From Anaerolineae bacterium (GTDB taxonomy: Bacteria > Chloroflexota > Anaerolineae > Promineifilales > Promineifilaceae): a DNA stretch of 64,000 nucleotides. Positions 1-64,000 of the stretch are shown here, piece by piece. Under the pieces are notes generated by a model, which was given only the letters and a program-made list of their open reading frames with translations, was not told where the DNA came from and did no database searches. Numbering within the stretch: the first letter of the stretch is position 1; each line of letters begins with the position of its first letter. The DNA is taken from positions 4,471-68,470 of the forward strand of contig JBGCDP010000222.1 in NCBI GenBank assembly GCA_045105475.1, read 5' to 3'. The translations under genes and the position numbers were made by a program.

Positions 1-209
1 TGTCTGGATAAGGCAAAAAAGCGAGTTGTTGACCCGGTTTTCGGTTCTTGAGTGGCTTCATGGCTCCCGAGGATAGCATGAACGGGATTTCTGGTAAACA
101 GTGGGGCGTTAGTCGGTCTGCTTCGCTGTCAGTAGTTGGTAGATGGGTGGTTATGTACTGTCTTACCGATCACTGGCGCAAAGCGAACCGAATACCTAAA
201 ATTCTTTGC

Positions 210-734
210 ATGGAACCAAATATGAAAAGTGCCCAACAACACCGTGATATCGCGGCCGGACAGCACGAAATAATTACTCTAGCGATTGTGACTGTGAGTG
301 ACACTCGCACACCGGAAACAGACACAAATCATCACTATTTGAGCGAGCAGATTGAAACGGCCGGACACAAATTAGTCGGCTATCGTATTGTCAAAGATGA
401 GGCGGACCAGGTCGAAGATGCCCTTGAAGAGATGGTAAACACCGGGGCGCAATTGATTATGTTTAACGGCGGAACCGGCATCGCCAAAAGGGATCGCACC
501 TATGATGTGCTGATTCGCAAAATCGAGAAAGAGATGAACGGGTTTGGAGAAATTTTCCGCATGCTCAGCTACGACCAGGTAGGAGCGGCCGCAATGTTTT
601 CCAGAGCAACGGCCGGGGTCTACAAAGACCGACTAATCATCACGACACCCGGCTCACCGGCCGCAATGCGTTTGGCTTGGGAAAAACTCATCTTACCAGA
701 GATTCACCATTTAGCTTGGGAACTCGTTCGATAG
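210..734 (+). CDS. moaB: Molybdenum cofactor biosynthesis protein B (MogA/MoaB family)
   Basis: The MoaB-like core has the motifs [13 protein letters not shown] and TTPGSPAA. The ORF is open from 48, but the ATG at 210 (MEPNMKS) fits the usual family length. Confidence 0.8.
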
Positions 735-870
735 TCGGCTGGCCTGCATTCATGTAGGAATCCCGTTCAAATGCGATGAATATATTGCGCTTTGCAAGCG
801 TTTGCATGAAACTCGCTAAGTTAGTCGGAGCCATACACCGCTCTAAAGAACTTAGCTAATGGAGGCCAAG

Positions 871-1335
871 ATGAACGACGTTCTCATCGAACTACTTTCA
901 CAAGAAAAAACCCTGCAGTTCACCCGTTTTAACGAAGATACAGCATGGGAGATCGGCCGCTGGTTGGTAGAACACGCTGCCGAAAACAGCCTGCCGATCA
1001 CCGTTGATATTCGACGGGGCGACCACCAAATCTTTCATGCCAGTCGGCCAGGAACCAGCGCCGATAATGACGTCTGGGTCATGCGCAAAGTGCGCCTCGT
1101 CAGCCGAACGGGTCACAGCTCGTTTTACTGGAGTCGCTTATTTGCCAGCGAAGGGACAACGATTGAAGAAACGCTTTTACTACCCGAAAGTGAATACGCC
1201 CCCCACGGCGGCTGTTTCCCGATTATTATCAAGGGAACTGGAATGATTGGAACAATCACCGTATCTGGCTTACCTCAGGAAGAAGATCATAAGTTGGTCG
1301 TAAAAGCCCTCACACACTACTTGGAGAAAAACTAA
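871..1335 (+). CDS. UPF0303 / heme-degrading-domain (GlcG-like) protein
   Basis: Length and motifs (GGCFPI, GTITVSGLPQEEDH) are typical of UPF0303. GGAGG at 861-865 favours the ATG at 871 over the one at 859. Confidence 0.6.
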   Translation: MNDVLIELLSQEKTLQFTRFNEDTAWEIGRWLVEHAAENSLPITVDIRRGDHQIFHASRPGTSADNDVWVMRKVRLVSRTGHSSFYWSRLFASEGTTIEETLLLPESEYAPHGGCFPIIIKGTGMIGTITVSGLPQEEDHKLVVKALTHYLEKN

Positions 1336-2514
1336 ATGTCTTTAAATCCGGTTATTTCAATTTTAGGGCGCAAATTACGTTTAGCCGTTATCGGCGGTGG
1401 CCCCGGCTCTTTTATCGGTGCCATGCATCGGCAGGCAGCTCGCATCGATGACCGTTATGAGCTTGTAGCGGGTGTCCTTTCGTCTAATCCAGAACGCTCA
1501 AAACAGGCAGGCCAAGAAATCGGCTTGGCTACAGATCGAATCTTTACCGATGTCATAACGATGCTCGATGCGGAAGCCAATCGGGAAGATGGGGCTGATG
1601 CGGTTGCCATCATGACGCCGAATGACAGCCATTTTGATTATGCGGTTGCGGCCCTCGAACGAGGCTTTGACGTGATCTGTGACAAGCCGATGACAAACAC
1701 GCTGGAGAATGCTGAAAAGCTGCACAAGATCGTGCAGGACAGTGGTCTGATTTTTTGCTTAACCCATAACTACACCGGCTACCCGATGGTGCGCCAGGCC
1801 AAGGCGATGGTTGAAGCGGGCGAGTTGGGAACGATCCGTCTTATCCAAGTTGAATATGTGCAGGGTGGGAATGCGGATGAAAGCCAAGACCCAAGCCCGG
1901 CCAATGGTAGCTTACCGTGGCGGCATGATCCGATAAAAGGTGGTCCGTCTTTGGTGATGGGGGACATCGGCACACATGCCCATAATTTGGTCCGCTTTAT
2001 CACCGGCCTTGAAGTTGCAGAAGTGTCGGCCGAAGCTGGGAGCATCGCCCCCGGCCGGATTGTGCATGACTACGCCGGTGCAATGCTTCGGATGGAAAAT
2101 GGGGCACGCGGCAGCTTCTGGGTGACCCAAGCAGCGGCCGGAGTTGAAAACTGCCTGCGCATACGGGTCAGCGGCAGTAAAGGGAGCTTAGAATGGATGC
2201 AGGAGTTTCCGCAGGCCCTCACATTTAAGCCGCTTGGTGCGCCGTCTCAAAATAGAACGCCAAACGGACCCGGAACTTTGCCTTTATCGGCACGGGCCTG
2301 CCGCATTGTGGCGGGGCACCCTGAAGGTTTTCATGAGGGGTTTGCTAACCTGTATTCAGATGCGGCCGAAGCGATTGCAGCTCGACGTGCTGAGTCAGAC
2401 GTTGATCCGCTCGCCATGCATTTCCCCAACTCTTTAGATGGGTTGTTGGGTGTAAAATTTGTTCACAGCGTAATCGAGTCAAGCAACGCTGACGGGAAAT
2501 GGACCGCCTGTTAA
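1336..2514 (+). CDS. Gfo/Idh/MocA family oxidoreductase
   Basis: N-terminal Rossmann motif LAVIGGGPGSFIGAMH and a CDKPM motif. The start ATG directly abuts the upstream TAA (TAAATG). Confidence 0.85.
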   Translation: MSLNPVISILGRKLRLAVIGGGPGSFIGAMHRQAARIDDRYELVAGVLSSNPERSKQAGQEIGLATDRIFTDVITMLDAEANREDGADAVAIMTPNDSHFDYAVAALERGFDVICDKPMTNTLENAEKLHKIVQDSGLIFCLTHNYTGYPMVRQAKAMVEAGELGTIRLIQVEYVQGGNADESQDPSPANGSLPWRHDPIKGGPSLVMGDIGTHAHNLVRFITGLEVAEVSAEAGSIAPGRIVHDYAGAMLRMENGARGSFWVTQAAAGVENCLRIRVSGSKGSLEWMQEFPQALTFKPLGAPSQNRTPNGPGTLPLSARACRIVAGHPEGFHEGFANLYSDAAEAIAARRAESDVDPLAMHFPNSLDGLLGVKFVHSVIESSNADGKWTAC

Positions 2515-2526
2515 TGAAGAACACAA

Positions 2527-2562
2527 GACCAGCCTGATTTTTATTTGAGTCTCAGGCTGGTC
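2527..2562 (+). terminator. Stem-loop downstream of the oxidoreductase gene (no U-tract)
   Basis: Perfect 11-bp arms gaccagcctga / tcaggctggtc with a 14-nt loop, lying 13 nt after the stop codon. Confidence 0.3.
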
Positions 2563-2575
2563 GTTGGAAGATAAT

Positions 2576-3025
2576 ATGCCAAAAGCAACCATGCGCTTTG
2601 AAACAACGGTTTCAGCCCCGCCAGCAGAGGTTTTCAGCTATGTGTCGGATCTGACTAAACATGGTGAATGGTCGGGCAATCCGCTAGAAATTGTGCCCCT
2701 CGATGATAATGCCACGGAAGCGATCAAGGTCGGCCGACGGTATAAATCGACAGCAACGGTTAAAAACCTGATGTTTGATGCTGAACTTGGGGTTACAGAA
2801 TATGCCCCAAACGAGCGGTTTGCGTTTAGTGGATCTGATGCCACTGGGGAATTTACCCATACGTTTACCTTTAAGCCAACCTCGGCCGGAACCCACATAG
2901 AACGCCTTGCTCGCTTCGATCTCTCACTCTATCTATGGGTCAGATTTTGGGTTTTATATTTGCCCATACGCAAACCGGCTGGGCAAAAAGCGATGGCACG
3001 CTTAAGCGAAAAATGGGCAAAATAG
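2576..3025 (+). CDS. SRPBCC (polyketide cyclase/dehydrase-like) family protein
   Basis: The roughly 150-aa size and an N-terminus reading VSAPPAEVFSYVSDLTKHGEW are typical of the SRPBCC fold. The ATG at 2576 is preferred to the TTG at 2564. Confidence 0.6.
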   Translation: MPKATMRFETTVSAPPAEVFSYVSDLTKHGEWSGNPLEIVPLDDNATEAIKVGRRYKSTATVKNLMFDAELGVTEYAPNERFAFSGSDATGEFTHTFTFKPTSAGTHIERLARFDLSLYLWVRFWVLYLPIRKPAGQKAMARLSEKWAK

Positions 3026-3092
3026 CAGAACAATATGAAACTTAAAAGCCTGTCAGCCCGTATACGTAAATAGTTCGATGTGATGATCTAAC

Positions 3093-4022
3093 GTGATACG
3101 GGCTAAGAAAATCCCCCCCGGTTTTCAGCCGTCTACCCCAGCGAGAAAAAACGTGGCAAACCGAATAAAACTGATAGAAGAAGGCAAGTTCCCTAAAATA
3201 TGGCACTTATTTTTGTGTTGCTTATTTGGCGCATTTGCAGTCAGCTCGATGGTTTTTCCAACCACGGCCGTTGCGCAGAATGGCTTCCCCCAACCCCAAT
3301 ACAGAAATATCAATGATTATGCAGAAGTCATCAAACCATCCGATGAGGCCAAAATCTTAGCGCATTTAAGAGATTTACGCGCTAAACAAGGGATTCAGGT
3401 TGAGATATTAACGGTCAATTCGATTAGCGATTATGATGTTCCCTAATTTAGCATCGAGTCCTTTGCTACAGGGGTTTTCAATGATTGGGGGATTGGTGAT
3501 CCGGTTAAAAACGATGGCATCTTGCTTTTGGTTGCGGTTGAAGATCGTGATGTACGTATCGAGGTTGGGACCGGCTATGGCAACTCACAAAATCGAAATA
3601 TGGAGGAAGTGGTTCGGGAACATCTTTTACCCCATTTTCGACAGGAACAGTATAGCGAAGGGATTGCCCGCGCGACCGGAGCGATCATATCGAAATTAAC
3701 AGGCAGATGGCCAGCAGACATCGATTCTTCCAGGCTGAAACTGCAACCTGAACAAGTGGTATCAAGTCGATCAGAAAGCAATATCGATTGGGGAACAGTA
3801 TTTCTTATCATTTTTCTGATTGTTGGCACAATTGTCTGGAGCAAGATTGCGAAAGAGTTGGGCTTTAATACGTCAGGCTCAGGATATGACGACGATGATT
3901 GGGGGAGTACAAGCAGCTCCAGCAACTGGTCGAACAGTAGCAGCTCCAGCAGCTCGAGCTCTAGCGGCGGTAGCTCATCGGGCGGTAGCTCATCGGGCGG
4001 TGGCGCAAGCGGCAGCTGGTAA
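3093..4022 (+). pseudogene. TPM-domain (YgcG/TLP18.3-like) membrane protein interrupted by one in-frame TAA at 3444-3446
   Basis: ORFs 3093-3446 and 3522-4022 are in the same frame. The TPM-domain sequence continues straight through the stop (..SISDYDVP*FSIESFATGVFNDWGIGDPVKNDGILLLVAVEDRDVRIEVGTGYG..). A C-terminal TM segment and a Ser/Gly tail follow. Confidence 0.7.
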
Positions 4023-4049
4023 CATAATTTGGAGACAAACTAATTTATT

Positions 4050-4361
4050 ATGCTGAACTTCATTGATACATTGCTTTTCAAAATCAAGACTAATGCTCGA
4101 TTAAGAATGATCATGGTGCTGCTTGGTGTTATCGCATTCATAGCGCTTGGTGTCTTTGCATTCTTAAACATACAGACATTCACAATCGTTGATGGGTCGA
4201 CTCAACGCGCAGCCTTTTTAGAATTTTGGGAAAGCGATCGAGAAAGTATTTTGATCTTGGGTGGAATAACGGTCCTCTTGTTTATATTGTCAATATTGTC
4301 TGGTGGGAAGCGTACTTTTACAAAGAATAGACACCAACGATATTTTAAAAAGTACGATTAA
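4050..4361 (+). CDS. Hypothetical small membrane protein (2 TM)
   Basis: The ORF has two hydrophobic segments. I recognise no family. Confidence 0.4.
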   Translation: MLNFIDTLLFKIKTNARLRMIMVLLGVIAFIALGVFAFLNIQTFTIVDGSTQRAAFLEFWESDRESILILGGITVLLFILSILSGGKRTFTKNRHQRYFKKYD

Positions 4362-4448
4362 AAGAAGTTGTTAGTAGCAACTGGTTGAATCAAGCCTGTC
4401 GACCTTCAAAACAAGTCCTGTAACTTGCACTAACTCACGAGTATCGGA

Positions 4449-4796
4449 ATGATGAAACAGAAACTTTTCGTTAGTTTGATTGGAGCAGTATTATTATTTG
4501 CTTTAGGGTGGCTTTTATGGAGCCCATCGGCCGACCAATGGCTTTATCGCACTGAGTTTCAACAAAGCTGGCAGCTCATCAATGCGATTGAACAGTTTAG
4601 GTTAGACCAAAACCGTTTGCCGACCGAGCTAGAATCGAATGAGATAAAAAAGAAGCTTGGCTTACCAGCTGATGAGCAGTGCCCCTGTTATCAAATTGAA
4701 GAAGACGGCCGATTTATCGTCTGGTTTGGCTATCAAACCACAGGCTCATCGATGGTTTACGATTCACAATCGGCCGCTTGGTCACCGCGCCACTAG
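4449..4796 (+). CDS. Hypothetical N-terminally anchored/exported protein
   Basis: N-terminal hydrophobic segment LFVSLIGAVLLFALGWLLW. No recognised domain. Confidence 0.4.
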   Translation: MMKQKLFVSLIGAVLLFALGWLLWSPSADQWLYRTEFQQSWQLINAIEQFRLDQNRLPTELESNEIKKKLGLPADEQCPCYQIEEDGRFIVWFGYQTTGSSMVYDSQSAAWSPRH

Positions 4797-4799
4797 CCA

Positions 4800-5648
4800 T
4801 CACCCACCAAGCGGGTCAGCAAAGATCTGTATATCGCCGGCCGAAACAGCCCGCATCCAATCAACAGTTAGTTCAAATTCCCCAGGCTGCTTATCACTAA
4901 GCATAAATCCAAACGACCCGATTGTGGCCGGATCAAGCGGACCTACATCCATGATAAACCCTCTATAGGTTGGCACCATCTCCGCAAACGGGACAAACAC
5001 CGTTGTCCAAGTTTCGGCCGTTGTTTTAAACAAAGCATTGTACGAGATTGAACGCCCGACCGAATCTGTCCGAATACGTAACCGATACACTTTGCCATCT
5101 CCCTTAACACGGAGCAGAACCCCATCAAAGCCGGTTAAGTCATTTATTTGCCAGTCTGAGCGCACAGAAGAAAAGCCGCCGTTATTTTCAAGCGACATAT
5201 CCCCAGAAAAATAGAGTTGGCTTGACTCGGCAATCGCAACGGTGCTGCTTGAAACGCCCCCCATCACATTGTCATCCACCGTGTACCAGCCCGGCTCACC
5301 GGCCGTAAATGTAAATAGTTCGCTACCTGGAAGAGGTTGTGCCGTGGGTTCAGAAGTCGGCTCAGCCGTTGGGGTAAAAGTCGGTTCAGATGTGGGGGTA
5401 CTCATAACGGTGGGTGTTGGCTCAATCGGGGGCTGAGTCGGCGGAATATCAGTTGTGGCGGGCAAAATCGCTTCAGATTCTGTCACCTTGACCGGAGCTA
5501 CATCAGCTTGAGCAACCTCAACTTGGGTCGCCTTTGTTGGGACGGCTATCGGCTGGCTAACAGGCAGGTCGGCCGGGGTAACCTGCTGGCATGCCGATAG
5601 GTACAATCCGCAAAATCCAATCCAGCCTAAGAGTCGTAAGTTCTTCAT
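4800..5648 (-). CDS. CIA30-domain lipoprotein with Pro/Thr/Glu linker
   Basis: Lipobox LSAC. The C-terminal domain has the motifs VDDNVMGGVSSS, ENNGGFSSVR and FGFMLSD, typical of the complex I intermediate-associated protein 30 family. Confidence 0.7.
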   Translation of the reverse strand: MKNLRLLGWIGFCGLYLSACQQVTPADLPVSQPIAVPTKATQVEVAQADVAPVKVTESEAILPATTDIPPTQPPIEPTPTVMSTPTSEPTFTPTAEPTSEPTAQPLPGSELFTFTAGEPGWYTVDDNVMGGVSSSTVAIAESSQLYFSGDMSLENNGGFSSVRSDWQINDLTGFDGVLLRVKGDGKVYRLRIRTDSVGRSISYNALFKTTAETWTTVFVPFAEMVPTYRGFIMDVGPLDPATIGSFGFMLSDKQPGEFELTVDWMRAVSAGDIQIFADPLGG

Positions 5649-5762
5649 CGTTATAGATCATACGCTCAACATATAGGATGTGTACTTATTTTCAAGCATT
5701 GTTCTATGCAGAAGCCCTTTTTTGTCGCTTGCGCTTATGTTTTGCATAGATACGCTTGAATA

Positions 5763-6068
5763 ATGATTACCTTAACCCAACTCATTTATATCCGGCCGGG
5801 GCAAGAAGATGTTTTTAACCAGTTTGAATCTCTTGCGATCCCGATCATTTCAAAATACAACGGCGAGCTTGTGCTGCGCATCCGGCCGAATGCGGAAACG
5901 ATCATCGAATCATCGATAGAAACACCGCATGAAATCCATCTCGTATCATTCAAAAGCGAGTCTGACTTCCAAGCATTTCTACAAGACGAAGAACGCAAAC
6001 AGTTTTTGCATTTAAAAGAGCAATCAATCCAAACATCGGTATTGATTAAGGGGGAACGAACGGGATAA
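5763..6068 (+). CDS. Small dimeric alpha/beta-barrel (DUF1330-like) protein
   Basis: The 101-aa pattern LIYIRPGQEDVFNQFE...EIHLVSFKSESDFQAFL resembles DUF1330/ABM-like folds. Confidence 0.4.
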   Translation: MITLTQLIYIRPGQEDVFNQFESLAIPIISKYNGELVLRIRPNAETIIESSIETPHEIHLVSFKSESDFQAFLQDEERKQFLHLKEQSIQTSVLIKGERTG

Positions 6069-6150
6069 AAACGGCGATGATTCAAAGATTATAAGAGTGT
6101 TACATCGGGTAAGTAGTTTCGGTTTCTGGCTATCATTATCGGCAAGGTTC

Positions 6151-6951
6151 ATGATGCAAACACTTAAAGTTATTTCAATCCAATCACAAAATGCGGCCGA
6201 ATCTTGCCGTCAAATCAGCCATTATCTGGCTGGCCAATTAGGCATCGATGTTCAGTTTATCAACGATGTTCCTTGGCAAGAGCGGGACAAGATGTTCAAC
6301 GAAGGGGAAGCGGATATCGGCTGGATTTGCGGCCTGCCGTATGTCAAAAAAGCGGCCGACTATCCAGGCCGCTTTGAACTGATCGGGGCACCTGTCATGC
6401 AGCATGCCCGTTATCAACATCGGCCGGTTTACTATTCAGATGTGGTCGTGCGTCGTGACAGTCGGTTCCAAAGTTTTGGCGATTTACGTGGGACGCGTTG
6501 GGCTTTTAACGAGCCGAATTCACAGTCTGGCTACAACATTACCCGCTACCATTTGGCTCAGCTGGGTGAAACAAACTGCTACTTTAATCGGGTGCTTGAG
6601 GCGGGGTCCCATCTAAATGCGATTGACTTGGTGCTGGATGGAGAGATCGAAGCGGCCGCGATTGACAGCACAGTGCTAGAGCTGGCTTACGAAGATCAGC
6701 CCCAACTCAAAGATAATCTACGTGTCATTGAAGTGCTTGGCCCCAGTCCGATTCCACCGTGGGTGATTAACAGAAATGTACCCGCACTACTGCGGAATAC
6801 GATTCGCCAAGTTTTTTGGCACATGCACACAACTGTGGCCGGGCGTCAGATTTTGGCAGACGGGCAAATTGAGCAAATCGCACCGGTCAGTGACGCTGAC
6901 TACGATCTGATCAGAGAAATGGCGCAGGCGGCCGAGACGGTCCGCTGGTGA
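6151..6951 (+). CDS. PhnD/SsuA-like periplasmic-binding-fold protein lacking a signal peptide
   Basis: PhnD-like motifs are present (GWICGLPY, FNEPNSQSGYN). No transporter partner lies next to it. The ATG at 6151 is preferred. Confidence 0.6.
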   Translation: MMQTLKVISIQSQNAAESCRQISHYLAGQLGIDVQFINDVPWQERDKMFNEGEADIGWICGLPYVKKAADYPGRFELIGAPVMQHARYQHRPVYYSDVVVRRDSRFQSFGDLRGTRWAFNEPNSQSGYNITRYHLAQLGETNCYFNRVLEAGSHLNAIDLVLDGEIEAAAIDSTVLELAYEDQPQLKDNLRVIEVLGPSPIPPWVINRNVPALLRNTIRQVFWHMHTTVAGRQILADGQIEQIAPVSDADYDLIREMAQAAETVRW

Positions 6952-7025
6952 TTGCCACTGCGTTTAAAGGCCAATCGTGAATTGGCCCACAGGCAGCTAA
7001 GCGGTAACCGCTTTTTCTCCGTAAA

Positions 7026-7238
7026 CTAATCGGTACGAATCGCCCTTATTGCTCTTTGTATTGCAACACAAAGCAGCAAAAGCACCCCTGCAATAAACAT
7101 AAACGAGCCAATTGGAAGCCATACACTGTCACGCAAAATATTATCTGCATCGACATAAGAGTAATTGGCGGCATACAGTCGGCCGACAAAGCCGATAAGA
7201 GTAAGCACGGTGCCTAAATATAAAAGTGTGTTTTTCAT
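7026..7238 (-). CDS. Hypothetical small membrane protein
   Basis: 70 aa with two hydrophobic helices. Confidence 0.35.
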   Translation of the reverse strand: MKNTLLYLGTVLTLIGFVGRLYAANYSYVDADNILRDSVWLPIGSFMFIAGVLLLLCVAIQRAIRAIRTD

Positions 7239-7326
7239 TTTTCCTCAAGATTAAAGTGTTTTAGAGAGCTATCGGAAAGTATAATGCGAGCCACCTGGAA
7301 CATTCGACCACTTAAGTGCAAAAAAT

Positions 7327-8145
7327 ATGACACCCTGGAATCTCAATCAAACGTTTCAATTTAACGGCCGGCCGGTCCGCTGGGACAACGTTGGCTCAGG
7401 CCCACCGGTTGTAGTTGTGCATGGAACCCCGTGGTCAGCATTTAACATGCGCCATTTAATTGATGGGTTGGCGGCCGATTACAGCGTCTACTTTTATGAT
7501 TTAATCGGCTACGGTCAATCTGACCAAACGGCCGGAGACGTGTCACTCGGCATTCAAAATCGTCTACTGGCCGCCCTGCTTGATCATTGGCAGCTCGACA
7601 ATCCTCTGGTCATCGGCCACGATTTTGGTGGCGCCACCGTTTTGCGCACCCATCTGCTAAACGGTCGAAATTTCAGCAAGATTGTTTTAATCGACCCGGT
7701 CGCGGTTTCCCCATGGGGATCATCATTTTTCAAGCACGTTCAGCAGCATGAAGCGGCGTTTGCCGGGGTGCCAGACTATATTCAAGATGCGATTGTACGA
7801 GCTTATGTGCAAACGGCCGCCTATCAGCCGCTTGACCCTGAAACGCTTGATCAGATCGTTAAACCATGGAGTTCAGGTGATGGCAAAGCGGCTTTTTATC
7901 GGCAAATTGCACAGGCTGATTCAGCTTTTACAGATGAAGCGCAACAGCACTATGGCAAGATCATTCGGCCGACTTTGATTCTGTGGGGGGAAGAAGACAC
8001 GTGGATACCTGTTGAAAAAGGGGAACAGCTCCATGCGATGATCCCAAACTCGCAGTTTCATGTTATTCCCGAATCAGGCCATCTGGTGATAGAAGAACGG
8101 CCGGAACAATTGCTGAACCACATCCGGCGATTTTTACTGGAGTAG
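7327..8145 (+). CDS. Alpha/beta hydrolase (Asp-nucleophile type, epoxide hydrolase/dehalogenase-like)
   Basis: HGTPWSAF oxyanion region, IGHDFGG nucleophile elbow and a C-terminal SGHL motif. Confidence 0.85.
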   Translation: MTPWNLNQTFQFNGRPVRWDNVGSGPPVVVVHGTPWSAFNMRHLIDGLAADYSVYFYDLIGYGQSDQTAGDVSLGIQNRLLAALLDHWQLDNPLVIGHDFGGATVLRTHLLNGRNFSKIVLIDPVAVSPWGSSFFKHVQQHEAAFAGVPDYIQDAIVRAYVQTAAYQPLDPETLDQIVKPWSSGDGKAAFYRQIAQADSAFTDEAQQHYGKIIRPTLILWGEEDTWIPVEKGEQLHAMIPNSQFHVIPESGHLVIEERPEQLLNHIRRFLLE

Positions 8146-8148
8146 ATT

Positions 8149-8691
8149 ATGAATCAGCAAATTCACTTGGAGACCTGCTCAGATTGTTTTGTGCAATTAC
8201 CAAAGCTCGAAGATGACTCACCAACGCATCGCTACATGGGCGGGTCTGCAAGCTGTTGGAACCTGTTTGCCAATATGCACAATGGCGGTGAGCCACCAAT
8301 CGCCCCTGCCCCACTCAATCATTTTTTTATCGATGCCTATTGTGTACAACACCACGGCGTGCCGAATCCACAAGCGATCCAATCTGTGGCGGTGCATGGG
8401 TTGCCGCTGTATTGTTTGTTCGAGCTGGGCATGTCACTCTCCCCTGAAAAGGCTATTTGGATGCGTCAGTGGGCCACCTTTGACAAAGATGGCCAAAAGC
8501 ACCGCCGGTACAGTTGGCTAACACCGCCTGATCAAAGCGGTTGTCTAACAATCGGTGATATCGCTCAGCAACCAACACCAGAAACCCGTGCAGAGCAGCT
8601 GCAAGCTTACATCACGCAAGTTTGGGATGTGTGGCGAGTCGATCATTTAGATATGTTTGCCCGTTGGTATCAAGAATTTATAGTTCAATAG
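8149..8691 (+). CDS. Hypothetical Cys-containing protein (DUF5946-like)
   Basis: The N-terminal C-x-x-C...H-x-Y...SxxCW pattern resembles DUF5946. It starts 3 nt after the hydrolase stop. Confidence 0.4.
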   Translation: MNQQIHLETCSDCFVQLPKLEDDSPTHRYMGGSASCWNLFANMHNGGEPPIAPAPLNHFFIDAYCVQHHGVPNPQAIQSVAVHGLPLYCLFELGMSLSPEKAIWMRQWATFDKDGQKHRRYSWLTPPDQSGCLTIGDIAQQPTPETRAEQLQAYITQVWDVWRVDHLDMFARWYQEFIVQ

Positions 8692-8704
8692 GATTGACGA
8701 AGAT

Positions 8705-9403
8705 ATGTTGTTCAATAGCCCCCTAAGTTTTGAAAAAGCGGATCATTTGATTGATGTACTCGATTGTTCGGCCGTCGATCGTGTGCTAGATGTCGGCTGT
8801 GGCACCGGCGAGTTCTTGATCCGATTGGTTGATGCAACCGGTGCGGCCGGCGTTGGCATCGATATTAAATCGAAGTTGATTGGTGAAGCCCAAGAAAAAG
8901 CGGCCGCACGTTTGGCTGAAAATGTTTCGATTGAATTTAGAACGGCCGATATGCAGGAGCAAACGTTTGCAGAAAACTCGTTCGATTTGGCGATCTGCAT
9001 CGGCTCAACCCATGCATTTGGGATCGGGGAGCAAGCGTATCCGAAAGCACTTGATCAGCTTTCAAGGTTAGTAAAGCCGGGTGGGCAACTGCTTATCGGC
9101 GAAGGATATTGGAAGCAACCGCCGGCTCAGGGGTATCTTGATCTGTTGGGGGATACGCCGGGCATTTATCACACGCATGCTGAAAATGTATGGTTTGCGG
9201 AACGGCGTGGGCTAATTCCGCTGTATACGGCCGTTAGCAATGATGATGAATGGGATCATTTTGAAGGGTCCCATTGGCTACGGGCGGAACGGGAACATGC
9301 GGCCGATGAGGAACGGCTACAGGGCATTCGTGCTTGGCGGGATGGGTATTTGCGCTGGGGGCGTGAAACGATGGGGTTTGGATTCTATTTGTTTCGCAAA
9401 TAA
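8705..9403 (+). CDS. Class I SAM-dependent methyltransferase
   Basis: Motif I is VLDVGCGTGEF, and the post-I and motif II spacing is typical. Confidence 0.85.
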   Translation: MLFNSPLSFEKADHLIDVLDCSAVDRVLDVGCGTGEFLIRLVDATGAAGVGIDIKSKLIGEAQEKAAARLAENVSIEFRTADMQEQTFAENSFDLAICIGSTHAFGIGEQAYPKALDQLSRLVKPGGQLLIGEGYWKQPPAQGYLDLLGDTPGIYHTHAENVWFAERRGLIPLYTAVSNDDEWDHFEGSHWLRAEREHAADEERLQGIRAWRDGYLRWGRETMGFGFYLFRK

Positions 9404-9643
9404 TTCTATTTTGAGATTTGTTTTGTTTAGGGCGTTCTAACTGTCTTAACGCCCGTTTAAATGAGCGCCTGCATGCCGTGCCAACCTACATTTTGAAGCC
9501 CACAAATTCTGGAAACGAAATGGAAACGCCTGCCTCCTACACTTAGGTTAATTCAGCTTCAACAACACATTCCTTTCCAAAACAGGCTGAATGATTTTTT
9601 GAAAAACCCTCAAGTCAAAACGACAAGATTAGGAGACAAAATC

Positions 9644-9829
9644 ATGAATTATTCAGATACCAACACCATCATTAGCCGGTCACTTCACAACGAATACGAA
9701 TCAAAGTTCTCTTCAGCAAGCACCTCAAATGCAATAAAACAAGGACGCGGCCGGTTCCTAAAACTAACTGCCGCACTCGCTACTATATTTACAGCTACAT
9801 TTTTTATCGTCCAATTTTTTTTGTTCTAA
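9644..9829 (+). CDS. Hypothetical tail-anchored mini-protein (61 aa)
   Basis: AGGAG lies 8 nt upstream of the ATG. The N-half is hydrophilic and the tail is hydrophobic (LTAALATIFTATFFIVQFFLF). Confidence 0.35.
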   Translation: MNYSDTNTIISRSLHNEYESKFSSASTSNAIKQGRGRFLKLTAALATIFTATFFIVQFFLF

Positions 9830-9857
9830 ATTAAAACAAACTGCTAGGAGAAAATTC

Positions 9858-9959
9858 ATGTTCAACCAAAACAACGATCAGACTGAAAACAAAGTAATTT
9901 CAGCAATCAGCTATGCTTTATTCGCCATTATCCTAATTGCAATCCCCTTTATTTTTTAA
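9858..9959 (+). CDS. Hypothetical tail-anchored mini-protein (33 aa)
   Basis: AGGAG lies 7 nt upstream of the ATG. I translated it by hand as MFNQNNDQTENKVISAISYALFAIILIAIPFIF. It is below the ORF-track size cutoff. Confidence 0.3.
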   Translation: MFNQNNDQTENKVISAISYALFAIILIAIPFIF

Positions 9960-10056
9960 GCAAACTCCGTTTCACTTAAGGCTTATTGATAACGAATTAG
10001 CTGAATTTCACCGAATTATTATTCTTTATTCGGCAAATAGATTAACCAGAAAACAA

Positions 10057-10087
10057 ACAGCCGCCTCTTGGGCGGCTGTTTTGCTTT
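10057..10087. terminator. Rho-independent terminator between convergent genes
   Basis: Arms acagccgcc / ggcggctgt with a 5-nt loop. T-rich sequence flanks it on both strands. Confidence 0.65.
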
Positions 10088-10130
10088 GTTCAAATGAATT
10101 TATTGCTAAAGAGGGGTGCCTAATAAAAGT

Positions 10131-10946
10131 CTACGGCAAACAGATCGCACTACCCGCATCAATTGAATAGTTCGCATCGATCCCATTGATCTGCTGTAAA
10201 ATGACGGCCGTCGTGCCGTTGTTCACTCCGATCCGAAATAGCGTATCTCCTTCTTTAATCGGATAGGCTCGCTGAGAACTACAGGCCGCATTATTGGCGT
10301 ATGGAATGACAATCACATTGCCTGGGAACATATCAACTTCTGAAATGCCTGCTTCTGACATCATTGTCACTGAGCTGTTATAGCGTGTCGCCAGACTAAA
10401 AATCGTTTCTCCGGCCGAAACCGTGTGGTTAACCCTGGCAATAATATTATTGAGGTCGGCACTGACATTGGGGTTCACAACAACCGGGATGGGAGTAAAT
10501 GTCGGTGGTATCACCTGTGGATTTGAATTAAATTGAACCGTAAGTGTTGGATCAACCTGAATCACATCAGGGTTTTGCGGAGCAGGCGCGGGTGTGGAGG
10601 TCAACTGCACTTCTGGCTTGGCGGCCGTATCATCGGCAACCACTATTTCAACGGGCGAAGGTACGGCCGTTGGGGGTGCAGCTACAACAATTCGCATCCG
10701 CTCATTCTGGGAAGATGCATTAATTTGAATAGTTTGACCTTCAACAATCTTGTTAAAAATGTCACGCTCTGCAACCTGATCAACCACATTTGGCACGCTT
10801 ATTACATCTTGTCCGGCTTCCGCATCCCCGTTTTGCTCGCGCAGGCTCACCAACAGGCTCGCTGCAATAGCGATAAATACGGTAGCGACAATAATCCCTA
10901 ACAACGGGCCGCGCGTGCTTTTTTGACGAAATAATTTACCAAGCAT
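10131..10946 (-). CDS. Membrane-anchored protein with two C-terminal LysM domains
   Basis: An N-terminal TM segment and a Pro/Val-rich linker precede two LysM repeats (HTVSAGETIFSLATRY.. and YPIKEGDTLFRIGVNN..). The ATG at 10946 is preferred to the TTG at 10973. Confidence 0.75.
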   Translation of the reverse strand: MLGKLFRQKSTRGPLLGIIVATVFIAIAASLLVSLREQNGDAEAGQDVISVPNVVDQVAERDIFNKIVEGQTIQINASSQNERMRIVVAAPPTAVPSPVEIVVADDTAAKPEVQLTSTPAPAPQNPDVIQVDPTLTVQFNSNPQVIPPTFTPIPVVVNPNVSADLNNIIARVNHTVSAGETIFSLATRYNSSVTMMSEAGISEVDMFPGNVIVIPYANNAACSSQRAYPIKEGDTLFRIGVNNGTTAVILQQINGIDANYSIDAGSAICLP

Positions 10947-11140
10947 AACGAATAATCTGTTGGTCCAAACCAATTTTTACCGGTTGCTTCAAGTAAACAT
11001 TGAGATGGTAACTAAAAATTTTATGTAACGTTCATGCTATCATAAGATCGGCCGATTTCAAAGAGGAAGACATAGACAAGATGTTGAGCCACTGCGAATA
11101 ATTGTGCCTTTTAGCTTTGTTAAATAGCAGGAGTTTCAAA

Positions 11141-12292
11141 ATGTTAGTAAAGCGCCAGCAGCTAGAAGAATTAGAAAAAAACCATTTAGCTCCCTATGCC
11201 CTGAAAAGCTCAGAATCGGCCGGACGCGTCCATGCCGAAACAGAATCGGAGACTCGTACCGCCTTTCAACGAGACCGTGACCGCATCATCCATACCCGAG
11301 CATTTCGACGCCTTGAGTACAAAACCCAAGTGTTTATCTTCTATGAAGGTGACCACTACCGCACCCGCTTAACCCACACCCTTGAAGTGGCTCAAATCGG
11401 TAAGTCGGTGGCTCGTGGTTTAGGTGCCAATCAAGATTTAACCGAAGCGATTTGTTTGGCTCATGATTTAGGCCATTCTCCTTTTGGGCATGCTGGAGAG
11501 TGGGTGCTTGATGAACTGATGGCAGAACATGGTGGCTTTAACCATAACCATCAGAGCTATCGAGTCGTAACCGAGCTCGAAGAACGCTACCCTAGCTTTG
11601 CCGGGCTAAACCTAACCTACGAAACGCGCGAAGGGATGATTAAGCATGAAACCGATTATGACCATAGCCAAGAACATGAATACGCTCCCGGCCGACGTGC
11701 GTCGCTGGAGGCTCAAATCGCGAACTTAGCAGATGAAGCCGCCTACAACGCGCATGACTTAGACGATGGGATTCGGGCAGGCTTTTTTACTCCCGAAGAA
11801 CTAAATGAGCTGGCCATTTGGCAACGGCTGCGCAAAAACATAGGATGGGAGTCTGGGCCATTTACTGAAATGTTGCGCCATGAAATGATTCGTGAACTCG
11901 TCGGCATCTCAGTCAACGATCTAATTACATACACCGACGAACAGCTGTCAAACGCTGGGATAAACTCCCCGGACGGGGTGCAGCGGCACGATAGTAATAT
12001 CGTTAGCTATTCAGAACCGATGGGAGCTGAAATCAAGGCGCTCAAACGCTTTTTACTGACAAAAATGTATCGTCACTATCGACTGATGCGGATGCAGACG
12101 AAGGCTCGAAACTTCATCACCGATATCTTTAACGCCTATCTTAAAGAGCCATCGATGTTACCCGCCAAAACACAAGAGCGGCTGGCTGACCTTTCAAAAG
12201 AGATGGTGATTTGTGATTATATTGCTGGGATGACGGACCGGTATGCGTTGGATGAGTGGGAGCGGCTCTTTATGCCGTATGCGCGGCCGTAG
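11141..12292 (+). CDS. dgt: dGTP triphosphohydrolase-like HD-domain protein
   Basis: Motifs FQRDRDRIIHT, RLTHTLEVAQI and HDLGHSPFGH. AGGAG lies upstream of the ATG at 11141. Confidence 0.9.
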   Translation: MLVKRQQLEELEKNHLAPYALKSSESAGRVHAETESETRTAFQRDRDRIIHTRAFRRLEYKTQVFIFYEGDHYRTRLTHTLEVAQIGKSVARGLGANQDLTEAICLAHDLGHSPFGHAGEWVLDELMAEHGGFNHNHQSYRVVTELEERYPSFAGLNLTYETREGMIKHETDYDHSQEHEYAPGRRASLEAQIANLADEAAYNAHDLDDGIRAGFFTPEELNELAIWQRLRKNIGWESGPFTEMLRHEMIRELVGISVNDLITYTDEQLSNAGINSPDGVQRHDSNIVSYSEPMGAEIKALKRFLLTKMYRHYRLMRMQTKARNFITDIFNAYLKEPSMLPAKTQERLADLSKEMVICDYIAGMTDRYALDEWERLFMPYARP

Positions 12293-12321
12293 TCGTAAAT
12301 GCCGACATGGGATTTAGGTAG

Positions 12322-12352
12322 CAGATGTTGGTCAATTCTCAACCAACATCTG
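12322..12352. terminator. Stem-loop between convergent genes
   Basis: Perfect 11-bp arms cagatgttggt / accaacatctg with a 9-nt loop. There is no clear U-tract. Confidence 0.3.
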
Positions 12353-12363
12353 ACGTCTCGCGT

Positions 12364-13401
12364 TTAATCGTCTATCTGAACAAGGGAAAAGCCGTCCACA
12401 AACCAACCATTGTTTTCATGCGCCCACCGGCCGCGTGCGGCTAGCCCAATCTGCACCGTTTGGGTTGAATTAACCTCAAACACATGCCCGTACCGGTTCT
12501 TTTGCCCAATTGGAACAAATCGCCAATCGCTTTGAACCCCATTGACTAAAAAGCTGATTTCGGCCGCACGGTAATCATCAGCATAAACTTTTCCACTGGT
12601 TAAATAGTCGTCAACCATATCGGGGAAAACATGGATAGTGAACTGGTAGCGGCCGGGGTCAAGTTTAAGATTTTGGGTCAGCCTATAGCTTACAGAACCG
12701 TATCCTTTGAAGATTTTGACCGTCTGATTGCTATCAACAAAAAAATCGTTGTGCTCGTGTGACGGAATGTCAGCTTTTGACAGCACACGAACCTCCGGCC
12801 GGACCCATCGATTCCAATCTTCAGGGTCAAGCGGGTTGTAACCGATATCATATTCAAAGTTCCACAAGTCAGGAATCTGCAGTTCAATCACCCCATTCGG
12901 ATTGGTGAAGCCCATCTCAAAAGACGGGTTGAACAGCAGATTCGTGCCAGATGGAATTGAAGCAACCGTTGTTGGCACAATAGATGTTGGCACTTGGGTC
13001 GGAACCAAAGTTGGCGGCGGTGTGTTGGTTGGGAAAGGTGTTTTTGTTGGGAACGGTGTCCGCGTCTTAGTTGGAACCGGAGTTGGGAAAGGGGTATTGG
13101 TCGGCTTGGGTGTCACCACAAATTCTCCAACGGGGGTTGGGGTGATGATAGTCTGTGATTCTGGGGTGAAGGTTGGAGGCAAACTATTATCGGGCGTTGG
13201 TGTCGGTGTGTCTGGCAAAGGAGTCGCAATGGCAACGGCCAACGTTGGGATTTCAGCCACAACCTTTGGTGGGTTTGAGTTACAGCCTGCAATTGCCATC
13301 AGAGCGGATAAGGCAAGAAGCAGATAAACCGATGGCAAATTCAAAGCCTCTTTTATAGTTGATAGATTAAGTTGAATGCGGGATGATTCTTTTTTCCTCA
13401 A
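12364..13401 (-). CDS. Secreted lipoprotein with long Pro/Thr linker and a C-terminal jelly-roll (CBM-like) domain
   Basis: Lipobox AIAGC and about 110 aa of PT-rich linker. The C-terminal domain begins NLLFNPSFE, as in CBM4/9-type folds. The start codon is TTG. Confidence 0.5.
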   Translation of the reverse strand: MRKKESSRIQLNLSTIKEALNLPSVYLLLALSALMAIAGCNSNPPKVVAEIPTLAVAIATPLPDTPTPTPDNSLPPTFTPESQTIITPTPVGEFVVTPKPTNTPFPTPVPTKTRTPFPTKTPFPTNTPPPTLVPTQVPTSIVPTTVASIPSGTNLLFNPSFEMGFTNPNGVIELQIPDLWNFEYDIGYNPLDPEDWNRWVRPEVRVLSKADIPSHEHNDFFVDSNQTVKIFKGYGSVSYRLTQNLKLDPGRYQFTIHVFPDMVDDYLTSGKVYADDYRAAEISFLVNGVQSDWRFVPIGQKNRYGHVFEVNSTQTVQIGLAARGRWAHENNGWFVDGFSLVQIDD

Positions 13402-13522
13402 AATTAACTCGCTCTCCTAAATATAAATATCGAGCCGGGACCTTGATCAAAACCAAGCACCCAATATATTCAATTATTGACATAAGATCAAGGAATGTTA
13501 CGCGATTCGGTCTTGGACCCTA

Positions 13523-13562
13523 GAAAGCAAAACGGATTGGCATGCCAATCCGTTTTGCTTTC
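13523..13562 (-). terminator. Long perfect palindrome downstream of galK
   Basis: A 40-nt perfect inverted repeat, gaaagcaaaacggattggca/tgccaatccgttttgctttc, lies 30 nt after the galK stop. Confidence 0.5.
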
Positions 13563-13592
13563 TATAAACTGTTGTTTTGAACTTGTTCTTAT

Positions 13593-14735
13593 TTATTTTT
13601 CAACAATGGCTGCACCGGCCGTTGCTTTACAGATATAGATGTCTGGTTGTAAATCAGTGACTGCAAAATAGTCCCTAGCGATTTCAAGGGCAAAAACTTC
13701 AGCACGATCTTCACGAACGAGGGCCACAACACAGCCGCCAAACCCACCGCCAGTCATACGTGCACCGTAACATCCGGTTGATTCTTGAGCCAAGGCCGCC
13801 ATCAAATCAAGATCACGATTGGTTACTTCAAAGTTGTCGCGCAGGCTGTCGTGACTGGCGTTCATAAATAATCCCATCAAATGCGCATCACCAGCCCGCA
13901 TCGCTTTAACTGCTTGCAAAACTCGGTCGTTTTCGCTGATAACGTGCGTTGCCCGACGCAGTGGGATACGGCCTAAGCCTTCTGCCCCTTTTTGCAGTCC
14001 GACATTGGTTAAATCACGCAGATGGCTAACACCATAGTGGCGAGCCGCTTCTTCACACTCTTTACGGCGGTCGTTGTAGCCTGAGCCGGTATGGGTATGT
14101 CGAGACATCGTATCGAGAATGACAATCGCTGTTTTTTCTGGCAATGGCACCAATTGAGTTGATAGATCGCGGCAGTCGATCATTAGGGCGTGGTCGGCCG
14201 CACCGCTGGCTGAAATCATCTGATCCATGATGCCGGTGTTGGCACCCACCCAATCGTTTTCAGCTCGCTGACCAACTTTAGCCATCCTAGGTGCGTCCCA
14301 CTCTGTATTTGACAAGGCCATGAATGCCATAGCGGTTGCCATCTCAAGGGCGGCCGAAGACGAAAGCCCCGCCCCGACCGGAACATTGCTCGTCACAATC
14401 CCTTCCCACCCAGAGAGATCAAAGCCATCTTCAAGCAAAGCCCAAGTAACCCCTTTTAAATATTCTCCCCAACCTTCACCCGGTTCGCCTAAATTAGCGA
14501 TTTCAAACTCGGCAGGGTCATCCATTTCGAGTGATTTGACATGCACAAGGCCATCTTCACGCGGCCGAATGGCTAGCCAAACCGCTCGGTTAATCGCCAT
14601 CGGCATCACAAAGCCATCGTTATAGTCAGTATGTTCACCAATTAAGTTGACTCGGCCAGGGGCACGGATAACAAAGGCGGGTGCTTCGCCATATTTTTCT
14701 TGAAATTTTTGTTTGATCAGATCTTTAAGATTCAT
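13593..14735 (-). CDS. galK: Galactokinase
   Basis: GHMP kinase signatures GRVNLIGEHTDYNDG and PVGAGLSSSAA. Confidence 0.95.
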   Translation of the reverse strand: MNLKDLIKQKFQEKYGEAPAFVIRAPGRVNLIGEHTDYNDGFVMPMAINRAVWLAIRPREDGLVHVKSLEMDDPAEFEIANLGEPGEGWGEYLKGVTWALLEDGFDLSGWEGIVTSNVPVGAGLSSSAALEMATAMAFMALSNTEWDAPRMAKVGQRAENDWVGANTGIMDQMISASGAADHALMIDCRDLSTQLVPLPEKTAIVILDTMSRHTHTGSGYNDRRKECEEAARHYGVSHLRDLTNVGLQKGAEGLGRIPLRRATHVISENDRVLQAVKAMRAGDAHLMGLFMNASHDSLRDNFEVTNRDLDLMAALAQESTGCYGARMTGGGFGGCVVALVREDRAEVFALEIARDYFAVTDLQPDIYICKATAGAAIVEK

Positions 14736-14814
14736 GAGTTGGTCGCGATTAGTGGGTGGATTGACTTAGTTGATTTCCACTAGGAATCAACTTTCTTTGA
14801 CGGTCAGTATACCG

Positions 14815-15870
14815 TTATAAGTTGTTTGTTAAGTAGTGGATGTTTGGAAGTTCACGCAGACGTTTCGCTGCCTGTTCGGCCGTTAAGTCACGCTGAGCTT
14901 CACCCAGCATTTCAAAGCCGACAAGGAATTTTCGCACGGTTGCCGAACGAAGCAAAGGGGGATAGTAGTGAGCGTGCAGTTGCCAATGGCTCGTGTCAAG
15001 ATTTAAGTAACGGCCGGTTGGGGCGTTGTGCCATCCCATCGAATACGGAAACGATGTTTCAAACAGATTGTCATATTTGACCAGAAGCTGTTTGGTGATG
15101 TCTGCAAGGCTATCTTTTTCGCCTTCGGTCAGGTCGGTCATCCGCTGCACAGGCCGCTTGGGCAACACAAGCGTTTCGAACGGCCATAGGGCCCAATACG
15201 GCACGACAACGACCCAATGCTTATTTTCCACAACGATACGCTCTTGCTTTTCAAGTTCAAGATTAACGTAATCGACGAGCATCGGCCGACCATGCGTTTC
15301 AAAATATTCTTGCTGGGTCCGGTTCTCTGTATGCGCTTCTTCTGGCAGTGTGGTCATCGCCCAGACTTGCCCGTGCGGATGCGGGTTAGATGATCCCATC
15401 ATTGCGCCCCGATTTTCAAACAGCTGCACCCACGTATGCTCTGTACCTAAATCAACGAGCTGGTCGTGCCATAAGTCAACAACGGTACGCAGTTCAGCCT
15501 GAGACATTTCGGCCGGAGTCAAATCATGTCGGGGTGAAAAGCAGATAACGCGGCTGGTACCCTGTACGCCAGACGACATCAGCAGCGGATGCTCTGGTTC
15601 AGGTGTATCGGGGGAGTCAGTGAGCAGCGCAGCAAAATCGTTGGTAAACACAAACGTAGAATCGTAATCTGGATTTTGCACACCACCAGAGCGGCTATTG
15701 CCAGGACACAAATAACATTTGGGGTCGTACTCAGGCAGGTTAAGTGCGGCCGGTTTTTCAACCTGCCCCTGCCACGGCCGTTTGGTTCGATGGGGTGAAA
15801 CCAAAACCCAAGAGCCTTTCAAGGGGTTAAATCGTCTGTGTGGATGTTCTGTGGGATCAAATAATGTCAT
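14815..15870 (-). CDS. galT: Galactose-1-phosphate uridylyltransferase
   Basis: CYLCPGN zinc site and the HPHGQ active-site motif. The ATG at 15870 has GAGGA upstream. Confidence 0.95.
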
Positions 15871-15903
15871 GTTTTTCCTCACTCAAAGCGTTCAGTCCTT
15901 GAG

Positions 15904-15951
15904 TTCCGTTACCGGTAACGGAAATGTATTTGATTTGACAGCTTTCGTCAA
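15904..15951 (-). promoter_or_regulatory. Candidate galTK promoter with overlapping 20-bp perfect palindromic operator
   Basis: On the minus strand the sequence reads TTGACG (15951-15946), a 17-nt spacer, then TACATT (15928-15923). The perfect palindrome TTCCGTTACC/GGTAACGGAA (15904-15923) follows immediately. Confidence 0.45.
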
Positions 15952-16035
15952 ATAAGGCGAGCAAATGACCAACCATCAATCTCTAGCCCCATTTTAGTTT
16001 CACTTAGGTTTCTTTATTAGGTTGGAAATTTCGAA

Positions 16036-16779
16036 TTAGTGCATCGGGTAATATCCAAACCCCGTCCATTCTTCATACCATTTAAGTATTTCAAGTACGG
16101 TATTCGGTGATCTACCAAAATCAAGGAGGTATGTTTCTAAGTCAGATTTTGAAGTTGATAGTATGATGGTTTCAACCTGCATTTGATCATGGATATACGC
16201 GATCGATTCTCCAGTTGGGCTAAAATGTATCTTATAATTGCTGCGGCCAAAACGTGGGCCACAGCCACTTGCGACAATTCTTGCTGAAGTTTGCGGATAC
16301 ATAATAAATACCTGGTAGCAGGGTCGTGGTCCATGCGTTTCGTTATCGACGCTTATGTAGCCTGTTGATTCAAATAGCCCTAATGCATCTTCAAGCAAGA
16401 GCTTGTGGTGAATATTTAAATTAATAACTTCTACAACATTATTAACCATAGTAATCGCAACTCGGTTACTGGAAATATGTTCAATAGCGTAAATAACGCT
16501 TTCTTGCTTGGGATCTACAGGGTTTTTAGTTTGGGAACTAATTGACACATCATGGAGTTCAAGAGTGTCAATATAAAAGATACTTGAGTCATTTAAGATT
16601 TTTTCTAGCTCCTCCTTATTTGTTTCGTTTGGTGTAATTCCTTGCCAACAAGGGAAGTTACATGGAGTATCTCCCAAATAGCCTCTACCAAGAAATTCTT
16701 CTGAAAAAGTACTGCAACCTATCAGGAGTAATAGAACCCCTATGAACATTGCCGTCGTAATTAATCTTCTTATGGACAT
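16036..16779 (-). CDS. Hypothetical lipoprotein (low-GC gene)
   Basis: Lipobox LIGC. No recognised domain. The gene is AT-rich and has no CGGCCG copies. Confidence 0.5.
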   Translation of the reverse strand: MSIRRLITTAMFIGVLLLLIGCSTFSEEFLGRGYLGDTPCNFPCWQGITPNETNKEELEKILNDSSIFYIDTLELHDVSISSQTKNPVDPKQESVIYAIEHISSNRVAITMVNNVVEVINLNIHHKLLLEDALGLFESTGYISVDNETHGPRPCYQVFIMYPQTSARIVASGCGPRFGRSNYKIHFSPTGESIAYIHDQMQVETIILSTSKSDLETYLLDFGRSPNTVLEILKWYEEWTGFGYYPMH

Positions 16780-16852
16780 TTTTCCCTCAAGAAAACAAAC
16801 TTGATATCTGAGCTTTCAAGTTGAAACATGAAAAACCTTAGGTCATTATAAA

Positions 16853-17860
16853 CTATTCATACATCAACAATACGGTGGGCAAGGGTGAGAATGGCAATAC
16901 TTGAATCTGCTGGTTAGGATGATTCAAAATTAATCCGGTTGAGGGGCCCCCATCAAGATTAACCGCAATTTGTAGGTCTAAATCAGATTGAGCCAACCAG
17001 CTGCTCATTTCGCTCAGGGTAAACCAGCTTCGGCGGGTTACAAGGATAAGCACCCGGCCGCTTTTGTCTTTGCCGATCACCGTCCGCTGGGCCTGATCAC
17101 CGTTGTCGCTAGATGCAGGGAATGCGGCTGTGCCGCCACTGTGCACCAAAATCGGAAATGCTTGAAAGGCTCCCCACAAATTTTCGGCCGTGGAGTATGG
17201 TGTTTGCCTTAGCCAGCGCACGTCTAAATTCGGGGCAGGGGCATCGCCGTTTATCGTCACCATCCCAGCAAAAGGACCATAGCTTGAGCCAGAAGAATCG
17301 CCTTGGGCAATCGTTAGGCCGGTAGCGGCATATTCGGCCGTGAAATAACCTGCATTCAGCACCAAAAGTGCCCCGCTATCGCGCTGCCACGCATCGATTG
17401 TTTTTGGATTACCGGGGGTGTATCCCACGTCAAATCGAAATTGCGCCGGATCAAGCCGAATGATTGTCAAACGCTCACGAACAACGCCTGTTTCTGGATC
17501 AAGAAGTGGTAAGTCGCGTGTTTCTAAGCCTGCTTGCACTGTGATCCAACCTGTATCGGAAGGGCCAGCGTTTATCTCAGTCGGTTCTGGCTCAGGTTGC
17601 GTTGTTGGCAGATCAGTAGGCTCCACTATGATTGGCGTCTCAGCTGGAATTTGTGTTGGAAATTCGGTCGGAGCATCCGTCGGCCGAAGTGTGGGTGTTG
17701 CCAAAAAGGAGGCCTCTGTTTGTGGTTCATCACCGGCACCTGTGATTAAGTCTCTCACCGACAGGCCAAACATTAATAGTGCGATCACTATCCCGCCTAT
17801 CAATGAAAGGCCGATAAGATTTGAGAGGCAACTGCCTCTTGGCGTTTTTCGATTTGACAT
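16853..17860 (-). CDS. Phosphodiester glycosidase (DUF2233/NAGPA-like) family protein, membrane anchored
   Basis: Motifs NAGYF, RTVIGKDKSGRVLILV and VNLDGGPSTGL. An N-terminal TM segment is followed by a PT/E linker. Confidence 0.7.
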   Translation of the reverse strand: MSNRKTPRGSCLSNLIGLSLIGGIVIALLMFGLSVRDLITGAGDEPQTEASFLATPTLRPTDAPTEFPTQIPAETPIIVEPTDLPTTQPEPEPTEINAGPSDTGWITVQAGLETRDLPLLDPETGVVRERLTIIRLDPAQFRFDVGYTPGNPKTIDAWQRDSGALLVLNAGYFTAEYAATGLTIAQGDSSGSSYGPFAGMVTINGDAPAPNLDVRWLRQTPYSTAENLWGAFQAFPILVHSGGTAAFPASSDNGDQAQRTVIGKDKSGRVLILVTRRSWFTLSEMSSWLAQSDLDLQIAVNLDGGPSTGLILNHPNQQIQVLPFSPLPTVLLMYE

Positions 17861-17928
17861 TGTTTCGCTAGTATACTTTCAATGTAGTTGAACGACTCGA
17901 AAAAATCATCATATTGTGAGGCACGACG

Positions 17929-20262
17929 ATGGCAAAACTAAAAACAACCCAGCTCCGGCGCAAATTTGACTCTCCAAAGCTAAAGTTTAAATCGACTAAA
18001 GATATTGAACCGTGTACAACAATTATCGGGCAACCCCGTGGGGTTATGGCGATTGAATTTGGGATTGAAATGCAAAGTCCCGGCTACAACATTTATGTTT
18101 TAGGGGAGTCTGGCACAGGTCGCACAACAACCATCAAAAAGTTTATCGAAGGGCGGGTTGAAAACCAGCCGGTGCCAAACGACTGGATCTATGTTAACAA
18201 TTTCCAATCGCCCCACTCGCCACTAGCACTAGAGCTTCCGGCCGGAGAAGGGTGCCGTTTACGCGATAGTTTAGAGGAGTGCATCAGCCGCTTGCGCCAA
18301 GAGCTGTCACGAGCATTTGATAACCAGCAATTCCGGGATGAAGCCTTGGCGATGCGCCAACAGCTTGAAGCTGAACGCCAACAACTAATGAATGTTTTCC
18401 AGCGACAGGCAAACTCACAAGGTGCGGCTCTCATCCAGACCCCGGAAGGATTCCGCATATTGCCAACAAAAGAGGGCGAACCGCTCGATGCAGAAAAGTT
18501 TAATGCGCTGCCCGATGAAGAAAAAGAGTCCTGGCGTATCTTACAAAATAAGCTTGAAAAAGAATTAGCGGCCGTAATGTACCAAGCTCGAGCGATTGAA
18601 AACTCAGCCCAAGATCGAATGGAACAGCTGGTTCAACGGGTTGGTGCATCTGTCGTCGATGTCGCGATAACTGAAGTCGCTGGTCAATTTGAAAAACAAA
18701 CTGTCTTAAAAGATTATTTCCAGCAGCTGCGTGAAGATATTTTAAAAAATATAAATCTATTCCGCCAAGCAGCAACCCCAGAGGGGGCAGCGCAGATGCC
18801 GCCTGCATGGTTTAGGCGCTATCAAGTTAATGTGGTTATTGATCACAAATTGAGCAAAAAAGCACCGGTTATTGTTGAGTATGATCCAACATTGCCACGC
18901 TTGCTCGGCCGGGTGGAGCATGAAGGTCGGTCGGGGGGCGCTGTGGTCACAGACTTTACGCTCATACGAGCAGGCGCACTGCATGCGGCAAATGGTGGCT
19001 ATTTGGTCTTGCGGGCACGAGATCTGTTTGCGGCCCCACTGGCGTATGAAGCGCTAAAACGAGCCTTACTCGGCAACGCTGTCCGGCCGGACGACCCGGC
19101 GATTCGTGGTGGTGCCGCGACCCGTACGCTTGATCCGCAATCTATCCCGCTCGATATCAAGGTGATTTTGATTGGCCCACCAGCGCTTTATTATCAGCTG
19201 GCAGGGTTAGATGAAGACTTTGACGCGATATTTAAAGTCATGGCTGATTTTGATCAAACAATCGAACGCAACGAAGAAAACGAGATGGAATATGCGACGT
19301 TTATTTCAGCCCGTGTCGATGAGAAAAAACTCAAGCCGTTTGACCGCAGCGCCATCGGTAAAATAATTGAATACGGCTCACGCTTGGCCAGCGACCAAAA
19401 AAGGTTAAGCACGCGTTTCGGCGATATTTCCGATTTGTTGAGCGAGGCAGACCATTGGGCAGAGAAAGCTGGGAAGAAAAAGGTGGTCGCCGCAGATGTA
19501 ACCAAAGCGGTTGAAACCCGTATCTACATGCGAAATCGCATCGAAAATCGAATGCGTGAAGGGGTGCTCGATAAAAAACAACTACTCACCACAACTGGCG
19601 CAAAAGTTGGTCAGATTAACGGCTTGGCCGTATCACAGGTTGGTGATTACGCATTCGGCCATCCATCGAGATTGACGGTAAGAACCTATGTAGGCAAGAA
19701 AGGGGTGGTCGCTATTGATCGTGAAGTGAATATGGCAGGAGCCATCCACAATAAAGGGGTGATGATATTGACAGGATATCTAGGCGGCCAATATGCGGCC
19801 GATCATCCACTTTCACTGTCAGCACAGATTACGTTTGAGCAAAATTATGGTGGTGTTGACGGCGATAGTGCTTCGTCGACTGAACTGTACGCACTGTTGT
19901 CGAGCCTAACCAACATTCCGGTTAATCAGAGCATCGCAGTAACCGGGTCGGTCAATCAATATGGGGAAGTTCAAGCGATTGGAGGCGCCACGCACAAAGT
20001 TGAAGGATGGTACGAGGTTTGTCTCGATCAGGGGTTAACGGGCGAGCAAGGGGCGATGATCCCGGCATCAAATGTCGCTGACCTGATGCTACGCGATGAG
20101 GTAGTCGCAGCGGTGGAAGAAGGAAAATTCCACTTATGGGCGGTTGAAACGATTGATGAAGGCATCGAGATCATGCTGGGTGAAGAAGCGGCCGTGGTCC
20201 ATGAAAAGGCTCAGACAAAGCTAACAGAGTTGGCAAAAAAGATGGCTGAATACGACGGATAA
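17929..20262 (+). CDS. Lon-like ATP-dependent protease (LonB/COG1067-type AAA+ plus S16 domain)
   Basis: Walker A is GESGTGRTT. The C-terminal Lon Ser-Lys region has GVDGDSASSTE and GGATHKVEG. Confidence 0.85.
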   Translation: MAKLKTTQLRRKFDSPKLKFKSTKDIEPCTTIIGQPRGVMAIEFGIEMQSPGYNIYVLGESGTGRTTTIKKFIEGRVENQPVPNDWIYVNNFQSPHSPLALELPAGEGCRLRDSLEECISRLRQELSRAFDNQQFRDEALAMRQQLEAERQQLMNVFQRQANSQGAALIQTPEGFRILPTKEGEPLDAEKFNALPDEEKESWRILQNKLEKELAAVMYQARAIENSAQDRMEQLVQRVGASVVDVAITEVAGQFEKQTVLKDYFQQLREDILKNINLFRQAATPEGAAQMPPAWFRRYQVNVVIDHKLSKKAPVIVEYDPTLPRLLGRVEHEGRSGGAVVTDFTLIRAGALHAANGGYLVLRARDLFAAPLAYEALKRALLGNAVRPDDPAIRGGAATRTLDPQSIPLDIKVILIGPPALYYQLAGLDEDFDAIFKVMADFDQTIERNEENEMEYATFISARVDEKKLKPFDRSAIGKIIEYGSRLASDQKRLSTRFGDISDLLSEADHWAEKAGKKKVVAADVTKAVETRIYMRNRIENRMREGVLDKKQLLTTTGAKVGQINGLAVSQVGDYAFGHPSRLTVRTYVGKKGVVAIDREVNMAGAIHNKGVMILTGYLGGQYAADHPLSLSAQITFEQNYGGVDGDSASSTELYALLSSLTNIPVNQSIAVTGSVNQYGEVQAIGGATHKVEGWYEVCLDQGLTGEQGAMIPASNVADLMLRDEVVAAVEEGKFHLWAVETIDEGIEIMLGEEAAVVHEKAQTKLTELAKKMAEYDG

Positions 20263-20590
20263 ATCGTCAAGATCATAAATCATTCAACTCATCTGATAAC
20301 AAACATGTAGGCTCCGCTTTGTTTAACGGTCAGCCGGTTTAATTGAGGTAGCTAGCTCCGGTTAGTCCTTCTGACTGCTTCCACAATTCGGCCGCATCTG
20401 CCCCATTTTTCGCAGCTGCGGTCGATTGAACTAAAACCGGATTGCCGCGCATTTCACCAAATCCACCAGGACCGAAATAGTCGTTGCCGTTGGTTTGAGT
20501 GTGACGAGTGAGTCAATCTTAATTATTAGACGCTAACACAGCGGAAGAATGAATTTAGAGCTAAATAGGGGTGTGGTTATTCGACTCTCA

Positions 20591-22639
20591 CTACCTAACA
20601 ACCAGCGGCAGATAAATAAGTACAGAACTCGATTCTGCCGTACCCGACGGAGTCAGCGTTGCAGATGGGATGGGGGTCGTAGTGCTCGTTGAAGCAGGGG
20701 GTGGAAGTGTGGGGGCATCGGGAGTTGCCGTCTGGGTTCCAGTTACGATCGGGGTCGCTGTAAGTGTGCCTGTGGCGGTTGAAGTTACAGTCGGCACAGA
20801 AGTCGCAGTCCCGGTCGGTATCGAAGTTTCTGTAGCGGCCGGTGTTGCAGTGGCACTGGCTATTGGGGTTGCTGTCTCAGTTGACACAACCGGGGTAGCT
20901 GTGGCGGCAGCTTGATTAATCACAATCTCGATGTCGGCCGTGTCTAGCAGCCCTGATGCGCCAAAAATCGACCACGTCACGGTTCTGGGCGGCGCAGGGT
21001 CAGCCGAGGTGCTGGTTTGGAATGAGATCGTTTTGATCACGGCCGCATAATCGGCCGTTACATTTGAGCCGCTTAAAGTTAAAGTCCCGCTAGGCGCATC
21101 AAAGTTACTACTAATCGTTCCGGTAACGGCCGCATTTAAGCTATCGAACCCTTGATCATAGTTGGCCGAAATCTGCACAGTCACAGTTAATATTTCTTCG
21201 CTGCCAACCAGAGTAACTTGTTCATTTGTGAGGGTATCGGTTACGCCAATCGAATACGCAGTGGTTGTCATCGGCTCTCGATTCAGAATACGCATAAATG
21301 CATCCTTATCGTTGCTGTTGACACCATCCATACTTGTATCAATTTGTTCAATCCCTTCCCATACAACAACAGGAATAGTCCCATCAATTGCTGAGACATA
21401 GGGCCATTCTTGTGCTCCGGCTTTAGATTGATTGACAACGAACTCTTCCGATAAAGCCGTCCCTGTCTGGTCAAGCTGAACGGCCAAAATAGCCGCACTC
21501 CCTGACCCGGCCGGGCCCTCTTCTCCACCAAATGATTCCCAAGTGACAACAAATGAGCCGTCTTTAAGGCCGACAACATCTGGCCTATGTTGAAATCCAC
21601 TTAGCTGAACTTTATTGACAATAAATTCATCGATTAGAGGCTCTCCTAGCTGATTTAATAGTCGGCCAGCGATATCGCTTGAACTCGTTTGATAAACAAC
21701 CACGCTATTACCGCTTAAGAATGGCGCAATTTGAGCGCTTTCTTGATTAGGCACGGGTGATGCACTCACTTGCTTATTCGGGCCAACTTTGGCTCCACTC
21801 GCATCAAACAGTTGAGCAAAAACATGTGTGTCACCCGAATTGTTCCGGCCGGGCCAGCTAATGATGCTGCCACCGTTTCGGAGTGGTGCCACGTTGGGTT
21901 TGATAACAAACGTTACAGAGACTTCATTTGAACTCATGATGCTTGTAACAGGAGTTAAGGTGCTGTCATATAACCGACTGCCTACTTCATAATGTCCAAA
22001 CTCAACCGATTGGCGATAAGTAAGCATAAAGTTGCCATTGGTTAGCTCAACCATTTCAGGCTCATTTGTACCCACAGTATCTGTAAGAATGGTTTGAGCT
22101 GGCCCTGTGGCTACTCCGGAGCTATTAAACTTCCTAGCTGCAATTTGCTTGTCTCTAAACCACACCGCATAAAAGCCACCGTCGCTAGTCGGTGTCAGAG
22201 CTACGTCATTCGCATGCCCGATCGAATCGTAGTCGTATAGCTGAATATCACTTGTGATTGTGGTGCCGTCAGCATTATAAATTTTACCAAACAGGTCCCT
22301 TTCATCAGCCGGGACACTGCTGGGGAAAGCTTCTATTTCAATATCCCATCCAAGAAGGAGAGTTCCATTTGCAAGCCCAGCGACACGCACATCCTCCTGC
22401 TTCATTTCGTCATTTAATCCGGCCGGATAGACCGATTCATCAGCCGCACTGCTTTCACTAATCGGCCCTAGTGTAGAAAGCTCCACATTGGTGAAAAATA
22501 TAATCTGGTTAGTTGCTGCCGTCGGTCGAAATTGAAGAACAATCGATAAAAACAGAATCGTGCTCAGCAAAAAAGAAATGGCTAATTTTCGGCCGCGGCC
22601 GTTTAGAAAAAACAAAGGTTTCACAGTTTTATTACTCAT
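20591..22639 (-). CDS. Large secreted repeat protein (beta-propeller-like hhhhW repeats, adhesin-type Ig-like module, PT/TA linker, C-terminal IYLPLVVR)
   Basis: There is a signal anchor. Repeats end in ..FVVTWES, ..VVVWEG and ..FYAVWFRD. A module reading SGTLTLSGSNVTADYAAVIKTISF is present. The protein ends ..SSSVLIYLPLVVR. Confidence 0.6.
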   Translation of the reverse strand: MSNKTVKPLFFLNGRGRKLAISFLLSTILFLSIVLQFRPTAATNQIIFFTNVELSTLGPISESSAADESVYPAGLNDEMKQEDVRVAGLANGTLLLGWDIEIEAFPSSVPADERDLFGKIYNADGTTITSDIQLYDYDSIGHANDVALTPTSDGGFYAVWFRDKQIAARKFNSSGVATGPAQTILTDTVGTNEPEMVELTNGNFMLTYRQSVEFGHYEVGSRLYDSTLTPVTSIMSSNEVSVTFVIKPNVAPLRNGGSIISWPGRNNSGDTHVFAQLFDASGAKVGPNKQVSASPVPNQESAQIAPFLSGNSVVVYQTSSSDIAGRLLNQLGEPLIDEFIVNKVQLSGFQHRPDVVGLKDGSFVVTWESFGGEEGPAGSGSAAILAVQLDQTGTALSEEFVVNQSKAGAQEWPYVSAIDGTIPVVVWEGIEQIDTSMDGVNSNDKDAFMRILNREPMTTTAYSIGVTDTLTNEQVTLVGSEEILTVTVQISANYDQGFDSLNAAVTGTISSNFDAPSGTLTLSGSNVTADYAAVIKTISFQTSTSADPAPPRTVTWSIFGASGLLDTADIEIVINQAAATATPVVSTETATPIASATATPAATETSIPTGTATSVPTVTSTATGTLTATPIVTGTQTATPDAPTLPPPASTSTTTPIPSATLTPSGTAESSSVLIYLPLVVR

Positions 22640-22745
22640 AAAAGGATAATTTTGGAATGCGCAGGCTACTGTAGACTAATCCCCAAAAACAATCTGTCAA
22701 TTACACTATTAGCCCAGAATCTAATTCGGCTAGCGTTTAGACTCA

Positions 22746-25274
22746 TCAGGGTAGCTCAACAGTTGGCAATAATGGAACTGTGACCACTATTGGGAAGGGT
22801 GTCGCAGTTGGCAAAGAAATGGTGGTGATCACCACAGGTGACGGTGTTGGTGTAGGAAGCAAAAGAGTCACAACGATTACAGGCGTCGGTGTATTTATAA
22901 CAACGGGCGTTTTTGTAGGCAGTGACAGAGTCGCAATAATCACAGGCGTCGGTGTATCAATAGGTACAGGCGTATTCGTCGGCAATGGCGTCTTCGTTGG
23001 CAGAGGAACTGTGGCGATAATTATTCGGGTTGGTGTAGCGGTTGGCAAAGGCGTTTTTGTAGGGAGTGGCGTCTTCGTGGGCAGTGCCGTTTTGGTTGGA
23101 AGTACAACCGTAGGGGTTTTTGTGGGAACTTGAGTTGGTGTCTTCGTTGGTATCGGCGTAATTGTCGGCAGAGGCAAAGTCGCTGTTTTCGTTGGTGCTG
23201 GCGTTACAGGTGTGTGCGTCGGTAGTGGTGTCTGCGTTGAAGTGGAAAGTGGTGTTTTAGTTTTGGTTGGAAGAGGTGTGTTTGTAGGCAACATCACCGT
23301 AGCTGTTTTTGTCAGCAACGTTCTAGTTGCAGTAGCAAATGGTGTATTTGTGCTAATCGCAGTAGAGACCTTTGTTGGCGTCGATGTATGGCTGATCGTA
23401 GCAGTCGGGGATTTTGTTGCACTACGCGGAGTAGACGTCGCACGTTGGGTTGGATTGCTTGGTTCTCCTGTGGCTGGAGGGGCAAAAATTGTAGAAGTGG
23501 CTGTCGGCGTTGGTGTAGCTGGCAAATAGGAGCCTAAACAGATATTTATATCTTTATAGCCCCCGGGAAAACGACTCAAAAGTCTTTGATACGAAACTGA
23601 GACCGCTTGCGGGATCAATCTAACAATTGGCTCAATAGTTAAATCCGAAGGATCAAACGAGGCACTACGGCCGGCGGACAGTTCAACAGACTCCTCGCGG
23701 CCGATTTGATAGTTACAATCACCCCGAAAACAATAAGCAATCAAACTTTGTTCCTCTTCAGAGAATTCAACCCCCATGCATGCGCCAGCCCCCTCCACCC
23801 GTTCAGCAACAGCAAATAAAACATCCTCGTCCTCTGCCCGAACCTCAACCTCAGCACCTTCAGAATAAAGGCCCGTTTCAATAAAGATATCGCTCTCCTC
23901 AAAAATCCTAAATTCAACCTTTTCGTCTACTTGACTGAATTCTATTTCGCTGGCCTGTTGGCTATAGATACTGGCATCTTCTCCATCGATCCCTTGATGA
24001 TTGATTTGGGCTTCAGCCATTTGACTAGCAAATAAGGGCTCATCTTCATAAGCTGGCACCGCGTCCTCTTGATCTTGAAGCCGGAATACGCCAATTTGGC
24101 CCGGCTGCAAAGTGGGACGTGGGGTCGTTGTTGGAATTGGAGTTTCAGTCGGCCGGGCATCCTCAGTTGCAGTTAAGATCGCGGCCACTGTTTGTGTCGC
24201 CCAAATCGCAATACTTGAGTCAGACGTTGCTTGATCTGATCCAACTTCAGAAGAGTCTGGATTGTTATTACTAATTTCAGCTAACTCAACTCGGGTAGGC
24301 TGTGTAACTAAATCGATGGCAGAGCGGTCGCGAAATAACACAATTGCAGCAACATAAAAAAGCAGGACTAAGACGGTAAGTCCACCAAAAAGCAAGGCTG
24401 TACGCTGGCGAATCCTTTTTGCCTGATTCACAATCTTTATCGCACGGGAAGGATCAGGCGTCTGTAAAATCGCAACCGAAACATTGTCGGCCGCGTCACG
24501 CCCTAGGGCAAAGGAAACCAGCCCTCGAGCAGCTCGGTCACCTTCTTGCGTCGTCAGAATCTGAATAATCTCATCTTGGCGGATAAGCGTCGACGAGGCC
24601 GCCCCATGGTTCCTAAATAGCCCATCGGAGCATACCAATACTGAGTCACCCTTTTGCAGCGGGAGCCCTTTTTTACCCCGTGCCTGAGCAAGTGCATACC
24701 CCTTCTGAGTAGTCGTCTGGCCGATATGGAATCCAACATCCACATCTAATTCGGCCGTATTTCCCAGACTCCAAACAAGTTTTTCAGCATCAGGATCACT
24801 TTGAGCCGTTTCAAAATCCATCTTGCTCAATATCGGAAAAATATTTTTAAATGTATGATCAAGGCTTAATTGGGAAAATTTACCGTCCCGAACAAAAAAG
24901 ACACCACAATTACCTATATTGGCAATAAAAAGCTTTTCATCATTTTGAATAACTGCTACTGCTAGTGAACAACCATAATTCTCAACTGAGGGTGCTGAGT
25001 GGCCCTTATCAACATAAATTGACTGATTAGCAGCTAACACCCCCTGCGCTAAAAGGTCACTAAGTTGTGGCTCTGCACCTTGCTGCAAGTATGTTAGCAA
25101 TGTATGCACAGCAGTTTGCGCTATCTGCCTGTTTTTTGTCTCTCCACTGTCGGCAACAACAGCAATTGATAGGCGGTCCCCATTCGACCGAGTGAAAGTT
25201 AAGACTTCTCCAAAATCGACAGCTTGTATGCTGGCACCTCTATCAAAATGAAACCCTGTAATAATTTCTGACAT
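22746..25274 (-). CDS. Membrane PP2C-family Ser/Thr phosphatase (PstP-like) with large extracytoplasmic region and about 260-aa Pro/Thr-rich tail
   Basis: The N-terminal PP2C domain has CSDGLF and DNVSVA motifs. A single TM segment (LLFGGLTVLVLLFYVAAIVLF) follows, then a Cys-containing domain and LPTKTP-type repeats. Confidence 0.85.
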   Translation of the reverse strand: MSEIITGFHFDRGASIQAVDFGEVLTFTRSNGDRLSIAVVADSGETKNRQIAQTAVHTLLTYLQQGAEPQLSDLLAQGVLAANQSIYVDKGHSAPSVENYGCSLAVAVIQNDEKLFIANIGNCGVFFVRDGKFSQLSLDHTFKNIFPILSKMDFETAQSDPDAEKLVWSLGNTAELDVDVGFHIGQTTTQKGYALAQARGKKGLPLQKGDSVLVCSDGLFRNHGAASSTLIRQDEIIQILTTQEGDRAARGLVSFALGRDAADNVSVAILQTPDPSRAIKIVNQAKRIRQRTALLFGGLTVLVLLFYVAAIVLFRDRSAIDLVTQPTRVELAEISNNNPDSSEVGSDQATSDSSIAIWATQTVAAILTATEDARPTETPIPTTTPRPTLQPGQIGVFRLQDQEDAVPAYEDEPLFASQMAEAQINHQGIDGEDASIYSQQASEIEFSQVDEKVEFRIFEESDIFIETGLYSEGAEVEVRAEDEDVLFAVAERVEGAGACMGVEFSEEEQSLIAYCFRGDCNYQIGREESVELSAGRSASFDPSDLTIEPIVRLIPQAVSVSYQRLLSRFPGGYKDINICLGSYLPATPTPTATSTIFAPPATGEPSNPTQRATSTPRSATKSPTATISHTSTPTKVSTAISTNTPFATATRTLLTKTATVMLPTNTPLPTKTKTPLSTSTQTPLPTHTPVTPAPTKTATLPLPTITPIPTKTPTQVPTKTPTVVLPTKTALPTKTPLPTKTPLPTATPTRIIIATVPLPTKTPLPTNTPVPIDTPTPVIIATLSLPTKTPVVINTPTPVIVVTLLLPTPTPSPVVITTISLPTATPFPIVVTVPLLPTVELP

Positions 25275-25630
25275 AGCGAAGTTAGTTAGGCAATCTATAC
25301 ATTGTCACAAACAAGCTAAGGGGAGTTTGCTCTGTTTGCAGATAGAGTCTGCCAAATATAGATTTTCCTTTTATGTAATCAAGTAAATCTCCTACAGTCA
25401 TCATCCTTATAAAGAAATCATCCATTCATCCTTACGGAAAAGTTGACACTCATAAGTTATTAATATAGTGGCTACCACTTGGCCCAATCACTTTTAAAAA
25501 CCTAGATTTCTCCTCATTATTCAATAGGTTAAAAGATAATGAGACTACTCTTCTAACAAAAAAGGGAGCTGTTGAATCATTACGATTTCTAAAGAATGCG
25601 CTTCGCTTGCTAAAGCTTTCTGTTACCATA

Positions 25631-26620
25631 ATGGTTATGTCACGGATGAAACGTAACGAGCTCGATCATTTAACGGAGCGGGAATTAGAAGAGGCGCTAT
25701 ACCGCAAACGATATATCGAGCGGAGAAATCGCCTAACCCGACTAAAAGATGAAGGTCGGGTTGTAGAATCACCGATTATTCAAACTAGGAATCCATCAAA
25801 CGCATCACCTTCATTTGCCTCGCCAGAAGCTTCTGCTGAACAAACACGGTGGGCTGAAACAGTAACAGGCAAACCGGCACAAAAAGGCGGCCGTTTGGGA
25901 GGCTTATTTAATCGATCGCTTCTACTAGTCGAAGTTGCGGCCGCTGTTGGGTTTATTTGGATTGTCTTTTCACTTGTGGGATCACTCCGCCAATTAAACA
26001 GTGATATAGCTGACGTCCAGCAGGCTGCTATTGCTGGCGTGCCCAGTATACCAACACCAACCCTTCCACCGGTTATCGATTTAGTTTTACTGCCTACAGG
26101 ACATCAACCACCAATCGAAGGTCAGCCGATTGTTCACGAAGAAGCAGGCGGCATCCCCGACCATCTACTACCACTAGTCGATGCCTACGTCCCTCCAGTC
26201 GCACCCACACCAGCTCCGGAGCAGCCACGTCAAATCGCTATTTCAAAGATTGGTGTCAACGCTCCTATCTTTCAAGGCCACGAAGAAGAGCAGTTGAAGA
26301 AAGGGGTTGGGCACAGCATTGGTACAGCCCTTGTTGGCACCCCTGGCAACATGGTTCTATCAGCCCATAATGACATTTATGGTGAGATATTCAGAAACTT
26401 AGATCAGCTTGAAAGCGGAGACGAGGTTATTGTCTCATCGGGGCGCGAAAGCTACACTTATATCATTAATAATATTCAGGTGGTTGAACCTACAGCTGTT
26501 GAAGTAATGGCTCCCACAGATCATGCCAGCCTAACTTTAATCTCTTGCTATCCGTATTTGATAGACAACAAGCGTATAATTGTAAAGGCTGATTTAAAAG
26601 AAACTTTAAATAACGGGTAA
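25631..26620 (+). CDS. Sortase (class E-like) with N-terminal membrane anchor
   Basis: Catalytic His is in LSAHND, catalytic Cys in TLISCYP, and Arg in RIIVKA. Candidate starts are 25607 (TTG), 25631, 25637 and 25646. Confidence 0.85.
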   Translation: MVMSRMKRNELDHLTERELEEALYRKRYIERRNRLTRLKDEGRVVESPIIQTRNPSNASPSFASPEASAEQTRWAETVTGKPAQKGGRLGGLFNRSLLLVEVAAAVGFIWIVFSLVGSLRQLNSDIADVQQAAIAGVPSIPTPTLPPVIDLVLLPTGHQPPIEGQPIVHEEAGGIPDHLLPLVDAYVPPVAPTPAPEQPRQIAISKIGVNAPIFQGHEEEQLKKGVGHSIGTALVGTPGNMVLSAHNDIYGEIFRNLDQLESGDEVIVSSGRESYTYIINNIQVVEPTAVEVMAPTDHASLTLISCYPYLIDNKRIIVKADLKETLNNG

Positions 26621-26622
26621 CT

Positions 26623-26883
26623 ATGACAAAACGATCTCAAGATACAAAAAGAATTAGAGAAGAAATGCGCAAAAAGCGTTTTCGGCCAGACAAAACGGCC
26701 GGAGCCGGGCCTTCAGCCGGCCGTCGTCGCCGCCGAGGACGCATCCGAAATGTATCAATTGAAGAATTACGGGAAGAATACAGCTATGTCTTAAAGGATT
26801 TAAGACGAATCTTTATCTTGGCGGCCGCAATGTTTGTCTTGCTTATTGCGGCTAACATTGTCTACCCACTTTTAGCTGGTTAG
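26623..26883 (+). CDS. Hypothetical Arg-rich tail-anchored small protein
   Basis: It starts 2 nt after the sortase stop. It has an RRRRRGR run and a C-terminal TM segment (IFILAAAMFVLLIAANIVYPLL). Confidence 0.45.
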   Translation: MTKRSQDTKRIREEMRKKRFRPDKTAGAGPSAGRRRRRGRIRNVSIEELREEYSYVLKDLRRIFILAAAMFVLLIAANIVYPLLAG

Positions 26884-28647
26884 TAGATGGCTCTCTTGAT
26901 CAACAACAGATTCTTTACTTGAATCTGTTGTTGGCTCAATGTAAGCAGGGAGCGTAAACCAAAAACAGCTTCCCTGCCCTGGCTCACTGTCAACCCCTAC
27001 AGTCCCGTCTAACCGTTTAATAATGCGTTGAACGATTGATAAGCCTAAACCGGCCCCCATTTTTCTATTCCGCCCATAGTCTGTGAAAGGGCGAAACAAT
27101 TCAGGCTTTAAAGCTTCAGACACACCCGGCCCATTATCTTTAATCCAAAACTGAATCTCACCTGTACTTGAGATAAGAGTGGCCCCCAGCTCAATTTGAG
27201 GTGGATTCCCCCCATACTTAAGGGCATTCCCCAAATAGTTGTACCAGACCTCTTCAACCCACGGTGCAAATGCTAAAGCAACGGGCCAAGAGTCTGGGTA
27301 GCTAATCGTTGCCTCTGTTGCTCGGACCCGATGATCAAGTCTCTCAAGGGTTTCATTGATGAGATATTGAGTATTCATAGGCGCCACTTCAACTTCAGCT
27401 TCTCTTATCGCCGACAAAAGCATGAGCGCTTCGATTACAACACTCATTTTACGACTATCCTTCGCAATAATATCGGCCGAATGAGACACCGTCTCACGCG
27501 GAATCGCATTGCCGTCAAAACTCTCAATTTCTTGTTGCAAATATTCACTGAAGCCGACAATACGAGCCAACATATTCTGCAAATCATGAGCAACCGTATG
27601 ACCAAAAGCATCTAATTCAGCGTTACGCTCTTGCAGAATCGACTTACTTTGGCGTAAAGATTCAACAAGCCGTGCATTCTCAATTGCGGTTGCCGCTGAA
27701 TAAGCCAATGTTTCAGCTAAGCTTTGGTCACGTTCGTCAAAGTTCCCTTTTAACTTATTCACGAACTCCAAAACACCAAACACATTGCCATGCACTTTTA
27801 AAGGCACAGCAAGCAACGACAGCGTGTTAAAATTTATCTTTGAGTCGATATCCTTTGCAAAACGATCGTCTGTACTAACCTGATTTAAAATAGTGCTACG
27901 ATTATTTTTTCCGGCCCAGCCAACAATCCCTTCTCCACTCGCGACTCGAACGCCCTTAAGAGGTGGTGTTGCTGTTCGATGGGAAACTGCATGGCATTCA
28001 AGATGAGTCTGATCATCATCAGTCCAGAGCCAAATCGAGCTTCCCTCAGTCCCCAAAATCTCAATTGCATAGCGCATGAGCCGTGTCATAACCTGATCTA
28101 AGTCAAGAATAGAGGTAAGATCAGCCCCTACTAAATTTAAGTAAGATAGGGCCCGGTTACGATCCTGTAGAACAAATAGCATCTCCCTTTTTTCAATCTC
28201 TAATTGATGACGCCGCATCATTTGACGAATCACAATAGGCAGCATGGTTAGCCAAGCTTCGTTTTCGTCAAATACAATATAGTTTGAGGCACCTATTTCT
28301 AATGCTTTCGCTGCTACAGCTTCATTTCCAGGCTCAACTAAAATCAAAATGGATGGGGCGGTAGGAGATTGTTGAATCGTTTCGATAATTTGAAATACAT
28401 CAATCCCATTAGGGTCATGGCTAACCGCAATCAAATCAAACGAATTAGAGTCTAATTGGTCAAATACAGCTTGGCTAGACGCGATATGGTGAATCGCATA
28501 ACTTGTAGGTTCAAGCGCTTTCTTAAAAAGTTGGTGTCGCTGTAAATCTTTGTCAAGGCACAGGAGCCTAAGAAGTGAACCTTTGTCTATATCCATATGC
28601 AAATTACCTGTGTGGTGAGCAATCCTATCCACCGCCTCTCTGGGCAC
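26872..28647 (-). CDS. Hybrid sensor histidine kinase: degenerate receiver-like domain, GAF, HisKA, HATPase
   Basis: H-box HTVAHDLQN, N-box NALKYG, and G-boxes DNGPGV and GAGLGLSIV. The ATG at 28596 is an alternative to the GTG at 28647. Confidence 0.85.
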   Translation of the reverse strand: MPREAVDRIAHHTGNLHMDIDKGSLLRLLCLDKDLQRHQLFKKALEPTSYAIHHIASSQAVFDQLDSNSFDLIAVSHDPNGIDVFQIIETIQQSPTAPSILILVEPGNEAVAAKALEIGASNYIVFDENEAWLTMLPIVIRQMMRRHQLEIEKREMLFVLQDRNRALSYLNLVGADLTSILDLDQVMTRLMRYAIEILGTEGSSIWLWTDDDQTHLECHAVSHRTATPPLKGVRVASGEGIVGWAGKNNRSTILNQVSTDDRFAKDIDSKINFNTLSLLAVPLKVHGNVFGVLEFVNKLKGNFDERDQSLAETLAYSAATAIENARLVESLRQSKSILQERNAELDAFGHTVAHDLQNMLARIVGFSEYLQQEIESFDGNAIPRETVSHSADIIAKDSRKMSVVIEALMLLSAIREAEVEVAPMNTQYLINETLERLDHRVRATEATISYPDSWPVALAFAPWVEEVWYNYLGNALKYGGNPPQIELGATLISSTGEIQFWIKDNGPGVSEALKPELFRPFTDYGRNRKMGAGLGLSIVQRIIKRLDGTVGVDSEPGQGSCFWFTLPAYIEPTTDSSKESVVDQESHLLTS

Positions 28648-28789
28648 AAGACGAAAAATATGAGGTGTAGGGTTTGATATCAGTTACAGGATAGAGAACT
28701 ACAGGGATTCTAGCAATGTCCCATATGTCATGTATGACATATAAAAAAGCTGATTTTCTTAATTTAACGGGAACATTTAGTAAAAACGG

Positions 28790-29848
28790 TTACCACCAAG
28801 TCTGAAATTTTTTGATAGTAGAGACTTTTTCAGAATTTACACGAAAGGCTGAAACATCAATTATTACTTCTCGCCCAGCATTTCCGTTTGGATGATCAGG
28901 CAAATTGATTATTGCTTTATAAATTCCGGGAGTGTTTGTAAGCTCCAACTCTAAATCGAATCTATTCGCATCAGTGTTTTCCAAATCCGAAAATTGAGCA
29001 AATCCCGTGACAACTAAATCAGTAGCAATCACTGGCTCGCTTGAAATACGGTTAATTACTTCAACGGTAACTACCTGCTGGTTATTTGTATAAAGAACTG
29101 GATATTTCACTGAAACATGAACTGCGTAATCTTCGGCCGGTACTGCTACAGGCAAGGTGTTAATGGGGCTGGTTCGGTTTGGGAATTGGGGAATGAAAAT
29201 CTGTGTGATGCCATCTTCAACTAATAGTTCAGGATTGTTATTAAGAAGGTGGTCACGTCCGAGGCTTTGGTGCGAAACAGTTTGACTATTTGGATTCCAG
29301 CGCAGGCTGGTATTTTCATAGTAAATGACAAATCGATCCCCCATTTGGATAAAGCTTGTAACAGGTTCGCCTAAAAATTGATCATTCTCAGTCTCTGCCA
29401 AAAAGTCAAAAAACTGAGACGTATCCGGAAGAAAATCGGCCGATTGAGTTTCAGGTTGTGAAAGCACTCCTAGTGGAAACACCTCAACTTCTTGAGAATT
29501 CCCATTAGGCGGAGCCATTAATAGCACCCCTTCAAAATATTGAATCGTACGATCACCATACCCTTCAATTGGAACCGTATCAATTCGACTAATTGGGGGT
29601 CCCATCATAAGGCAATTTTTTTCAAAGACGGGTAGAAATGGTGGATGAATTTCAATATCACCACGGTAAGTACAACTACCGTCTGCAGTGATAGCTAGCG
29701 GGATAATAAGGTAACCCATCGCTGAAATGATTCCCACTAAGCTAATAATGCCTCCCAAACGTGCCATAACAAAATCAAACCAGCCGGGCTGTTTTTCCGG
29801 AGGCCTAACTAAATTTGGAGGGTCTGACATTTGCTTAACTTCTACCAT
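28790..29848 (-). CDS. Hypothetical membrane-anchored extracytoplasmic protein
   Basis: One N-terminal TM segment. I recognise no family. Confidence 0.5.
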   Translation of the reverse strand: MVEVKQMSDPPNLVRPPEKQPGWFDFVMARLGGIISLVGIISAMGYLIIPLAITADGSCTYRGDIEIHPPFLPVFEKNCLMMGPPISRIDTVPIEGYGDRTIQYFEGVLLMAPPNGNSQEVEVFPLGVLSQPETQSADFLPDTSQFFDFLAETENDQFLGEPVTSFIQMGDRFVIYYENTSLRWNPNSQTVSHQSLGRDHLLNNNPELLVEDGITQIFIPQFPNRTSPINTLPVAVPAEDYAVHVSVKYPVLYTNNQQVVTVEVINRISSEPVIATDLVVTGFAQFSDLENTDANRFDLELELTNTPGIYKAIINLPDHPNGNAGREVIIDVSAFRVNSEKVSTIKKFQTWW

Positions 29849-29883
29849 AACTATCTATAAGTTTAATCACAAGTGATTACTAA

Positions 29884-30825
29884 TTACCAGGGTTCTTCCA
29901 GTAAATTCTCGTGCTCTTCCCGCAATCGTTGATAACTATCAAAACGCGCGGCCGAAATATCCCCATTTTCTACAGCCTTTAAAACCGCACAGCCCGGTTC
30001 TTTTGTATGTGAACAGTCGCTAAACTGGCAGTCAGACACAAATGGTTCAATTTCGATAAAGTAGGCGTCTAATTCTTCTGGTTGTATGTCATAAAGGGCC
30101 CAACCACGGATGCCGGGAGTGTCCGCAACCCATCCCCCAAAGTGCAGAGGGAAAAGCTGTCCATAACGAGTTGTGTGCATCCCTTTTCCGGTTGCATCAC
30201 TGACATTACTGGTGCCTAAACCTAGTTTCGGTTGAACAGCATTCAACAGGCTCGATTTACCAACACCAGAGGATCCAGCAAACACAGAGACTTTATCTTT
30301 TAGTAAGTCACGAAGCTCCTGTACCCCTTGGTCAGCTTCTGCACTGGTGTAAACGACGTCATACCCAATCTTTTTATAGATGCCGAACTGAGCTTCCGCT
30401 TCTTCTAAAGTTCCTAAATCTAGTTTGTTGACACAAATAGTCGCGGGAATGTTTTGCTGTTCTGTAACCACCAAAAGTCGGTCAAGTTTGCGAATGCTGG
30501 TTGTCGGTTTCTTGAGGGAAAAGACAAAAACAACCTGATCGACGTTAGCAACCAATACCTGTTCTTTATCAGTTTTCCATGAGCGATTATGTGCCGATGG
30601 CCGACTACGAGAGAGCGCATTAAATCGCTCTTCTATAGACTCGACAATTCCATTTTCTTCATTTGGGTTATAAGTAAATGTAACCTGATCTCCCAAGGCA
30701 ACAATATCTGTCAGGCTTCGCTCCCGCTTTAATTTACCCGGCAACTTGCATACAAAATCTTCCCCAGAATCAGTGCGAACCGTATAAAAACCGCTAATCG
30801 ATTTAATGACCAATCCTTTTTGCAT
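29884..30825 (-). CDS. rsgA: Ribosome small-subunit-dependent GTPase A
   Basis: Motifs NKLDL, GSSGVGKSSLLN and the zinc knuckle CQFSDCSHTKEPGCAV. The ATG at 30825 is preferred to the TTG at 30849. Confidence 0.9.
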   Translation of the reverse strand: MQKGLVIKSISGFYTVRTDSGEDFVCKLPGKLKRERSLTDIVALGDQVTFTYNPNEENGIVESIEERFNALSRSRPSAHNRSWKTDKEQVLVANVDQVVFVFSLKKPTTSIRKLDRLLVVTEQQNIPATICVNKLDLGTLEEAEAQFGIYKKIGYDVVYTSAEADQGVQELRDLLKDKVSVFAGSSGVGKSSLLNAVQPKLGLGTSNVSDATGKGMHTTRYGQLFPLHFGGWVADTPGIRGWALYDIQPEELDAYFIEIEPFVSDCQFSDCSHTKEPGCAVLKAVENGDISAARFDSYQRLREEHENLLEEPW

Positions 30826-30977
30826 TAAATGTTTGTTTCCGTTTTGCAAATAAAAAGTTTTTTCATATAAGCCATAGTATAGCTGAAAACGATCTTATGA
30901 TATAGGAGGAGTATCATTTATTATGTCAACTTCACGTTGCCAGCAGCTCTTCAAGCAAAAAGATTGGCAGAAAAGTA

Positions 30978-31646
30978 CTACTTCCAAGCAAACTTTGGCT
31001 GCTCAAAATGAGCCACTCTCGTATGGTTTTCTAAAATCGCAACTTCACGAAACTGAAACAAAATCGCACCAGTAGGAGCTGCAATCCAGCGGCTCCCTAT
31101 GTGCATTTTCAAAACTGGGCTATTGCTTTCAGGAATTGTTTCAAGCATGGGCGAATCCAAGCGGAGCAGCTCACGAACGGGGATGCGATGGACAGAGGCA
31201 ACTTCGGCCGGATTTGGCTTAAACTCACATGCATCCCCGCCCCACACCACAATGGGCGTCATCACAAAACCAGAGCGGGTGGTGAAATCATCTAACCTGC
31301 CTATGATTTGATCTTGCCCTAGCGTTAATCCCACCTCTTCATCTAACTCACGTAATGCCGCTTCTTCAGGCGTTTCACCTGCATCCATTCGGCCGCCGGG
31401 AAGCGCCCACTGCCCAGAATGACGATTCATCTTTGCCGCACGCTCGGTCAGCACCAAAGCACATTCAGAGCACATCGACTCATTAAATTCCAGACCATAC
31501 AAAGCTGGATCATGATGAACATCGACAATGACCAAGGCCACCGCGGCTCTTCGTAGCCCATCAGCCAGATGCTGCTGTGCTTTAAAATGACTAAGTCGGC
31601 TTTTTATTGAAGTTTTTAAGGATGAATCGCAAACAAGGTTGATCAT
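30978..31646 (-). CDS. NUDIX hydrolase (CoA pyrophosphatase-like)
   Basis: The Nudix box is GGRMDAGETPEEAALRELDEEVGL. Confidence 0.8.
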   Translation of the reverse strand: MINLVCDSSLKTSIKSRLSHFKAQQHLADGLRRAAVALVIVDVHHDPALYGLEFNESMCSECALVLTERAAKMNRHSGQWALPGGRMDAGETPEEAALRELDEEVGLTLGQDQIIGRLDDFTTRSGFVMTPIVVWGGDACEFKPNPAEVASVHRIPVRELLRLDSPMLETIPESNSPVLKMHIGSRWIAAPTGAILFQFREVAILENHTRVAHFEQPKFAWK

Positions 31647-31796
31647 AATTTCTGTTCCTACCTCAACTGTATTCTATTTCCTTTGGCTCAGGCAAAAAAG
31701 GACTATTTCAGCTTGCCAATTTTGAATTATTAGGCTCTACTCACCAAAATTTAACAGATCTATTCCAGACTCAAATTAGCTGATCGGAGTTTTTAA

Positions 31797-32873
31797 ATGA
31801 TTGATTGTGATGTACACAACGATTGGGTGAATGCAGATGTCCTGTTGCCATACATGGATGGCCTTTTTCATGATTATTTAAAGCGTGGCGAGCGCGTGGG
31901 TGGTGCCTCAAGTTTTCCACACGGACATCGGCCGTGGTTACATCCAGAAGGATACCGTCGGGCCGACTTAAATCCGGCTGAAGGCGAAACAGCTGGGTCA
32001 GACTACGCCATGATGAAGCGGGAACTGCTCGACAAGTATGACCTCGAATATGCGATTTTGACCGGTGAAGAGATCATAGATCTTTCGACGATTGCAAACC
32101 CATACTATGCCAGTGCCATGGCGAAGGCCAATAACGAATATGTCATTCATGAGTGGCTGTCGCTCGACAAACGCTTAAAAGGGTCACTAGCTATCGCACC
32201 CCAAGATCCACAAGGGGCCGCGGCCGAAATCCGACGCAGAGGTGATCATCCTGACATCCTGCAAGTCATGCTAAGTTCAGCCGCACGTCGGCCGTACGGG
32301 GACCCGTTTTACCATCCAATTTGGGAAGCAGCAGCCGAGGTGGGTCTGCCTGTTGCGATGCATTTAGGCGGCACCGGTGGCGTTAACTCTGATTCGAGCT
32401 TCACAATGCCCCCAACATTCTACTATGAGCACCATGCACTCCTTTGCCAAAGTGCAATGAGCCACATCGCCAGCTTAATTTTGCACGGCGTTTTTGAAAA
32501 ATGGCCTACACTCCAATTTGTGATTATCGAATGTGGCATTGCGTGGCTACCACCTGTGCTATGGCGCTTGGATTCAGGCTGGAAAGCGTTGCGCAAAGAA
32601 ACCCCATGGCTCAAACGGCTGCCCAGCGAATATGCTAAAGACCATATTCGCTTTACAACTCAACCGCTCGAGCAGCCACCTAATCGGGATCATTTATACG
32701 CGATGCTTGAAGCAATGGACGGCAAAAACACCCTTCTATTTGCGTCTGATTATCCACATTGGGACTTTGATGATCCATATAAGGTCGATATTCCCAAAGA
32801 CTGGCATGAAAATGTGTTCGATTTGAACATTCGCAAGGTGTATAAAAAACTACCTCAAAAAAGTAACCAGTAG
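31797..32873 (+). CDS. Amidohydrolase-2 (ACMSD/decarboxylase-like) family metal hydrolase
   Basis: N-terminal IDCDVHN and a C-terminal FASDYPHWD metal-ligand pattern. Confidence 0.8.
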   Translation: MIDCDVHNDWVNADVLLPYMDGLFHDYLKRGERVGGASSFPHGHRPWLHPEGYRRADLNPAEGETAGSDYAMMKRELLDKYDLEYAILTGEEIIDLSTIANPYYASAMAKANNEYVIHEWLSLDKRLKGSLAIAPQDPQGAAAEIRRRGDHPDILQVMLSSAARRPYGDPFYHPIWEAAAEVGLPVAMHLGGTGGVNSDSSFTMPPTFYYEHHALLCQSAMSHIASLILHGVFEKWPTLQFVIIECGIAWLPPVLWRLDSGWKALRKETPWLKRLPSEYAKDHIRFTTQPLEQPPNRDHLYAMLEAMDGKNTLLFASDYPHWDFDDPYKVDIPKDWHENVFDLNIRKVYKKLPQKSNQ

Positions 32874-32943
32874 CCAGTGATCAGTGTCCGGTTGAATATA
32901 ACCGAAACTGTTCACTGGGCGCTGATTACTTTGCACTAAAAAA

Positions 32944-33297
32944 ATGGCAAAGAAACAATTTAAGATTGGCCCGGCTAATCTAAATCCGGGTGAACGAAAA
33001 ATCATAGAGATTGATGGCAAAAGCATAGGCCTGTTTAATGTGAAAGGTGAATATTTCGCCTTACACAATCGCTGCCCTCATATGGGTGGAAACTTATGCG
33101 CTGGCCCAGTGACTGGCACAACGCTACCAACCGACAAAACAGAATTTATCTACGGCCGGGAAGGGGAGCTAGTCCGTTGTGGCTGGCATGGGTGGGAGTT
33201 TGAAATCCAATCTGGCCAATGCACCGTTGACCCGAAGATGCGAGCGAAGGTGTATAAAGTTTCAGTTGAAGATGAACAGTTGACCATACATATTTAG
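32944..33297 (+). CDS. Rieske [2Fe-2S] domain protein
   Basis: Motifs CPHMGG and CGWHGWEF. Confidence 0.8.
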   Translation: MAKKQFKIGPANLNPGERKIIEIDGKSIGLFNVKGEYFALHNRCPHMGGNLCAGPVTGTTLPTDKTEFIYGREGELVRCGWHGWEFEIQSGQCTVDPKMRAKVYKVSVEDEQLTIHI

Positions 33298-33336
33298 GAA
33301 AGTCAGCTAATGGCTGATATCTAAAAGAGGAAAGAA

Positions 33337-35226
33337 ATGAGTTACTCCACTACTTACGCAGATTGGCAAGCAGATCCGGTTGGATTTTGGGAAAAGGCGG
33401 CCGAAAAGATCGATTGGACTAAAAAATGGGACCAAGCTCTCGACGCGAGTCAAGAGCCAATCTACCGCTGGTTTCAGGGAGGCGAAACAAACACCTGCTA
33501 CAACTGTCTTGATCGTCACGTTGAACGAGGTCGGGCCGATCAAGCCGCCTTAATCTATGACAGCCCCATTACGGGCCAAATCAAAAGTTATACCTATCGA
33601 GAACTGCGTGATGAAGTAGCTAAGTTGGCCGGAGTCATTTCAGATTTAGGGGTGAGCAAAGGGGATCGGGTCATCATTTATATGCCGATGGTGCCAGAAG
33701 CGGCGATGGCGATGCTCGCTTGCGCCCGAATCGGGGCGATTCACTCGGTGGTTTTTGGCGGATTTGCCGCCAACGAGCTGGCAACCCGTATCGATGATGC
33801 CAAACCTGATCTAATTATTTCAGCCTCTTGTGGAATTGAACCCTCCCGAATCGTTGAATACAAACCTCTTTTAGACGGTGCCATCGATCTGGCTAAACAC
33901 AAGGTGGGCAACACGATTATTTTGCAGCGCGAGCAACATCGGTGTGATTTGATTGACGGCCGAGACATCGATTGGTCGGCCGCCATGAGCAGCGCACATC
34001 CTGTAGATTGTGTCCCTGTGGGGGCAACAGACCCGTGCTACATCTTGTATACCAGCGGTACAACGGGTCAACCAAAAGGGGTGGTGCGAGATACCGGATC
34101 ACATATGGTGGGCTTGTATTGGTCGATGAAAAACGTATATGGGGTTGATCCTGGTGAAGTTTACTGGGCCGCATCAGATGTGGGCTGGGTTGTGGGGCAT
34201 AGCTATATCGTGTACGCCCCACTATTGCATGGCAACACCTCGATTATGTTTGAAGGCAAGCCGGTGGGAACACCAGATGCGGGGACGTTTTGGCGTGTGA
34301 TCGAACAACATAAAGTAGCGGCGATGTTTACCGCTCCGACCGCATTCCGAGCGATTAAACGGGAAGATCCACAAGGTGAGCTAATCGCAGATTATGACTT
34401 AAGTCACTTTAGAACGCTCTTTTTAGCGGGAGAACGGTGTGATCCTGATACGCTTCATTGGGCGGAAGACAAGCTCGGTGTACCAGTGATTGATCATTGG
34501 TGGCAAACAGAAACCGGCTGGTCGATTTGTGCCAATCCGGTGGGATTGGGCGTTTTGCCGGTGAAACCGGGTTCGGCCGGGGTTCCAATGCCAGGGTACG
34601 ACGTGCAAATTCTAAGCCCCGAAGGGGAGCAAATCCCACCAGGTGAGATCGGGGCGGTAGTTATTAAGCTACCCCTACCACCAAGCTCTTTACCCACTTT
34701 ATGGCAGCGAGATGATCTGTACATATCCAAATATTTAGCTGAATATGAAGGATATTACTCAACGGCCGATGCCGGTTTCAAAGACGAAGATGGGTATCTA
34801 CACATCATGGCGCGTACGGACGACATTATTAATGTTGCCGGACACCGGCTCTCGACAGGTGGCATCGAAGAGGTGCTTGCAGGCCATCCAGATGTCGCAG
34901 AATGCGCAGTGCTTGGTGTCAAAGATGACCTAAAAGGTGAAATCCCTATTGGGTTACTGGTTCTTAATGCGGGTGTCGAGCGTAGTAAAGATGAAATTGT
35001 GGCTGAGGTTGTGCAAATGGTGCGAGATCAGATTGGGCCGGTGGCTGCGTTTAAGAAAGCAACGGTCGTTGAGCGTTTACCCAAAACTCGCTCAGGCAAA
35101 ATTTTACGGGGCACGATTAAGAAGATTGCAGATCAAACACCATGGAAGATGCCAGCAACGATTGATGATCCGGTAATTTTAGATGAGATGGGAGACGCGG
35201 TCGGCCGATTGGGGTATGGAGGCTAG
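33337..35226 (+). CDS. prpE: Propionate/acetate--CoA ligase family (PrpE/Acs-like)
   Basis: AMP-binding motif YTSGTTGQPKG, N-terminus YADWQADPVGFWEKAAEKIDW, and a C-terminal PKTRSGKILR motif. Confidence 0.8.
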   Translation: MSYSTTYADWQADPVGFWEKAAEKIDWTKKWDQALDASQEPIYRWFQGGETNTCYNCLDRHVERGRADQAALIYDSPITGQIKSYTYRELRDEVAKLAGVISDLGVSKGDRVIIYMPMVPEAAMAMLACARIGAIHSVVFGGFAANELATRIDDAKPDLIISASCGIEPSRIVEYKPLLDGAIDLAKHKVGNTIILQREQHRCDLIDGRDIDWSAAMSSAHPVDCVPVGATDPCYILYTSGTTGQPKGVVRDTGSHMVGLYWSMKNVYGVDPGEVYWAASDVGWVVGHSYIVYAPLLHGNTSIMFEGKPVGTPDAGTFWRVIEQHKVAAMFTAPTAFRAIKREDPQGELIADYDLSHFRTLFLAGERCDPDTLHWAEDKLGVPVIDHWWQTETGWSICANPVGLGVLPVKPGSAGVPMPGYDVQILSPEGEQIPPGEIGAVVIKLPLPPSSLPTLWQRDDLYISKYLAEYEGYYSTADAGFKDEDGYLHIMARTDDIINVAGHRLSTGGIEEVLAGHPDVAECAVLGVKDDLKGEIPIGLLVLNAGVERSKDEIVAEVVQMVRDQIGPVAAFKKATVVERLPKTRSGKILRGTIKKIADQTPWKMPATIDDPVILDEMGDAVGRLGYGG

Positions 35227-35351
35227 CAAACGTTCAGCACGCCACGCTCTCAATCAGGTATTTTCTGAAACTGGCATAGTTTGGCACAAAAAAATATCGA
35301 TTTGGCATAGGATTCTGACTTAAGATCGGTTTATGTTCGAGTCGGCCGTCA

Positions 35352-35702
35352 ATGGTTTTTAAAATCATCGGCCGACCCGATATGAAAAACAACCACCTTA
35401 TGGAGAATCCCTTTATGGAATTTACCCTGATCGATTTTTTAGTTGGCTTTTTACTCATGAACGCAATGCCACATTGGATATTTGGGATTACTAAAACCCG
35501 GATGCTCAGTGCCTTTGGGTTCAGCCATCAAGCCAACATCGCTTATTCGTTTTTAAATATCGCCATCGCTCTCTCGCTGCTTCAGTTTCAATATGGCCTA
35601 ACACAGTTACTTAATAATGGTGTTGTTATTGGCGCTCTGGCGATGCTTGTTATTTATTATCTGACTGGGAAATTTTTCCTCACTTTGTTTGAAGAAAAAT
35701 AA
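35352..35702 (+). CDS. Hypothetical small membrane protein
   Basis: Three hydrophobic segments. The start is uncertain; ATGs lie at 35382, 35400 and 35415, and the last has GGAGA upstream. Confidence 0.4.
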   Translation: MVFKIIGRPDMKNNHLMENPFMEFTLIDFLVGFLLMNAMPHWIFGITKTRMLSAFGFSHQANIAYSFLNIAIALSLLQFQYGLTQLLNNGVVIGALAMLVIYYLTGKFFLTLFEEK

Positions 35703-35735
35703 AATTGAATAGTCTGCATTTAAGGAGAAAATCTA

Positions 35736-36125
35736 ATGTTATTACCTCATCACATGTTACGGCCGTTGTTTCGCATCGATGGGATTGTCACCACCCTAGC
35801 AGGCCTTTTGATGGTCACGATTCCGGGCATGCTCATTAGCATGCTTCAGCTCGGCTCAATTTCACCCCTTTGGACACGCATTATTGGCGTGGTTTGGCTA
35901 TTGTTCGGTTTATGGCTATTGACCTTATGGAATGCAGACTACACCAAAGGTGGGGCACTGTTTGCGATGATTGTTCTAGAGCTAAACGGACTGCTCTTGG
36001 TTGTGGCCGCAATTTTTGGCGGCTTTGGCTTGGGCGCAATGGGTTGGATTACGATGATCGGCACTGCGGTGTTTATCTATTTTGTCGCATCGCAGTGGTG
36101 GTTCTATCGGCCGGAATTGGCTTGA
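35736..36125 (+). CDS. Hypothetical 4-TM membrane protein
   Basis: AAGGAGA lies upstream of the ATG. There are four hydrophobic helices. Confidence 0.5.
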   Translation: MLLPHHMLRPLFRIDGIVTTLAGLLMVTIPGMLISMLQLGSISPLWTRIIGVVWLLFGLWLLTLWNADYTKGGALFAMIVLELNGLLLVVAAIFGGFGLGAMGWITMIGTAVFIYFVASQWWFYRPELA

Positions 36126-36163
36126 ATCTAAAATAAGTCTAATCAATAGTCTCAAGTAAAAAT

Positions 36164-36202
36164 AAAAAAGGCCGATGATTTTAAAATCATCGGCCTTTTT
36201 TT
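36164..36202. terminator. Bidirectional rho-independent terminator
   Basis: The sequence is AAAAAA-ggccgatgatttt/aaaatcatcggcc-TTTTTTT. It lies between the membrane-protein gene and the convergent tRNA. Confidence 0.75.
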
Positions 36203-36207
36203 GTCTG

Positions 36208-36288
36208 TACCGGAGGTGGGACTCGAACCCACACACCAAGGGTATGCGATTTTGAATCGCACGCGTCTGCCAATTCCGCCACTCCGGC
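36208..36288 (-). tRNA. tRNA-Leu (anticodon CAA), class II with long variable arm
   Basis: I folded it by hand. The acceptor is GCCGGAG/CTCCGGT, the anticodon stem is tgcga/tcgca with loop TTCAAAA, the T-arm is gtggg-TTCGAGT-cccac, and the variable arm is 12 nt. CCA is not encoded. Confidence 0.85.
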
Positions 36289-36378
36289 ATACAGTCTGCA
36301 CGAACGAAAGAAGATTATATTCAAGAACGAAAAAAAGCAAAAGAAAAATTCACAATTGATTACACTCTTAAAATATAT

Positions 36379-36774
36379 CTACGTATTTAGAATGCTATTA
36401 ATCACACGAGACGTCCGTCGGATCTCATGCATAACCAGCCCAATCTTTGCATTTTTATCTACGATAGCTGCGATTGCCGCATTCTCATTAACCGGAACTA
36501 CAATTAAAGCTCCATAATCCCCTTCAATTAAGAGTCGGTTCAAATTACCTTGTGACATTTGCATCAGCGTCTTTTCACCTAATCCGGTCAACGCGGCCGT
36601 CATCGCAGCAATCTGCGGACTATTCGCTTTCTGTCCTGTTAAATCTTCTGGCGTATGTGCTGCCACAACAAATCCATCAATACTCACAACAACCGTATCT
36701 TGAATACTGTCCATGCGATTGGTTAGATTTTGTAATTCCTGCTCTAGTTTTTCACTGCGGTATAGATTAGACAT
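36379..36774 (-). CDS. Roadblock/LC7 (MglB-like) domain protein
   Basis: The pattern VVVSIDGFVVAA...LLIEGDYGALIVVPV is typical of Roadblock/LC7. Confidence 0.75.
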   Translation of the reverse strand: MSNLYRSEKLEQELQNLTNRMDSIQDTVVVSIDGFVVAAHTPEDLTGQKANSPQIAAMTAALTGLGEKTLMQMSQGNLNRLLIEGDYGALIVVPVNENAAIAAIVDKNAKIGLVMHEIRRTSRVINSILNT

Positions 36775-37041
36775 TTTCCCGAAGTTAAACGATTCCTACG
36801 ATTTTAGTACTACAGAAATCGCCCTACAGAGTCATTTTATTTGACTCAAGATTATTCAATTTATGTTTGCGACAAAGGGGTGGGCATGAATCATCTTTTT
36901 GTACGACTACCATTATCTCAATTCTAGTTTTCTACAATCGAAAATTTACCCGTAAGAAAATATTATAGGCTCTTTTTAACTGTTGCCAATGGTATCTAAG
37001 AACGATTCCATTGAAATGCAGTTTTCGTATCTTTTATTAAT

Positions 37042-37076
37042 AAAAAAGCCCGGCCGATTAAAAACCAGCCAGGCTT
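37042..37076 (-). terminator. Probable terminator of the pdh operon
   Basis: On the minus strand an imperfect stem (gcctggc...gccgggc, one G-U pair) is followed by TTTTTT. It lies 29 nt after the E2 stop. Confidence 0.45.
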
Positions 37077-37104
37077 GATAAACCTATCTAAAAACAAAAA
37101 CGAT

Positions 37105-38385
37105 CTAAACCAACAACCGCATCGGTTTTTCAAGGATCTGCTTGAAACGCACCATAAATTCAGCCGCTTCCGCCCCATCAGTTACCCGATGATCGGCCGA
37201 AATCGTCGCCTTCATCCGCGTACCAATCGTCAACTCACCATCAACCACAACTGGCACCTGGTGAATGCCACCAATCGCCAAAATCGCAGCTTCGGGTGGA
37301 TTAATAATCGCTGTAAACTGATCAACCCCATAGATTCCAAGATTTGAAATCGAGAAGGTGCCACCTGAAACATCATCAGGATGAACCTTGCCCTCACGGG
37401 CACGAGCGATCATCTCTTTGTTTTCTTGTGCAATGACACTCAACGGTGACTTATCAGTGTTCTTCTGCACGACAACCAACAACCCTTTCTCAGTTGCAAC
37501 AGCTGAGCCAACATTGATTTCATTGTGCAAAATCATCTGGTCACCACCAAAGCTAGCATTGATGCTAGGGAAATCTCGTAATGCAACGCCGGCCGCTTTG
37601 ACCAAAATATCATTAACGCTAACTTTAATCCCCTCCGCTTCAAGCATGCCGTTGACCTGCTTACGCAGCGCCATTGCCGGAGCCATGTCGATGTCCATTG
37701 TGACTTGGAAATGCGGAACAGTCGTTTTAGACTCGACCATGCGGCGTGCAATCGCTTGGCGCAAACGAGTCGTTGGCACAGCCGTGTCCGTTTCTCCGGC
37801 CGTGGCCAAAGTTGCCTGGATTGCTGGAGCAGCAGCAGGTGCTGATTCAGAAGCCGCACTAGTCCCACCAGAAGCGATAAACGCTTCAACATCCGCTTTA
37901 CGAATGCGCTCGCCTTCAAACGGCACTTGGAGCAAATCGATATTGTTGTCTGTCGCGATCCGGCGAGCCACGGGGGTCGCTTTAACACCGGCCGGGAATT
38001 CGCTATCCGCTTGCCCAGCTGCATCGCCCGCTGGAGGTGCAACCGGTGCCGATGAGGTTTCAGCTGCTGGCTCTGGAGCAGACTCTTCTGCTGCTGGAGA
38101 TGAATCAGACCCACCAGCCCCGTTAACCAGAGCCGACACATCTTCACCCGCTTCACCCACAATAGCGACATTCTCGCCAACTGCGACAAGGTCACCCGCA
38201 TTGGCCAACGTCGCTAGCAAAATCCCAGTCACCTGTGATTCAAGCTCAAGCGTCGCTTTGTCTGATTCGATCTCAGCAACAATATCACCCTTGTTAACCT
38301 GAGTCCCAATCTCGTAAAGCCATTGGTTTAGCTCACCCTCACGCATGTCAAAGCCCATCTTGGGCATTACTATAAATTCCGCCAT
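37105..38385 (-). CDS. pdhC: Dihydrolipoamide acyltransferase (E2) of a 2-oxo acid dehydrogenase complex
   Basis: Lipoyl motif EIESDKATLE, an Ala/Pro linker, a subunit-binding domain, and the catalytic DHRVTDG motif. Confidence 0.9.
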   Translation of the reverse strand: MAEFIVMPKMGFDMREGELNQWLYEIGTQVNKGDIVAEIESDKATLELESQVTGILLATLANAGDLVAVGENVAIVGEAGEDVSALVNGAGGSDSSPAAEESAPEPAAETSSAPVAPPAGDAAGQADSEFPAGVKATPVARRIATDNNIDLLQVPFEGERIRKADVEAFIASGGTSAASESAPAAAPAIQATLATAGETDTAVPTTRLRQAIARRMVESKTTVPHFQVTMDIDMAPAMALRKQVNGMLEAEGIKVSVNDILVKAAGVALRDFPSINASFGGDQMILHNEINVGSAVATEKGLLVVVQKNTDKSPLSVIAQENKEMIARAREGKVHPDDVSGGTFSISNLGIYGVDQFTAIINPPEAAILAIGGIHQVPVVVDGELTIGTRMKATISADHRVTDGAEAAEFMVRFKQILEKPMRLLV

Positions 38386-39359
38386 TAGAGGACCTCCTTC
38401 ACAGCCGCAATCACCCGATCCGCATTGATCAGAGCTGACTGCTCTAATTCGCGTGCATATGGCAAAGGTGTTTGTTTCTGAGCCACACGTTTCACAGGTG
38501 CATCGAGGTAGTCAAAAGCATGTTCTTGGATCTGAGCCACAACTTCAGCTCCGATTCCATATGTACCATGCCCTTCTTCAACCACAACCGCTTTATTTGT
38601 TTTCTTAAAGCTTTCAATAGCCAAAGACAAATCAAGTGGCTGAAGACAACGTAAGTCGATAATTTCAACCTCGATCCCTTCTTTCGACAATTTAGCGGCC
38701 GCTTCCATTGAAATCGGCAAGCCTGCTGCATAGGTCACAATTGTGACATCAGAGCCGTCACGCTTTTTGTCCGATTTATCAAGCGGCACCAAGTACTCTT
38801 CTTCTGGCACTTCACCACGCTCTTGATAGAGAGTCGCATGCTCGATAAACATCACTGGGTCATCAGAACGGATCGCTGACTTAAGCATCCCTTTGGCATC
38901 GTAAGGTGTTGCAGGTGAAACCACGCGCAACCCTGGAAAGTGAGCAAAAATCACATCAGGTGTATGACTATGAGTCGCACCCAACTGACGGCCGCCTCCA
39001 CCAGGAGCTCGGAAAACAACCGGACAACGGATGTTACCGTTAAACATGTAATGCACTTTAGCAGCATGATTGACGATGGCATCAAACGCTACAAAAGCGA
39101 AGTTAATCGTCATAAATTCCGCAACCGGCCGTAACCCGTTCATCGCAGCTCCGGCCGCAGCCCCACCAATCACCATTTCAGAGATAGGTGTGTCACGCAC
39201 GCGCCGTTCGCCAAACTCATCATAGAAACCGCGGGTAACAGCATATGTACCGCCCCAAACACCGATTTCTTCACCCATGATAAATACCTTTTCATCACGG
39301 ATCATTTCTTCACGTAGCGCATCTGAAAGCGCTTGACGCATTGTAATTCTTTTAGCCAT
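38385..39359 (-). CDS. pdhB: Pyruvate/2-oxo acid dehydrogenase E1 beta subunit
   Basis: Typical E1-beta sequence (MGEEIGVWGGTY, FMTINFA). Its stop overlaps the E2 start as TAATG. Confidence 0.95.
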   Translation of the reverse strand: MAKRITMRQALSDALREEMIRDEKVFIMGEEIGVWGGTYAVTRGFYDEFGERRVRDTPISEMVIGGAAAGAAMNGLRPVAEFMTINFAFVAFDAIVNHAAKVHYMFNGNIRCPVVFRAPGGGGRQLGATHSHTPDVIFAHFPGLRVVSPATPYDAKGMLKSAIRSDDPVMFIEHATLYQERGEVPEEEYLVPLDKSDKKRDGSDVTIVTYAAGLPISMEAAAKLSKEGIEVEIIDLRCLQPLDLSLAIESFKKTNKAVVVEEGHGTYGIGAEVVAQIQEHAFDYLDAPVKRVAQKQTPLPYARELEQSALINADRVIAAVKEVL

Positions 39360-39373
39360 ATTTTTTGTCCCCC

Positions 39374-40459
39374 TTAGTTCTCAGTCTCAACGAAAATGTG
39401 ATCGTACAGCGTGTCTAATCCAGGTTCTGGAGATTCATCAGCGAACTTCACCGCTTCTGCAATTTCAATATCAACCTGATCATCAATCGCGTCTAACTCT
39501 TCTTGAGTACAGTTCTCTTGCTCGATCAAACGTCGTTCAAGAACACCTAGCGGATCATCCTCACGCCATTTCACCACTTCGTCCTTCGAACGGTAGCGAA
39601 GCGGGTCACCCATCGAGTGACCTTCAAAACGGTAGGTGATCATCTCAAGGAATTGCGGCCCCTCACCGGCTCGTACACGAGCTAGGGCGTCAGTTGTCTT
39701 CCAATAAACGTCACAAACACTCATGCCGTCAACCACATGGGCTTCCATATTGTAGCCACTAGCCTTAGTGACCATTTCAGGCGTTGCAGACGCCCGATCA
39801 ACGGCCGTACCCATCCCATATTGATTGTTTTCAACAATCCAAACAACAGGCAAGTTCCAAACTTTGGCAAGGTTCAAAGATTCATGAAAATAGCCGATGT
39901 TGGTTGATCCATCACCCATGTAACAAAGAACGGCACCATCTGTACCATTATATTGTTCAGCTAGAGCGATTCCTGCGCCGAGTGGCACATGGCCGCCTAC
40001 AACAGCGTATCCACCCCAAAATCGACGGGGCACATCGGATAGATGCATGGAGCCGCCACGGCCGCCGCTGACGCCGGTTACTTTACCCATCAACTCAGCC
40101 ATCACTGGGCCTGTTTCAGACCCAACGGCCAAAGCATGGCCATGGTCACGATAGGCGGTAATCACATGGTCTCTTTCACCACGCGCCCCGATCGATCCAA
40201 CTGCAATCGCTTCTTGCCCAATGTACAAGTGAAGGAAACCACCCACTTTGCCCAATTGATATTGTTCTGAACAAGCTTGCTCAAACTTGCGGATCAGTAC
40301 CATTTGCCGGTACCACTCGAGTAGTGTTTCACGAGGAATATCGGCAGCACGGCCGACTCCTACTTCACGCTCGTCTGCATGTAAAATCGCATCGGCTCCT
40401 TCGGGAGCTGCCTTTGCTGCTTCTTTCTTTGGTGTCGCTTTTTTCTTTTTTGTTGCCAT
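39374..40459 (-). CDS. pdhA: Pyruvate/2-oxo acid dehydrogenase E1 alpha subunit
   Basis: Motif YRDHGH and the TPP motif GDGSTNIGYFHESLN. Confidence 0.95.
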   Translation of the reverse strand: MATKKKKATPKKEAAKAAPEGADAILHADEREVGVGRAADIPRETLLEWYRQMVLIRKFEQACSEQYQLGKVGGFLHLYIGQEAIAVGSIGARGERDHVITAYRDHGHALAVGSETGPVMAELMGKVTGVSGGRGGSMHLSDVPRRFWGGYAVVGGHVPLGAGIALAEQYNGTDGAVLCYMGDGSTNIGYFHESLNLAKVWNLPVVWIVENNQYGMGTAVDRASATPEMVTKASGYNMEAHVVDGMSVCDVYWKTTDALARVRAGEGPQFLEMITYRFEGHSMGDPLRYRSKDEVVKWREDDPLGVLERRLIEQENCTQEELDAIDDQVDIEIAEAVKFADESPEPGLDTLYDHIFVETEN

Positions 40460-40878
40460 CTGACTCTCCTAAATCATCAGTATTAAACATCACTGTGTAA
40501 CGTAAAACGCCCCACTAGGTACTTCTAGTGAGTTTTCGCTTCACGTTAACTGTTCGCAATTTGCGGGGAAAACTGTTTTTGTGCCGTTTTTTCTTTAAAT
40601 GTAATGTGAACGGCCAATAGTCTAAATTTTAGACAATCACTCTAAAAAGTAGGTGGGACTTTAATGTGGGGATTTTAACAGAAAAAGAGAATTTTTCATC
40701 CAGATACCTACGTTTCTCTGTTTTAGGTGTTTTAGGCAGCCGCTTTTTACTTAAAGTGAAAATTACAGGAAAAATCCCCTTCTAACTTATTTGCAACCTA
40801 AATTGCTCGAATCGAAAGCTTTTCCATAAGACTGGTCGGCCAAACTTTGTTAAGTACTTAGGTACTAGGAGATTGGTG

Positions 40879-42705
40879 ATGGCAATTTTAGGCAACTGGA
40901 AAACTATAATCTATATCGCAATATGCTTGATTTTGTTTGTTGTACAGGCCGGGTTGTCTACATCAGTTGCCAATAGCCAGACAATCAATTTCCTAACCCC
41001 ACTTCCAGATACCTATTCGGTAACACAATCACAGCAAGACCCTTTTGTAATCCAACACCGATTTGTGACCTTTAGCTCTGCTGAGTTTGCAACAAGGTCC
41101 TACTCTAATAGTAGAAATGTCTCTCTAACTCTTTTTGGTAAACAACAAATTGAAATTGAAATGATCCAAATTGATCATTCAAACAATGGTGGACAATCTT
41201 TCGTCGGAAATATTGTAGGCCACCCGCTCAGCGAAGCGGTTTTCACTTGGCGAGACGACATTGCGGCGGGCACAATTAATTTGGGAGATTCTATCTATCG
41301 CCTACGACATTTGAAAGATGGGGTTCATATTTTCGAACAACTTCCAGCCCAATATCTTCCCTCAGGCGAGCCGCTCATTCCTACAGGCTTGGAGCTTGAA
41401 TCACATTCGGAACATTCAACCGAAATTGAAATTGACGATGCATCTCAAACAAACAGTACGACCATGATTGATGTGCTCGTCCTTTATACCCAGTCTTCGG
41501 AACAGGCAATGGGCGGTGAGATTGGAACGCAAAACACAATTGATCTCGCACTCACTGAATCTAATTTGGGGCTTCAAAATAGCGGGGTCAATGTTAGGTT
41601 TAACATCGTCCACAGCCAAAAAGTTGATTTTGACGAAACAAAGGAAGACTTCTCATCTATGTTAGATGAGCTAACCAGCACAAATGATGGCACCCTAGAT
41701 GAAGCCCATGCAATGCGAGACCAATATGGGGCCGATGTTGTTACTATGATCGTCAACCGCAGGCTGCTATGCGGCAAAACCTATCAAAATGATGGTGGCA
41801 ATCCGAACTTTGATAAGTTTGCTTTTAGCATTTTGCATCACTCGTGTGTAACTGGCTATTACAGCTTTGCTCATGAGATCGGTCACAACATGGGCAGCCA
41901 ACATAATCGCTCTAACTCAAGCCAAGCAGGAGCCTTCAACTATAGTTACGGCTATCAAGATCCGGGAAATCGCTTCCGGACGATCATGGCTTACAACTGT
42001 CGCACAACCTGTCTACGTATCAACCATTGGTCTAATCCCAATGTTTTCTATGAAAATCTGGGGCCAACGGGCCATGCGGCTCACAGTGCAATTGGAGCAG
42101 ACAATCATCTCAGCCTGTCTCAAATGGCCCCCAGCATGGCGGCATTTAGAGATAGGGTTTTAGACGCCAATCAGGTAGTAGAGATCAATTTTCAACTCGA
42201 GGGTACAGCACCAGAACAAGATATTCTTATTGACAATGGGGAGCCTTTACAAGTTTATGAAGGGCACCTTGTGTATGGGTGGAATGCCGATTATTCAATA
42301 TCAGTACCCAACCAAAACCTTAATAAGTCTAATTCTACTTTTGTTCACGCCATTGCAGAAGAAGGAGAAAAAGCGATCTGGGAGATGCTTGTACCAAACG
42401 GCCGATATCAAGTCCGATTGATTTCAGGCGACCCAAAGTCAGTCACTCAGCCATCTAGTATGGTCATAGAAAATGAAATTGTTCAAAAAAAGCCTGGCTC
42501 TGAACAATCTGATCTATTTGAAGCTGATTTAGCAATAGAAGTTTCAGATGGATATCTGTCTATTTCCGGCCCCACCCATGAAACAATCCTCAATTTAGTA
42601 GAAATTACCCCTCTCTTTGTTGACAATCAAAACATCACCCCTGAAGAGCCTAATCCATCACCCATAGGGCCATATGCGATCTTCATCCCCGTCGTCGTAA
42701 GGTAA
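40879..42705 (+). CDS. Secreted metzincin zinc metalloprotease (reprolysin/M12B-like) with C-terminal beta-sandwich domain and terminal IFIPVVVR
   Basis: A signal peptide is present. The zinc site is HEIGHNMGSQH and the Met-turn is TIMAY. AGGAG lies 7 nt before the ATG at 40879. The protein ends ..PIGPYAIFIPVVVR. Confidence 0.75.
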   Translation: MAILGNWKTIIYIAICLILFVVQAGLSTSVANSQTINFLTPLPDTYSVTQSQQDPFVIQHRFVTFSSAEFATRSYSNSRNVSLTLFGKQQIEIEMIQIDHSNNGGQSFVGNIVGHPLSEAVFTWRDDIAAGTINLGDSIYRLRHLKDGVHIFEQLPAQYLPSGEPLIPTGLELESHSEHSTEIEIDDASQTNSTTMIDVLVLYTQSSEQAMGGEIGTQNTIDLALTESNLGLQNSGVNVRFNIVHSQKVDFDETKEDFSSMLDELTSTNDGTLDEAHAMRDQYGADVVTMIVNRRLLCGKTYQNDGGNPNFDKFAFSILHHSCVTGYYSFAHEIGHNMGSQHNRSNSSQAGAFNYSYGYQDPGNRFRTIMAYNCRTTCLRINHWSNPNVFYENLGPTGHAAHSAIGADNHLSLSQMAPSMAAFRDRVLDANQVVEINFQLEGTAPEQDILIDNGEPLQVYEGHLVYGWNADYSISVPNQNLNKSNSTFVHAIAEEGEKAIWEMLVPNGRYQVRLISGDPKSVTQPSSMVIENEIVQKKPGSEQSDLFEADLAIEVSDGYLSISGPTHETILNLVEITPLFVDNQNITPEEPNPSPIGPYAIFIPVVVR

Positions 42706-42785
42706 GTTGTAAGCTACAAATAGGACACTTTTAATCTAATTATCATATTTCACGTGAAAACATCGTAATAAATTCAGTTTGTTAT

Positions 42786-42812
42786 ATTGCATTGTGAAAG
42801 AAGTTTTCTGTG
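42786..42812 (+). promoter_or_regulatory. Copy 1 of a roughly 26-nt repeated motif (ATTGCATTGTGAAAGAAGTTTTCTGTG)
   Basis: A near-identical copy lies at 43032-43057. It contains a TGTGA half-site. Confidence 0.3.
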
Positions 42813-43031
42813 ATAATCTACTGTTTTTATTAGTAGTATTAATGTCCTAATAACCTCTCAATACTTTCTCTCAAATTTGTATCAGGGTTAAGCGCAAAAT
42901 GCGCTGTACATTACAGCTAAGATGAATTTGCGGTGCGAAGCAATACCAACAACCTCGAATCCTCCTCCACCCGCTCAAACCAAATCAAGAACTAAAACTA
43001 TCTAAATCTCCCCATTTCGTATTTCCCAGAA

Positions 43032-43057
43032 ATTGCTTTGTGAAAGTAGTTTCTGCG
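43032..43057 (+). promoter_or_regulatory. Copy 2 of the repeated motif (ATTGCTTTGTGAAAGTAGTTTCTGCG), 45 nt upstream of the subtilase ATG
   Basis: I aligned it by eye to copy 1, giving about 23 identical positions and one indel. Confidence 0.3.
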
Positions 43058-43101
43058 TTTTTTATTCTGTGTGCAGTAAAAGTTAGTGAAAGGAGTTGTA
43101 A

Positions 43102-46100
43102 ATGAGTAGAAAAATGTGGAAAAGAAATCGAAGATCAATGCTTATCTTCGGTGTATTGCTGACAATGCTAGTTGCAGCAACAGCACAAGCAGACCCTGAG
43201 CCTGGAGTCCCACAGCCTGAAGGACCTACAGCCGAAAAGCTAGAAACCTCAGTCCAATTAGATTTCAGCCCGCGTTTAGCAACAAATAAAGTCGACCCTT
43301 CTTTAATTAGAGCAGATGGGAGACAAGTTGTTATTGTCCGTCTTAGCCAAGATTCGGCCGGCCAAACGGTTGGATCGAACAATGGTGGCAAAAGCTCGGC
43401 AGTACGTGCTGACCAAGTAATGGCGTCTGACTCAGCGGCCCAAGATTCTGTAGCAGCAGCAAATGCTCAACAGTCATCGGTCATGCAAAGCATTTTAGCC
43501 GTAGATCCGAATGCACGTATTATCGCTCGTACACAAATTGTTTTAAATGCGATTTTTGTTGAACTTGATGCAGCTGCTATTCCAGAATTAGCATCATCGG
43601 CCGATATTATTTCAATCAACCAAGTTAAAAATTATTCTCTTGATCTATCTGAAACTGTTCCATACATCGGCGGAACAGCAGTTCAAAACATGGGATATGA
43701 CGGCAGTGGCATCCGTGTTGCTGTCCTTGATAGTGGCGTTGACTATACACATGCTAACCTCGGGGGTGGAGGAACCCTAGCTGATTATGAAGCGGCTTGG
43801 GGAACAACTTTCTCAGACCCTGCAAACACCACTCGCGATGGTTTATTCCCAACTACGAAAGTTGTTGAAGGATTTGACTTTGTTGGTGAAGATTGGCCAA
43901 ATAGCCCAGAAGCATTTGACGATGACCCGATCGATTTCGAAGGTCATGGAACACACGTTGCAGACATCATTGCAGGCGCCAATGGTGTTGCACCCGGTGC
44001 AGACATCGTAGCGGTCAAAGTATGTTCGGCCGTTAGTTCATCATGCTCTGGTCTTGCCTTGATTCTAGGGATGGAATATGCCGTTTCTCAAGGCGTTGAT
44101 ATCATCAACATGTCATTGGGATCAGACTACGGTAGCCCATTTGATGATGACCTGACAGCCGCTGTCGAAGCTGCTTCAGACTTAGGTGTCCTTACCGTTT
44201 CATCAGCTGGTAATGGCGGAAACAACCAATACAAAGTTGGAACCCCATCAACCGCTCCAAGTGCGCTATCTGTAGCACAAACCGCTGTCCCCTCAGCCGG
44301 TCTAGACTTCATGCAAATCGACGGTGGCAACAGCTATCCAGCGATCTTCCAAAACTGGTCAGTTCCATTGTCTGTTGCAATTACCGGCCCTGCCCAGTAC
44401 GGTGACTTAGATGGGACGAACCTAAATGGTTGTGCCGCCTTCTCAGGCGACCTCACAGGTCTCGTTGTCTTAGTAGACCGCGGCGCATGTTCTTTCAGTG
44501 TCAAAATTTCAAATGTCGCAGCAGCTAACGGCTCTGTAGGAATTATCGGCCTTGTTGCCCCTGGTGAAGCATTCACCGGTGGATTTGGTGGCGGCACACC
44601 AGATATTCCAGGCTTTATGGTAGACCAAGCGGCCGCGAATGATTTCAAAGCTGCTTTCGCAGCAGGTGGAACGGTTACGTTTGACCCAGCGAACGCGCTA
44701 TCTTTGGCCGGAACGATGACAAGCTCATCATCACGCGGACCTTCTAATGATACCAACCAGATCAAACCTGAAATCGGTGCACCTGGTGCTTCAATTTCGG
44801 CCGAAGCTGGAACTGGAACTGGCGAAACACCATTCGGTGGTACCTCTGGTGCTTCACCTATGGTTGCCGGTGCAGCAGCACTTTTGATGGACGCTTACGA
44901 CATCAACAGCAACAGCTGGATTCGCCCAGACCAAATCAAAGCGATGTTGATGAACAATGGTGAAACCGAAATCTACACCACATCACCAGCCATTAGCACA
45001 CAGCTTGCGCCAATCACCCGCATCGGTGGTGGTGAAGTTCGTGTTGATCGTGCTTTAGCCTCAAACATTGTGGCTTACTCAGATGCCTTCGATGGCTCTG
45101 GCGCATTGTCATTCGGACAAGTTGATGTCAACAAGAAACGGGTTTATACCCAACGCTTCATCATCGACAATCTTTCTGCTCAAAAGCGTAAGATTGCATT
45201 GAGTGCCGTGTTCCGTGACGCAGCAAAAGAAGCTAGCGGTGCGGTCACCATTAAAATGCCAAACCAAGTTACGGTCCCAGGATATCAGGCTCGCATCGTA
45301 ACCGTACGCATTACGGTTGATCCAGAATTATTACCAGATTGGACGATGGGCATCGGAGCACAAGGCTCAGGTGCAGCAACGCTCGACATCAATGAGTTTG
45401 ATGGTTACATCATGATGGATGACACCAAAACCAGCGATGATGATGCGGACCAAGCGCATATGGCTTGGCACATCTTGCCGCGTAAATCAGGTAATACAAA
45501 AGCGACGAAGACCAACATGGAAACAAAAGAAGATTTCTTCGGTTTCCCAGCGGCAACGACACCAGTTAAGAATCGTGGCAAAAGTGAAACAGATGCGCGC
45601 GTATTCACCTATCTAGCAGGTAGCCCAGATTTACCACCAACCGTCATGGGTACACAGTCTCCAATTGCAGACATCAAGCATGCTGGTTACCGTGCCTTCC
45701 TCGATGATGGCAGTAGCTGTGATGCAGGTTGGGGTATGGAATTCTTAGCCGCAGGCTGGGAACGTCAGACCCACGAGTGGCCAGACTACTATCAATTTGT
45801 CCTAGACGTTGATAATAATGGTGCATTTGATCATGTTGTTTATCACTACGACCTCTTCAACTTCACCGGTACGCTTGACGGCCGCAACTTGACCTATGTC
45901 GATACACTTGACGAGGCAACCGGCTCAGCCATTAACACGACCGCCTTCTTCTTTACCGATAGCCCAACTAACTTCAACAACTACATCATGACGATTTGTG
46001 GTGAGCAGTTAGGCTTCGCTGATACATCGGCCGCAGGCGCTCCAATGCCAGCAGTTGTTACCGGCGTTGATGGCTACTACACAGGCGCAGTTACCGATGT

Positions 46101-46332
46101 CTTGGGCGGCTTGGTTGTATCACCGTTTGGTAATCGTTATGACGCACGCTTCGTGGCTGATGACGGCTCAATCTCTCGTGATGCAACAATCGCAGGCGAT
46201 TCAACGGCTCAACTCACCGTGTTCGACTTTGGTGCAGGCTCACCGGGGAATGACACAGGTGTGATCTTGGTTTATCACAATGGTGCTCTTGAAGGGCGCG
46301 AGAATGATGTGATCACGATCTGGAGTCGATAG
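43102..46332 (+). CDS. Secreted subtilisin-family (S8) serine protease with PA-domain insert and large C-terminal extension
   Basis: Catalytic triad motifs VAVLDSGVD, HGTHVADIIAG and GTSGASPMVAGAAALL. The PA-like insert reads VVLVDRGACSF. AAGGAG lies upstream. Confidence 0.9.
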   Translation: MSRKMWKRNRRSMLIFGVLLTMLVAATAQADPEPGVPQPEGPTAEKLETSVQLDFSPRLATNKVDPSLIRADGRQVVIVRLSQDSAGQTVGSNNGGKSSAVRADQVMASDSAAQDSVAAANAQQSSVMQSILAVDPNARIIARTQIVLNAIFVELDAAAIPELASSADIISINQVKNYSLDLSETVPYIGGTAVQNMGYDGSGIRVAVLDSGVDYTHANLGGGGTLADYEAAWGTTFSDPANTTRDGLFPTTKVVEGFDFVGEDWPNSPEAFDDDPIDFEGHGTHVADIIAGANGVAPGADIVAVKVCSAVSSSCSGLALILGMEYAVSQGVDIINMSLGSDYGSPFDDDLTAAVEAASDLGVLTVSSAGNGGNNQYKVGTPSTAPSALSVAQTAVPSAGLDFMQIDGGNSYPAIFQNWSVPLSVAITGPAQYGDLDGTNLNGCAAFSGDLTGLVVLVDRGACSFSVKISNVAAANGSVGIIGLVAPGEAFTGGFGGGTPDIPGFMVDQAAANDFKAAFAAGGTVTFDPANALSLAGTMTSSSSRGPSNDTNQIKPEIGAPGASISAEAGTGTGETPFGGTSGASPMVAGAAALLMDAYDINSNSWIRPDQIKAMLMNNGETEIYTTSPAISTQLAPITRIGGGEVRVDRALASNIVAYSDAFDGSGALSFGQVDVNKKRVYTQRFIIDNLSAQKRKIALSAVFRDAAKEASGAVTIKMPNQVTVPGYQARIVTVRITVDPELLPDWTMGIGAQGSGAATLDINEFDGYIMMDDTKTSDDDADQAHMAWHILPRKSGNTKATKTNMETKEDFFGFPAATTPVKNRGKSETDARVFTYLAGSPDLPPTVMGTQSPIADIKHAGYRAFLDDGSSCDAGWGMEFLAAGWERQTHEWPDYYQFVLDVDNNGAFDHVVYHYDLFNFTGTLDGRNLTYVDTLDEATGSAINTTAFFFTDSPTNFNNYIMTICGEQLGFADTSAAGAPMPAVVTGVDGYYTGAVTDVLGGLVVSPFGNRYDARFVADDGSISRDATIAGDSTAQLTVFDFGAGSPGNDTGVILVYHNGALEGRENDVITIWSR

Positions 46333-46355
46333 CTAGGCTAGCTCCACAGTATGAT

Positions 46356-46386
46356 GGGTGACTTGTTAGTCTTATACAAGTCACCC
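46356..46386 (+). terminator. Stem-loop 1 downstream of the subtilase gene
   Basis: Perfect 11-bp arms gggtgacttgt / acaagtcaccc with a 9-nt loop. Confidence 0.4.
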
Positions 46387-46403
46387 TAACTCAGTAATAG
46401 ACC

Positions 46404-46447
46404 AAGCCGGTTGGAAAAGATTCAAATCTTTTCCAACCGGCTTTTTT
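46404..46447 (+). terminator. Rho-independent terminator
   Basis: Arms aagccggttggaaaagat / atcttttccaaccggctt are followed by TTTTT. Confidence 0.75.
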
Positions 46448-47330
46448 ATTTTAATACGCCGCGTAGACGTAGGGTTTGAAGCACAAGCTGATCCCAAGGC
46501 TGGTCTGTAATAACGGGTATGTAGTGTGCTCCCCGGCCGCCTAAATATTCACTATTCTCAGCCTGCCAAGCAATCACACGCTCACGATATTCACGCAAGG
46601 TCGTTGCATCAAGGGTCACTTCTGACTCCGCCCCAGTTTCAGCATCGATGAGCTTAAAATCACCGTCAAGTGGTGGTTCTATCTCGTCAGGGCTTAGCAA
46701 GTGAATGACGCCAACTTCATAGCCACGGCTCTGAATCGCAGATAAACCATCCTGATATCCAGCCGGTGACATTAAATCGGTCAACACAAAAAGAAGCCCC
46801 GGCCGACGGCCGCGTAAAGCATATTCGCTTAAAGACAGATTGAGCTCCGTCATACCGACCGCTTCGGCCGATCCCTCTAAAAAGTTGAATAAACGCAGAC
46901 TGTTTTGCTGGCCACGATATGGCCCCCAAGCACGGTTCGCATCACTACGTAATAGTGTAATTGTGAGCTGATCCCCGGCCGCAAGCGCCACATGTCCTAA
47001 GGCACCTGCCAGCTTAACAGCGTAATCAAACTTATTCGTTTCATCGTTAAGGGGCCAGTTCATGCTTAAACTGCCATCAATTAGGATGTGAACAGAAAGG
47101 TCTTCCTCTTCTTCAAGCAGCTTGATAAACGGTTTTTCAAGCCGTGCATAGACGTTCCAATCGAGCCTGCGTAGGTCGTCCCCTTTAACGTAATTGCGAT
47201 AGTCGGCAAACTCAATCGAGGTCCCCCGCTTGCTTGAGCGGCGATCTCCTTTCATGACACCAGCACGCACTTTGTCTGCAACAAGGGCCAGCTGTTCTAA
47301 CTTGCGGAGGGTAACTTCATCAAAAAGCAT
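46446..47330 (-). CDS. DUF58 (vWA-like) domain protein
   Basis: The signature FADYRNYVKGDDLRRLDWNVYAR is present. Confidence 0.8.
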   Translation of the reverse strand: MLFDEVTLRKLEQLALVADKVRAGVMKGDRRSSKRGTSIEFADYRNYVKGDDLRRLDWNVYARLEKPFIKLLEEEEDLSVHILIDGSLSMNWPLNDETNKFDYAVKLAGALGHVALAAGDQLTITLLRSDANRAWGPYRGQQNSLRLFNFLEGSAEAVGMTELNLSLSEYALRGRRPGLLFVLTDLMSPAGYQDGLSAIQSRGYEVGVIHLLSPDEIEPPLDGDFKLIDAETGAESEVTLDATTLREYRERVIAWQAENSEYLGGRGAHYIPVITDQPWDQLVLQTLRLRGVLK

Positions 47331-47415
47331 GGAATTAAAATTTTATGATCTGGAAGATGTGATTCACAAATGCTAAAGGATTTAAGACCATGATGCTAGC
47401 GAAATTGCCGTAAGC

Positions 47416-48048
47416 TTAAACTGGTGCATTGCCCTGATTCAGGTATTTCACAAACGGATCGTAGCTGGCGTCATCGTTCCATTCGTATTCAGACACCATT
47501 GCAGCACGTTCAGCCGCGTCCCGGCCAAACATATTTGAGATCACGCCCAAAGCCATGTCAGTCCCGGCCGATACCCCGGATGAGGTCACAAACGGTCCAT
47601 CTTCTACCCAACGGGCCGCTTCAACCCATTCAACCTTGTCGCTTTGACTGGTTGCTAGGCTAAACCACATCTTGTTTGAAGTTGCCTTTCGGCCGTCAAG
47701 CAACCCTGCTTTAGCCAGAATGGCTGACCCTGAGCAGACTGACATGGTGACCTGGGCGGCTGCAGATCGCTCGCGTAAAAAGTTGAGCATTGCTTCATTT
47801 TTTAGTTCTGGGATGGTACCAACCCCACCAGGCAATAGGATCAGATCAAGCGGTGGGCAGTCGGCAAAGCTATAGTCAGCTACCGATTTTGGCCCTTGAG
47901 CTGACTTAACAGGGCCAGCTTGTTCAGCCACCGTCACAATATTGACCAAAGGTAAAATACCGAACATCTCTAGCGGCCCATACATGTCTAACAACTCGAA
48001 GTCATTGTAGAAAATCGCCCCAAGTGTCAGTTTCTTTGTTTCGCTCAT
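47416..48048 (-). CDS. DJ-1/PfpI family protein
   Basis: The nucleophile elbow is SVCSGSAILAKAGLL. The ATG at 48048 with GAGAGG upstream is preferred to 48096. Confidence 0.85.
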   Translation of the reverse strand: MSETKKLTLGAIFYNDFELLDMYGPLEMFGILPLVNIVTVAEQAGPVKSAQGPKSVADYSFADCPPLDLILLPGGVGTIPELKNEAMLNFLRERSAAAQVTMSVCSGSAILAKAGLLDGRKATSNKMWFSLATSQSDKVEWVEAARWVEDGPFVTSSGVSAGTDMALGVISNMFGRDAAERAAMVSEYEWNDDASYDPFVKYLNQGNAPV

Positions 48049-48192
48049 TTGAACCTCTCTATATTTTTCAGAAAAGTATCTCATCAAAACTGGCAAACAC
48101 CAGTCTTTCAGATACGATAGTTATCTCACGACCTTGCCCACTTTGAAAACCTGCAAGGTCTAAAATTCAAAGCTAGCTGAAAAGGAAACGTT

Positions 48193-49029
48193 ATGCCTCA
48201 TTTTGAAACAAAACATACGGCCGAAGATGGTGAAGAGCTCTATTTACAAGCGTGGGTTCCAGATGATTTTAAGGCAGCCGTTTTAATCGTACATGGCTTA
48301 GCTGAACACAGCGGCCGGTATGCGCATGTGGCCGAGCATCTGACTCAAAATGGATATGCGGTTTATACGTTTGACGGCCGGGGACATGGCAAAAGTGCAA
48401 AAGGAACGCCTGATGCCTTTTATCCTTCTATTGATCAATACACTGAAGATGTGCATGCGCTATTTGGGAAAGTTAAAGAACATGCGGCCGGGAAACCTTG
48501 TTTCATTTTTGGCCATAGCATGGGTGGCTGTATCACCACCTATTACGAGATCACCCATCAGCCAGAAACGGCCGGAATTTTGCTCAGCGGTGCGGCTGTA
48601 GCTGTGGGTGACGACATCTCCCCATTTTTGATTCGTATTTCAAAGCTCCTAAGCCGGATTGCTCCCAAAATGGCGACAACCGTTTTAGATGGGAATTCAA
48701 TTTCGCGCGATCCAAAAGAAGTTGAAAAATATAACAACGATCCTTTAAATTATCGGGGCGGGATTCGAGCTAGAGTGGGTGCAGAAATGCTTAAAGCGAT
48801 CAACTTAATTGTTGAACAAACGTCAAAGTTCAGAAACCCAGTTCTAATTATGCACGGCACGGCCGACCGGATCGCGGCGCCGGCCGGGAGTCAAAATCTG
48901 TTTGATGGCGCTTCTTCAACCGACAAAACGCTTAAAATGTATGATGGCTTGTTTCATGAACTGGTAAATGAGCCAGAGAAAGAACAGGTGCTGGCAGACA
49001 TGACCGCATGGATGGATGCACGAGTTTAA
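48193..49029 (+). CDS. Alpha/beta hydrolase (lysophospholipase/monoacylglycerol lipase-like)
   Basis: Motifs VHGLAEHSGRY and GHSMGG, plus a C-terminal FHE motif. Confidence 0.85.
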   Translation: MPHFETKHTAEDGEELYLQAWVPDDFKAAVLIVHGLAEHSGRYAHVAEHLTQNGYAVYTFDGRGHGKSAKGTPDAFYPSIDQYTEDVHALFGKVKEHAAGKPCFIFGHSMGGCITTYYEITHQPETAGILLSGAAVAVGDDISPFLIRISKLLSRIAPKMATTVLDGNSISRDPKEVEKYNNDPLNYRGGIRARVGAEMLKAINLIVEQTSKFRNPVLIMHGTADRIAAPAGSQNLFDGASSTDKTLKMYDGLFHELVNEPEKEQVLADMTAWMDARV

Positions 49030-49152
49030 TTAAAACCTACATACCAACAGAGTCTATGCGTATGGGCGACAACATTTGCCGAAATAGTTTCGCCCTTACC
49101 CGTTTTGTCTTACGAATGTTTCGCGGTATGTAGATTCGATTCAGGATAAAAC

Positions 49153-49185
49153 AAAAAAAGGCGATACCTAGATTTAGGTATCGCC
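49153..49185 (-). terminator. Rho-independent terminator of the response-regulator gene
   Basis: On the minus strand, arms ggcgataccta / taggtatcgcc with a 4-nt loop are followed by TTTTTTT. Confidence 0.65.
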
Positions 49186-49292
49186 AGAGATATATTAGTT
49201 GTTATTGATAAAAAGGAGTTTGTGCAAGCTTTGCTTGCCTTAAGGCATTCTGCGAATGCCCGATTGTGCGATTTTACAATCGCCTTAAGGCA

Positions 49293-49985
49293 TTAAGCTG
49301 CTACGTGATCCAAACGGACCCAACCACGGCGAAGGGCATAAACGGCCGCTTGCGTACGGTCATCAACACGTAATTTCCGCAAAATCGCAGTCATGTGATT
49401 TTTAACAGTCTGATGCGAGATTCCAAGCTTATATGCGATCTCTTTATTGCTCATTCCGCCAGTAACGTGCTCCAGTATTTCGGTCTCTCGAGGTGATAAT
49501 GGAATGAACATGTCGTCAGCATCGTCAGCATGAGAGCCGGTCACTTTACCAACTTTCTCTTCGATCCAACGCATCACATCTTCGTGTGACATCGTCTTTT
49601 CACCCACAACATAGAAGCCATCTTTTACAGCTTGGATCGTTTTGATCAAAGACTCTGGCGTAACGTCTTTTGGACAATAAGCGGATGCCCCCGCCCGAAG
49701 TGCGTGGAAAACCTGTTCAACATCGTCATAGCCGGTTAGGACAATGATTTTTGTTTCTGGCATGGCAGATTTAATCCGGCGGGTAACTTGCAAGCCATTG
49801 ATGGTAGGCAAGTTAACATCCATTAGGATGACATCTGGCAATAAATCATACGCTAGCTCGATCGCTACTTCTCCATCGGCTGCTTGGCCCACAACATCAA
49901 TATCTGGACCTGTTTCGATTACATCTTTGATTCCTTGGCGGAACACTGGATGATCATCAACAATTAGTACTCTTGTTTTAGACAT
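49293..49985 (-). CDS. NarL/LuxR-family response regulator
   Basis: The REC domain has VLIVDDHP and ILMDVNLP. The LuxR HTH reads LSPRETEILEHVTGGMSNKEIAYKLGISHQTVKNH. Confidence 0.9.
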   Translation of the reverse strand: MSKTRVLIVDDHPVFRQGIKDVIETGPDIDVVGQAADGEVAIELAYDLLPDVILMDVNLPTINGLQVTRRIKSAMPETKIIVLTGYDDVEQVFHALRAGASAYCPKDVTPESLIKTIQAVKDGFYVVGEKTMSHEDVMRWIEEKVGKVTGSHADDADDMFIPLSPRETEILEHVTGGMSNKEIAYKLGISHQTVKNHMTAILRKLRVDDRTQAAVYALRRGWVRLDHVAA

Positions 49986-50414
49986 GGTATCTCCTTTCCG
50001 CTTGACCCATCAAAGATGATTGGTGATATACGGATAAATAATTTCAACAAACTTCTGCTTTTAATTTTAAATTTTATAGTTTCGCTGGTCCCATTACTTT
50101 GTGTATAAGGGAGCAGAGTCACGGTAGTACTGATTAGCAGTATACAGATATGTCAGGGGTCATGGTGCTCTGAGGGGAGTAGGCATATGGTATAGGGGTC
50201 CTAGTTGGTCTAATAATAGCCATATTGTCCTATATGATTTGGCATAAAACCGGCCGGAAATAAGCAAAGTTGTCAGATTTCTTCGGTAAAAGAGAAGGGA
50301 GTGGTGCTAAGCCATATGCCAAAGTCGGCCGCATTTTTGTTTGTTCATCACAAAAACATAGGTAAACTCACAACTGGTGTACACCAATTAAAAATCTATG
50401 CGAGGGTATCTCAA

Positions 50415-51971
50415 ATGGCAAAAAGACGTAAAGGTGGCGGCCGCGCTGCAAGACACGCACTCCGCTCTGCTGACAATAAAGACAAAAAGTCACCCGTTCA
50501 ACCGGGGTTAACTGGTGGGCAATACAAACCGCTAAAAGATGAAGACGTTGTTCGTATTCACGAAGCCGCTCTCGAAATTCTTGAAACGGTTGGCATGGGA
50601 ACCCCCATCCCTTTAATAGTAGAGCTGGCTGAAGCGCGTGGTGCCACCATGAATGACAAAGGCCGTTTGTGCTTTCCCAAAAAGCTCATGAATGAACTAA
50701 TCGATGGGGCCGCAAAATCGATTACGCTTTACGGTCGGGACCCGAAATTTGATCTTGATGTGTCAAAAGAGCGGGTCCACTTTGGGACCGGCGGAGCCGC
50801 GATTTCTGTACTCGATTTTGAATCAGGTGCTTATCGTAATTCAAACTTGGCCGACATTTATGACTTTGCCCGGCTCACCGACCAGCTAGACAACGTCCAT
50901 TGGTTCACTCGTTCGGTCATCGCGACTGAGCTGCAAGATCCGTATGAACTTGACATCAATACCGCCTATGCACTCATCGCAGGCACTAAGAAGCATATCG
51001 GTACGGCGATTACTATCCCTGAAAATGTGAAGCCGATCACCGAAATGTTTGACATTGTGGCAGGCGGACCCGGTGAGTTTGCCAAACAGCCGTTCTGTAA
51101 ACTGCATACGAGCCCGATTGTGCCTCCGTTGCGCTACGGCGTTGACGCCCAAGAAACAATAGTCGAAGCGATGAAATATGGCTGGCCAATCAATGCGATC
51201 ACGGCCGGGCAGTCAGGAGCGACTTCTCCAGCCACCTTAGCTGGAACCCTCGTCCAAACCCATGCGGAAACGCTGGCAGCGATGGCGTTTGTCAATCTTA
51301 TCGAGCCAGGCTACCCATTTATCTTTAGCAATTGGCCGTTTGTGGCTGACCTACGCACTGGGTCAATGACGGGTGGAAGTGCTGAAGGTGGGCTGCTCAG
51401 CGCGGCCGCTGCGCAGCTAGCCAACTATATCGACATGCCCAGCGGCGTGGCAGGTGGTATGCCAGACTCAAAAACGTTTGACGGTCAAGCTGGGTACGAG
51501 CGGGCTTTGCCCCATGTGATGATTGGTCTAGCCGGGGCCAATTTGGTCTATGAATCGGCCGGAATGCTGGCCGCGCTCCTCAGCTGTTCATACGAGGCGT
51601 TTGTCATCGACAACGAGATCATCGCTTCGGTCATGCGAGCGGTGCGAGGAATCGAAGTAACAGACGAGACGATGGGGGTTGATGTAATTGCGCGAACGGT
51701 GGCAGGAGCAGGCCATTATTTGGGAGCGGAACAGACAATCTCAGTGATGGAAACGGAGTACCTTTACCCAGAGTTGGGAGATCGTACATCACCATCACAG
51801 TGGGAAGAGTATGGCTCTATTGATATTTGGACCCGTGCCCGAGCCAAAGTGAAGCAGATGATGCAACAATACCCTGAGTACATAACGCCTGAGCAGGACG
51901 CTGAAATTCGGGCAAAGTTTGAATTAAAGCTGAGCCCTGAGGATGTGTCATCCAAGTCCAGCCGTTGGTAG
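50415..51971 (+). CDS. MttB-superfamily (non-pyrrolysine) methyltransferase, quaternary-amine type
   Basis: The N-terminus is basic (RRKGGGRAARHA) and continues YKPLKDEDVVRIHEAALEILETVGM. The body is MttB-like and has no in-frame TAG. GAGGG lies upstream of the ATG at 50415. Confidence 0.8.
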   Translation: MAKRRKGGGRAARHALRSADNKDKKSPVQPGLTGGQYKPLKDEDVVRIHEAALEILETVGMGTPIPLIVELAEARGATMNDKGRLCFPKKLMNELIDGAAKSITLYGRDPKFDLDVSKERVHFGTGGAAISVLDFESGAYRNSNLADIYDFARLTDQLDNVHWFTRSVIATELQDPYELDINTAYALIAGTKKHIGTAITIPENVKPITEMFDIVAGGPGEFAKQPFCKLHTSPIVPPLRYGVDAQETIVEAMKYGWPINAITAGQSGATSPATLAGTLVQTHAETLAAMAFVNLIEPGYPFIFSNWPFVADLRTGSMTGGSAEGGLLSAAAAQLANYIDMPSGVAGGMPDSKTFDGQAGYERALPHVMIGLAGANLVYESAGMLAALLSCSYEAFVIDNEIIASVMRAVRGIEVTDETMGVDVIARTVAGAGHYLGAEQTISVMETEYLYPELGDRTSPSQWEEYGSIDIWTRARAKVKQMMQQYPEYITPEQDAEIRAKFELKLSPEDVSSKSSRW

Positions 51972-51995
51972 ATGGCGTCTTGTTCGAGACGAACG

Positions 51996-52904
51996 TCAAG
52001 ACATATCCTGTCTAAATCGGCCGGGGGTTACCCCTACCTCACGTTTAAAATAACGCCCAAAGTAGGATGAATCATCAAAACCTAGACGATGTCCAACCTC
52101 AGTGGCTGTTAAATCCGTATGCTGAAATAAACGCTTGGCTTCAAGAACAACTTCCTGCCGAATAAGTTGCCCTGGTGTATATCCTGTTGTCATTTTCACC
52201 GTTTTGTTCAAATGATTGACAGATACGCTGAGCCGATTTGCAAACTCTTGAACTGACTGTCCAGAGATAACTTGTTGGGTAACAAGTTGCTTGAACTGAC
52301 GAGTCAGTTTCTGAGAATTTTTATCTTGTTTTTTTGCAGCATCAATTTCTTGAATGGCACAAATACGTTGAATTTGGACTAGCAAAATATGCAGGTATGC
52401 ACGTAATACGGATGATGTTCGAAGATCATTTGTTTTAAATTCTTCTGCAATCGTCCGATAAAGTGAAGTTATTCGTAAATGGTCGATTTCATTTAACTTG
52501 AGTATTGGGCTCCCTTCAACCGTGTGAAAAAAAGAGAGCTCATGCAAAACCATGTTATCTGCGGGAGCGAGCAATAAAAAGTCATCAGTGAAAACTAAAA
52601 TTTCTCCTTCAATCGGTACGGTTGTTTCCCAATAGTGGACCTGTCCGGGGGAAATAAAATAGAACGTGTTTGGCTCGATAGGATACGCATTAAAGTCGAT
52701 AAAGTGGGTGCCTTCACCTCCGGTTATGTACAAAACTTCATAAAAGTCGTGGCGATGTGGGAAGGTCGATTGGGTTAGCTGTGGTGCGTCAACAAAGTTC
52801 AGATATTCCAAAGGGATATCTTTATGGGTCGGCGTGAGTCCAGTTCTAAATGTATGCAGTGGAATGTCTTGATTAGAAATGAAAATTTTGCTGTTTATAT
52901 TCAT
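51996..52904 (-). CDS. AraC-family transcriptional regulator (cupin sensor plus HTH)
   Basis: An N-terminal cupin-like half and a C-terminal AraC HTH (SSYFGRYFKREVGVTPGRFR). Confidence 0.85.
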   Translation of the reverse strand: MNINSKIFISNQDIPLHTFRTGLTPTHKDIPLEYLNFVDAPQLTQSTFPHRHDFYEVLYITGGEGTHFIDFNAYPIEPNTFYFISPGQVHYWETTVPIEGEILVFTDDFLLLAPADNMVLHELSFFHTVEGSPILKLNEIDHLRITSLYRTIAEEFKTNDLRTSSVLRAYLHILLVQIQRICAIQEIDAAKKQDKNSQKLTRQFKQLVTQQVISGQSVQEFANRLSVSVNHLNKTVKMTTGYTPGQLIRQEVVLEAKRLFQHTDLTATEVGHRLGFDDSSYFGRYFKREVGVTPGRFRQDMS

Positions 52905-53121
52905 AAATCCTTTAGCCCCATCGGTTTTGTACCATCAATCCTATCACCAAACTTTCTTTATTATTCCTTTGCATTAAAAAGTACCAGAATGAAGTTTGAA
53001 AGTCCCAGCCCTCTTTTCACTAACAATATTAAGATCTGGATGTTCAATTTTTAGAGAACAACGTTTGACTTTGATTAACGAGTCAAACGACCAAATTAAT
53101 ATAAAAAAGAGGATTCAAACT

Positions 53122-54780
53122 ATGAAACGTTTTAAGTTTCTATCATTTTTAATAAGTGTCGTCAGTATGTTGGTGCTGATTGCATGTTCATCTGCAGAGC
53201 CTGAAGTGGTTGCACCGGCGACGCAGTCGGCCGAATCGAATACGGCCGAGGTTGTTGAAGAAGCCACAACCGAGACAGTATCAGAACCAACTGAGGAGCC
53301 TGTCATTGAAGAGCCTCTGGTAGAAGAGCGCACTGTCGAAACAATGATGCGTGACAGCGGCTTGATGGTCACTGTACAAAATCTTGGTGATGTGACTGTG
53401 CACAGCCTGACCGCTCCTGAAATGCTCTTTGCCAACAGCACCCACATCATTGAAACAAAAAATAGCTTGGTCTTGATCGACACGCAGTTTCTGTTGCCAA
53501 TGGCACTTGATTATCGTGCGTATGCAGACAGTCTGGATAAACTGATCGGCCGGCTGATCATTACACACGAACACCCTGACCATTTCTTAGGTAGTGAGGC
53601 ATTTGCCGATATCGACATTTATGCCTTGGCAGAAACGTCTGAACTGATTGCAGAAGTAGGCCAAGCTGAAGTAGATGAAAAACAAGCTGACTTTGGCGAT
53701 GCAATAGCGAGCACCTTTGTTGTGCCAACCGCTATCGAACCCGGAACCATTGAAATTGATGGGGTGGCTTTTGATCTTACCCTTGTTGAAAACGCTGAGG
53801 CCGACTTCCAACTTGTAGTCGGCCTGCCAGATTACGACGTGTTTGCCGTGGGTGACATCGTGTATAGCGGCGTCCATCTCATCATGGCAGGTGCCCCTCC
53901 AACTTGGATCGAGGCACTGAATGCGTTAAAGGCTGACAGCACCGACCAAACGATCGTATTGGCCGGACATGGCCTGCCCGGTAGTGCAGATTTGTATGAC
54001 GCCAACATCGCTTGGCTGGCTAAAGCGAGTGAGTTGCTTGGGACCGTTAACAATGGGGATGAGTGGAAAGCGGGTCTTATTGAAGCGTTCCCAAAACTGG
54101 GCATGGATGCTGCCATAGATTTTGTCGCACCATTTTTATTTTCATCTACTGAAGGAGGATCAACCATGGGATTAATCGAAGTAATTACTGTTGAATTAGC
54201 TGAGGGGGCTACGGCCGAAACATTTGTGCCAACTGATCAAATCATCAAAGACGAGTATGCATCTAAACAGCCTGGCTACCTCGCTCGAGAAACGGCCGTA
54301 AGTGACGCCGGCCTAGTGCGTCTTTCCGTCCATTGGGAAAGCAAAGCAGATAGTGATGCCTCAATTGCAGGGTTTGGCGAAGCACCCGGTTTGGAGGCGT
54401 TTATGGGGAACCTCAATCCTGAAACAATGGTCATCAAACAATATGAGCTTCGAAGCAGTACGTCAGGGCAAGTCACCTTCCCAGGTGCGGGTGCAACCGA
54501 AGTCATCACTGTCAAACTACTAGATGGCTCTGATGCAGATGACTTTGTCGCCGCCAATCAAGCACTGGAAGAAAGCTATATCACTAAGCAACCTGGGTTT
54601 ATTGCCCGCGAGGTAGGGGTATCTGAGGATGGCGAGTGGGTCATCATTGTCCATTGGGAAACGGCCGCAGACAGTGCCGCATCAATTGCCAAGTTTGAAG
54701 AGGCCCCCGGCGTTGAAACGTTTATGTCTTTCCTTAATTTCGAGACGATGACAAATACCGTTTACAATATTCAACAATAA
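53122..54780 (+). CDS. MBL-fold metallohydrolase lipoprotein fused to two tandem ABM-like (ferredoxin-fold) modules
   Basis: Lipobox LIAC and an acidic linker. The MBL motif is THEHPDH. Two homologous C-terminal modules of about 100 aa each begin at an internal GGAGG-ATG (54154-54168). Confidence 0.75.
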   Translation: MKRFKFLSFLISVVSMLVLIACSSAEPEVVAPATQSAESNTAEVVEEATTETVSEPTEEPVIEEPLVEERTVETMMRDSGLMVTVQNLGDVTVHSLTAPEMLFANSTHIIETKNSLVLIDTQFLLPMALDYRAYADSLDKLIGRLIITHEHPDHFLGSEAFADIDIYALAETSELIAEVGQAEVDEKQADFGDAIASTFVVPTAIEPGTIEIDGVAFDLTLVENAEADFQLVVGLPDYDVFAVGDIVYSGVHLIMAGAPPTWIEALNALKADSTDQTIVLAGHGLPGSADLYDANIAWLAKASELLGTVNNGDEWKAGLIEAFPKLGMDAAIDFVAPFLFSSTEGGSTMGLIEVITVELAEGATAETFVPTDQIIKDEYASKQPGYLARETAVSDAGLVRLSVHWESKADSDASIAGFGEAPGLEAFMGNLNPETMVIKQYELRSSTSGQVTFPGAGATEVITVKLLDGSDADDFVAANQALEESYITKQPGFIAREVGVSEDGEWVIIVHWETAADSAASIAKFEEAPGVETFMSFLNFETMTNTVYNIQQ

Positions 54781-54853
54781 ACTGCAGAGATTAATCACTC
54801 ACCGGGTTTCCGCCCCTAGTGCATAGCAAAAGCGATGAAAACCCTGCTTTTTT

Positions 54854-54893
54854 GTGAGATTAGAGAGTCTGACTCTCTAATCTCACTATTTTT
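54854..54893 (+). terminator. Rho-independent terminator/attenuator between the MBL and cupin genes
   Basis: Perfect 16-bp arms gtgagattagagagtc / gactctctaatctcac are followed by TATTTTT. Confidence 0.7.
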
Positions 54894-54906
54894 AGGAGAG
54901 AAAACA

Positions 54907-55338
54907 ATGAACTACGAAATTATTAAACCGGGCGGAGGGATTGAATGTGAATGGTCGAGCGACCACATTTTTGTTAAATCAGTCGGCAAGTTAGCAGAAG
55001 GGCGGGTTTCAATGGTCGAAGACACCATGAAACCAGGGTTTCATCTCGGCCGACACCACCACAAAAAGATGACAGAGATCTTTTACATTCTTGAGGGAGA
55101 ACTCACACTGATTTTTGATGACAAGACCATTGTCGCAACAGCCGGAACCACAGTTAATGTGCCGCCGAATGTTTGGCATGAAGCGAAAAGCGAGCAAGGT
55201 GCCAAAATGCTGAGCTTGTTTAGCCCGGCCGGTTTTGAGGATTATCTGGCGGAGATGAAAACCTTAACTGCCGAGCAGTTTGCTGATGGGGCGTTCATGA
55301 AAGCGCTGAATGAAAAATATGATATTTGGAATGAATAA
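54907..55338 (+). CDS. Cupin domain protein
   Basis: The pattern GRHHHKKMTEIFYILEGE...VPPNVWH is cupin-like. AGGAG lies upstream of the ATG at 54907. Confidence 0.7.
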   Translation: MNYEIIKPGGGIECEWSSDHIFVKSVGKLAEGRVSMVEDTMKPGFHLGRHHHKKMTEIFYILEGELTLIFDDKTIVATAGTTVNVPPNVWHEAKSEQGAKMLSLFSPAGFEDYLAEMKTLTAEQFADGAFMKALNEKYDIWNE

Positions 55339-55363
55339 ATTCGATCTTTCCAAGAGGTTCAAA

Positions 55364-56038
55364 ATGATTAAACCGGTAAAAGCGATCTTTATTCTCATAT
55401 GTGCAGGCCTCTTTTTAGTTGCCTGCACAAACACGCCCGAAGAAGCTGAAGTAGTTCAACTCATCGAAGCTGAGCCAACAATTGCATCCACGTCAACTCC
55501 TGTTGTGGTTATTGAACCGACAGAAACTGAGGAATCAACAGCAATGCCTGAACTAATCGATTTTATATTGCCCGAACGGGCTGGGTCGCGAACACAAACA
55601 AGCGGCCGAGTACCCCATGTCCAATTTGATGTGGAGCCGGTTCCGGCCGTCAATGAAGAGCTGTTCCGCCGAGCCTATCTGTTACCTGGGGTAGAAGACC
55701 GGCCGACGATCATCTCTTTGCCTGGCGGTCGGGGGATGTGGTTGGCTGATGATGTGGCTGTGGCTAATCCAGACGTGATCCTTTCCGGCCGTGAATTTGC
55801 ACACATTCACACCGATGGCAGTTTACACGCCCCTCTGCCTGTTGATCGAGCGTTAGAAGTTGCTGAAAAAGGGTGGGGTGAAATGCACCCTTGGACAGGC
55901 GAACGGCAAGGGTTCGATGGGTTTGTCATGCTCTACACACCGATATCGATGGAAGAACTTGAGATTACATTTCAACTGATCGTCGAATCTTATAACCATG
56001 TCACAGGGCAAGCGGTTCAAGCCTCAGACTTTAAATAA
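55364..56038 (+). CDS. Lipoprotein with DUF5519-like ('luciferase-family') domain
   Basis: Lipobox LVAC and an acidic/PT linker. The core FAHIHTDGSLHAPLPVDRALEV resembles DUF5519. Confidence 0.5.
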   Translation: MIKPVKAIFILICAGLFLVACTNTPEEAEVVQLIEAEPTIASTSTPVVVIEPTETEESTAMPELIDFILPERAGSRTQTSGRVPHVQFDVEPVPAVNEELFRRAYLLPGVEDRPTIISLPGGRGMWLADDVAVANPDVILSGREFAHIHTDGSLHAPLPVDRALEVAEKGWGEMHPWTGERQGFDGFVMLYTPISMEELEITFQLIVESYNHVTGQAVQASDFK

Positions 56039-56112
56039 TGCATATGATGTAGAGCACCCCTTCATTCTTGTCTAGGTTTGAAAGGCTTTGCAAAAAGGAA
56101 AATAAATTAAAA

Positions 56113-56412
56113 ATGAAAGAAATAGCCACTGCCCCAACCAAGAAAGGGGCACGGTATATGAAAGCTTTGGTGAACCACTTTAGTCGTAAAGGGGATGCAA
56201 CTTATGAAGGAAACCAAGGTTCAATCTCATTTGGCTTCGGCCGTTGTGAAATCGAAGCGCAGAGTGACACGCTCATCTTTATTGCAGAAGGTGAGACACA
56301 GCAAAAACTGACTCAACTCGAGGGGGTTATCAGCAGCCATTTAAAGCGATTTATGCAAGACGAAGAAGTGATATTAAATTGGGTAGCGCTCAGTCCAGAA
56401 CAAACCGCTTAG
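56113..56412 (+). CDS. DUF2218 domain protein
   Basis: The pattern ARYMKALVNHFSRKG...ISFGFGRCEI...VISSHLKRF matches my recollection of DUF2218. Confidence 0.6.
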   Translation: MKEIATAPTKKGARYMKALVNHFSRKGDATYEGNQGSISFGFGRCEIEAQSDTLIFIAEGETQQKLTQLEGVISSHLKRFMQDEEVILNWVALSPEQTA

Positions 56413-56433
56413 TGAAAAAGGAAATTAACTTCT

Positions 56434-57987
56434 ATGGAAAAGAAAGAACAATTACGGCCAGTTATTGCTGGGAATTCGCCCATTGCTGTTGACCTAGAAA
56501 AGGATAGTGAATATTACTTTTGCCGGTGTGGCCAATCAAAATCACAGCCATTTTGTGATGGGTCTCACGCCGGAACCGACTTTACCCCATTACCTTTTAT
56601 CGCAGATGCATCTGAAACAGCTTACCTATGCGCTTGCAAACATACAGGTAATGCACCGTTTTGTGATGGGACGCATAAGCAGTTTTCGGCCGATGATGTG
56701 GGGAAAGAAGGGCCAGGAAAACAGTCACCTAAAAATCAACAGCCAGAACCTGCCCCCACACCGGAAGAACCGCATGTCGCATTTATCCACCAACTGGCAA
56801 GAGAAGGGTTAAGCAAGCTTGGCCACCACGGCCCGATGACCGCAATGGGGGTTCCTCGTGACAACTTACCCAAGTGGGACGACATTCAGATTATGACCGC
56901 CCAACTAGCGACCAAACCACTAATGGATGATGATCCGGTCAGCACAACGCTTACGATTGGACCTCGAGCCAAAAAGCCTTTGCACCTAGATATTCCGCTC
57001 TTCGTTTCAGATATGAGCTTTGGCTCACTGTCGGAAGAAGCCAAGGTGTCACTTGCTCGTGGTGCTGAATTAGCAGGCACGGGCATCTGCTCGGGCGAAG
57101 GCGGGATGCTGCCGGAAGAACAGGCTGAAAACGGCCGGTATTTTTATGAACTGGCCAGTGCAATGTTTGGCTTTGAAGAATCTCTGCTAACCCGTGTGCA
57201 GGCCTTCCACTTTAAAGGGGGACAAGGTGCCAAAACCGGAACAGGTGGACATTTACCAGGCAATAAAAATCGAGGAAAAATATCGCAAGTTAGAGGTATA
57301 CCGGAAGGTGAAGCGGCTATCTCTCCCCCGACGTTTCGTGATCTTCATTCGGCCGATGATTTTCGACGGTTTGCTGACCGGGTGCGGGAAATAACAGGCG
57401 GTATTCCAATCGGATTCAAGCTCAGCGCCAACCATATCGAACGGGATATGCAGTTTGCCCTTGATGCGAGTGCCGACTACATCATTTTAGACGGACGTGG
57501 TGGTGGAACCGGGGCTGCACCCTCTTTATTCAGGGACCACATCAGCGTGCCAACGATACCGGCTTTGGCCCGAGCACGGCGGTTCTTAGATAAAAAGGGG
57601 CTGTCTGGTGAGATCACCTTAATCGCCACAGGCGGTCTTAGAACACCGGCCGATTATGTCAAAGCTTTGGCCCTTGGTGCCGATGGCATAGCCCTTTCTA
57701 ATGCCCCGATGCAGGCGATCGGTTGTGTAGGCGCACGCATTTGCAATACCAATAATTGCCCGGCCGGGATTGCGACCCAAAAGCCGGAGCTACGAGCACG
57801 GCTTAACGTTCAGATCGCAACCGAACGGTTGGCCCGCTTCTTCGGCGCGTCAACCGACCTCATGAAAGTGATGGCTCGCGCTTGCGGGCATGACGATATG
57901 GCTAAGTTTAATATCGATGATATCGCCACATGGAATCGGGAGTTATCAGAGCTGGCAGGCATTGCCTATGCGGGCCACTCGCAGTAA
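56434..57987 (+). CDS. Glutamate synthase-related FMN protein (GltS domain-2-like) with two N-terminal CDGSH iron-sulfur motifs
   Basis: CDGSH motifs CRCGQSKSQPFCDGSH and CACKHTGNAPFCDGTH. The GltB-type FMN barrel has ILDGRGGGTGAAP and ATGGLRT. Confidence 0.8.
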   Translation: MEKKEQLRPVIAGNSPIAVDLEKDSEYYFCRCGQSKSQPFCDGSHAGTDFTPLPFIADASETAYLCACKHTGNAPFCDGTHKQFSADDVGKEGPGKQSPKNQQPEPAPTPEEPHVAFIHQLAREGLSKLGHHGPMTAMGVPRDNLPKWDDIQIMTAQLATKPLMDDDPVSTTLTIGPRAKKPLHLDIPLFVSDMSFGSLSEEAKVSLARGAELAGTGICSGEGGMLPEEQAENGRYFYELASAMFGFEESLLTRVQAFHFKGGQGAKTGTGGHLPGNKNRGKISQVRGIPEGEAAISPPTFRDLHSADDFRRFADRVREITGGIPIGFKLSANHIERDMQFALDASADYIILDGRGGGTGAAPSLFRDHISVPTIPALARARRFLDKKGLSGEITLIATGGLRTPADYVKALALGADGIALSNAPMQAIGCVGARICNTNNCPAGIATQKPELRARLNVQIATERLARFFGASTDLMKVMARACGHDDMAKFNIDDIATWNRELSELAGIAYAGHSQ

Positions 57988-58010
57988 GCAGTTTTTTGAC
58001 CTTAATTCTA

Positions 58011-58062
58011 TAGCTAGGCGCACTGAGTATCTCACTGATGGGATACTCAGTGCGCCTAGCTA
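58011..58062. terminator. Very long perfect hairpin between convergent genes
   Basis: 21-bp arms tagctaggcgcactgagtatc / gatactcagtgcgcctagcta with a 10-nt loop. There is no clear U-tract. Confidence 0.5.
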
Positions 58063-58117
58063 CAGATAGCAAATGTATTGGTTAAACAGTGTAGGCATTC
58101 CCATGGGAAACGCTTGT

Positions 58118-60340
58118 TTATTCCTCTTCAGTTAGCACGCTTTCAGACGGCCGGCCGTTGTGTACCAACAAAACCGCACGCAAATCGGCCGCTATGCTGT
58201 CTAGCTGGGCAGCATAACTATCAATATCATCAATCGCTGGCGCCTGCATCCCCCACAACGTGAGGTCAGTCTCTTCAGAGTTCCGTTTAACAATCGACCT
58301 AAATGGCTCATCTGGATAGTCAGGTGTTAACACAACCGGTGTCGCGCTAACCCGCACATGGTCAATCATCTCCAGCATATGTTCTTCAATCTGAGAAATA
58401 CTGGCTTCTTGAGGCACAACTCGAATCAGACGAATCTCAGCATCACCCCAATCTCGATGTTGAAGGAAAATATGGGCCAGCAGCAGCATCAAATCCGCGT
58501 TTCCTTCTACACCCCTTGACCAAATATCAATCTTCCGTTTCGCCCCAAATCCAAATTCAGGGTGAGTCCGCAGAATTAAGGTCGATTTGCCCAATCCATG
58601 CAGACGGCGCATGATTTTGATCTGCATCGTTAGCCCTGGCAAAGTGCGGCTCCACCCCATAACGATAAAGTTTGGCTCTAAGCCGCCGATTCCATGAGAT
58701 TGAGAAACGGTCAGGGCCCCTTCTTCAAAACTGCTGACGATTTCCGCTTCAGCAAACGCATCTAGGTGATGATCAGAAATATATTTCTTGATATTCTTCT
58801 TCGCAATCTCGCGAAAGCCTGCGTCAATCAGCTTATCTGCATCTCCGATAATGAGTTGGAAAAAGGTGACGATCCCGTACCCGAGCGTCAACCATTTGGC
58901 GAGTTCAACAAGTGATTCTCTGTTGTGGGGCTGGCCGGTAAAAACGATCAAGTTCGGCCGCCAATTCCGCCTCGACAAATCCATTTTCTCTAAACGAAGC
59001 AGGGTTGATCTTACCAATGAAAAGAGCAGCCCACTGCGCACATCGCCCCAGTTGCGGGTCAGTTCTCGCCTTCGCAATAGAAAATAGATGCCGTAGGTGA
59101 TGACCAACGCCACGATGGTGGCCGTTGCATTGATGAGAAACATCGCCCCATAACAGCCAATCGCACCCAACAAGGAAAGGGACCAGTGAATCTTAAAGCG
59201 GGGGCGAAAACTAGGGTTCCCAACCAGTTTCTCTAACCCTGCGATCAAATTGACCATGCCGTAGGTGTTTAAGAAAAACATCGCGATGATCGGTGCCACC
59301 ACGTTCAAATCCCCTATCCAAATCACAATGACGGCAATAACGGTTGATAAAATTACCGCCACACGTGGCTCTGTGGGGCTGCCTAATTGGCGAGCAAACA
59401 CTTTTGGCACCACATTGTCCAATGCAATGGCTTGCAGGGTGCGGGGAGCAGCAAGAATACTGCCTAGAGCTGACGACAAAGTGGATGCCCACACGCCGAA
59501 AAGGATGAGGGCTGGCCAAACGGCAATCGACTGCATCGCCATATTTTCAGTAATGAGGGTTTCGGCCGACAGATGGGTTGCGAACCAAATGACTGCGAGG
59601 ATGTAGACAACGGCCGTGACCCCAATCGAAAGCAGGGTACCACGTGGAATATCTCGGCTCGGGTCTTTTAAGTCCCCCGACATACTGACCCCGACTTCAA
59701 TGCCGGTTACGGCTGGGAAGAAGACCGCAAATACGACCCAAAAGGTATTCCCATCTGTCAGTTGAGCATCAGCCAAGGGGGCTTGAATTGAGTCCCATCC
59801 TCCGGCAAAAAATGAGATCAGCGATGCAATCAAAATCGCCAGAATGAAGTATTGAATCTTGAGCGCAAAATCAGCCCCAATAAACGAGATGACCCCAAAC
59901 AAAAGGGCAACACCGGTTGAAACAAGGCGAGGATCAATCGCTTGCACCGCTTCGATTGTGTACAGAGCCTCAGTAAACCCGATAATGTAAAAGGCGATAG
60001 AAATCGCTTGGGACAAAAAGAGGGGAATACCAATTGCGCCACCGATTTCTAACCCCAAAGTGCGGGAAATCAGATAGTAGTTTCCCCCTGCCCGCACATT
60101 CATGCTGGTTGAAATCGAAGAAAGGGAAAGGCCGGTCAAAAAAGAGATGACATTGGCCAAAACGACGATTGCCAAAGCTCCCCAAAGACCAACTTGCCCA
60201 ACAACCCATCCGATTCTCAGAAATAAGATAATCCCAAGAATGGTTAAAACATTGGGGACAAATACCCCTGAAAACATACCAAATCGGCCAGCTGAGGTCG
60301 TAGTGCTGGGTTTGGGCGAACCTGAAGAAAGGGTGCTCAT
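58118..60340 (-). CDS. SLC12-type cation:chloride cotransporter homologue (APC-fold permease plus large cytoplasmic C-terminal domain)
   Basis: The sequence FGMFSGVFVPNVLTILGIILFLRIGWVVG...AGGNYYLISRTLGLEIGGAIG closely follows the eukaryotic CCC pattern. The ATG at 60340 is preferred to the TTG at 60361. Confidence 0.8.
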   Translation of the reverse strand: MSTLSSGSPKPSTTTSAGRFGMFSGVFVPNVLTILGIILFLRIGWVVGQVGLWGALAIVVLANVISFLTGLSLSSISTSMNVRAGGNYYLISRTLGLEIGGAIGIPLFLSQAISIAFYIIGFTEALYTIEAVQAIDPRLVSTGVALLFGVISFIGADFALKIQYFILAILIASLISFFAGGWDSIQAPLADAQLTDGNTFWVVFAVFFPAVTGIEVGVSMSGDLKDPSRDIPRGTLLSIGVTAVVYILAVIWFATHLSAETLITENMAMQSIAVWPALILFGVWASTLSSALGSILAAPRTLQAIALDNVVPKVFARQLGSPTEPRVAVILSTVIAVIVIWIGDLNVVAPIIAMFFLNTYGMVNLIAGLEKLVGNPSFRPRFKIHWSLSLLGAIGCYGAMFLINATATIVALVITYGIYFLLRRRELTRNWGDVRSGLLFSLVRSTLLRLEKMDLSRRNWRPNLIVFTGQPHNRESLVELAKWLTLGYGIVTFFQLIIGDADKLIDAGFREIAKKNIKKYISDHHLDAFAEAEIVSSFEEGALTVSQSHGIGGLEPNFIVMGWSRTLPGLTMQIKIMRRLHGLGKSTLILRTHPEFGFGAKRKIDIWSRGVEGNADLMLLLAHIFLQHRDWGDAEIRLIRVVPQEASISQIEEHMLEMIDHVRVSATPVVLTPDYPDEPFRSIVKRNSEETDLTLWGMQAPAIDDIDSYAAQLDSIAADLRAVLLVHNGRPSESVLTEEE

Positions 60341-60515
60341 GAATGTATCCCGTGCCTGCAAAGTAGACAGGCTTAGCTTTATGATGACACAATCATCTCT
60401 GATTGAGCGGTTTTAGCAAATTTTGGGTTGAGGATAATTTCAATCGGCCGATCATCCTTAAGTCAGGCCAAACACAGTTTCAGATGGCACAGACACAAGC
60501 CGATGATGTTGACAA

Positions 60516-61817
60516 CTATGGATGTCGCTGAGTGACATAGCTGCGCAAAGTATTCCCTGCATACGCTGTTCGGGCTCGCCCACGTCTTTGCAATTCCGGA
60601 ACTAGCAGATCAATCATATCCCCAAAATAGTCCGGCTTGTAGTAGGTGGCTCGCAACATAAACCCATCTGAGCCGACCGTATCAATTTCCGATTCCAACC
60701 CATCAGCCACATCAGCCGGATTACCAACATAGCGTTCATCAGACGCTTTGTTTTCCATAAAACGACCCAACTCAAGCAGTGTCTGGTTTCTCTCAGCAGC
60801 AATGTTGAAGATACCTTGATAGCCGGTCACTTGATCAACAATTTCTCGAACCGGAGTATGCGGGGAATAATCAGAGAGATCGAACCCGGCACTCTGCGAC
60901 ACGATTTGCATGCAGATTTCATCCGGGATGCTCTCCCCGATTTGGGCCGCCATCTCCTGCGCCTCTAGCCGGCTTGAACGTACGACCCCACCGACGGGGA
61001 AGAGGATACGCACGCTGTGCGGGTCCCGGCCGGCATCAGAAATAGCTGAACGCCAGCGATCTACCATTTTCTTCTTGATGTCGAGCGGTGCGCCTGGGCC
61101 AAAAATCACTTCCGCATTCCGGCCTGCAAACTTTGTTCCTTCGGCCGACGACCCTGCCTGTACCAGCACCGGCTGCCCTTGCGGCCCCCTATGCACCGAT
61201 AGCGGGCCAGTAGACTTGAACCATTCCCCTTCAAAGTCAACGCGACGCACCTTATCAGGATCGGAGACAATTTGTTTGCCGTAATCCATCACCAAAGCAT
61301 CCTCATCCCACGAATCCCACAGTTTTTTGACAAGGTCGACGAATTCATAGGCCATTTCGTACCGTTTGTCGTGGTCTGGCAGAACAAGACCCAGCTGACC
61401 CCCTTCAGCTTGGTTAACAGAGGTCACGACATTCCAAGCGACCCGGCCGTTCGTAATATGATCAAGCGTCTGCATCTTTCGAGCGACCATATAGGGATTA
61501 TAAAATGAGGTCGACATCGTCACCATGAAGCCAACCCTTTTGGCAACAGCTGAAAGGCGTGGAACGAGCAATAGAGGGTCTAGAAGCGGAAATCGTTCAC
61601 CGTAACGAATAGAGGTTCTATCGTTGGTTCCGCCCCAGAAATCAGCAAAAAAAATAGCATCCAAAAGACCACGATCAGCAATCTGGGCGATTTCTTCCCA
61701 GTATCGAATATCAGTCCAGGGAGCCTTTGCATCGGTCTTGTTGCTGGGGAAAATAATTCCAAGGTCCGGCTCATAGAGGGTGAAGGCGTTGAGATGGATG
61801 ATTTCGGACTTAGACAT
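60516..61817 (-). CDS. LLM-class flavin-dependent monooxygenase (NtaA/SnaA/DszA-like)
   Basis: The length, the N-terminus HLNAFT and the FFADFWGG region are typical of this family. Confidence 0.85.
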   Translation of the reverse strand: MSKSEIIHLNAFTLYEPDLGIIFPSNKTDAKAPWTDIRYWEEIAQIADRGLLDAIFFADFWGGTNDRTSIRYGERFPLLDPLLLVPRLSAVAKRVGFMVTMSTSFYNPYMVARKMQTLDHITNGRVAWNVVTSVNQAEGGQLGLVLPDHDKRYEMAYEFVDLVKKLWDSWDEDALVMDYGKQIVSDPDKVRRVDFEGEWFKSTGPLSVHRGPQGQPVLVQAGSSAEGTKFAGRNAEVIFGPGAPLDIKKKMVDRWRSAISDAGRDPHSVRILFPVGGVVRSSRLEAQEMAAQIGESIPDEICMQIVSQSAGFDLSDYSPHTPVREIVDQVTGYQGIFNIAAERNQTLLELGRFMENKASDERYVGNPADVADGLESEIDTVGSDGFMLRATYYKPDYFGDMIDLLVPELQRRGRARTAYAGNTLRSYVTQRHP

Positions 61818-62142
61818 ATGCTGCTCACGACGCTAAATTTATTGATTAAGGTTGATCACAATATTATTGAGAAATGTTAATTCAGACCAGCTTCGGCCGG
61901 AGCACATTATCCAGCCAACATCGTCCGGCCGATTTTTCACCAGCTCATGAATTCGTCACGTTCGTTTCAAACAGATAGCTATTCAAGACTTTCTGAAGCC
62001 GCTGATTGAGCATCCTCACTATTCTTCTAAATCTAAACTCGTTCTTTTTGGTAGCTGGTGGCTCATGGGTAACCGGCCGCTTCTTGTTCCAAATGATCTA
62101 CCGTATGTTACAAGCAGTGGAGTGCGGATACCCTGTGGGAGA

Positions 62143-62454
62143 TCACGCTTCGGGCAACCACTTCAACCATTTCCTCTGCACGGCTGCATCCATATCAACA
62201 TCAAAACGATTAGCCAACAATAGTAAATGACCCAGCACGTCTGCAAGCTCATTTTCAAAACGGGTTTTACCTGATTCAGCCCCCTCCCCACGATCTCTCC
62301 CTTGCCCCTGCATATTTAGATAGGCTTGCACCAACTCTCCAATCTCTTCATTGATTTTCAACACAAACCAATCGTCTGTGCGGTCGATCCCGTTTCTTTC
62401 AGCATATAACGATGACACAGTTTCGACTTGTTTTGCTAAATCTGGAATATTCAT
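62143..62454 (-). CDS. MazG-like nucleotide pyrophosphohydrolase domain protein
   Basis: Motifs EEIGELVQAY and ENELADVLGHLLLLANRFDVD (EXXE-type). Confidence 0.7.
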   Translation of the reverse strand: MNIPDLAKQVETVSSLYAERNGIDRTDDWFVLKINEEIGELVQAYLNMQGQGRDRGEGAESGKTRFENELADVLGHLLLLANRFDVDMDAAVQRKWLKWLPEA

Positions 62455-62481
62455 AAGGGTATTGTTTGTGGAAGGTGCTGT

Positions 62482-62904
62482 TTAATTTTTCGGTTTCTCA
62501 CCCAGATACTGCGTGAAGCGGAGCATGTAACCGTCTGGGTCTTGAACAAGAAACTCCATTTGGCCCGATAGCGTTTTACCGGTGTCATACCAAGACTCTT
62601 TAGGGTCACGATATAGTTTTATCTGTACATCATTGATGCGAGTAAGAATAGGTTCAATATTTGTTAGCTCGATTTGGAAGTTCACCCCACGGCCGAAAGG
62701 ATGAGCCAAGTCTGCAACATTCCAACCTTCAGCATGAAATTGCTCGATCATGATCTGCACCTTTTCTTGTTCAAGATAGGCAAAAGCGGGTGATTCTCTT
62801 TGGTTCCGTACAGAAAAACCAAGTATTTCTGTATAAAAGGCAAGAGATTTATCGAAGTCTGAGACGGTGAGTTCAGGCACCATGACGTTCCAATATTCAC
62901 TCAT
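62482..62904 (-). CDS. VOC (glyoxalase/bleomycin-resistance) family protein
   Basis: N-terminus VPELTVSDFDKSLAFYTEILGF, with paired beta-alpha-beta-beta-beta modules. Confidence 0.75.
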   Translation of the reverse strand: MSEYWNVMVPELTVSDFDKSLAFYTEILGFSVRNQRESPAFAYLEQEKVQIMIEQFHAEGWNVADLAHPFGRGVNFQIELTNIEPILTRINDVQIKLYRDPKESWYDTGKTLSGQMEFLVQDPDGYMLRFTQYLGEKPKN

Positions 62905-63080
62905 TTTAATGCTCCAGAAAAGCAGAATTTTGGCTGGCTATTGTGACAAAGTATTAAGCTGCGCATGACCCCAATAGTACTCCAATTTCAGTCTTATCCC
63001 GCCTCGCAATCAAACAGACGACTGGCTTAGACGTTCCGCGTTAATTAACTTGTTACGGGAACTACGAAACGAAACGGCCG

Positions 63081-63650
63081 TTAGTCAGGTCTTGTGCACA
63101 GGTCGTATGTAGGGCAATGGAAGATGCAGGTTTGATGTCCTTCACCAAGTTGCTCTGAATCATGCACCGGTGATCCGTATTCTCCGACTTTCACTAGCAC
63201 CGATCCATTTTCCCAGCTCATGATGACACTGTGTTCGCGATCCCAAGGCACGCTTAGATCGAGGACGACATAGATCGGTTTTCCGGGATCGAAGTCAGGA
63301 GTTTGCCAGGGTGTTTCTGTCACCTGTTTGAGCTCTAATCCACCGAGCTTGACACCGTTCCAGATAGTGTCGAGTGTAGGAGCAACACCATTGAGCTCTT
63401 CAAGGATATGAGTCGGGTCGTGGACGGCTCTGCTCATCATGTTGAAGTGCGCTAGTAGGTGACGTGCCGCTTCGTCACGCTCGGCCGAGTTCTTGGATAG
63501 CAAAGCTCGCACCACGTCTACCGCTTGGGTCGAGTTTATGTCGTCGAGTTCAGAGAAGATGCTCAGCAGGGCACCGTCGAACATAGGGAGCGGAATTGCG
63601 CCGCCTCTCGTCTCTATCGCTTCAAGAATGTCGGTGTCAGTTATTCGCAA
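63081..63650 (-). CDS. Hypothetical protein (C-terminal part weakly reminiscent of DUF6985/immunity-like domains)
   Basis: 189-aa ORF. The segment YVVLDLSVPWDREHSVIMSWENGSVLVKVG is notable. It overlaps the upstream ORF by 14 nt. Confidence 0.4.
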   Translation of the reverse strand: MRITDTDILEAIETRGGAIPLPMFDGALLSIFSELDDINSTQAVDVVRALLSKNSAERDEAARHLLAHFNMMSRAVHDPTHILEELNGVAPTLDTIWNGVKLGGLELKQVTETPWQTPDFDPGKPIYVVLDLSVPWDREHSVIMSWENGSVLVKVGEYGSPVHDSEQLGEGHQTCIFHCPTYDLCTRPD

Positions 63651-64000
63651 AATGTTTCTCGGCTAATAACCTCATCACATCTAAACCATAGGTGAATCGA
63701 CGGCTATACTTTTCGTACTCTTCAACTGGTAACTGGCCTATGTTTTCAAAACCATCCAATAAATAGCCAGCTTCAAATTGCAAAAGTGGTTTTAAGCCAT
63801 CCTCATCGAGTGGCTTGTGACCAATAACCTCGCCCCCAACATAGCCGATTGAGTTGATATGGATCACCCCTTGCTCAATGATTTTGCATTCGTGGATATC
63901 TGCTTTTGTAGGATGATTTTCTCCGAACCAGTCATGTAAGCCAACTAAGACAGTTTTAGTTCTCCGGCCGCTTTTCTTCTTAATCAACAGTACACGGCCG
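63637..64000 (-). CDS. Hypothetical protein, probably 5'-truncated by the window edge
   Basis: The reading frame stays open to the window end. The only in-window start is the TTG at 63987. No family recognised. Confidence 0.35.
   Translation of the reverse strand, partial: GRVLLIKKKSGRRTKTVLVGLHDWFGENHPTKADIHECKIIEQGVIHINSIGYVGGEVIGHKPLDEDGLKPLLQFEAGYLLDGFENIGQLPVEEYEKYSRRFTYGLDVMRLLAEKHFANN

Follow-up and report, generated by a model that had tools for sequence, protein, structure and literature searches.

The hexamer CGGCCG occurs 194 times in the 64-kb window, the whole stretch of DNA analyzed here, which belongs to the MAG of an uncultured Anaerolineae bacterium (Chloroflexota). At a G+C content of 47.1%, 10.95 copies are expected, and the word is very probably a real, DNA-level and clade-specific signature of the HIP type. 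An earlier note on this DNA had read it as a hyper-iterated palindrome like HIP1, not accounted for by composition or codon usage, and this core reading is upheld.

Motif abundance

The observed-to-expected copy ratio (O/E) is 17.7 at zero order, 14.5 under a first-order (dinucleotide) Markov model and 7.5 under a second-order model of the whole window. The density is 3.03 per kb, or 3,031 per Mb, in the 64-kb window. A total of 178 copies lie inside the 57 called CDSs, 15 are strictly intergenic and one straddles the end of a CDS; 51 of the 57 CDSs hold at least one copy. A recount gave 12 copies in positions 1-3000, 10 in 20591-22639 and 10 in 33301-36300, exactly as tallied in the earlier note.

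Shuffling of the CDSs leaves most of the excess in place. Synonymous-codon shuffles, which keep the protein sequence and the codon usage, gave 24.4 ± 4.7 copies against the 178 observed (O/E 7.3, z = 33; 300 shuffles, maximum 41 copies). Codon permutation gave 18.1 copies and dinucleotide shuffling 13.8 (O/E 12.9). CGGCCG ranks first by a wide margin among all 4,096 hexamers of the window, followed by its own overlapping 6-mers, and hexamers unrelated to it reach an O/E of at most about 3. Other GC-rich palindromes in the window are not enriched (GCCGGC 0.9-fold, GGCGCC 0.4-fold, CCGCGG 0.4-fold, GCGCGC 0.06-fold), and CGATCG has 12 copies where about 14 are expected. The earlier note had reasoned that an O/E near 1 after codon- and dinucleotide-preserving shuffles, or a comparable enrichment of many GC-rich hexamers, which would point to composition, would refute its reading; with ratios of 7.3 (synonymous) and 12.9 (dinucleotide), and a ceiling of about threefold for unrelated hexamers, neither is the case.

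Repeat unit and one-base variants

The maximal-order Markov O/E for CGGCCG is only 1.35. This value is an artefact, because 83% of the CGGCC/GGCCG pentamers already lie within the hexamer. The 7- and 8-mers around CGGCCG have a maximal-order O/E near 1, and the unit is therefore the bare hexamer; the sequence flanking the copies carries at most 0.05 bit of information per position. Gaps between copies have a coefficient of variation of 0.96-0.99, which matches random occupancy of permissive sites without periodicity or evenness, as far as 64 kb with little power can tell.

The enrichment is confined to the exact word, and one-base variants stand at neutral levels. The Hamming spectrum to CGGCCG is 178 exact copies, 218 one-offs and 1,666 two-offs, with one-offs neutral relative to two-offs. 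Transition one-offs are the commonest neighbours: CGGCTG/CAGCCG with 53 copies (O/E 2.2), TGGCCG/CGGCCA with 38 (1.55) and CGGTCG/CGACCG with 25 (1.0), in a neighbour spectrum whose power is limited by the 64-kb window to 11-53 counts per variant class.

Distribution and conservation among relatives

Relatives were taken as independent assemblies from JGI, ENA, NCBI and Logan, and their distance was measured by Lon identity. The O/E of CGGCCG is 16-19 in relatives with at least 79% identity, 4.4-7.7 at 67-71%, 3.7 at 60% and 1.4 at 55%. Occupancy of permissive sites declines in the same order of relatedness from 54-73% to 24-42% and then to 8-16%, and the density in the close relatives is 3,190-3,890 per Mb. 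The hyper-abundance is common to no fewer than four relatives assembled independently, and it falls off by degrees. Among 80 genome-scan loci, 79 from other phyla and one from a Chloroflexota MAG, the median O/E is 1.27; the Chloroflexota MAG reaches 5.9, and the highest value outside Chloroflexota is 3.2. The pressure toward CGGCCG is active in several related lineages and weakens with phylogenetic distance.

Ortholog comparisons with relatives L082, L102 and L085 were made over a syntenic block at 11102..20262, which comprises an HD hydrolase, a 345-aa hypothetical protein, galK, galT, NAGPA and a Lon-like ATPase. A comparison of motif conservation between related genomes had been proposed as a check in the earlier note, and the outcome favors its reading: motif positions stay the same in 54-70% of cases, whereas control hexamers do so in 12-23% and other hexamers with two CpGs in 3-9%. 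Identity at 4-fold sites in these comparisons is only 0.34-0.38, so that synonymous sites are nearly saturated. The hexamers aligned to motif sites are bimodal in their Hamming distance from the word (H0 103, H1 14, H2 30, H3 30).

Proposed mechanism and alternatives

In the window and its close relatives, 52-73% of the sites at which the protein permits the word are occupied. A hexamer Markov model with a bias on the whole hexamer, in which each of the 18 routes of gain or loss is affected simultaneously, gains being raised about fourfold and losses lowered about fourfold, yields a 17.6-fold enrichment with neighbours at 1.00. In this model a spike at the exact word alone needs the bias on all 18 routes, which suggests that something reads the whole hexamer with a specificity like that of a restriction enzyme. 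The likeliest reader would be an enzyme that modifies DNA site-specifically and has no active cognate nuclease beside it, namely a predicted orphan CGGCCG cytosine methyltransferase. Its methyl mark may favor the survival of one strand or allele over the other in mismatch repair or recombination, in the manner of the 'G-meC-directed mismatch-repair ratchet' that Elhai put forward for cyanobacterial HIPs; the central GC demanded by that model is present in CGGCCG. New sites would be kept and losses corrected, so that CGGCCG would accumulate wherever proteins tolerate it and might occasionally carry amino-acid changes along.

Avoidance of palindromes under active restriction-modification systems is established. 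CGGCCG is enriched and not avoided, which speaks against a cognate restriction enzyme being active. Each of the alternate cyanobacterial HIPs co-occurs with a cognate methyltransferase (PMC4390886), and Dcm-type methylases with a predicted CGGCCG recognition exist (PMC6471742). Searches with Pfam and motif regular expressions covered the 64-kb window and the loci fetched from the relatives, and detected no gene for a DNA methyltransferase, Vsr, a nicking enzyme or a restriction enzyme. To our knowledge, no organism has yielded the enzyme that Elhai's model requires for G-meC-directed repair. Taken whole, the statement that CGGCCG is a lineage-specific HIP-type palindrome of an uncultured Anaerolineae clade, produced by a methyltransferase-linked bias, is put forward tentatively, with a chance slightly below even.

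The strongest rival is selection or molecular drive for a high-density word, such as a self-recognition or DNA-uptake (transformation) signal comparable to DUS and USS and recently proposed for HIP1. In the uptake version, uptake or recombination would favor fragments with CGGCCG, which would spread the word through the population. This would leave the same stationary pattern as the methyltransferase-linked bias, with the exact word raised and its neighbours neutral, and it accords with a signature that is clade-wide, kept in orthologs and present at least once in nearly every gene. A bare 6-mer that reaches 3-4.5 per kb and whose one-offs are not in excess is, however, unlike the known uptake sequences and would discriminate poorly against foreign high-GC DNA; its spacing shows no evenness in the 64-kb window, and no competence genes are located there. 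We regard this explanation as unlikely, although it keeps a real share of the probability. Repair or recombination bias and weak natural selection per site are inseparable by sequence alone, because both yield the same stationary pattern.

Far less probable is classical very-short-patch (VSP) repair, in which a Dcm-like methyltransferase together with Vsr restores C at a methylated position and turns T-variants back into CGGCCG. In E. coli, VSP repair is known to alter how frequent the oligonucleotides around CCWGG are. The earlier note had hinted at this mechanism by invoking a methyltransferase and mismatch repair, and dcm methylases of the CGGCCG type exist (PMC6471742). In the hexamer Markov model, VSP repair at one cytosine is capped at 3.5-fold enrichment and empties that T-variant class, and VSP repair at all three cytosines is capped at 13.6-fold and empties all transition variants, whereas the window has 17.7-fold enrichment with transition variants as its most abundant neighbours (O/E 1.0-2.2). 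The one-off spectrum and the model caps contradict classical VSP repair as the sole cause of the excess, and with it the single-base Vsr form of the hint, and that form only.

Reading frames, spacers and individual sites

An origin at the level of translation, as a by-product of codon usage, codon-pair bias or amino-acid composition, draws on the location of the copies: 92% fall within genes, the frame xCG-GCC-Gxx accounts for 62% of the coding copies, and GCC is chosen 110 of 127 times after NCG and before G. All three frames are nevertheless about equally saturated. Permissive peptide sites are occupied in 110 of 211 cases in xCG-GCC-G (52%; 12.4 expected), in 45 of 78 in xxC-GGC-CG (58%; 6.3 expected) and in 23 of 37 in the Arg-Pro frame CGG-CCG (62%; 2.1 expected), and the frame distribution follows the number of permissive peptides per frame. 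For positions 1-3000, the motif positions and gene starts reproduce the earlier frame count of nine xCG-GCC-Gxx, three xxC-GGC-CGx and no CGG-CCG; the lack of CGG-CCG is a property of these first 3 kb, and 23 copies in that frame occur window-wide.

In spacers, where the GC content is 39%, 15 copies stand against an expectation of 0.43, an intergenic O/E of about 35, and the ratio of motif to one-offs is essentially the same in intergenic (0.94) and coding DNA (0.82). The cause of the excess acts on DNA and not on translation, and is blind to frame and coding status. The view that codon choice produces the word is accordingly reversed, since synonymous choice is how coding DNA accommodates CGGCCG and not why it is present. 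With the O/E of 7.3 that remains after synonymous shuffling, the intergenic and three-frame data refute a translation-level origin, which we consider hardly credible. Simple base or dinucleotide composition has nothing in its favor beyond the word being GC-rich, and the same holds for a mobile repeat (REP or MITE) containing CGGCCG. Both are refuted, as practically negligible possibilities, by the 47% GC of the genome, the other GC-rich palindromes at or below expectation, the dinucleotide-shuffle O/E of 12.9, flanks and 7-/8-mers that leave the hexamer without a surrounding repeat unit, and copies that stand in frame inside conserved genes.

Copies may lie very close together. The abutting pair described earlier at 22590..22601 is real (CGGCCGCGGCCG, starts 22590 and 22596) and lies inside a gene for a 682-aa hypothetical protein. 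Two copies share two bases at 7365..7374 (CGGCCGGCCG, starts 7365 and 7369), and a second pair overlaps by two bases at 58148-58157 (starts 58148 and 58152). The intergenic copies include three in a 251-nt spacer at 26621..26871 (26696, 26718 and 26822); a 325-nt spacer at 61818..62142 also has three (61894, 61926 and 62074). An isolated copy at 37051..37056 (aaaaaagccCGGCCGattaaaaacc) is surrounded by AT-rich non-coding sequence, so that the word stands alone without a GC-rich context.

CGGCCG is absent from the spacers 25275-25606 and 42706-43101 and from the gene 16036..16779, as the earlier note had it, but absence is not general to spacers, the others of which hold the 15 copies. The gene 16036..16779, on the minus strand, has 38% GC and a GC3 of 33%, with none of its four permissive sites occupied, and has no match in Pfam. 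It sits between galT and NAGPA, which adjoin in relatives L082 and L102, and has probably been inserted recently, without having acquired CGGCCG yet. The longest stretch free of the motif, 40356..42398, covers a spacer and most of an M12-peptidase gene (43.5% GC); the flanking copies start at 40350 and 42399, 2,049 nt apart.

Relation to known iterated words

Several classes of frequent word do not describe CGGCCG. Dispersed repeats of the REP/MITE type are extragenic, extend beyond their core and have either an imperfect hairpin or conserved flanks, whereas 92% of the CGGCCG copies stand in frame within genes and their flanks are not conserved. Strand-polarized words (Chi, KOPS/AIMS) are set aside, as CGGCCG is its own reverse complement and skew is impossible. 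Uptake sequences (DUS/USS) are non-palindromic words of 9-12 nt at about one per kb, with near-matches tolerated and often paired in terminators, and they go with a competence apparatus that has a sequence-specific receptor. CGGCCG shares with the Neisseria DUS and the Pasteurellaceae USS the nature of a lineage-specific word that is found both in genes and in spacers, reaches about one copy per kb or more and reflects transmission bias and not coding needs. It differs in being a 6-nt palindrome that is about threefold denser and has no flank preference; with flanks of at most 0.05 bit it is not an asymmetric 9-12-nt word with an extended consensus.

The effect of Dcm/Vsr at CCWGG in E. coli is modest and is accompanied by depletion of the T-variant. 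The likeness lies in a palindrome recognized by a methyltransferase whose frequency is shifted by repair bias; CGGCCG is enriched 17.7-fold without a depleted variant, and the VSP signature is thus absent. The preferred site of Dnd phosphorothioation in Streptomyces lividans was mapped to CGGCCG/GGCC, the same 6-bp palindrome (PMC6435447), which makes a Dnd system an alternative candidate reader; the passage on this mapping reports no genome-wide enrichment of the site.

The HIP1 element of cyanobacteria (GCGATCGC) is likewise a short GC-rich palindrome, over-represented at least 15-fold at about one per 300-400 bp. It too occurs in several coding frames and in non-coding DNA, is lineage-wide and has positions conserved beyond controls and codon effects (PMC5861425). 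HIP1 densities range from 300 to 2,700 per Mb (PMC4390886), and CGGCCG equals or exceeds the upper end of this range with 3,031 per Mb in the window and 3,190-3,890 per Mb in the close relatives. CGGCCG is not HIP1 proper, nor a CGATCG or GATC-core derivative of it: the word has 6 nt instead of 8 and no GATC core, hence no Dam-type site. One-off variants are common in HIP1 genomes and biased to outer positions (PMC4390886), whereas those of CGGCCG are neutral. HIP1 has a quasi-periodic chromosomal spacing (Xu et al. 2018); the gaps here (coefficient of variation 0.96-0.99) come from a 64-kb window, which has little power to reveal such a pattern. The abundance of HIP1 is stated not to occur outside cyanobacteria (PMC5861425), and the host of CGGCCG belongs to Chloroflexota. 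CGGCCG resembles this unexplained palindrome, in another phylum and with another word.

Hexamer alternate HIPs with other sequences have already been described in cyanobacteria (PMC4390886). Literature searches found no described equivalent of CGGCCG, in line with the novelty claimed for it earlier, and a HIP-type element is apparently undescribed outside cyanobacteria. The balance tips slightly toward a HIP system that arose independently there, with a whole-hexamer CGGCCG drive in uncultured Anaerolineae that fills more than half of the permissive sites and carries amino-acid replacements along. If so, living relatives that span 1.4-fold to 19-fold enrichment would make the 30-year-old question of HIP origin testable by comparative genomics, through gene gain or loss that tracks the gradient; a methyltransferase, a nicking enzyme and an uptake receptor are the candidates.

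The alternate HIPs of Elhai (2015; PMC4390886) are GGCGCC in Calothrix PCC 7103/D253, GCsGC in Cyanothece PCC 7822 and rCCGGy in Oscillatoria PCC 10802, explained there by a cognate methyltransferase and G-meC-directed mismatch repair. Like CGGCCG, they are bare GC-rich palindromes of 5-6 nt with a GC step and an O/E of about 15-20 (15.5 for GGCGCC in Calothrix D253), and correspond to a Type II recognition sequence. They are sporadic in single strains and not in clades (Elhai), whereas CGGCCG is found in at least four relatives, and their cognate methyltransferase is documented where that of CGGCCG is only predicted. Genomes with HIPs of the class given by Elhai (2015) encode a methyltransferase that matches the word in specificity and is usually an orphan. 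Of the other features of the class, CGGCCG shows four: it is a gross outlier of high density, present in the coding frames and in non-coding DNA, at positions that are shared and conserved.

Abundance of CGGCCG and the repeat unit

The palindromic hexamer CGGCCG occurs 194 times in the window (64,000 bases, 47.1% GC), where 10.95 copies are predicted from base composition. The observed/expected ratio (O/E) is 17.7 for a zero-order model, 14.5 for a first-order and 7.5 for a second-order Markov model. The hyper-iteration claimed in an earlier note, made from the sequence without database searches, is thus confirmed; its counts for three regions (12, 10 and 10) are exact, and the abutting pair that it placed at 22590-22601 is present.

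The 57 called coding sequences (CDS) make up 88% of the window and carry 178 copies. Synonymous-codon shuffling within each gene gave an expectation of 24.4 ± 4.7 copies (maximum 41 in 300 shuffles; O/E 7.3, z = 33), codon permutation 18.1 copies in CDS (O/E 9.8) and dinucleotide-preserving shuffling 13.8 copies in CDS (O/E 12.9). The excess therefore persists when codon or dinucleotide content is held constant. Under the synonymous shuffle CGGCCG is the extreme outlier of all 4096 hexamers, and the runners-up are its own overlapping 6-mers. Comparable enrichment of many GC-rich hexamers, which the earlier note had named as evidence against its claim, is not seen: in the window the other GC-rich palindromes stay at or below 0.9× (GCCGGC 0.9×, GGCGCC 0.4×, CCGCGG 0.4×, GCGCGC 0.06×).

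The maximal-order Markov O/E of the word is just 1.35, because 83% of the CGGCC/GGCCG pentamers fall within CGGCCG. For the 7- and 8-mers around it the maximal-order ratio is about 1, and the flanks hold at most 0.05 bit of information per position. The repeat unit is the bare hexamer CGGCCG. Gaps between copies have a coefficient of variation of 0.96, a spacing not distinguishable from random, and no signal of even or periodic spacing was found in the window when compared with a random filling of permissive sites (peptides whose codons allow the word).

Reading frame and intergenic DNA

The earlier note derived the word mainly from synonymous codon choice, on the frames of its first twelve copies. 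Recomputed from positions and gene starts, these frames are as reported: nine xCG-GCC-Gxx, three xxC-GGC-CGx and no CGG-CCG. The absence of the last frame does not extend to the whole window, where 23 coding copies are read as CGG-CCG. Occupied sites amount to 110 of 211 (52%) for [S/P/T/A]-Ala-[V/A/D/E/G] in the frame xCG-GCC-Gxx, 45 of 78 (58%) for x-Gly-Arg in xxC-GGC-CGx and 23 of 37 (62%) for Arg-Pro in CGG-CCG, with 12.4, 6.3 and 2.1 expected, respectively, from codon usage. The coding copies split 110/45/23 by frame because the permissive peptides differ in frequency, occupancy being about the same in the three frames. It is also fairly even from gene to gene.

Two AT-rich spacers and a low-GC gene were correctly noted as free of the word, but intergenic DNA overall (7.5 kb, 39% GC) carries 15 copies against 0.43 expected. 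These copies are often isolated within AT-rich sequence, and there are 0.94 exact copies per one-base variant in intergenic and 0.82 in coding DNA. With all three frames about equally saturated and intergenic DNA enriched too, synonymous codon choice is rejected as the source; the enriching pressure is on the level of DNA, not of translation.

The low-GC gene is an ORF at 16036-16779 (-) of 247 amino acids, with 38% GC and 33% GC at third codon positions; none of its four permissive sites is occupied, and no Pfam match was found for it. It separates galT from NAGPA, which adjoin in two relatives (L082 and L102, see below), and was probably inserted recently and has still to acquire the word.

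Other features of the window

A lone tRNA gene (36208-36288, -; Rfam RF00005, 55.7 bits) is located in a spacer flanked by two small genes and has no CGGCCG inside. PYLIS_3, the pyrrolysine insertion sequence of mttB, was matched by Rfam at 51459-51558 (+) with 38.3 bits (threshold 38), inside an MttB-family ORF (50301-51971). This ORF is unbroken over Pfam profile positions 2-485 of 500 and therefore has no in-frame amber codon; the match probably reflects homology of the coding sequence and not a pyrrolysine element. The neighbouring ORFs 3093-3446 and 3522-4022 (+) correspond to the N-terminal (profile 1-43) and C-terminal (67-123) parts of one TPM_phosphatase domain; they may be a single gene that has been split or frameshifted, or the product of an assembly error.

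Distribution among relatives

The window sequence was also found in the Logan assembly of SRR29999185. The Lon-like ATPase (17929-20262) served as the yardstick of relatedness, and the contigs of its homologues were fetched. CGGCCG enrichment declines with Lon distance: O/E is 19-23 at 87% identity (L082-L084; JGI, Logan), 16 at 81% (L085, GCA_020629055.1), 18 at 79% (L102, ENA), 4.4-7.7 at 67-71% (five contigs, one a 'Candidatus Promineifilaceae' MAG), 3.7 at 60% (L087, the complete 5.2-Mb Anaerolineaceae MAG CP070822.1) and 1.4 at 55% (L105, a 6.4-Mb genome). Saturation of permissive sites ranks likewise, from 54-73% through 24-42% to 8-16%. The strongly enriched assemblies comprise GCA_020629055.1, JGI 3300053785 and 3300054976 and ENA ERZ25074695; the intermediate ones are GCA_049614105.1, ERZ25072999, ERZ26696514, GCA_020344355.1 (CP070822.1) and DAOMOK01, and the 6.4-Mb genome without enrichment is ERZ26167216. 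Long-read assembly is the origin of several of the relatives (contig names of the type ctg309149_4x_l). The signature is a heritable property of the clade, and it is not an assembly artefact, because it appears in assemblies that four sources produced independently.

A control set of 80 loci was obtained by a genome scan with the highly conserved propionyl/acetyl-CoA synthetase gene (63-70% identity); all but one, L004, are from other phyla. Their median O/E is 1.27, with L004 (5.9×) as the sole standout and a maximum of 3.2 among the remaining 79. L004 (DAOMOK010000002.1, a Chloroflexota MAG with 56% GC) has CGGCCG as its top palindrome and 42% of its permissive sites occupied, and the signature may extend to further Chloroflexota lineages. 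A metagenome scan with the S8 peptidase gave relatives of at most 43% identity, none of them enriched in CGGCCG (O/E 0-2.3).

For close relatives (L082/L083, JGI Ga0535658_0002759 and Ga0535667_0010854; proteins P0009 and P0095) the source names given by NCBI are 'Cellvibrionaceae bacterium' and 'Pseudomonadota bacterium'. At least two NCBI contigs with these labels encode a Lon 86-87% identical to that of the window. The contigs of P0009, labelled Cellvibrionaceae, share the synteny galK-galT-NAGPA-Lon with the window and carry 3.9-4.5 copies of CGGCCG per kb; for P0095 the whole basis of the assignment is its 86% Lon identity. To judge by these features, the contigs labelled Cellvibrionaceae or Pseudomonadota look like mis-binned Anaerolineae, and CGGCCG would be a strong binning marker.

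Several other palindromes deviate as well. AT-containing ones are in mild, about two-fold excess in the window (ATCGAT 37 copies, TGATCA 42, GATATC 23), and in several relatives and controls, too, ATCGAT is one of the leading palindromes. In contrast to the enrichment of CGGCCG, the window shows strong avoidance of GGATCC (1 copy, about 14 expected), CCCGGG (1, about 12), GCGCGC (1, about 18) and TATATA (0, 8-22). The relatives L082, L085, L102 and L086 are poor in GGATCC and CCCGGG as well; GCGCGC is low in the three close ones and only mildly so in L086. Avoidance of this kind is what restriction-modification pressure usually leaves behind.

Orthologous sites and protein sequence

Orthologous sites were compared over the segment that runs from the HD hydrolase to Lon (11102-20262), whose synteny is shared by L082 and L102. 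Four-fold degenerate sites are 34-38% identical between the compared genomes, which is near saturation. Motif positions are shared at 54-70%; the corresponding figures are 12-23% in control hexamers and 3-9% in other two-CpG hexamers. Sites permissive in both genomes are 75-90% occupied irrespective of the state of the other genome, but there are too few of them to tell inherited copies from copies regained independently; at these doubly permissive sites, occupancy in one genome had no clear effect as a predictor of occupancy in the orthologue. Where at least one genome has the motif, the aligned hexamers are bimodal (103 exact, and 14, 30 and 30 with one, two and three mismatches): an orthologous site holds the exact word or is several changes off.

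Many lineage-specific copies accompany an amino-acid replacement, for example Ala-Asp-Val to Ala-Ala-Val in Lon, Ala-Pro-Arg to Ala-Gly-Arg in GalK, and a Phe-Pro to Arg-Pro. Permissive tripeptides are somewhat over-represented relative to shuffled proteins (z about 3.2 in two of three classes). The pressure appears to be strong enough for a slight imprint on protein sequence, a point that is suggestive rather than proven; a drive on the DNA level could shape proteins towards x-Ala-x, Gly-Arg and Arg-Pro.

Exact-word spectrum and mechanism

The nine classes of one-base variants have an O/E of 0.45-2.2 in the window, the three transition classes being commonest. In coding DNA there are 178 exact words, 218 hexamers with one mismatch and 1666 with two; one-offs are neutral relative to two-offs, and the exact word alone is about 17-fold high. 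The depletion of one-off neighbours that marks very-short-patch (VSP) repair was not found in the window counts. Hexamer evolution was modelled as a Markov chain. A Vsr-type bias on one cytosine caps the O/E of the motif at 3.5× and empties the corresponding T-variant class; on all three cytosines it caps the O/E at 13.6× and empties every transition class. A bias on all 18 routes of gain and loss (gains ×4.2, losses /4.2) gives 17.6× with all neighbours at 1.00, and is the model that agrees with the observed spectrum. Classical Vsr repair, at which the earlier note had hinted, is therefore not the cause. Under the chain model the acting agent must read the whole hexamer, regardless of which position differs, and the exact-word-only spectrum restricts models to whole-site recognition.

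What acts in this clade is a frame-blind, lineage-specific bias of about 17-fold on the whole hexamer. The reader of CGGCCG would be a protein with restriction-enzyme-like specificity; an active cognate nuclease is unlikely, since the word is enriched rather than avoided. The closest precedent is Elhai's work on the alternate highly iterated palindromes (HIPs) of cyanobacteria. Each of these (GGCGCC, GCsGC, rCCGGy) was found together with a methyltransferase of matching specificity, and in Elhai's model mismatch repair directed by G-meC retains mutations that create a site and reverts those that destroy one (PMC4390886). As this ratchet reads the presence of the whole site, a neighbour-neutral spectrum is predicted, as here, and CGGCCG has the central GC that the model requires; the cytosine to be marked under the model is C4. 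Among enzymes, dcm-type methylases predicted to read CGGCCG exist (PMC6471742), and CGGCCG is also read by the Dnd phosphorothioation system of Streptomyces lividans (PMC6435447).

No gene for a DNA methyltransferase, Vsr or a restriction enzyme or nuclease was found by Pfam in 50 of the 57 window ORFs, or by motif regular expressions in six-frame ORFs, both those of the window and those of nine related loci. The sole methyltransferase match, at 8705-9403, belongs to the class I SAM enzymes that act on small molecules and was rejected as a DNA methyltransferase. By analogy with the alternate HIPs, a CGGCCG-specific modification enzyme is a predicted component. The chief alternative is that selection or drive favours a function dependent on a high density of the word, foremost a self-recognition or uptake signal as lately proposed for HIP1, the cyanobacterial case; the sequence statistics fit this and a repair bias alike.

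Comparison with known systems

The HIP-like reading of the earlier note is supported, with corrections on reading frame, spacers and the Vsr-type mechanism. CGGCCG behaves as a member of the HIP class in every feature tested, namely its over-representation, its density and distribution, and its conservation both within the lineage and at individual positions. The features that define VSP signatures, uptake sequences, REP/MITE repeats or polarised words are absent. Full-text literature searches, whose incomplete coverage leaves room for an earlier description, turned up no prokaryote described as enriched in CGGCCG and no account of HIP-like words from Chloroflexota or from other phyla. HIP1 has so far been regarded as a cyanobacterial peculiarity, and to our knowledge three decades have brought no agreement on its mechanism and function. 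The graded relatives (1.4×, 4-8× and 16-19×) offer a natural experiment through which the responsible gene may be found; if CGGCCG is indeed an independent second HIP system, its natural range of strengths would make the origin of HIPs testable. CGGCCG differs from HIP1 in its word, which has no GATC core, and in its phylum; unlike the alternate HIPs of single cyanobacterial strains, it is common to a clade with a graded fall-off. That another word behaves alike in a second, unrelated lineage speaks for HIPs as a general result of some modification, repair or uptake process.

Follow-up and report, generated by a model that had tools for sequence, protein, structure and literature searches.

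Two unrelated exported proteins encoded in the 64,000-nucleotide stretch of Anaerolineae DNA analyzed here (hereafter the window) end in the same short C-terminal tail, the YLP-box. These tails are real instances of a catalogued putative sorting motif, the discovery of which is not new. The motif is matched by curated NCBIfam models, lies at the end of the chain, is confined to one bacterial lineage among the matches listed and is carried by diverse exported cargo. Our data lean, at somewhat better than even chances, toward a tag that is read by a trans-acting envelope factor and that retains its cargo at the cell surface. The cell envelope of Chloroflexota, which abound in sediments, hot springs and wastewater sludge, is poorly understood. 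With its eight or nine residues, the tag would offer a direct handle on surface retention of proteins in these bacteria, since it is carried by adhesins, proteases and other exoenzymes. To the catalogued motif the present analysis adds its occurrence on both Sec and Tat substrates, its independence of a linker, its predicted disorder, the replacement of the tail by known anchors in homologues and the lack of a neighbourhood link to sortase genes.

Two proteins with a common ending

Cargo 1 (20591..22639, minus strand) is a 682-aa exported protein with the C-terminus ...AESSSVLIYLPLVVR, followed by TAG. Its tail, V-L-I-Y-L-P-L-V-V-R, occupies 20594..20623 on the minus strand with the stop codon at 20591-20593, and a TGA directly after the TAG places two stops in tandem. 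The N-terminal export signal (22514..22639, minus strand; MSNKTVKPLFFLNGRGRKLAISFLLSTILFLSIVLQFRPTAA), recognized heuristically, comprises a basic region and then a 17-residue hydrophobic core. Judged from its sequence, the protein looks to consist of an N-terminal propeller-like repeat domain, an Ig/cadherin-like region, a Thr/Ala/Pro linker and the tail; searches of Pfam, NCBIfam and PDB sequences with the full-length protein returned zero matches. The linker (20624..20917, minus strand; residues 575-672), which is rich in Thr, Ala, Pro and Ser (T31, A18, P14, S12), precedes the tail and counts 98 aa, in agreement with the roughly 100 aa given by an earlier sequence-only reading of this DNA.

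Cargo 2 (40879..42705, plus strand; alternative start 40873) is a 608-aa exported M12 (reprolysin-like) metallopeptidase, matched by the Pfam families Reprolysin_5/3/4 (E 3e-13), with the C-terminus ...SPIGPYAIFIPVVVR followed by TAA. The catalytic domain (about 41461-42141, plus strand) comes after a signal peptide and an N-terminal beta domain, and a C-terminal beta-sandwich (about 42178-42615, plus strand) is succeeded by a disordered end that holds the tail. This tail, A-I-F-I-P-V-V-V-R (42676..42702, plus strand; stop codon 42703-42705), is divergent, with Ile before the Pro where Leu is usual. In the AlphaFold2 model of the protein (mean pLDDT 82, pTM 0.82), the last 27 residues (582-608) have a pLDDT of 35-43 and no secondary structure, and the tail is predicted to be disordered and exposed, a free linear motif. 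Both proteins carry an N-terminal basic region and then a hydrophobic stretch, which resembles a signal peptide by a hydropathy heuristic. Read from the ORF ends, the two tails (VLIYLPLVVR-stop and AIFIPVVVR-stop) lie exactly where the sequence-only reading had put them.

Of the window ORFs with 60 aa or more, proteins 1 and 2 alone terminate in P-phi-phi-x-[RK], and the degenerate DNA pattern [YF]-phi-P-phi-V-V-R-stop has two matches in the window against 0.00 expected from 100 dinucleotide-preserving shuffles. The tails are encoded by different codons (ctt att tat ctg ccg ctg gtt gtt agg in protein 1; gcg atc ttc atc ccc gtc gtc gta agg in protein 2), so that the likeness resides at the protein level rather than in a DNA repeat; a DNA-level repeat or terminator is ruled out on the same grounds. 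The stops come at once, in tandem for protein 1, and the tail is kept across orthologues of 44-66% identity and in dozens of unrelated families. A common ending produced by coincidence or artefact, be it a DNA repeat, a terminator that overlaps the stop or misassigned ORF ends, has next to no probability against these observations, and that explanation is already refuted.

The homologues of both proteins separate the tail from what precedes it. The tail is retained in each of the three close orthologues of protein 1, two of which (P0242, P0244) lack the linker, and in many cargo proteins the tail directly follows a folded domain without any linker. The Thr/Ala/Pro linker is thus optional and lies outside the motif, and the earlier view of it as part of the signal has to be abandoned. 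Orthologues of protein 2 end in IYLPIVVR, IHLPIVVR, IFMPLVVR or VLLPLVVR, and the tail terminates 24 of 120 M12 metallopeptidase homologues, among which the middle domains differ. Together with at least 57 other proteins, these homologues extend the tail far beyond the two proteins of the window. In more distant homologues of protein 1, the place of the tail is taken by SLH, T9SS (Por_Secre_tail), RTX/T1SS, dockerin or PEP-CTERM-like segments. On the sequences compared, anchoring and secretion modules swap with the tail in a 'choice of anchor' pattern, and one tail lies directly after a choice-of-anchor Q match that is itself sub-threshold (14.6 bits, cutoff 25, E 0.028).

Catalogue entry, motif anatomy and distribution

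NCBIfam release 20.0 contains two curated models, NF053834.1 ('ultrashort_CTERM') and NF050076.1 ('sort_motif_YLP'), which are both titled 'YLP-box putative sorting motif-containing protein' with the function given as 'putative', and which have 10 and 11 positions, respectively, aligning to ...IYLPLVVR at the chain end. The statement of the sequence-only reading that the tail matches no named C-terminal sorting domain was consequently mistaken, because these models match such tails, protein 1 included. Against NF053834.1 protein 1 scores 12.7 bits as a 25-aa fragment and 11.9 bits as a 40-aa fragment, passing the cutoff of 10, and against NF050076.1 it scores 14.9 and 14.1 bits, respectively, just below the cutoff of 15. 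The 35 tails collected are matched in 11 cases by NF053834.1 and in 16 by NF050076.1. Protein 2 fragments of 24, 25 and 40 aa matched neither YLP model at E up to 10; its probable membership rests on the orthologue ends IYLPIVVR, IFMPLVVR and VLLPLVVR and on an identical tail layout. When full-length proteins 1 and 2 were scanned neither YLP model was reported, the matches coming only with C-terminal fragments. Annotation pipelines will undercount the YLP-box, because full-length scans miss it and F-I-P variants escape the models. A search of Pfam for an equivalent gave no model, and literature searches with the motif strings, 'YLP-box', and CTERM or sortase combined with Chloroflexi gave no description of the motif.

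The consensus of the YLP-box is [polar or basic]-[I/V]-[F/Y]-L-P-[L/V/I/M]-[V/I/T]-x-[R/K]-COOH, in which the Pro is invariant, the preceding Leu near-invariant and an aromatic residue stands two positions upstream of the Pro. Among 31 tails that were not chosen by DNA pattern, exactly four residues follow the Pro in 22 (range 3-6), while 28 have V, I or T at the second position past the Pro and 29 close with R or K. Of 57 pattern-selected tails, 36 carry R, K, Q or N just ahead of the core. In 339,000 residues the core motif was terminal 60 times, 57 of these having been preselected by the search pattern, and internal once. Some homologues (P0011, P0013, P0017, P0018, P0275) continue for 6-15 residues beyond the box, which makes a strict need for a free carboxylate doubtful.

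The hydrophobic core is exactly seven apolar residues, and with the basic or polar residues on either side of it this anatomy might also suit a passive interfacial anchor. Such an anchor would work free of any enzyme, the apolar core, kinked at the Pro, dipping into the outer leaflet of the membrane, a hydrophobic sheath or an S-layer, and the exoprotein being held non-covalently. The predicted exposure and disorder of the tail would agree with this, as would the fact that a conserved partner gene was not found nearby. A generic anchor, however, needs no invariant Pro, near-invariant Leu, upstream aromatic residue or fixed spacing to the end, seven residues would confer only a weak membrane affinity on cargo of 500-2,500 aa, and the sequence specificity resembles that of motifs recognized by proteins. 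We consider a passive anchor unlikely.

The distribution of the tail was drawn from a reference-genome sample of at least 120 loci matching one fixed, codon-restricted DNA variant of it, and the sampled reference genomes yielded at least 57 further tail proteins. Of the 65 matches listed from Chloroflexota genomes (Anaerolineae, Chloroflexia), 55 form the end of an ORF with 100 aa or more, against 2 of the 57 listed outside Chloroflexota-labelled genomes; all five matches in viral contigs fall by chance on short ORFs. The two non-Chloroflexota exceptions (L037, L063) were compared with the window and no similarity was found; they may be mis-binned. Among the matches listed the tail is therefore restricted to one bacterial lineage, the Chloroflexota classes Anaerolineae and Chloroflexia. 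Its absence from Dehalococcoidia or Ktedonobacteria among these matches is only suggestive, because the sample comprised at least 120 loci and a single codon-restricted variant of the motif. YLP-positive sequence contains about one tail gene per 100-150 kb, and the 64-kb window contains two.

The cargo is diverse, 52 of the proteins matching 100 Pfam families, and consists mostly of surface-adhesin and exoenzyme domains (SdrD_B, DUF11, SpaA, cadherin-like, Big_9, fn3, S8/C25 peptidases). A hydrophobic signal-like N-terminal segment is present on most of the full-length cargo proteins, and two DUF1501 cargo proteins have twin-arginine signals. The tail is found on Sec and Tat substrates alike, so it is not tied to a single export route, which also counts against a signal for export competence. 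The related proposal, that the tail is a processing or turnover signal (a C-terminal degron, or a protection tag for an extracytoplasmic protease), draws on the tail-specific, PDZ-containing proteases that read apolar C-terminal tails in other bacteria, and on the several cargoes that are themselves peptidases (M12, S8, C25), a group in which C-terminal pro-segments are common. Most of the cargo is nevertheless non-enzymatic and adhesin-like, the last residue is Arg or Lys and not an apolar one, and homologues swap the tail for anchoring or secretion modules, not for pro-domains. Processing, turnover or export competence is accordingly a very improbable purpose for the tail.

Proposed surface retention and the sortase of the window

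Under the reading that we prefer, in which an envelope factor recognizes the tag, filamentous Chloroflexota (Anaerolineae, Chloroflexia) would attach the YLP-box to proteins exported by Sec or Tat. The cargo would first cross the cytoplasmic membrane, after which the disordered tail would act as a peptide ligand for a trans-acting envelope factor whose gene would not be adjacent to the substrate genes. Recognition would depend on the L-P core, on the aromatic residue two upstream of the Pro and on the basic residue at a near-fixed distance from the end, so that adhesins and exoenzymes would be kept on the cell surface rather than diffusing away, and a short C-terminal cleavage may accompany retention. 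We infer from these features that the YLP-box directs localization; it would be read by a dedicated factor, and cleavage of the tail or its covalent attachment may occur. When the ORFs from the 8-kb loci around 57 tail genes were clustered all against all, no neighbour family recurred other than cargo paralogues, and two further 20-kb contexts of tail genes held nothing relevant. The original proposal of a sorting or anchoring signal thus stands in part: the terminal position, lineage restriction, diverse exported cargo and anchor swaps speak for it, whereas the function is deduced from these patterns and an enzyme or receptor was not found.

One candidate for such an enzyme is encoded in the window itself. 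A sortase gene (25607-26620; PF04203, E 4.5e-31; TIGR01076, 86 bits, cutoff 39) is located 3 kb away from tail protein 1. Its product, with a catalytic domain at about residues 200-337, does not reach the class C, D, E or F cutoffs and is for that reason unclassified; in Anaerolineae it forms part of a family that is strongly conserved over its full length. The YLP-box could then be a minimal, non-canonical sortase signal, in which a conserved membrane-bound sortase of these lineages would recognize the L-P and transfer the cargo to peptidoglycan, cutting after the beta-branched residue two past the Pro (LP-x-V/I/T) as the equivalent of LPXT-G. The candidate substrate peptide considered for the window sortase, taken from a YLP-box tail, is ...SSSVLIYLPLVVR. 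The invariant LP and the prevalence of V, I or T at the second position after the Pro are consistent with a sortase signal, Val being isosteric with the Thr of LPXTG. In vitro, sortases also cleave short peptides that lack a transmembrane segment. Regular expressions and hydropathy rules detected no canonical LPXTG with transmembrane helix and basic tail in the window or in the Chloroflexota tail loci, and no C-terminal helix with basic tail in 694 kb of sequence surrounding sortase genes (80 metagenome loci; LPXTG itself was not screened there). A single sortase-like protein has been reported from Chloroflexus (2006; PMC1586193).

The gene neighbourhoods searched tend to speak against this candidate. 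tblastn with the window sortase found no sortase gene in the at least 120 pattern-match loci, those of the 57 tail genes among them. Conversely, none of the 2,077 ORFs in the 80 sortase loci (694 kb) ends in a YLP tail, whereas the non-seed density, roughly 0.7 per 100 kb, would predict about five. In these loci sortase and tail genes thus show no neighbourhood link in either direction. In addition, no Thr-Gly, transmembrane helix or basic cluster follows the motif, and the named close homologues of the window sortase come from Anaerolineae only, whereas the tails reach Chloroflexia. A sortase as the reader of the YLP-box is, in our estimation, rather improbable.

A further point counts against the reading that we prefer, in that seven core residues do not suffice to keep a precursor in the membrane, and to our knowledge all characterized C-terminal sorting systems depend on membrane retention of the precursor. 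Reading of the YLP-box by machinery unprecedented for so short a signal, either the conserved, unclassified Chloroflexota sortase or an unrecognized envelope enzyme or receptor, is a tentative proposal that we would not expect to hold but take seriously. If true, it would represent a new way in which filamentous, single-membrane Chloroflexota attach proteins to their envelope, and the window would contain two substrates and one candidate enzyme on the same contig.

Comparison with known sorting systems

The YLP-box shares with LPXTG sortase signals the C-terminal position of the tag on exported surface proteins and the L-P core, and the likeness extends to the types of cargo (SdrD_B, SpaA, cadherin-like and Big domains, subtilases) and to the presence of a sortase gene in the window. 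In contrast, the tails (L-P-L-V-V, I-P-V-V-V) do not conform to an LPXTG-type pentapeptide, even with LAXTG, NPQTN and LPNTA included, having just the L-P in common with it and no Thr-Gly. The YLP-box has no membrane-spanning segment, only 3-6 residues with a single R/K following the Pro, and in the loci searched its genes have no neighbourhood association with sortase genes. The PEP-CTERM/exosortase, GlyGly-CTERM/rhombosortase, PGF-CTERM/archaeosortase and MYXO-CTERM/myxosortase systems resemble it as lineage-specific tags on many unrelated exported proteins, and these tripartite domains likewise undergo 'choice of anchor' swaps among homologues. They differ in having about 25-35 residues with a membrane-spanning helix and an Arg/Lys cluster, compared with seven apolar residues and a single basic one in the YLP-box. 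Neither full-length proteins nor C-terminal fragments matched the PEP-CTERM, GlyGly-CTERM, MYXO-CTERM or PGF-CTERM models of NCBIfam. The initial judgement that the tails are too short for, and lack, LPXTG, PEP-CTERM or GlyGly-CTERM signals was borne out, since motif, helix and NCBIfam model matches were all absent.

The type IX system relies on a folded sorting domain of about 80 aa and the type I system on RTX repeats with a C-terminal secretion signal; neither the T9SS C-terminal domain nor the T1SS RTX signal was matched by Pfam or NCBIfam in proteins 1 and 2. Very short signals at the end of the chain are also known in the eukaryotic CAAX box and the C-terminal Lys of Braun lipoprotein. 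These differ from the YLP-box in organism and compartment and also in chemistry, the CAAX box having a Cys where the YLP-box has none, and the lipoprotein (Lpp) a cross-linkable Lys where the YLP-box ends mostly in Arg, which is not cross-linkable in that way. In both of these systems four residues or fewer, at a fixed distance from the chain end, can suffice for enzymatic processing or wall attachment.

The shared ending and its counterpart in NCBIfam

A YLP-type ending, an ultrashort C-terminal tag of the consensus IYLPLVVR type, closes just two ORFs in a scan of the whole window: that of the exported 682-aa protein 1 (20591-22639, minus strand), which ends in ...AESSSVLIYLPLVVR followed by TAG and then directly by TGA, and that of the metallopeptidase protein 2 (40873/40879-42705, plus strand), which on the ORF reading ends in ...SPIGPYAIFIPVVVR and then TAA. 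Both ORF ends and stops were confirmed, and the sequence-only reading was therefore correct in seeing a common ending on the two proteins. That the resemblance is an artefact is practically out of the question, as the window holds two matches to the degenerate DNA pattern [YF]-phi-P-phi-V-V-R-stop against 0.00 expected (100 shuffles), and tails 1 and 2 use different codons, which places the selection for their similarity at the protein level.

Protein 2 belongs to the reprolysin-like M12 metallopeptidases (Pfam, E = 3e-13), and protein 1 had no match in a Pfam, NCBIfam or PDB sequence search. Read heuristically, both have a basic N-terminal stretch that leads into a hydrophobic one, as is typical of export signals. 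The AlphaFold2 model of protein 2 (mean pLDDT 82, pTM 0.82) gives its last 27 residues a pLDDT of 35-43 and no secondary structure, so that the tag is predicted to be a free linear motif lying outside any fold. Elsewhere in the window a single tRNA-Leu (CAA; 36207-36288, minus strand) lies in approximately 1.9 kb (35227-37104) without any ORF of at least 150 aa, and a 556-aa ORF (50301-51971) contains at 51459-51558 (plus strand) a borderline Rfam match to the mttB pyrrolysine insertion element (PYLIS_3), which scores 38.3 bits where the gathering score is 38.

When the full-length proteins 1 and 2 were compared with NCBIfam and Pfam, no model was reported for the tail, the YLP models being absent even at E values up to 1. 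Scanning short C-terminal fragments, by contrast, gave matches to two curated ultrashort NCBIfam models that share the description 'YLP-box putative sorting motif-containing protein': the 10-position NF053834.1 (ultrashort_CTERM), which has a cutoff of 10 bits, and the 11-position NF050076.1 (sort_motif_YLP), whose cutoff is 15 bits. Tail 1 scored 11.9-12.7 bits and 14.1-14.9 bits, respectively, which overturns the earlier view that the motif resembles no named C-terminal domain, and 11 and 16 of the 35 collected tails matched the respective models. Tail 2, with F-I-P instead of Y/F-L-P, was matched by neither. Pfam has no counterpart of these models, and our literature search found no paper describing the motif. 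The motif class is thus already familiar to database curators, who list it as a putative sorting motif, and the window contributes two further members, one being a divergent variant. Since the models surface only on short C-terminal fragments, routine annotation likely misses the tag.

Consensus and lineage distribution of the tail

The motif extends well beyond the window, closing 24 of the 120 best homologues of the protein 2 metallopeptidase (e.g. YTIYLPIVVR, TIFMPLVVR, TVLLPLVVR, AVFLPVVSR, LIFLPIVVK and RLYLPLIRR) and all three close orthologues of protein 1 (KDIYLPLVIR, TTFIFLPLVVR and STIYLPFVIR). The Thr/Ala/Pro/Ser linker of 98 residues upstream of tail 1, previously read, alongside the tag, as a feature common to the two proteins, does not share this conservation; a Thr/Ala/Pro linker is found in one of the three orthologues, and among the 24 tailed metallopeptidase homologues the domains before the tail differ, often being an FN3 domain without any linker. 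Three metallopeptidase homologues (P0016, P0028 and P0091) carry other very short hydrophobic tails with an acidic last residue (...AMPWLMLLLGD, ...LYLPWLMLLE and ...SIVPILSLLLD), which no NCBIfam model matches and which may represent another ultrashort C-terminal tag of another lineage.

The consensus was drawn from 31 tails, none of which was picked by the DNA pattern. Numbered from the proline (position 0, imposed by the selection rule), position -3 is I, V or L in 27 tails, -2 is F or Y in 27, -1 is L in 28, +1 is aliphatic, M or F in all 31, +2 is V, I or T in 28, +3 is variable and +4 is R or K in 29. Exactly four residues follow the proline in 22 of the 31 (range 3 to 6). In the pattern-selected set, 36 of 57 tails have R, K, Q or N immediately ahead of the seven apolar core residues. 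Internally, the core motif occurs a single time in 339,000 residues of Chloroflexota ORFs. Five homologues of the window proteins (P0011, P0013, P0017, P0018 and P0275) have a YLP-like box followed by 6-15 extra hydrophilic residues (e.g. VYLPLVEITNKSK, YIYLPILYRPEAVVPPYTCPAP), and a single internal occurrence lies at ORF position 28 of locus L119 (PIYLPVVLKDYSG...); judged from these sequences, the tag may not strictly need a free chain end.

We searched for one codon-restricted DNA variant, [I/V/M]-F-L-P-phi-V-V-[R/S]-stop, which matched at least 120 loci in species-representative genomes, 63 of those listed having Chloroflexota labels. Among the matches listed, 55 of 65 in Chloroflexota-labelled genomes supply the true stop of an ORF at least 100 aa long, against 2 of 57 in all other genomes, and tails beyond the pattern-selected ones numbered three in 448 kb of Chloroflexota loci versus none in 401 kb of other loci. 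The matches listed include Anaerolineae (Anaerolineales, Caldilineales, Ardenticatenales and Promineifilaceae) and Chloroflexia (Roseiflexus, Oscillochloris, Viridilinea and Chloroflexaceae). For this variant, the matches listed held none from Dehalococcoidia and a sole chance match from Ktedonobacteria, and with a single variant behind it the absence of the tail from both classes is only suggestive. The two non-Chloroflexota exceptions are contigs of metagenome bins (L037, Cellvibrionaceae; L063, Roseobacter), and the YLP-tailed homologue P0124 is likewise on a contig binned to Proteobacteria. We suspect that these are Chloroflexota contigs mis-binned into Proteobacteria, because the Cellvibrionaceae-labelled bin has a second match (L010, closing only a 59-aa ORF) and a sortase 76% identical to that of the window carries the Cellvibrionaceae label too. 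Five matches on viral contigs are consistent with chance occurrences, all of them closing short ORFs in which the preceding stop lies 8 to 89 codons back.

The window sortase and the neighbourhood of tail genes

A membrane-bound sortase (25607-26620, plus strand; PF04203, E = 4.5e-31) is encoded 3 kb away from protein 1. Its score clears the generic sortase model but falls below the class C, D, E and F cutoffs. The family to which it belongs is conserved from end to end (at least 47% identity) and has named members in Ardenticatenaceae, Anaerolineales, Promineifilaceae and Sulfomarinibacteraceae. Directly after it lies a small ORF of 86 aa (26623-26883, plus strand) with a basic N-terminus and a C-terminal transmembrane segment; as tblastn detects this ORF a short distance after the sortase gene in at least 38 of 80 related loci, the two constitute a conserved gene pair. 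The 'EELREEY' helix of the small ORF resembles the 'EELEQxLYRKKR' motif at the sortase N-terminus.

With its L-P core and V, I or T two positions after the proline, the YLP-box could conceivably be a minimal sortase substrate, but the neighbourhood evidence on such a link is negative both ways. No sortase gene occurs in the 120 pattern-match loci, which hold all 57 tail genes, and no YLP tail occurs among the 2,077 ORFs of 80 sortase loci (694 kb), where approximately five would be predicted from the non-seed density of around 0.7 tails per 100 kb. We regard this explanation as distinctly unlikely. Heuristic scans of the window and of these loci revealed no canonical LPXTG-type substrates, the sortase loci being screened by C-terminal helix and basic tail alone.

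Cargo and probable role of the YLP-box

Most full-length cargo proteins have a hydrophobic, signal-like N-terminal segment, and two YLP-tailed DUF1501 proteins clearly carry twin-arginine signals (TRRQFLVG...), so the tag is present on Sec and Tat substrates alike. The latter two (L009 and L018, TRRQFLVGCSAA...) are from Ardenticatenaceae/Ardenticatenia bins, and their 'LVGC' could alternatively be a lipobox. Altogether, 52 cargo proteins match 100 different Pfam families, most commonly SdrD_B, DUF11, CarboxypepD_reg, Big_9, cadherin-like, fn3 and Chlam_PMP, as well as PPC, PD40, SpaA, Peptidase_S8, Peptidase_C25 and DUF1501, which is the usual repertoire of exoenzymes and of proteins anchored at the surface. 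A sub-threshold match to the choice-of-anchor Q domain, scoring 14.6 bits where the cutoff is 25 (E = 0.028), immediately precedes one of the tails. An S8 subtilase of the window (43102-46332, plus strand), which is exported and has a PA domain, ends in ...VITIWSR without a YLP tail and has tailed homologues at L026, L057, L112 and L116, so the tag has been gained and lost within one family.

The proposal of a sorting, anchoring or processing signal remains sensible. Beside the tail genes, no other gene family recurs. On balance, we favour a sorting or retention tag that, once its carrier has been exported, would be recognised by an envelope factor acting in trans, whose gene would lie elsewhere in the genome, and would thereby hold adhesins and exoenzymes at the surface of filamentous Chloroflexota. 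That the YLP-box instead acts passively, as an interfacial anchor, seems unlikely, and a role as a turnover or processing signal is highly improbable. The N-terminal repeat domain of protein 1 also has distant homologues in other phyla, in which the chain ends not in a YLP-box but in RTX/T1SS repeats, SLH domains, the T9SS Por_Secre_tail, dockerin or a PEP-CTERM-like helix.
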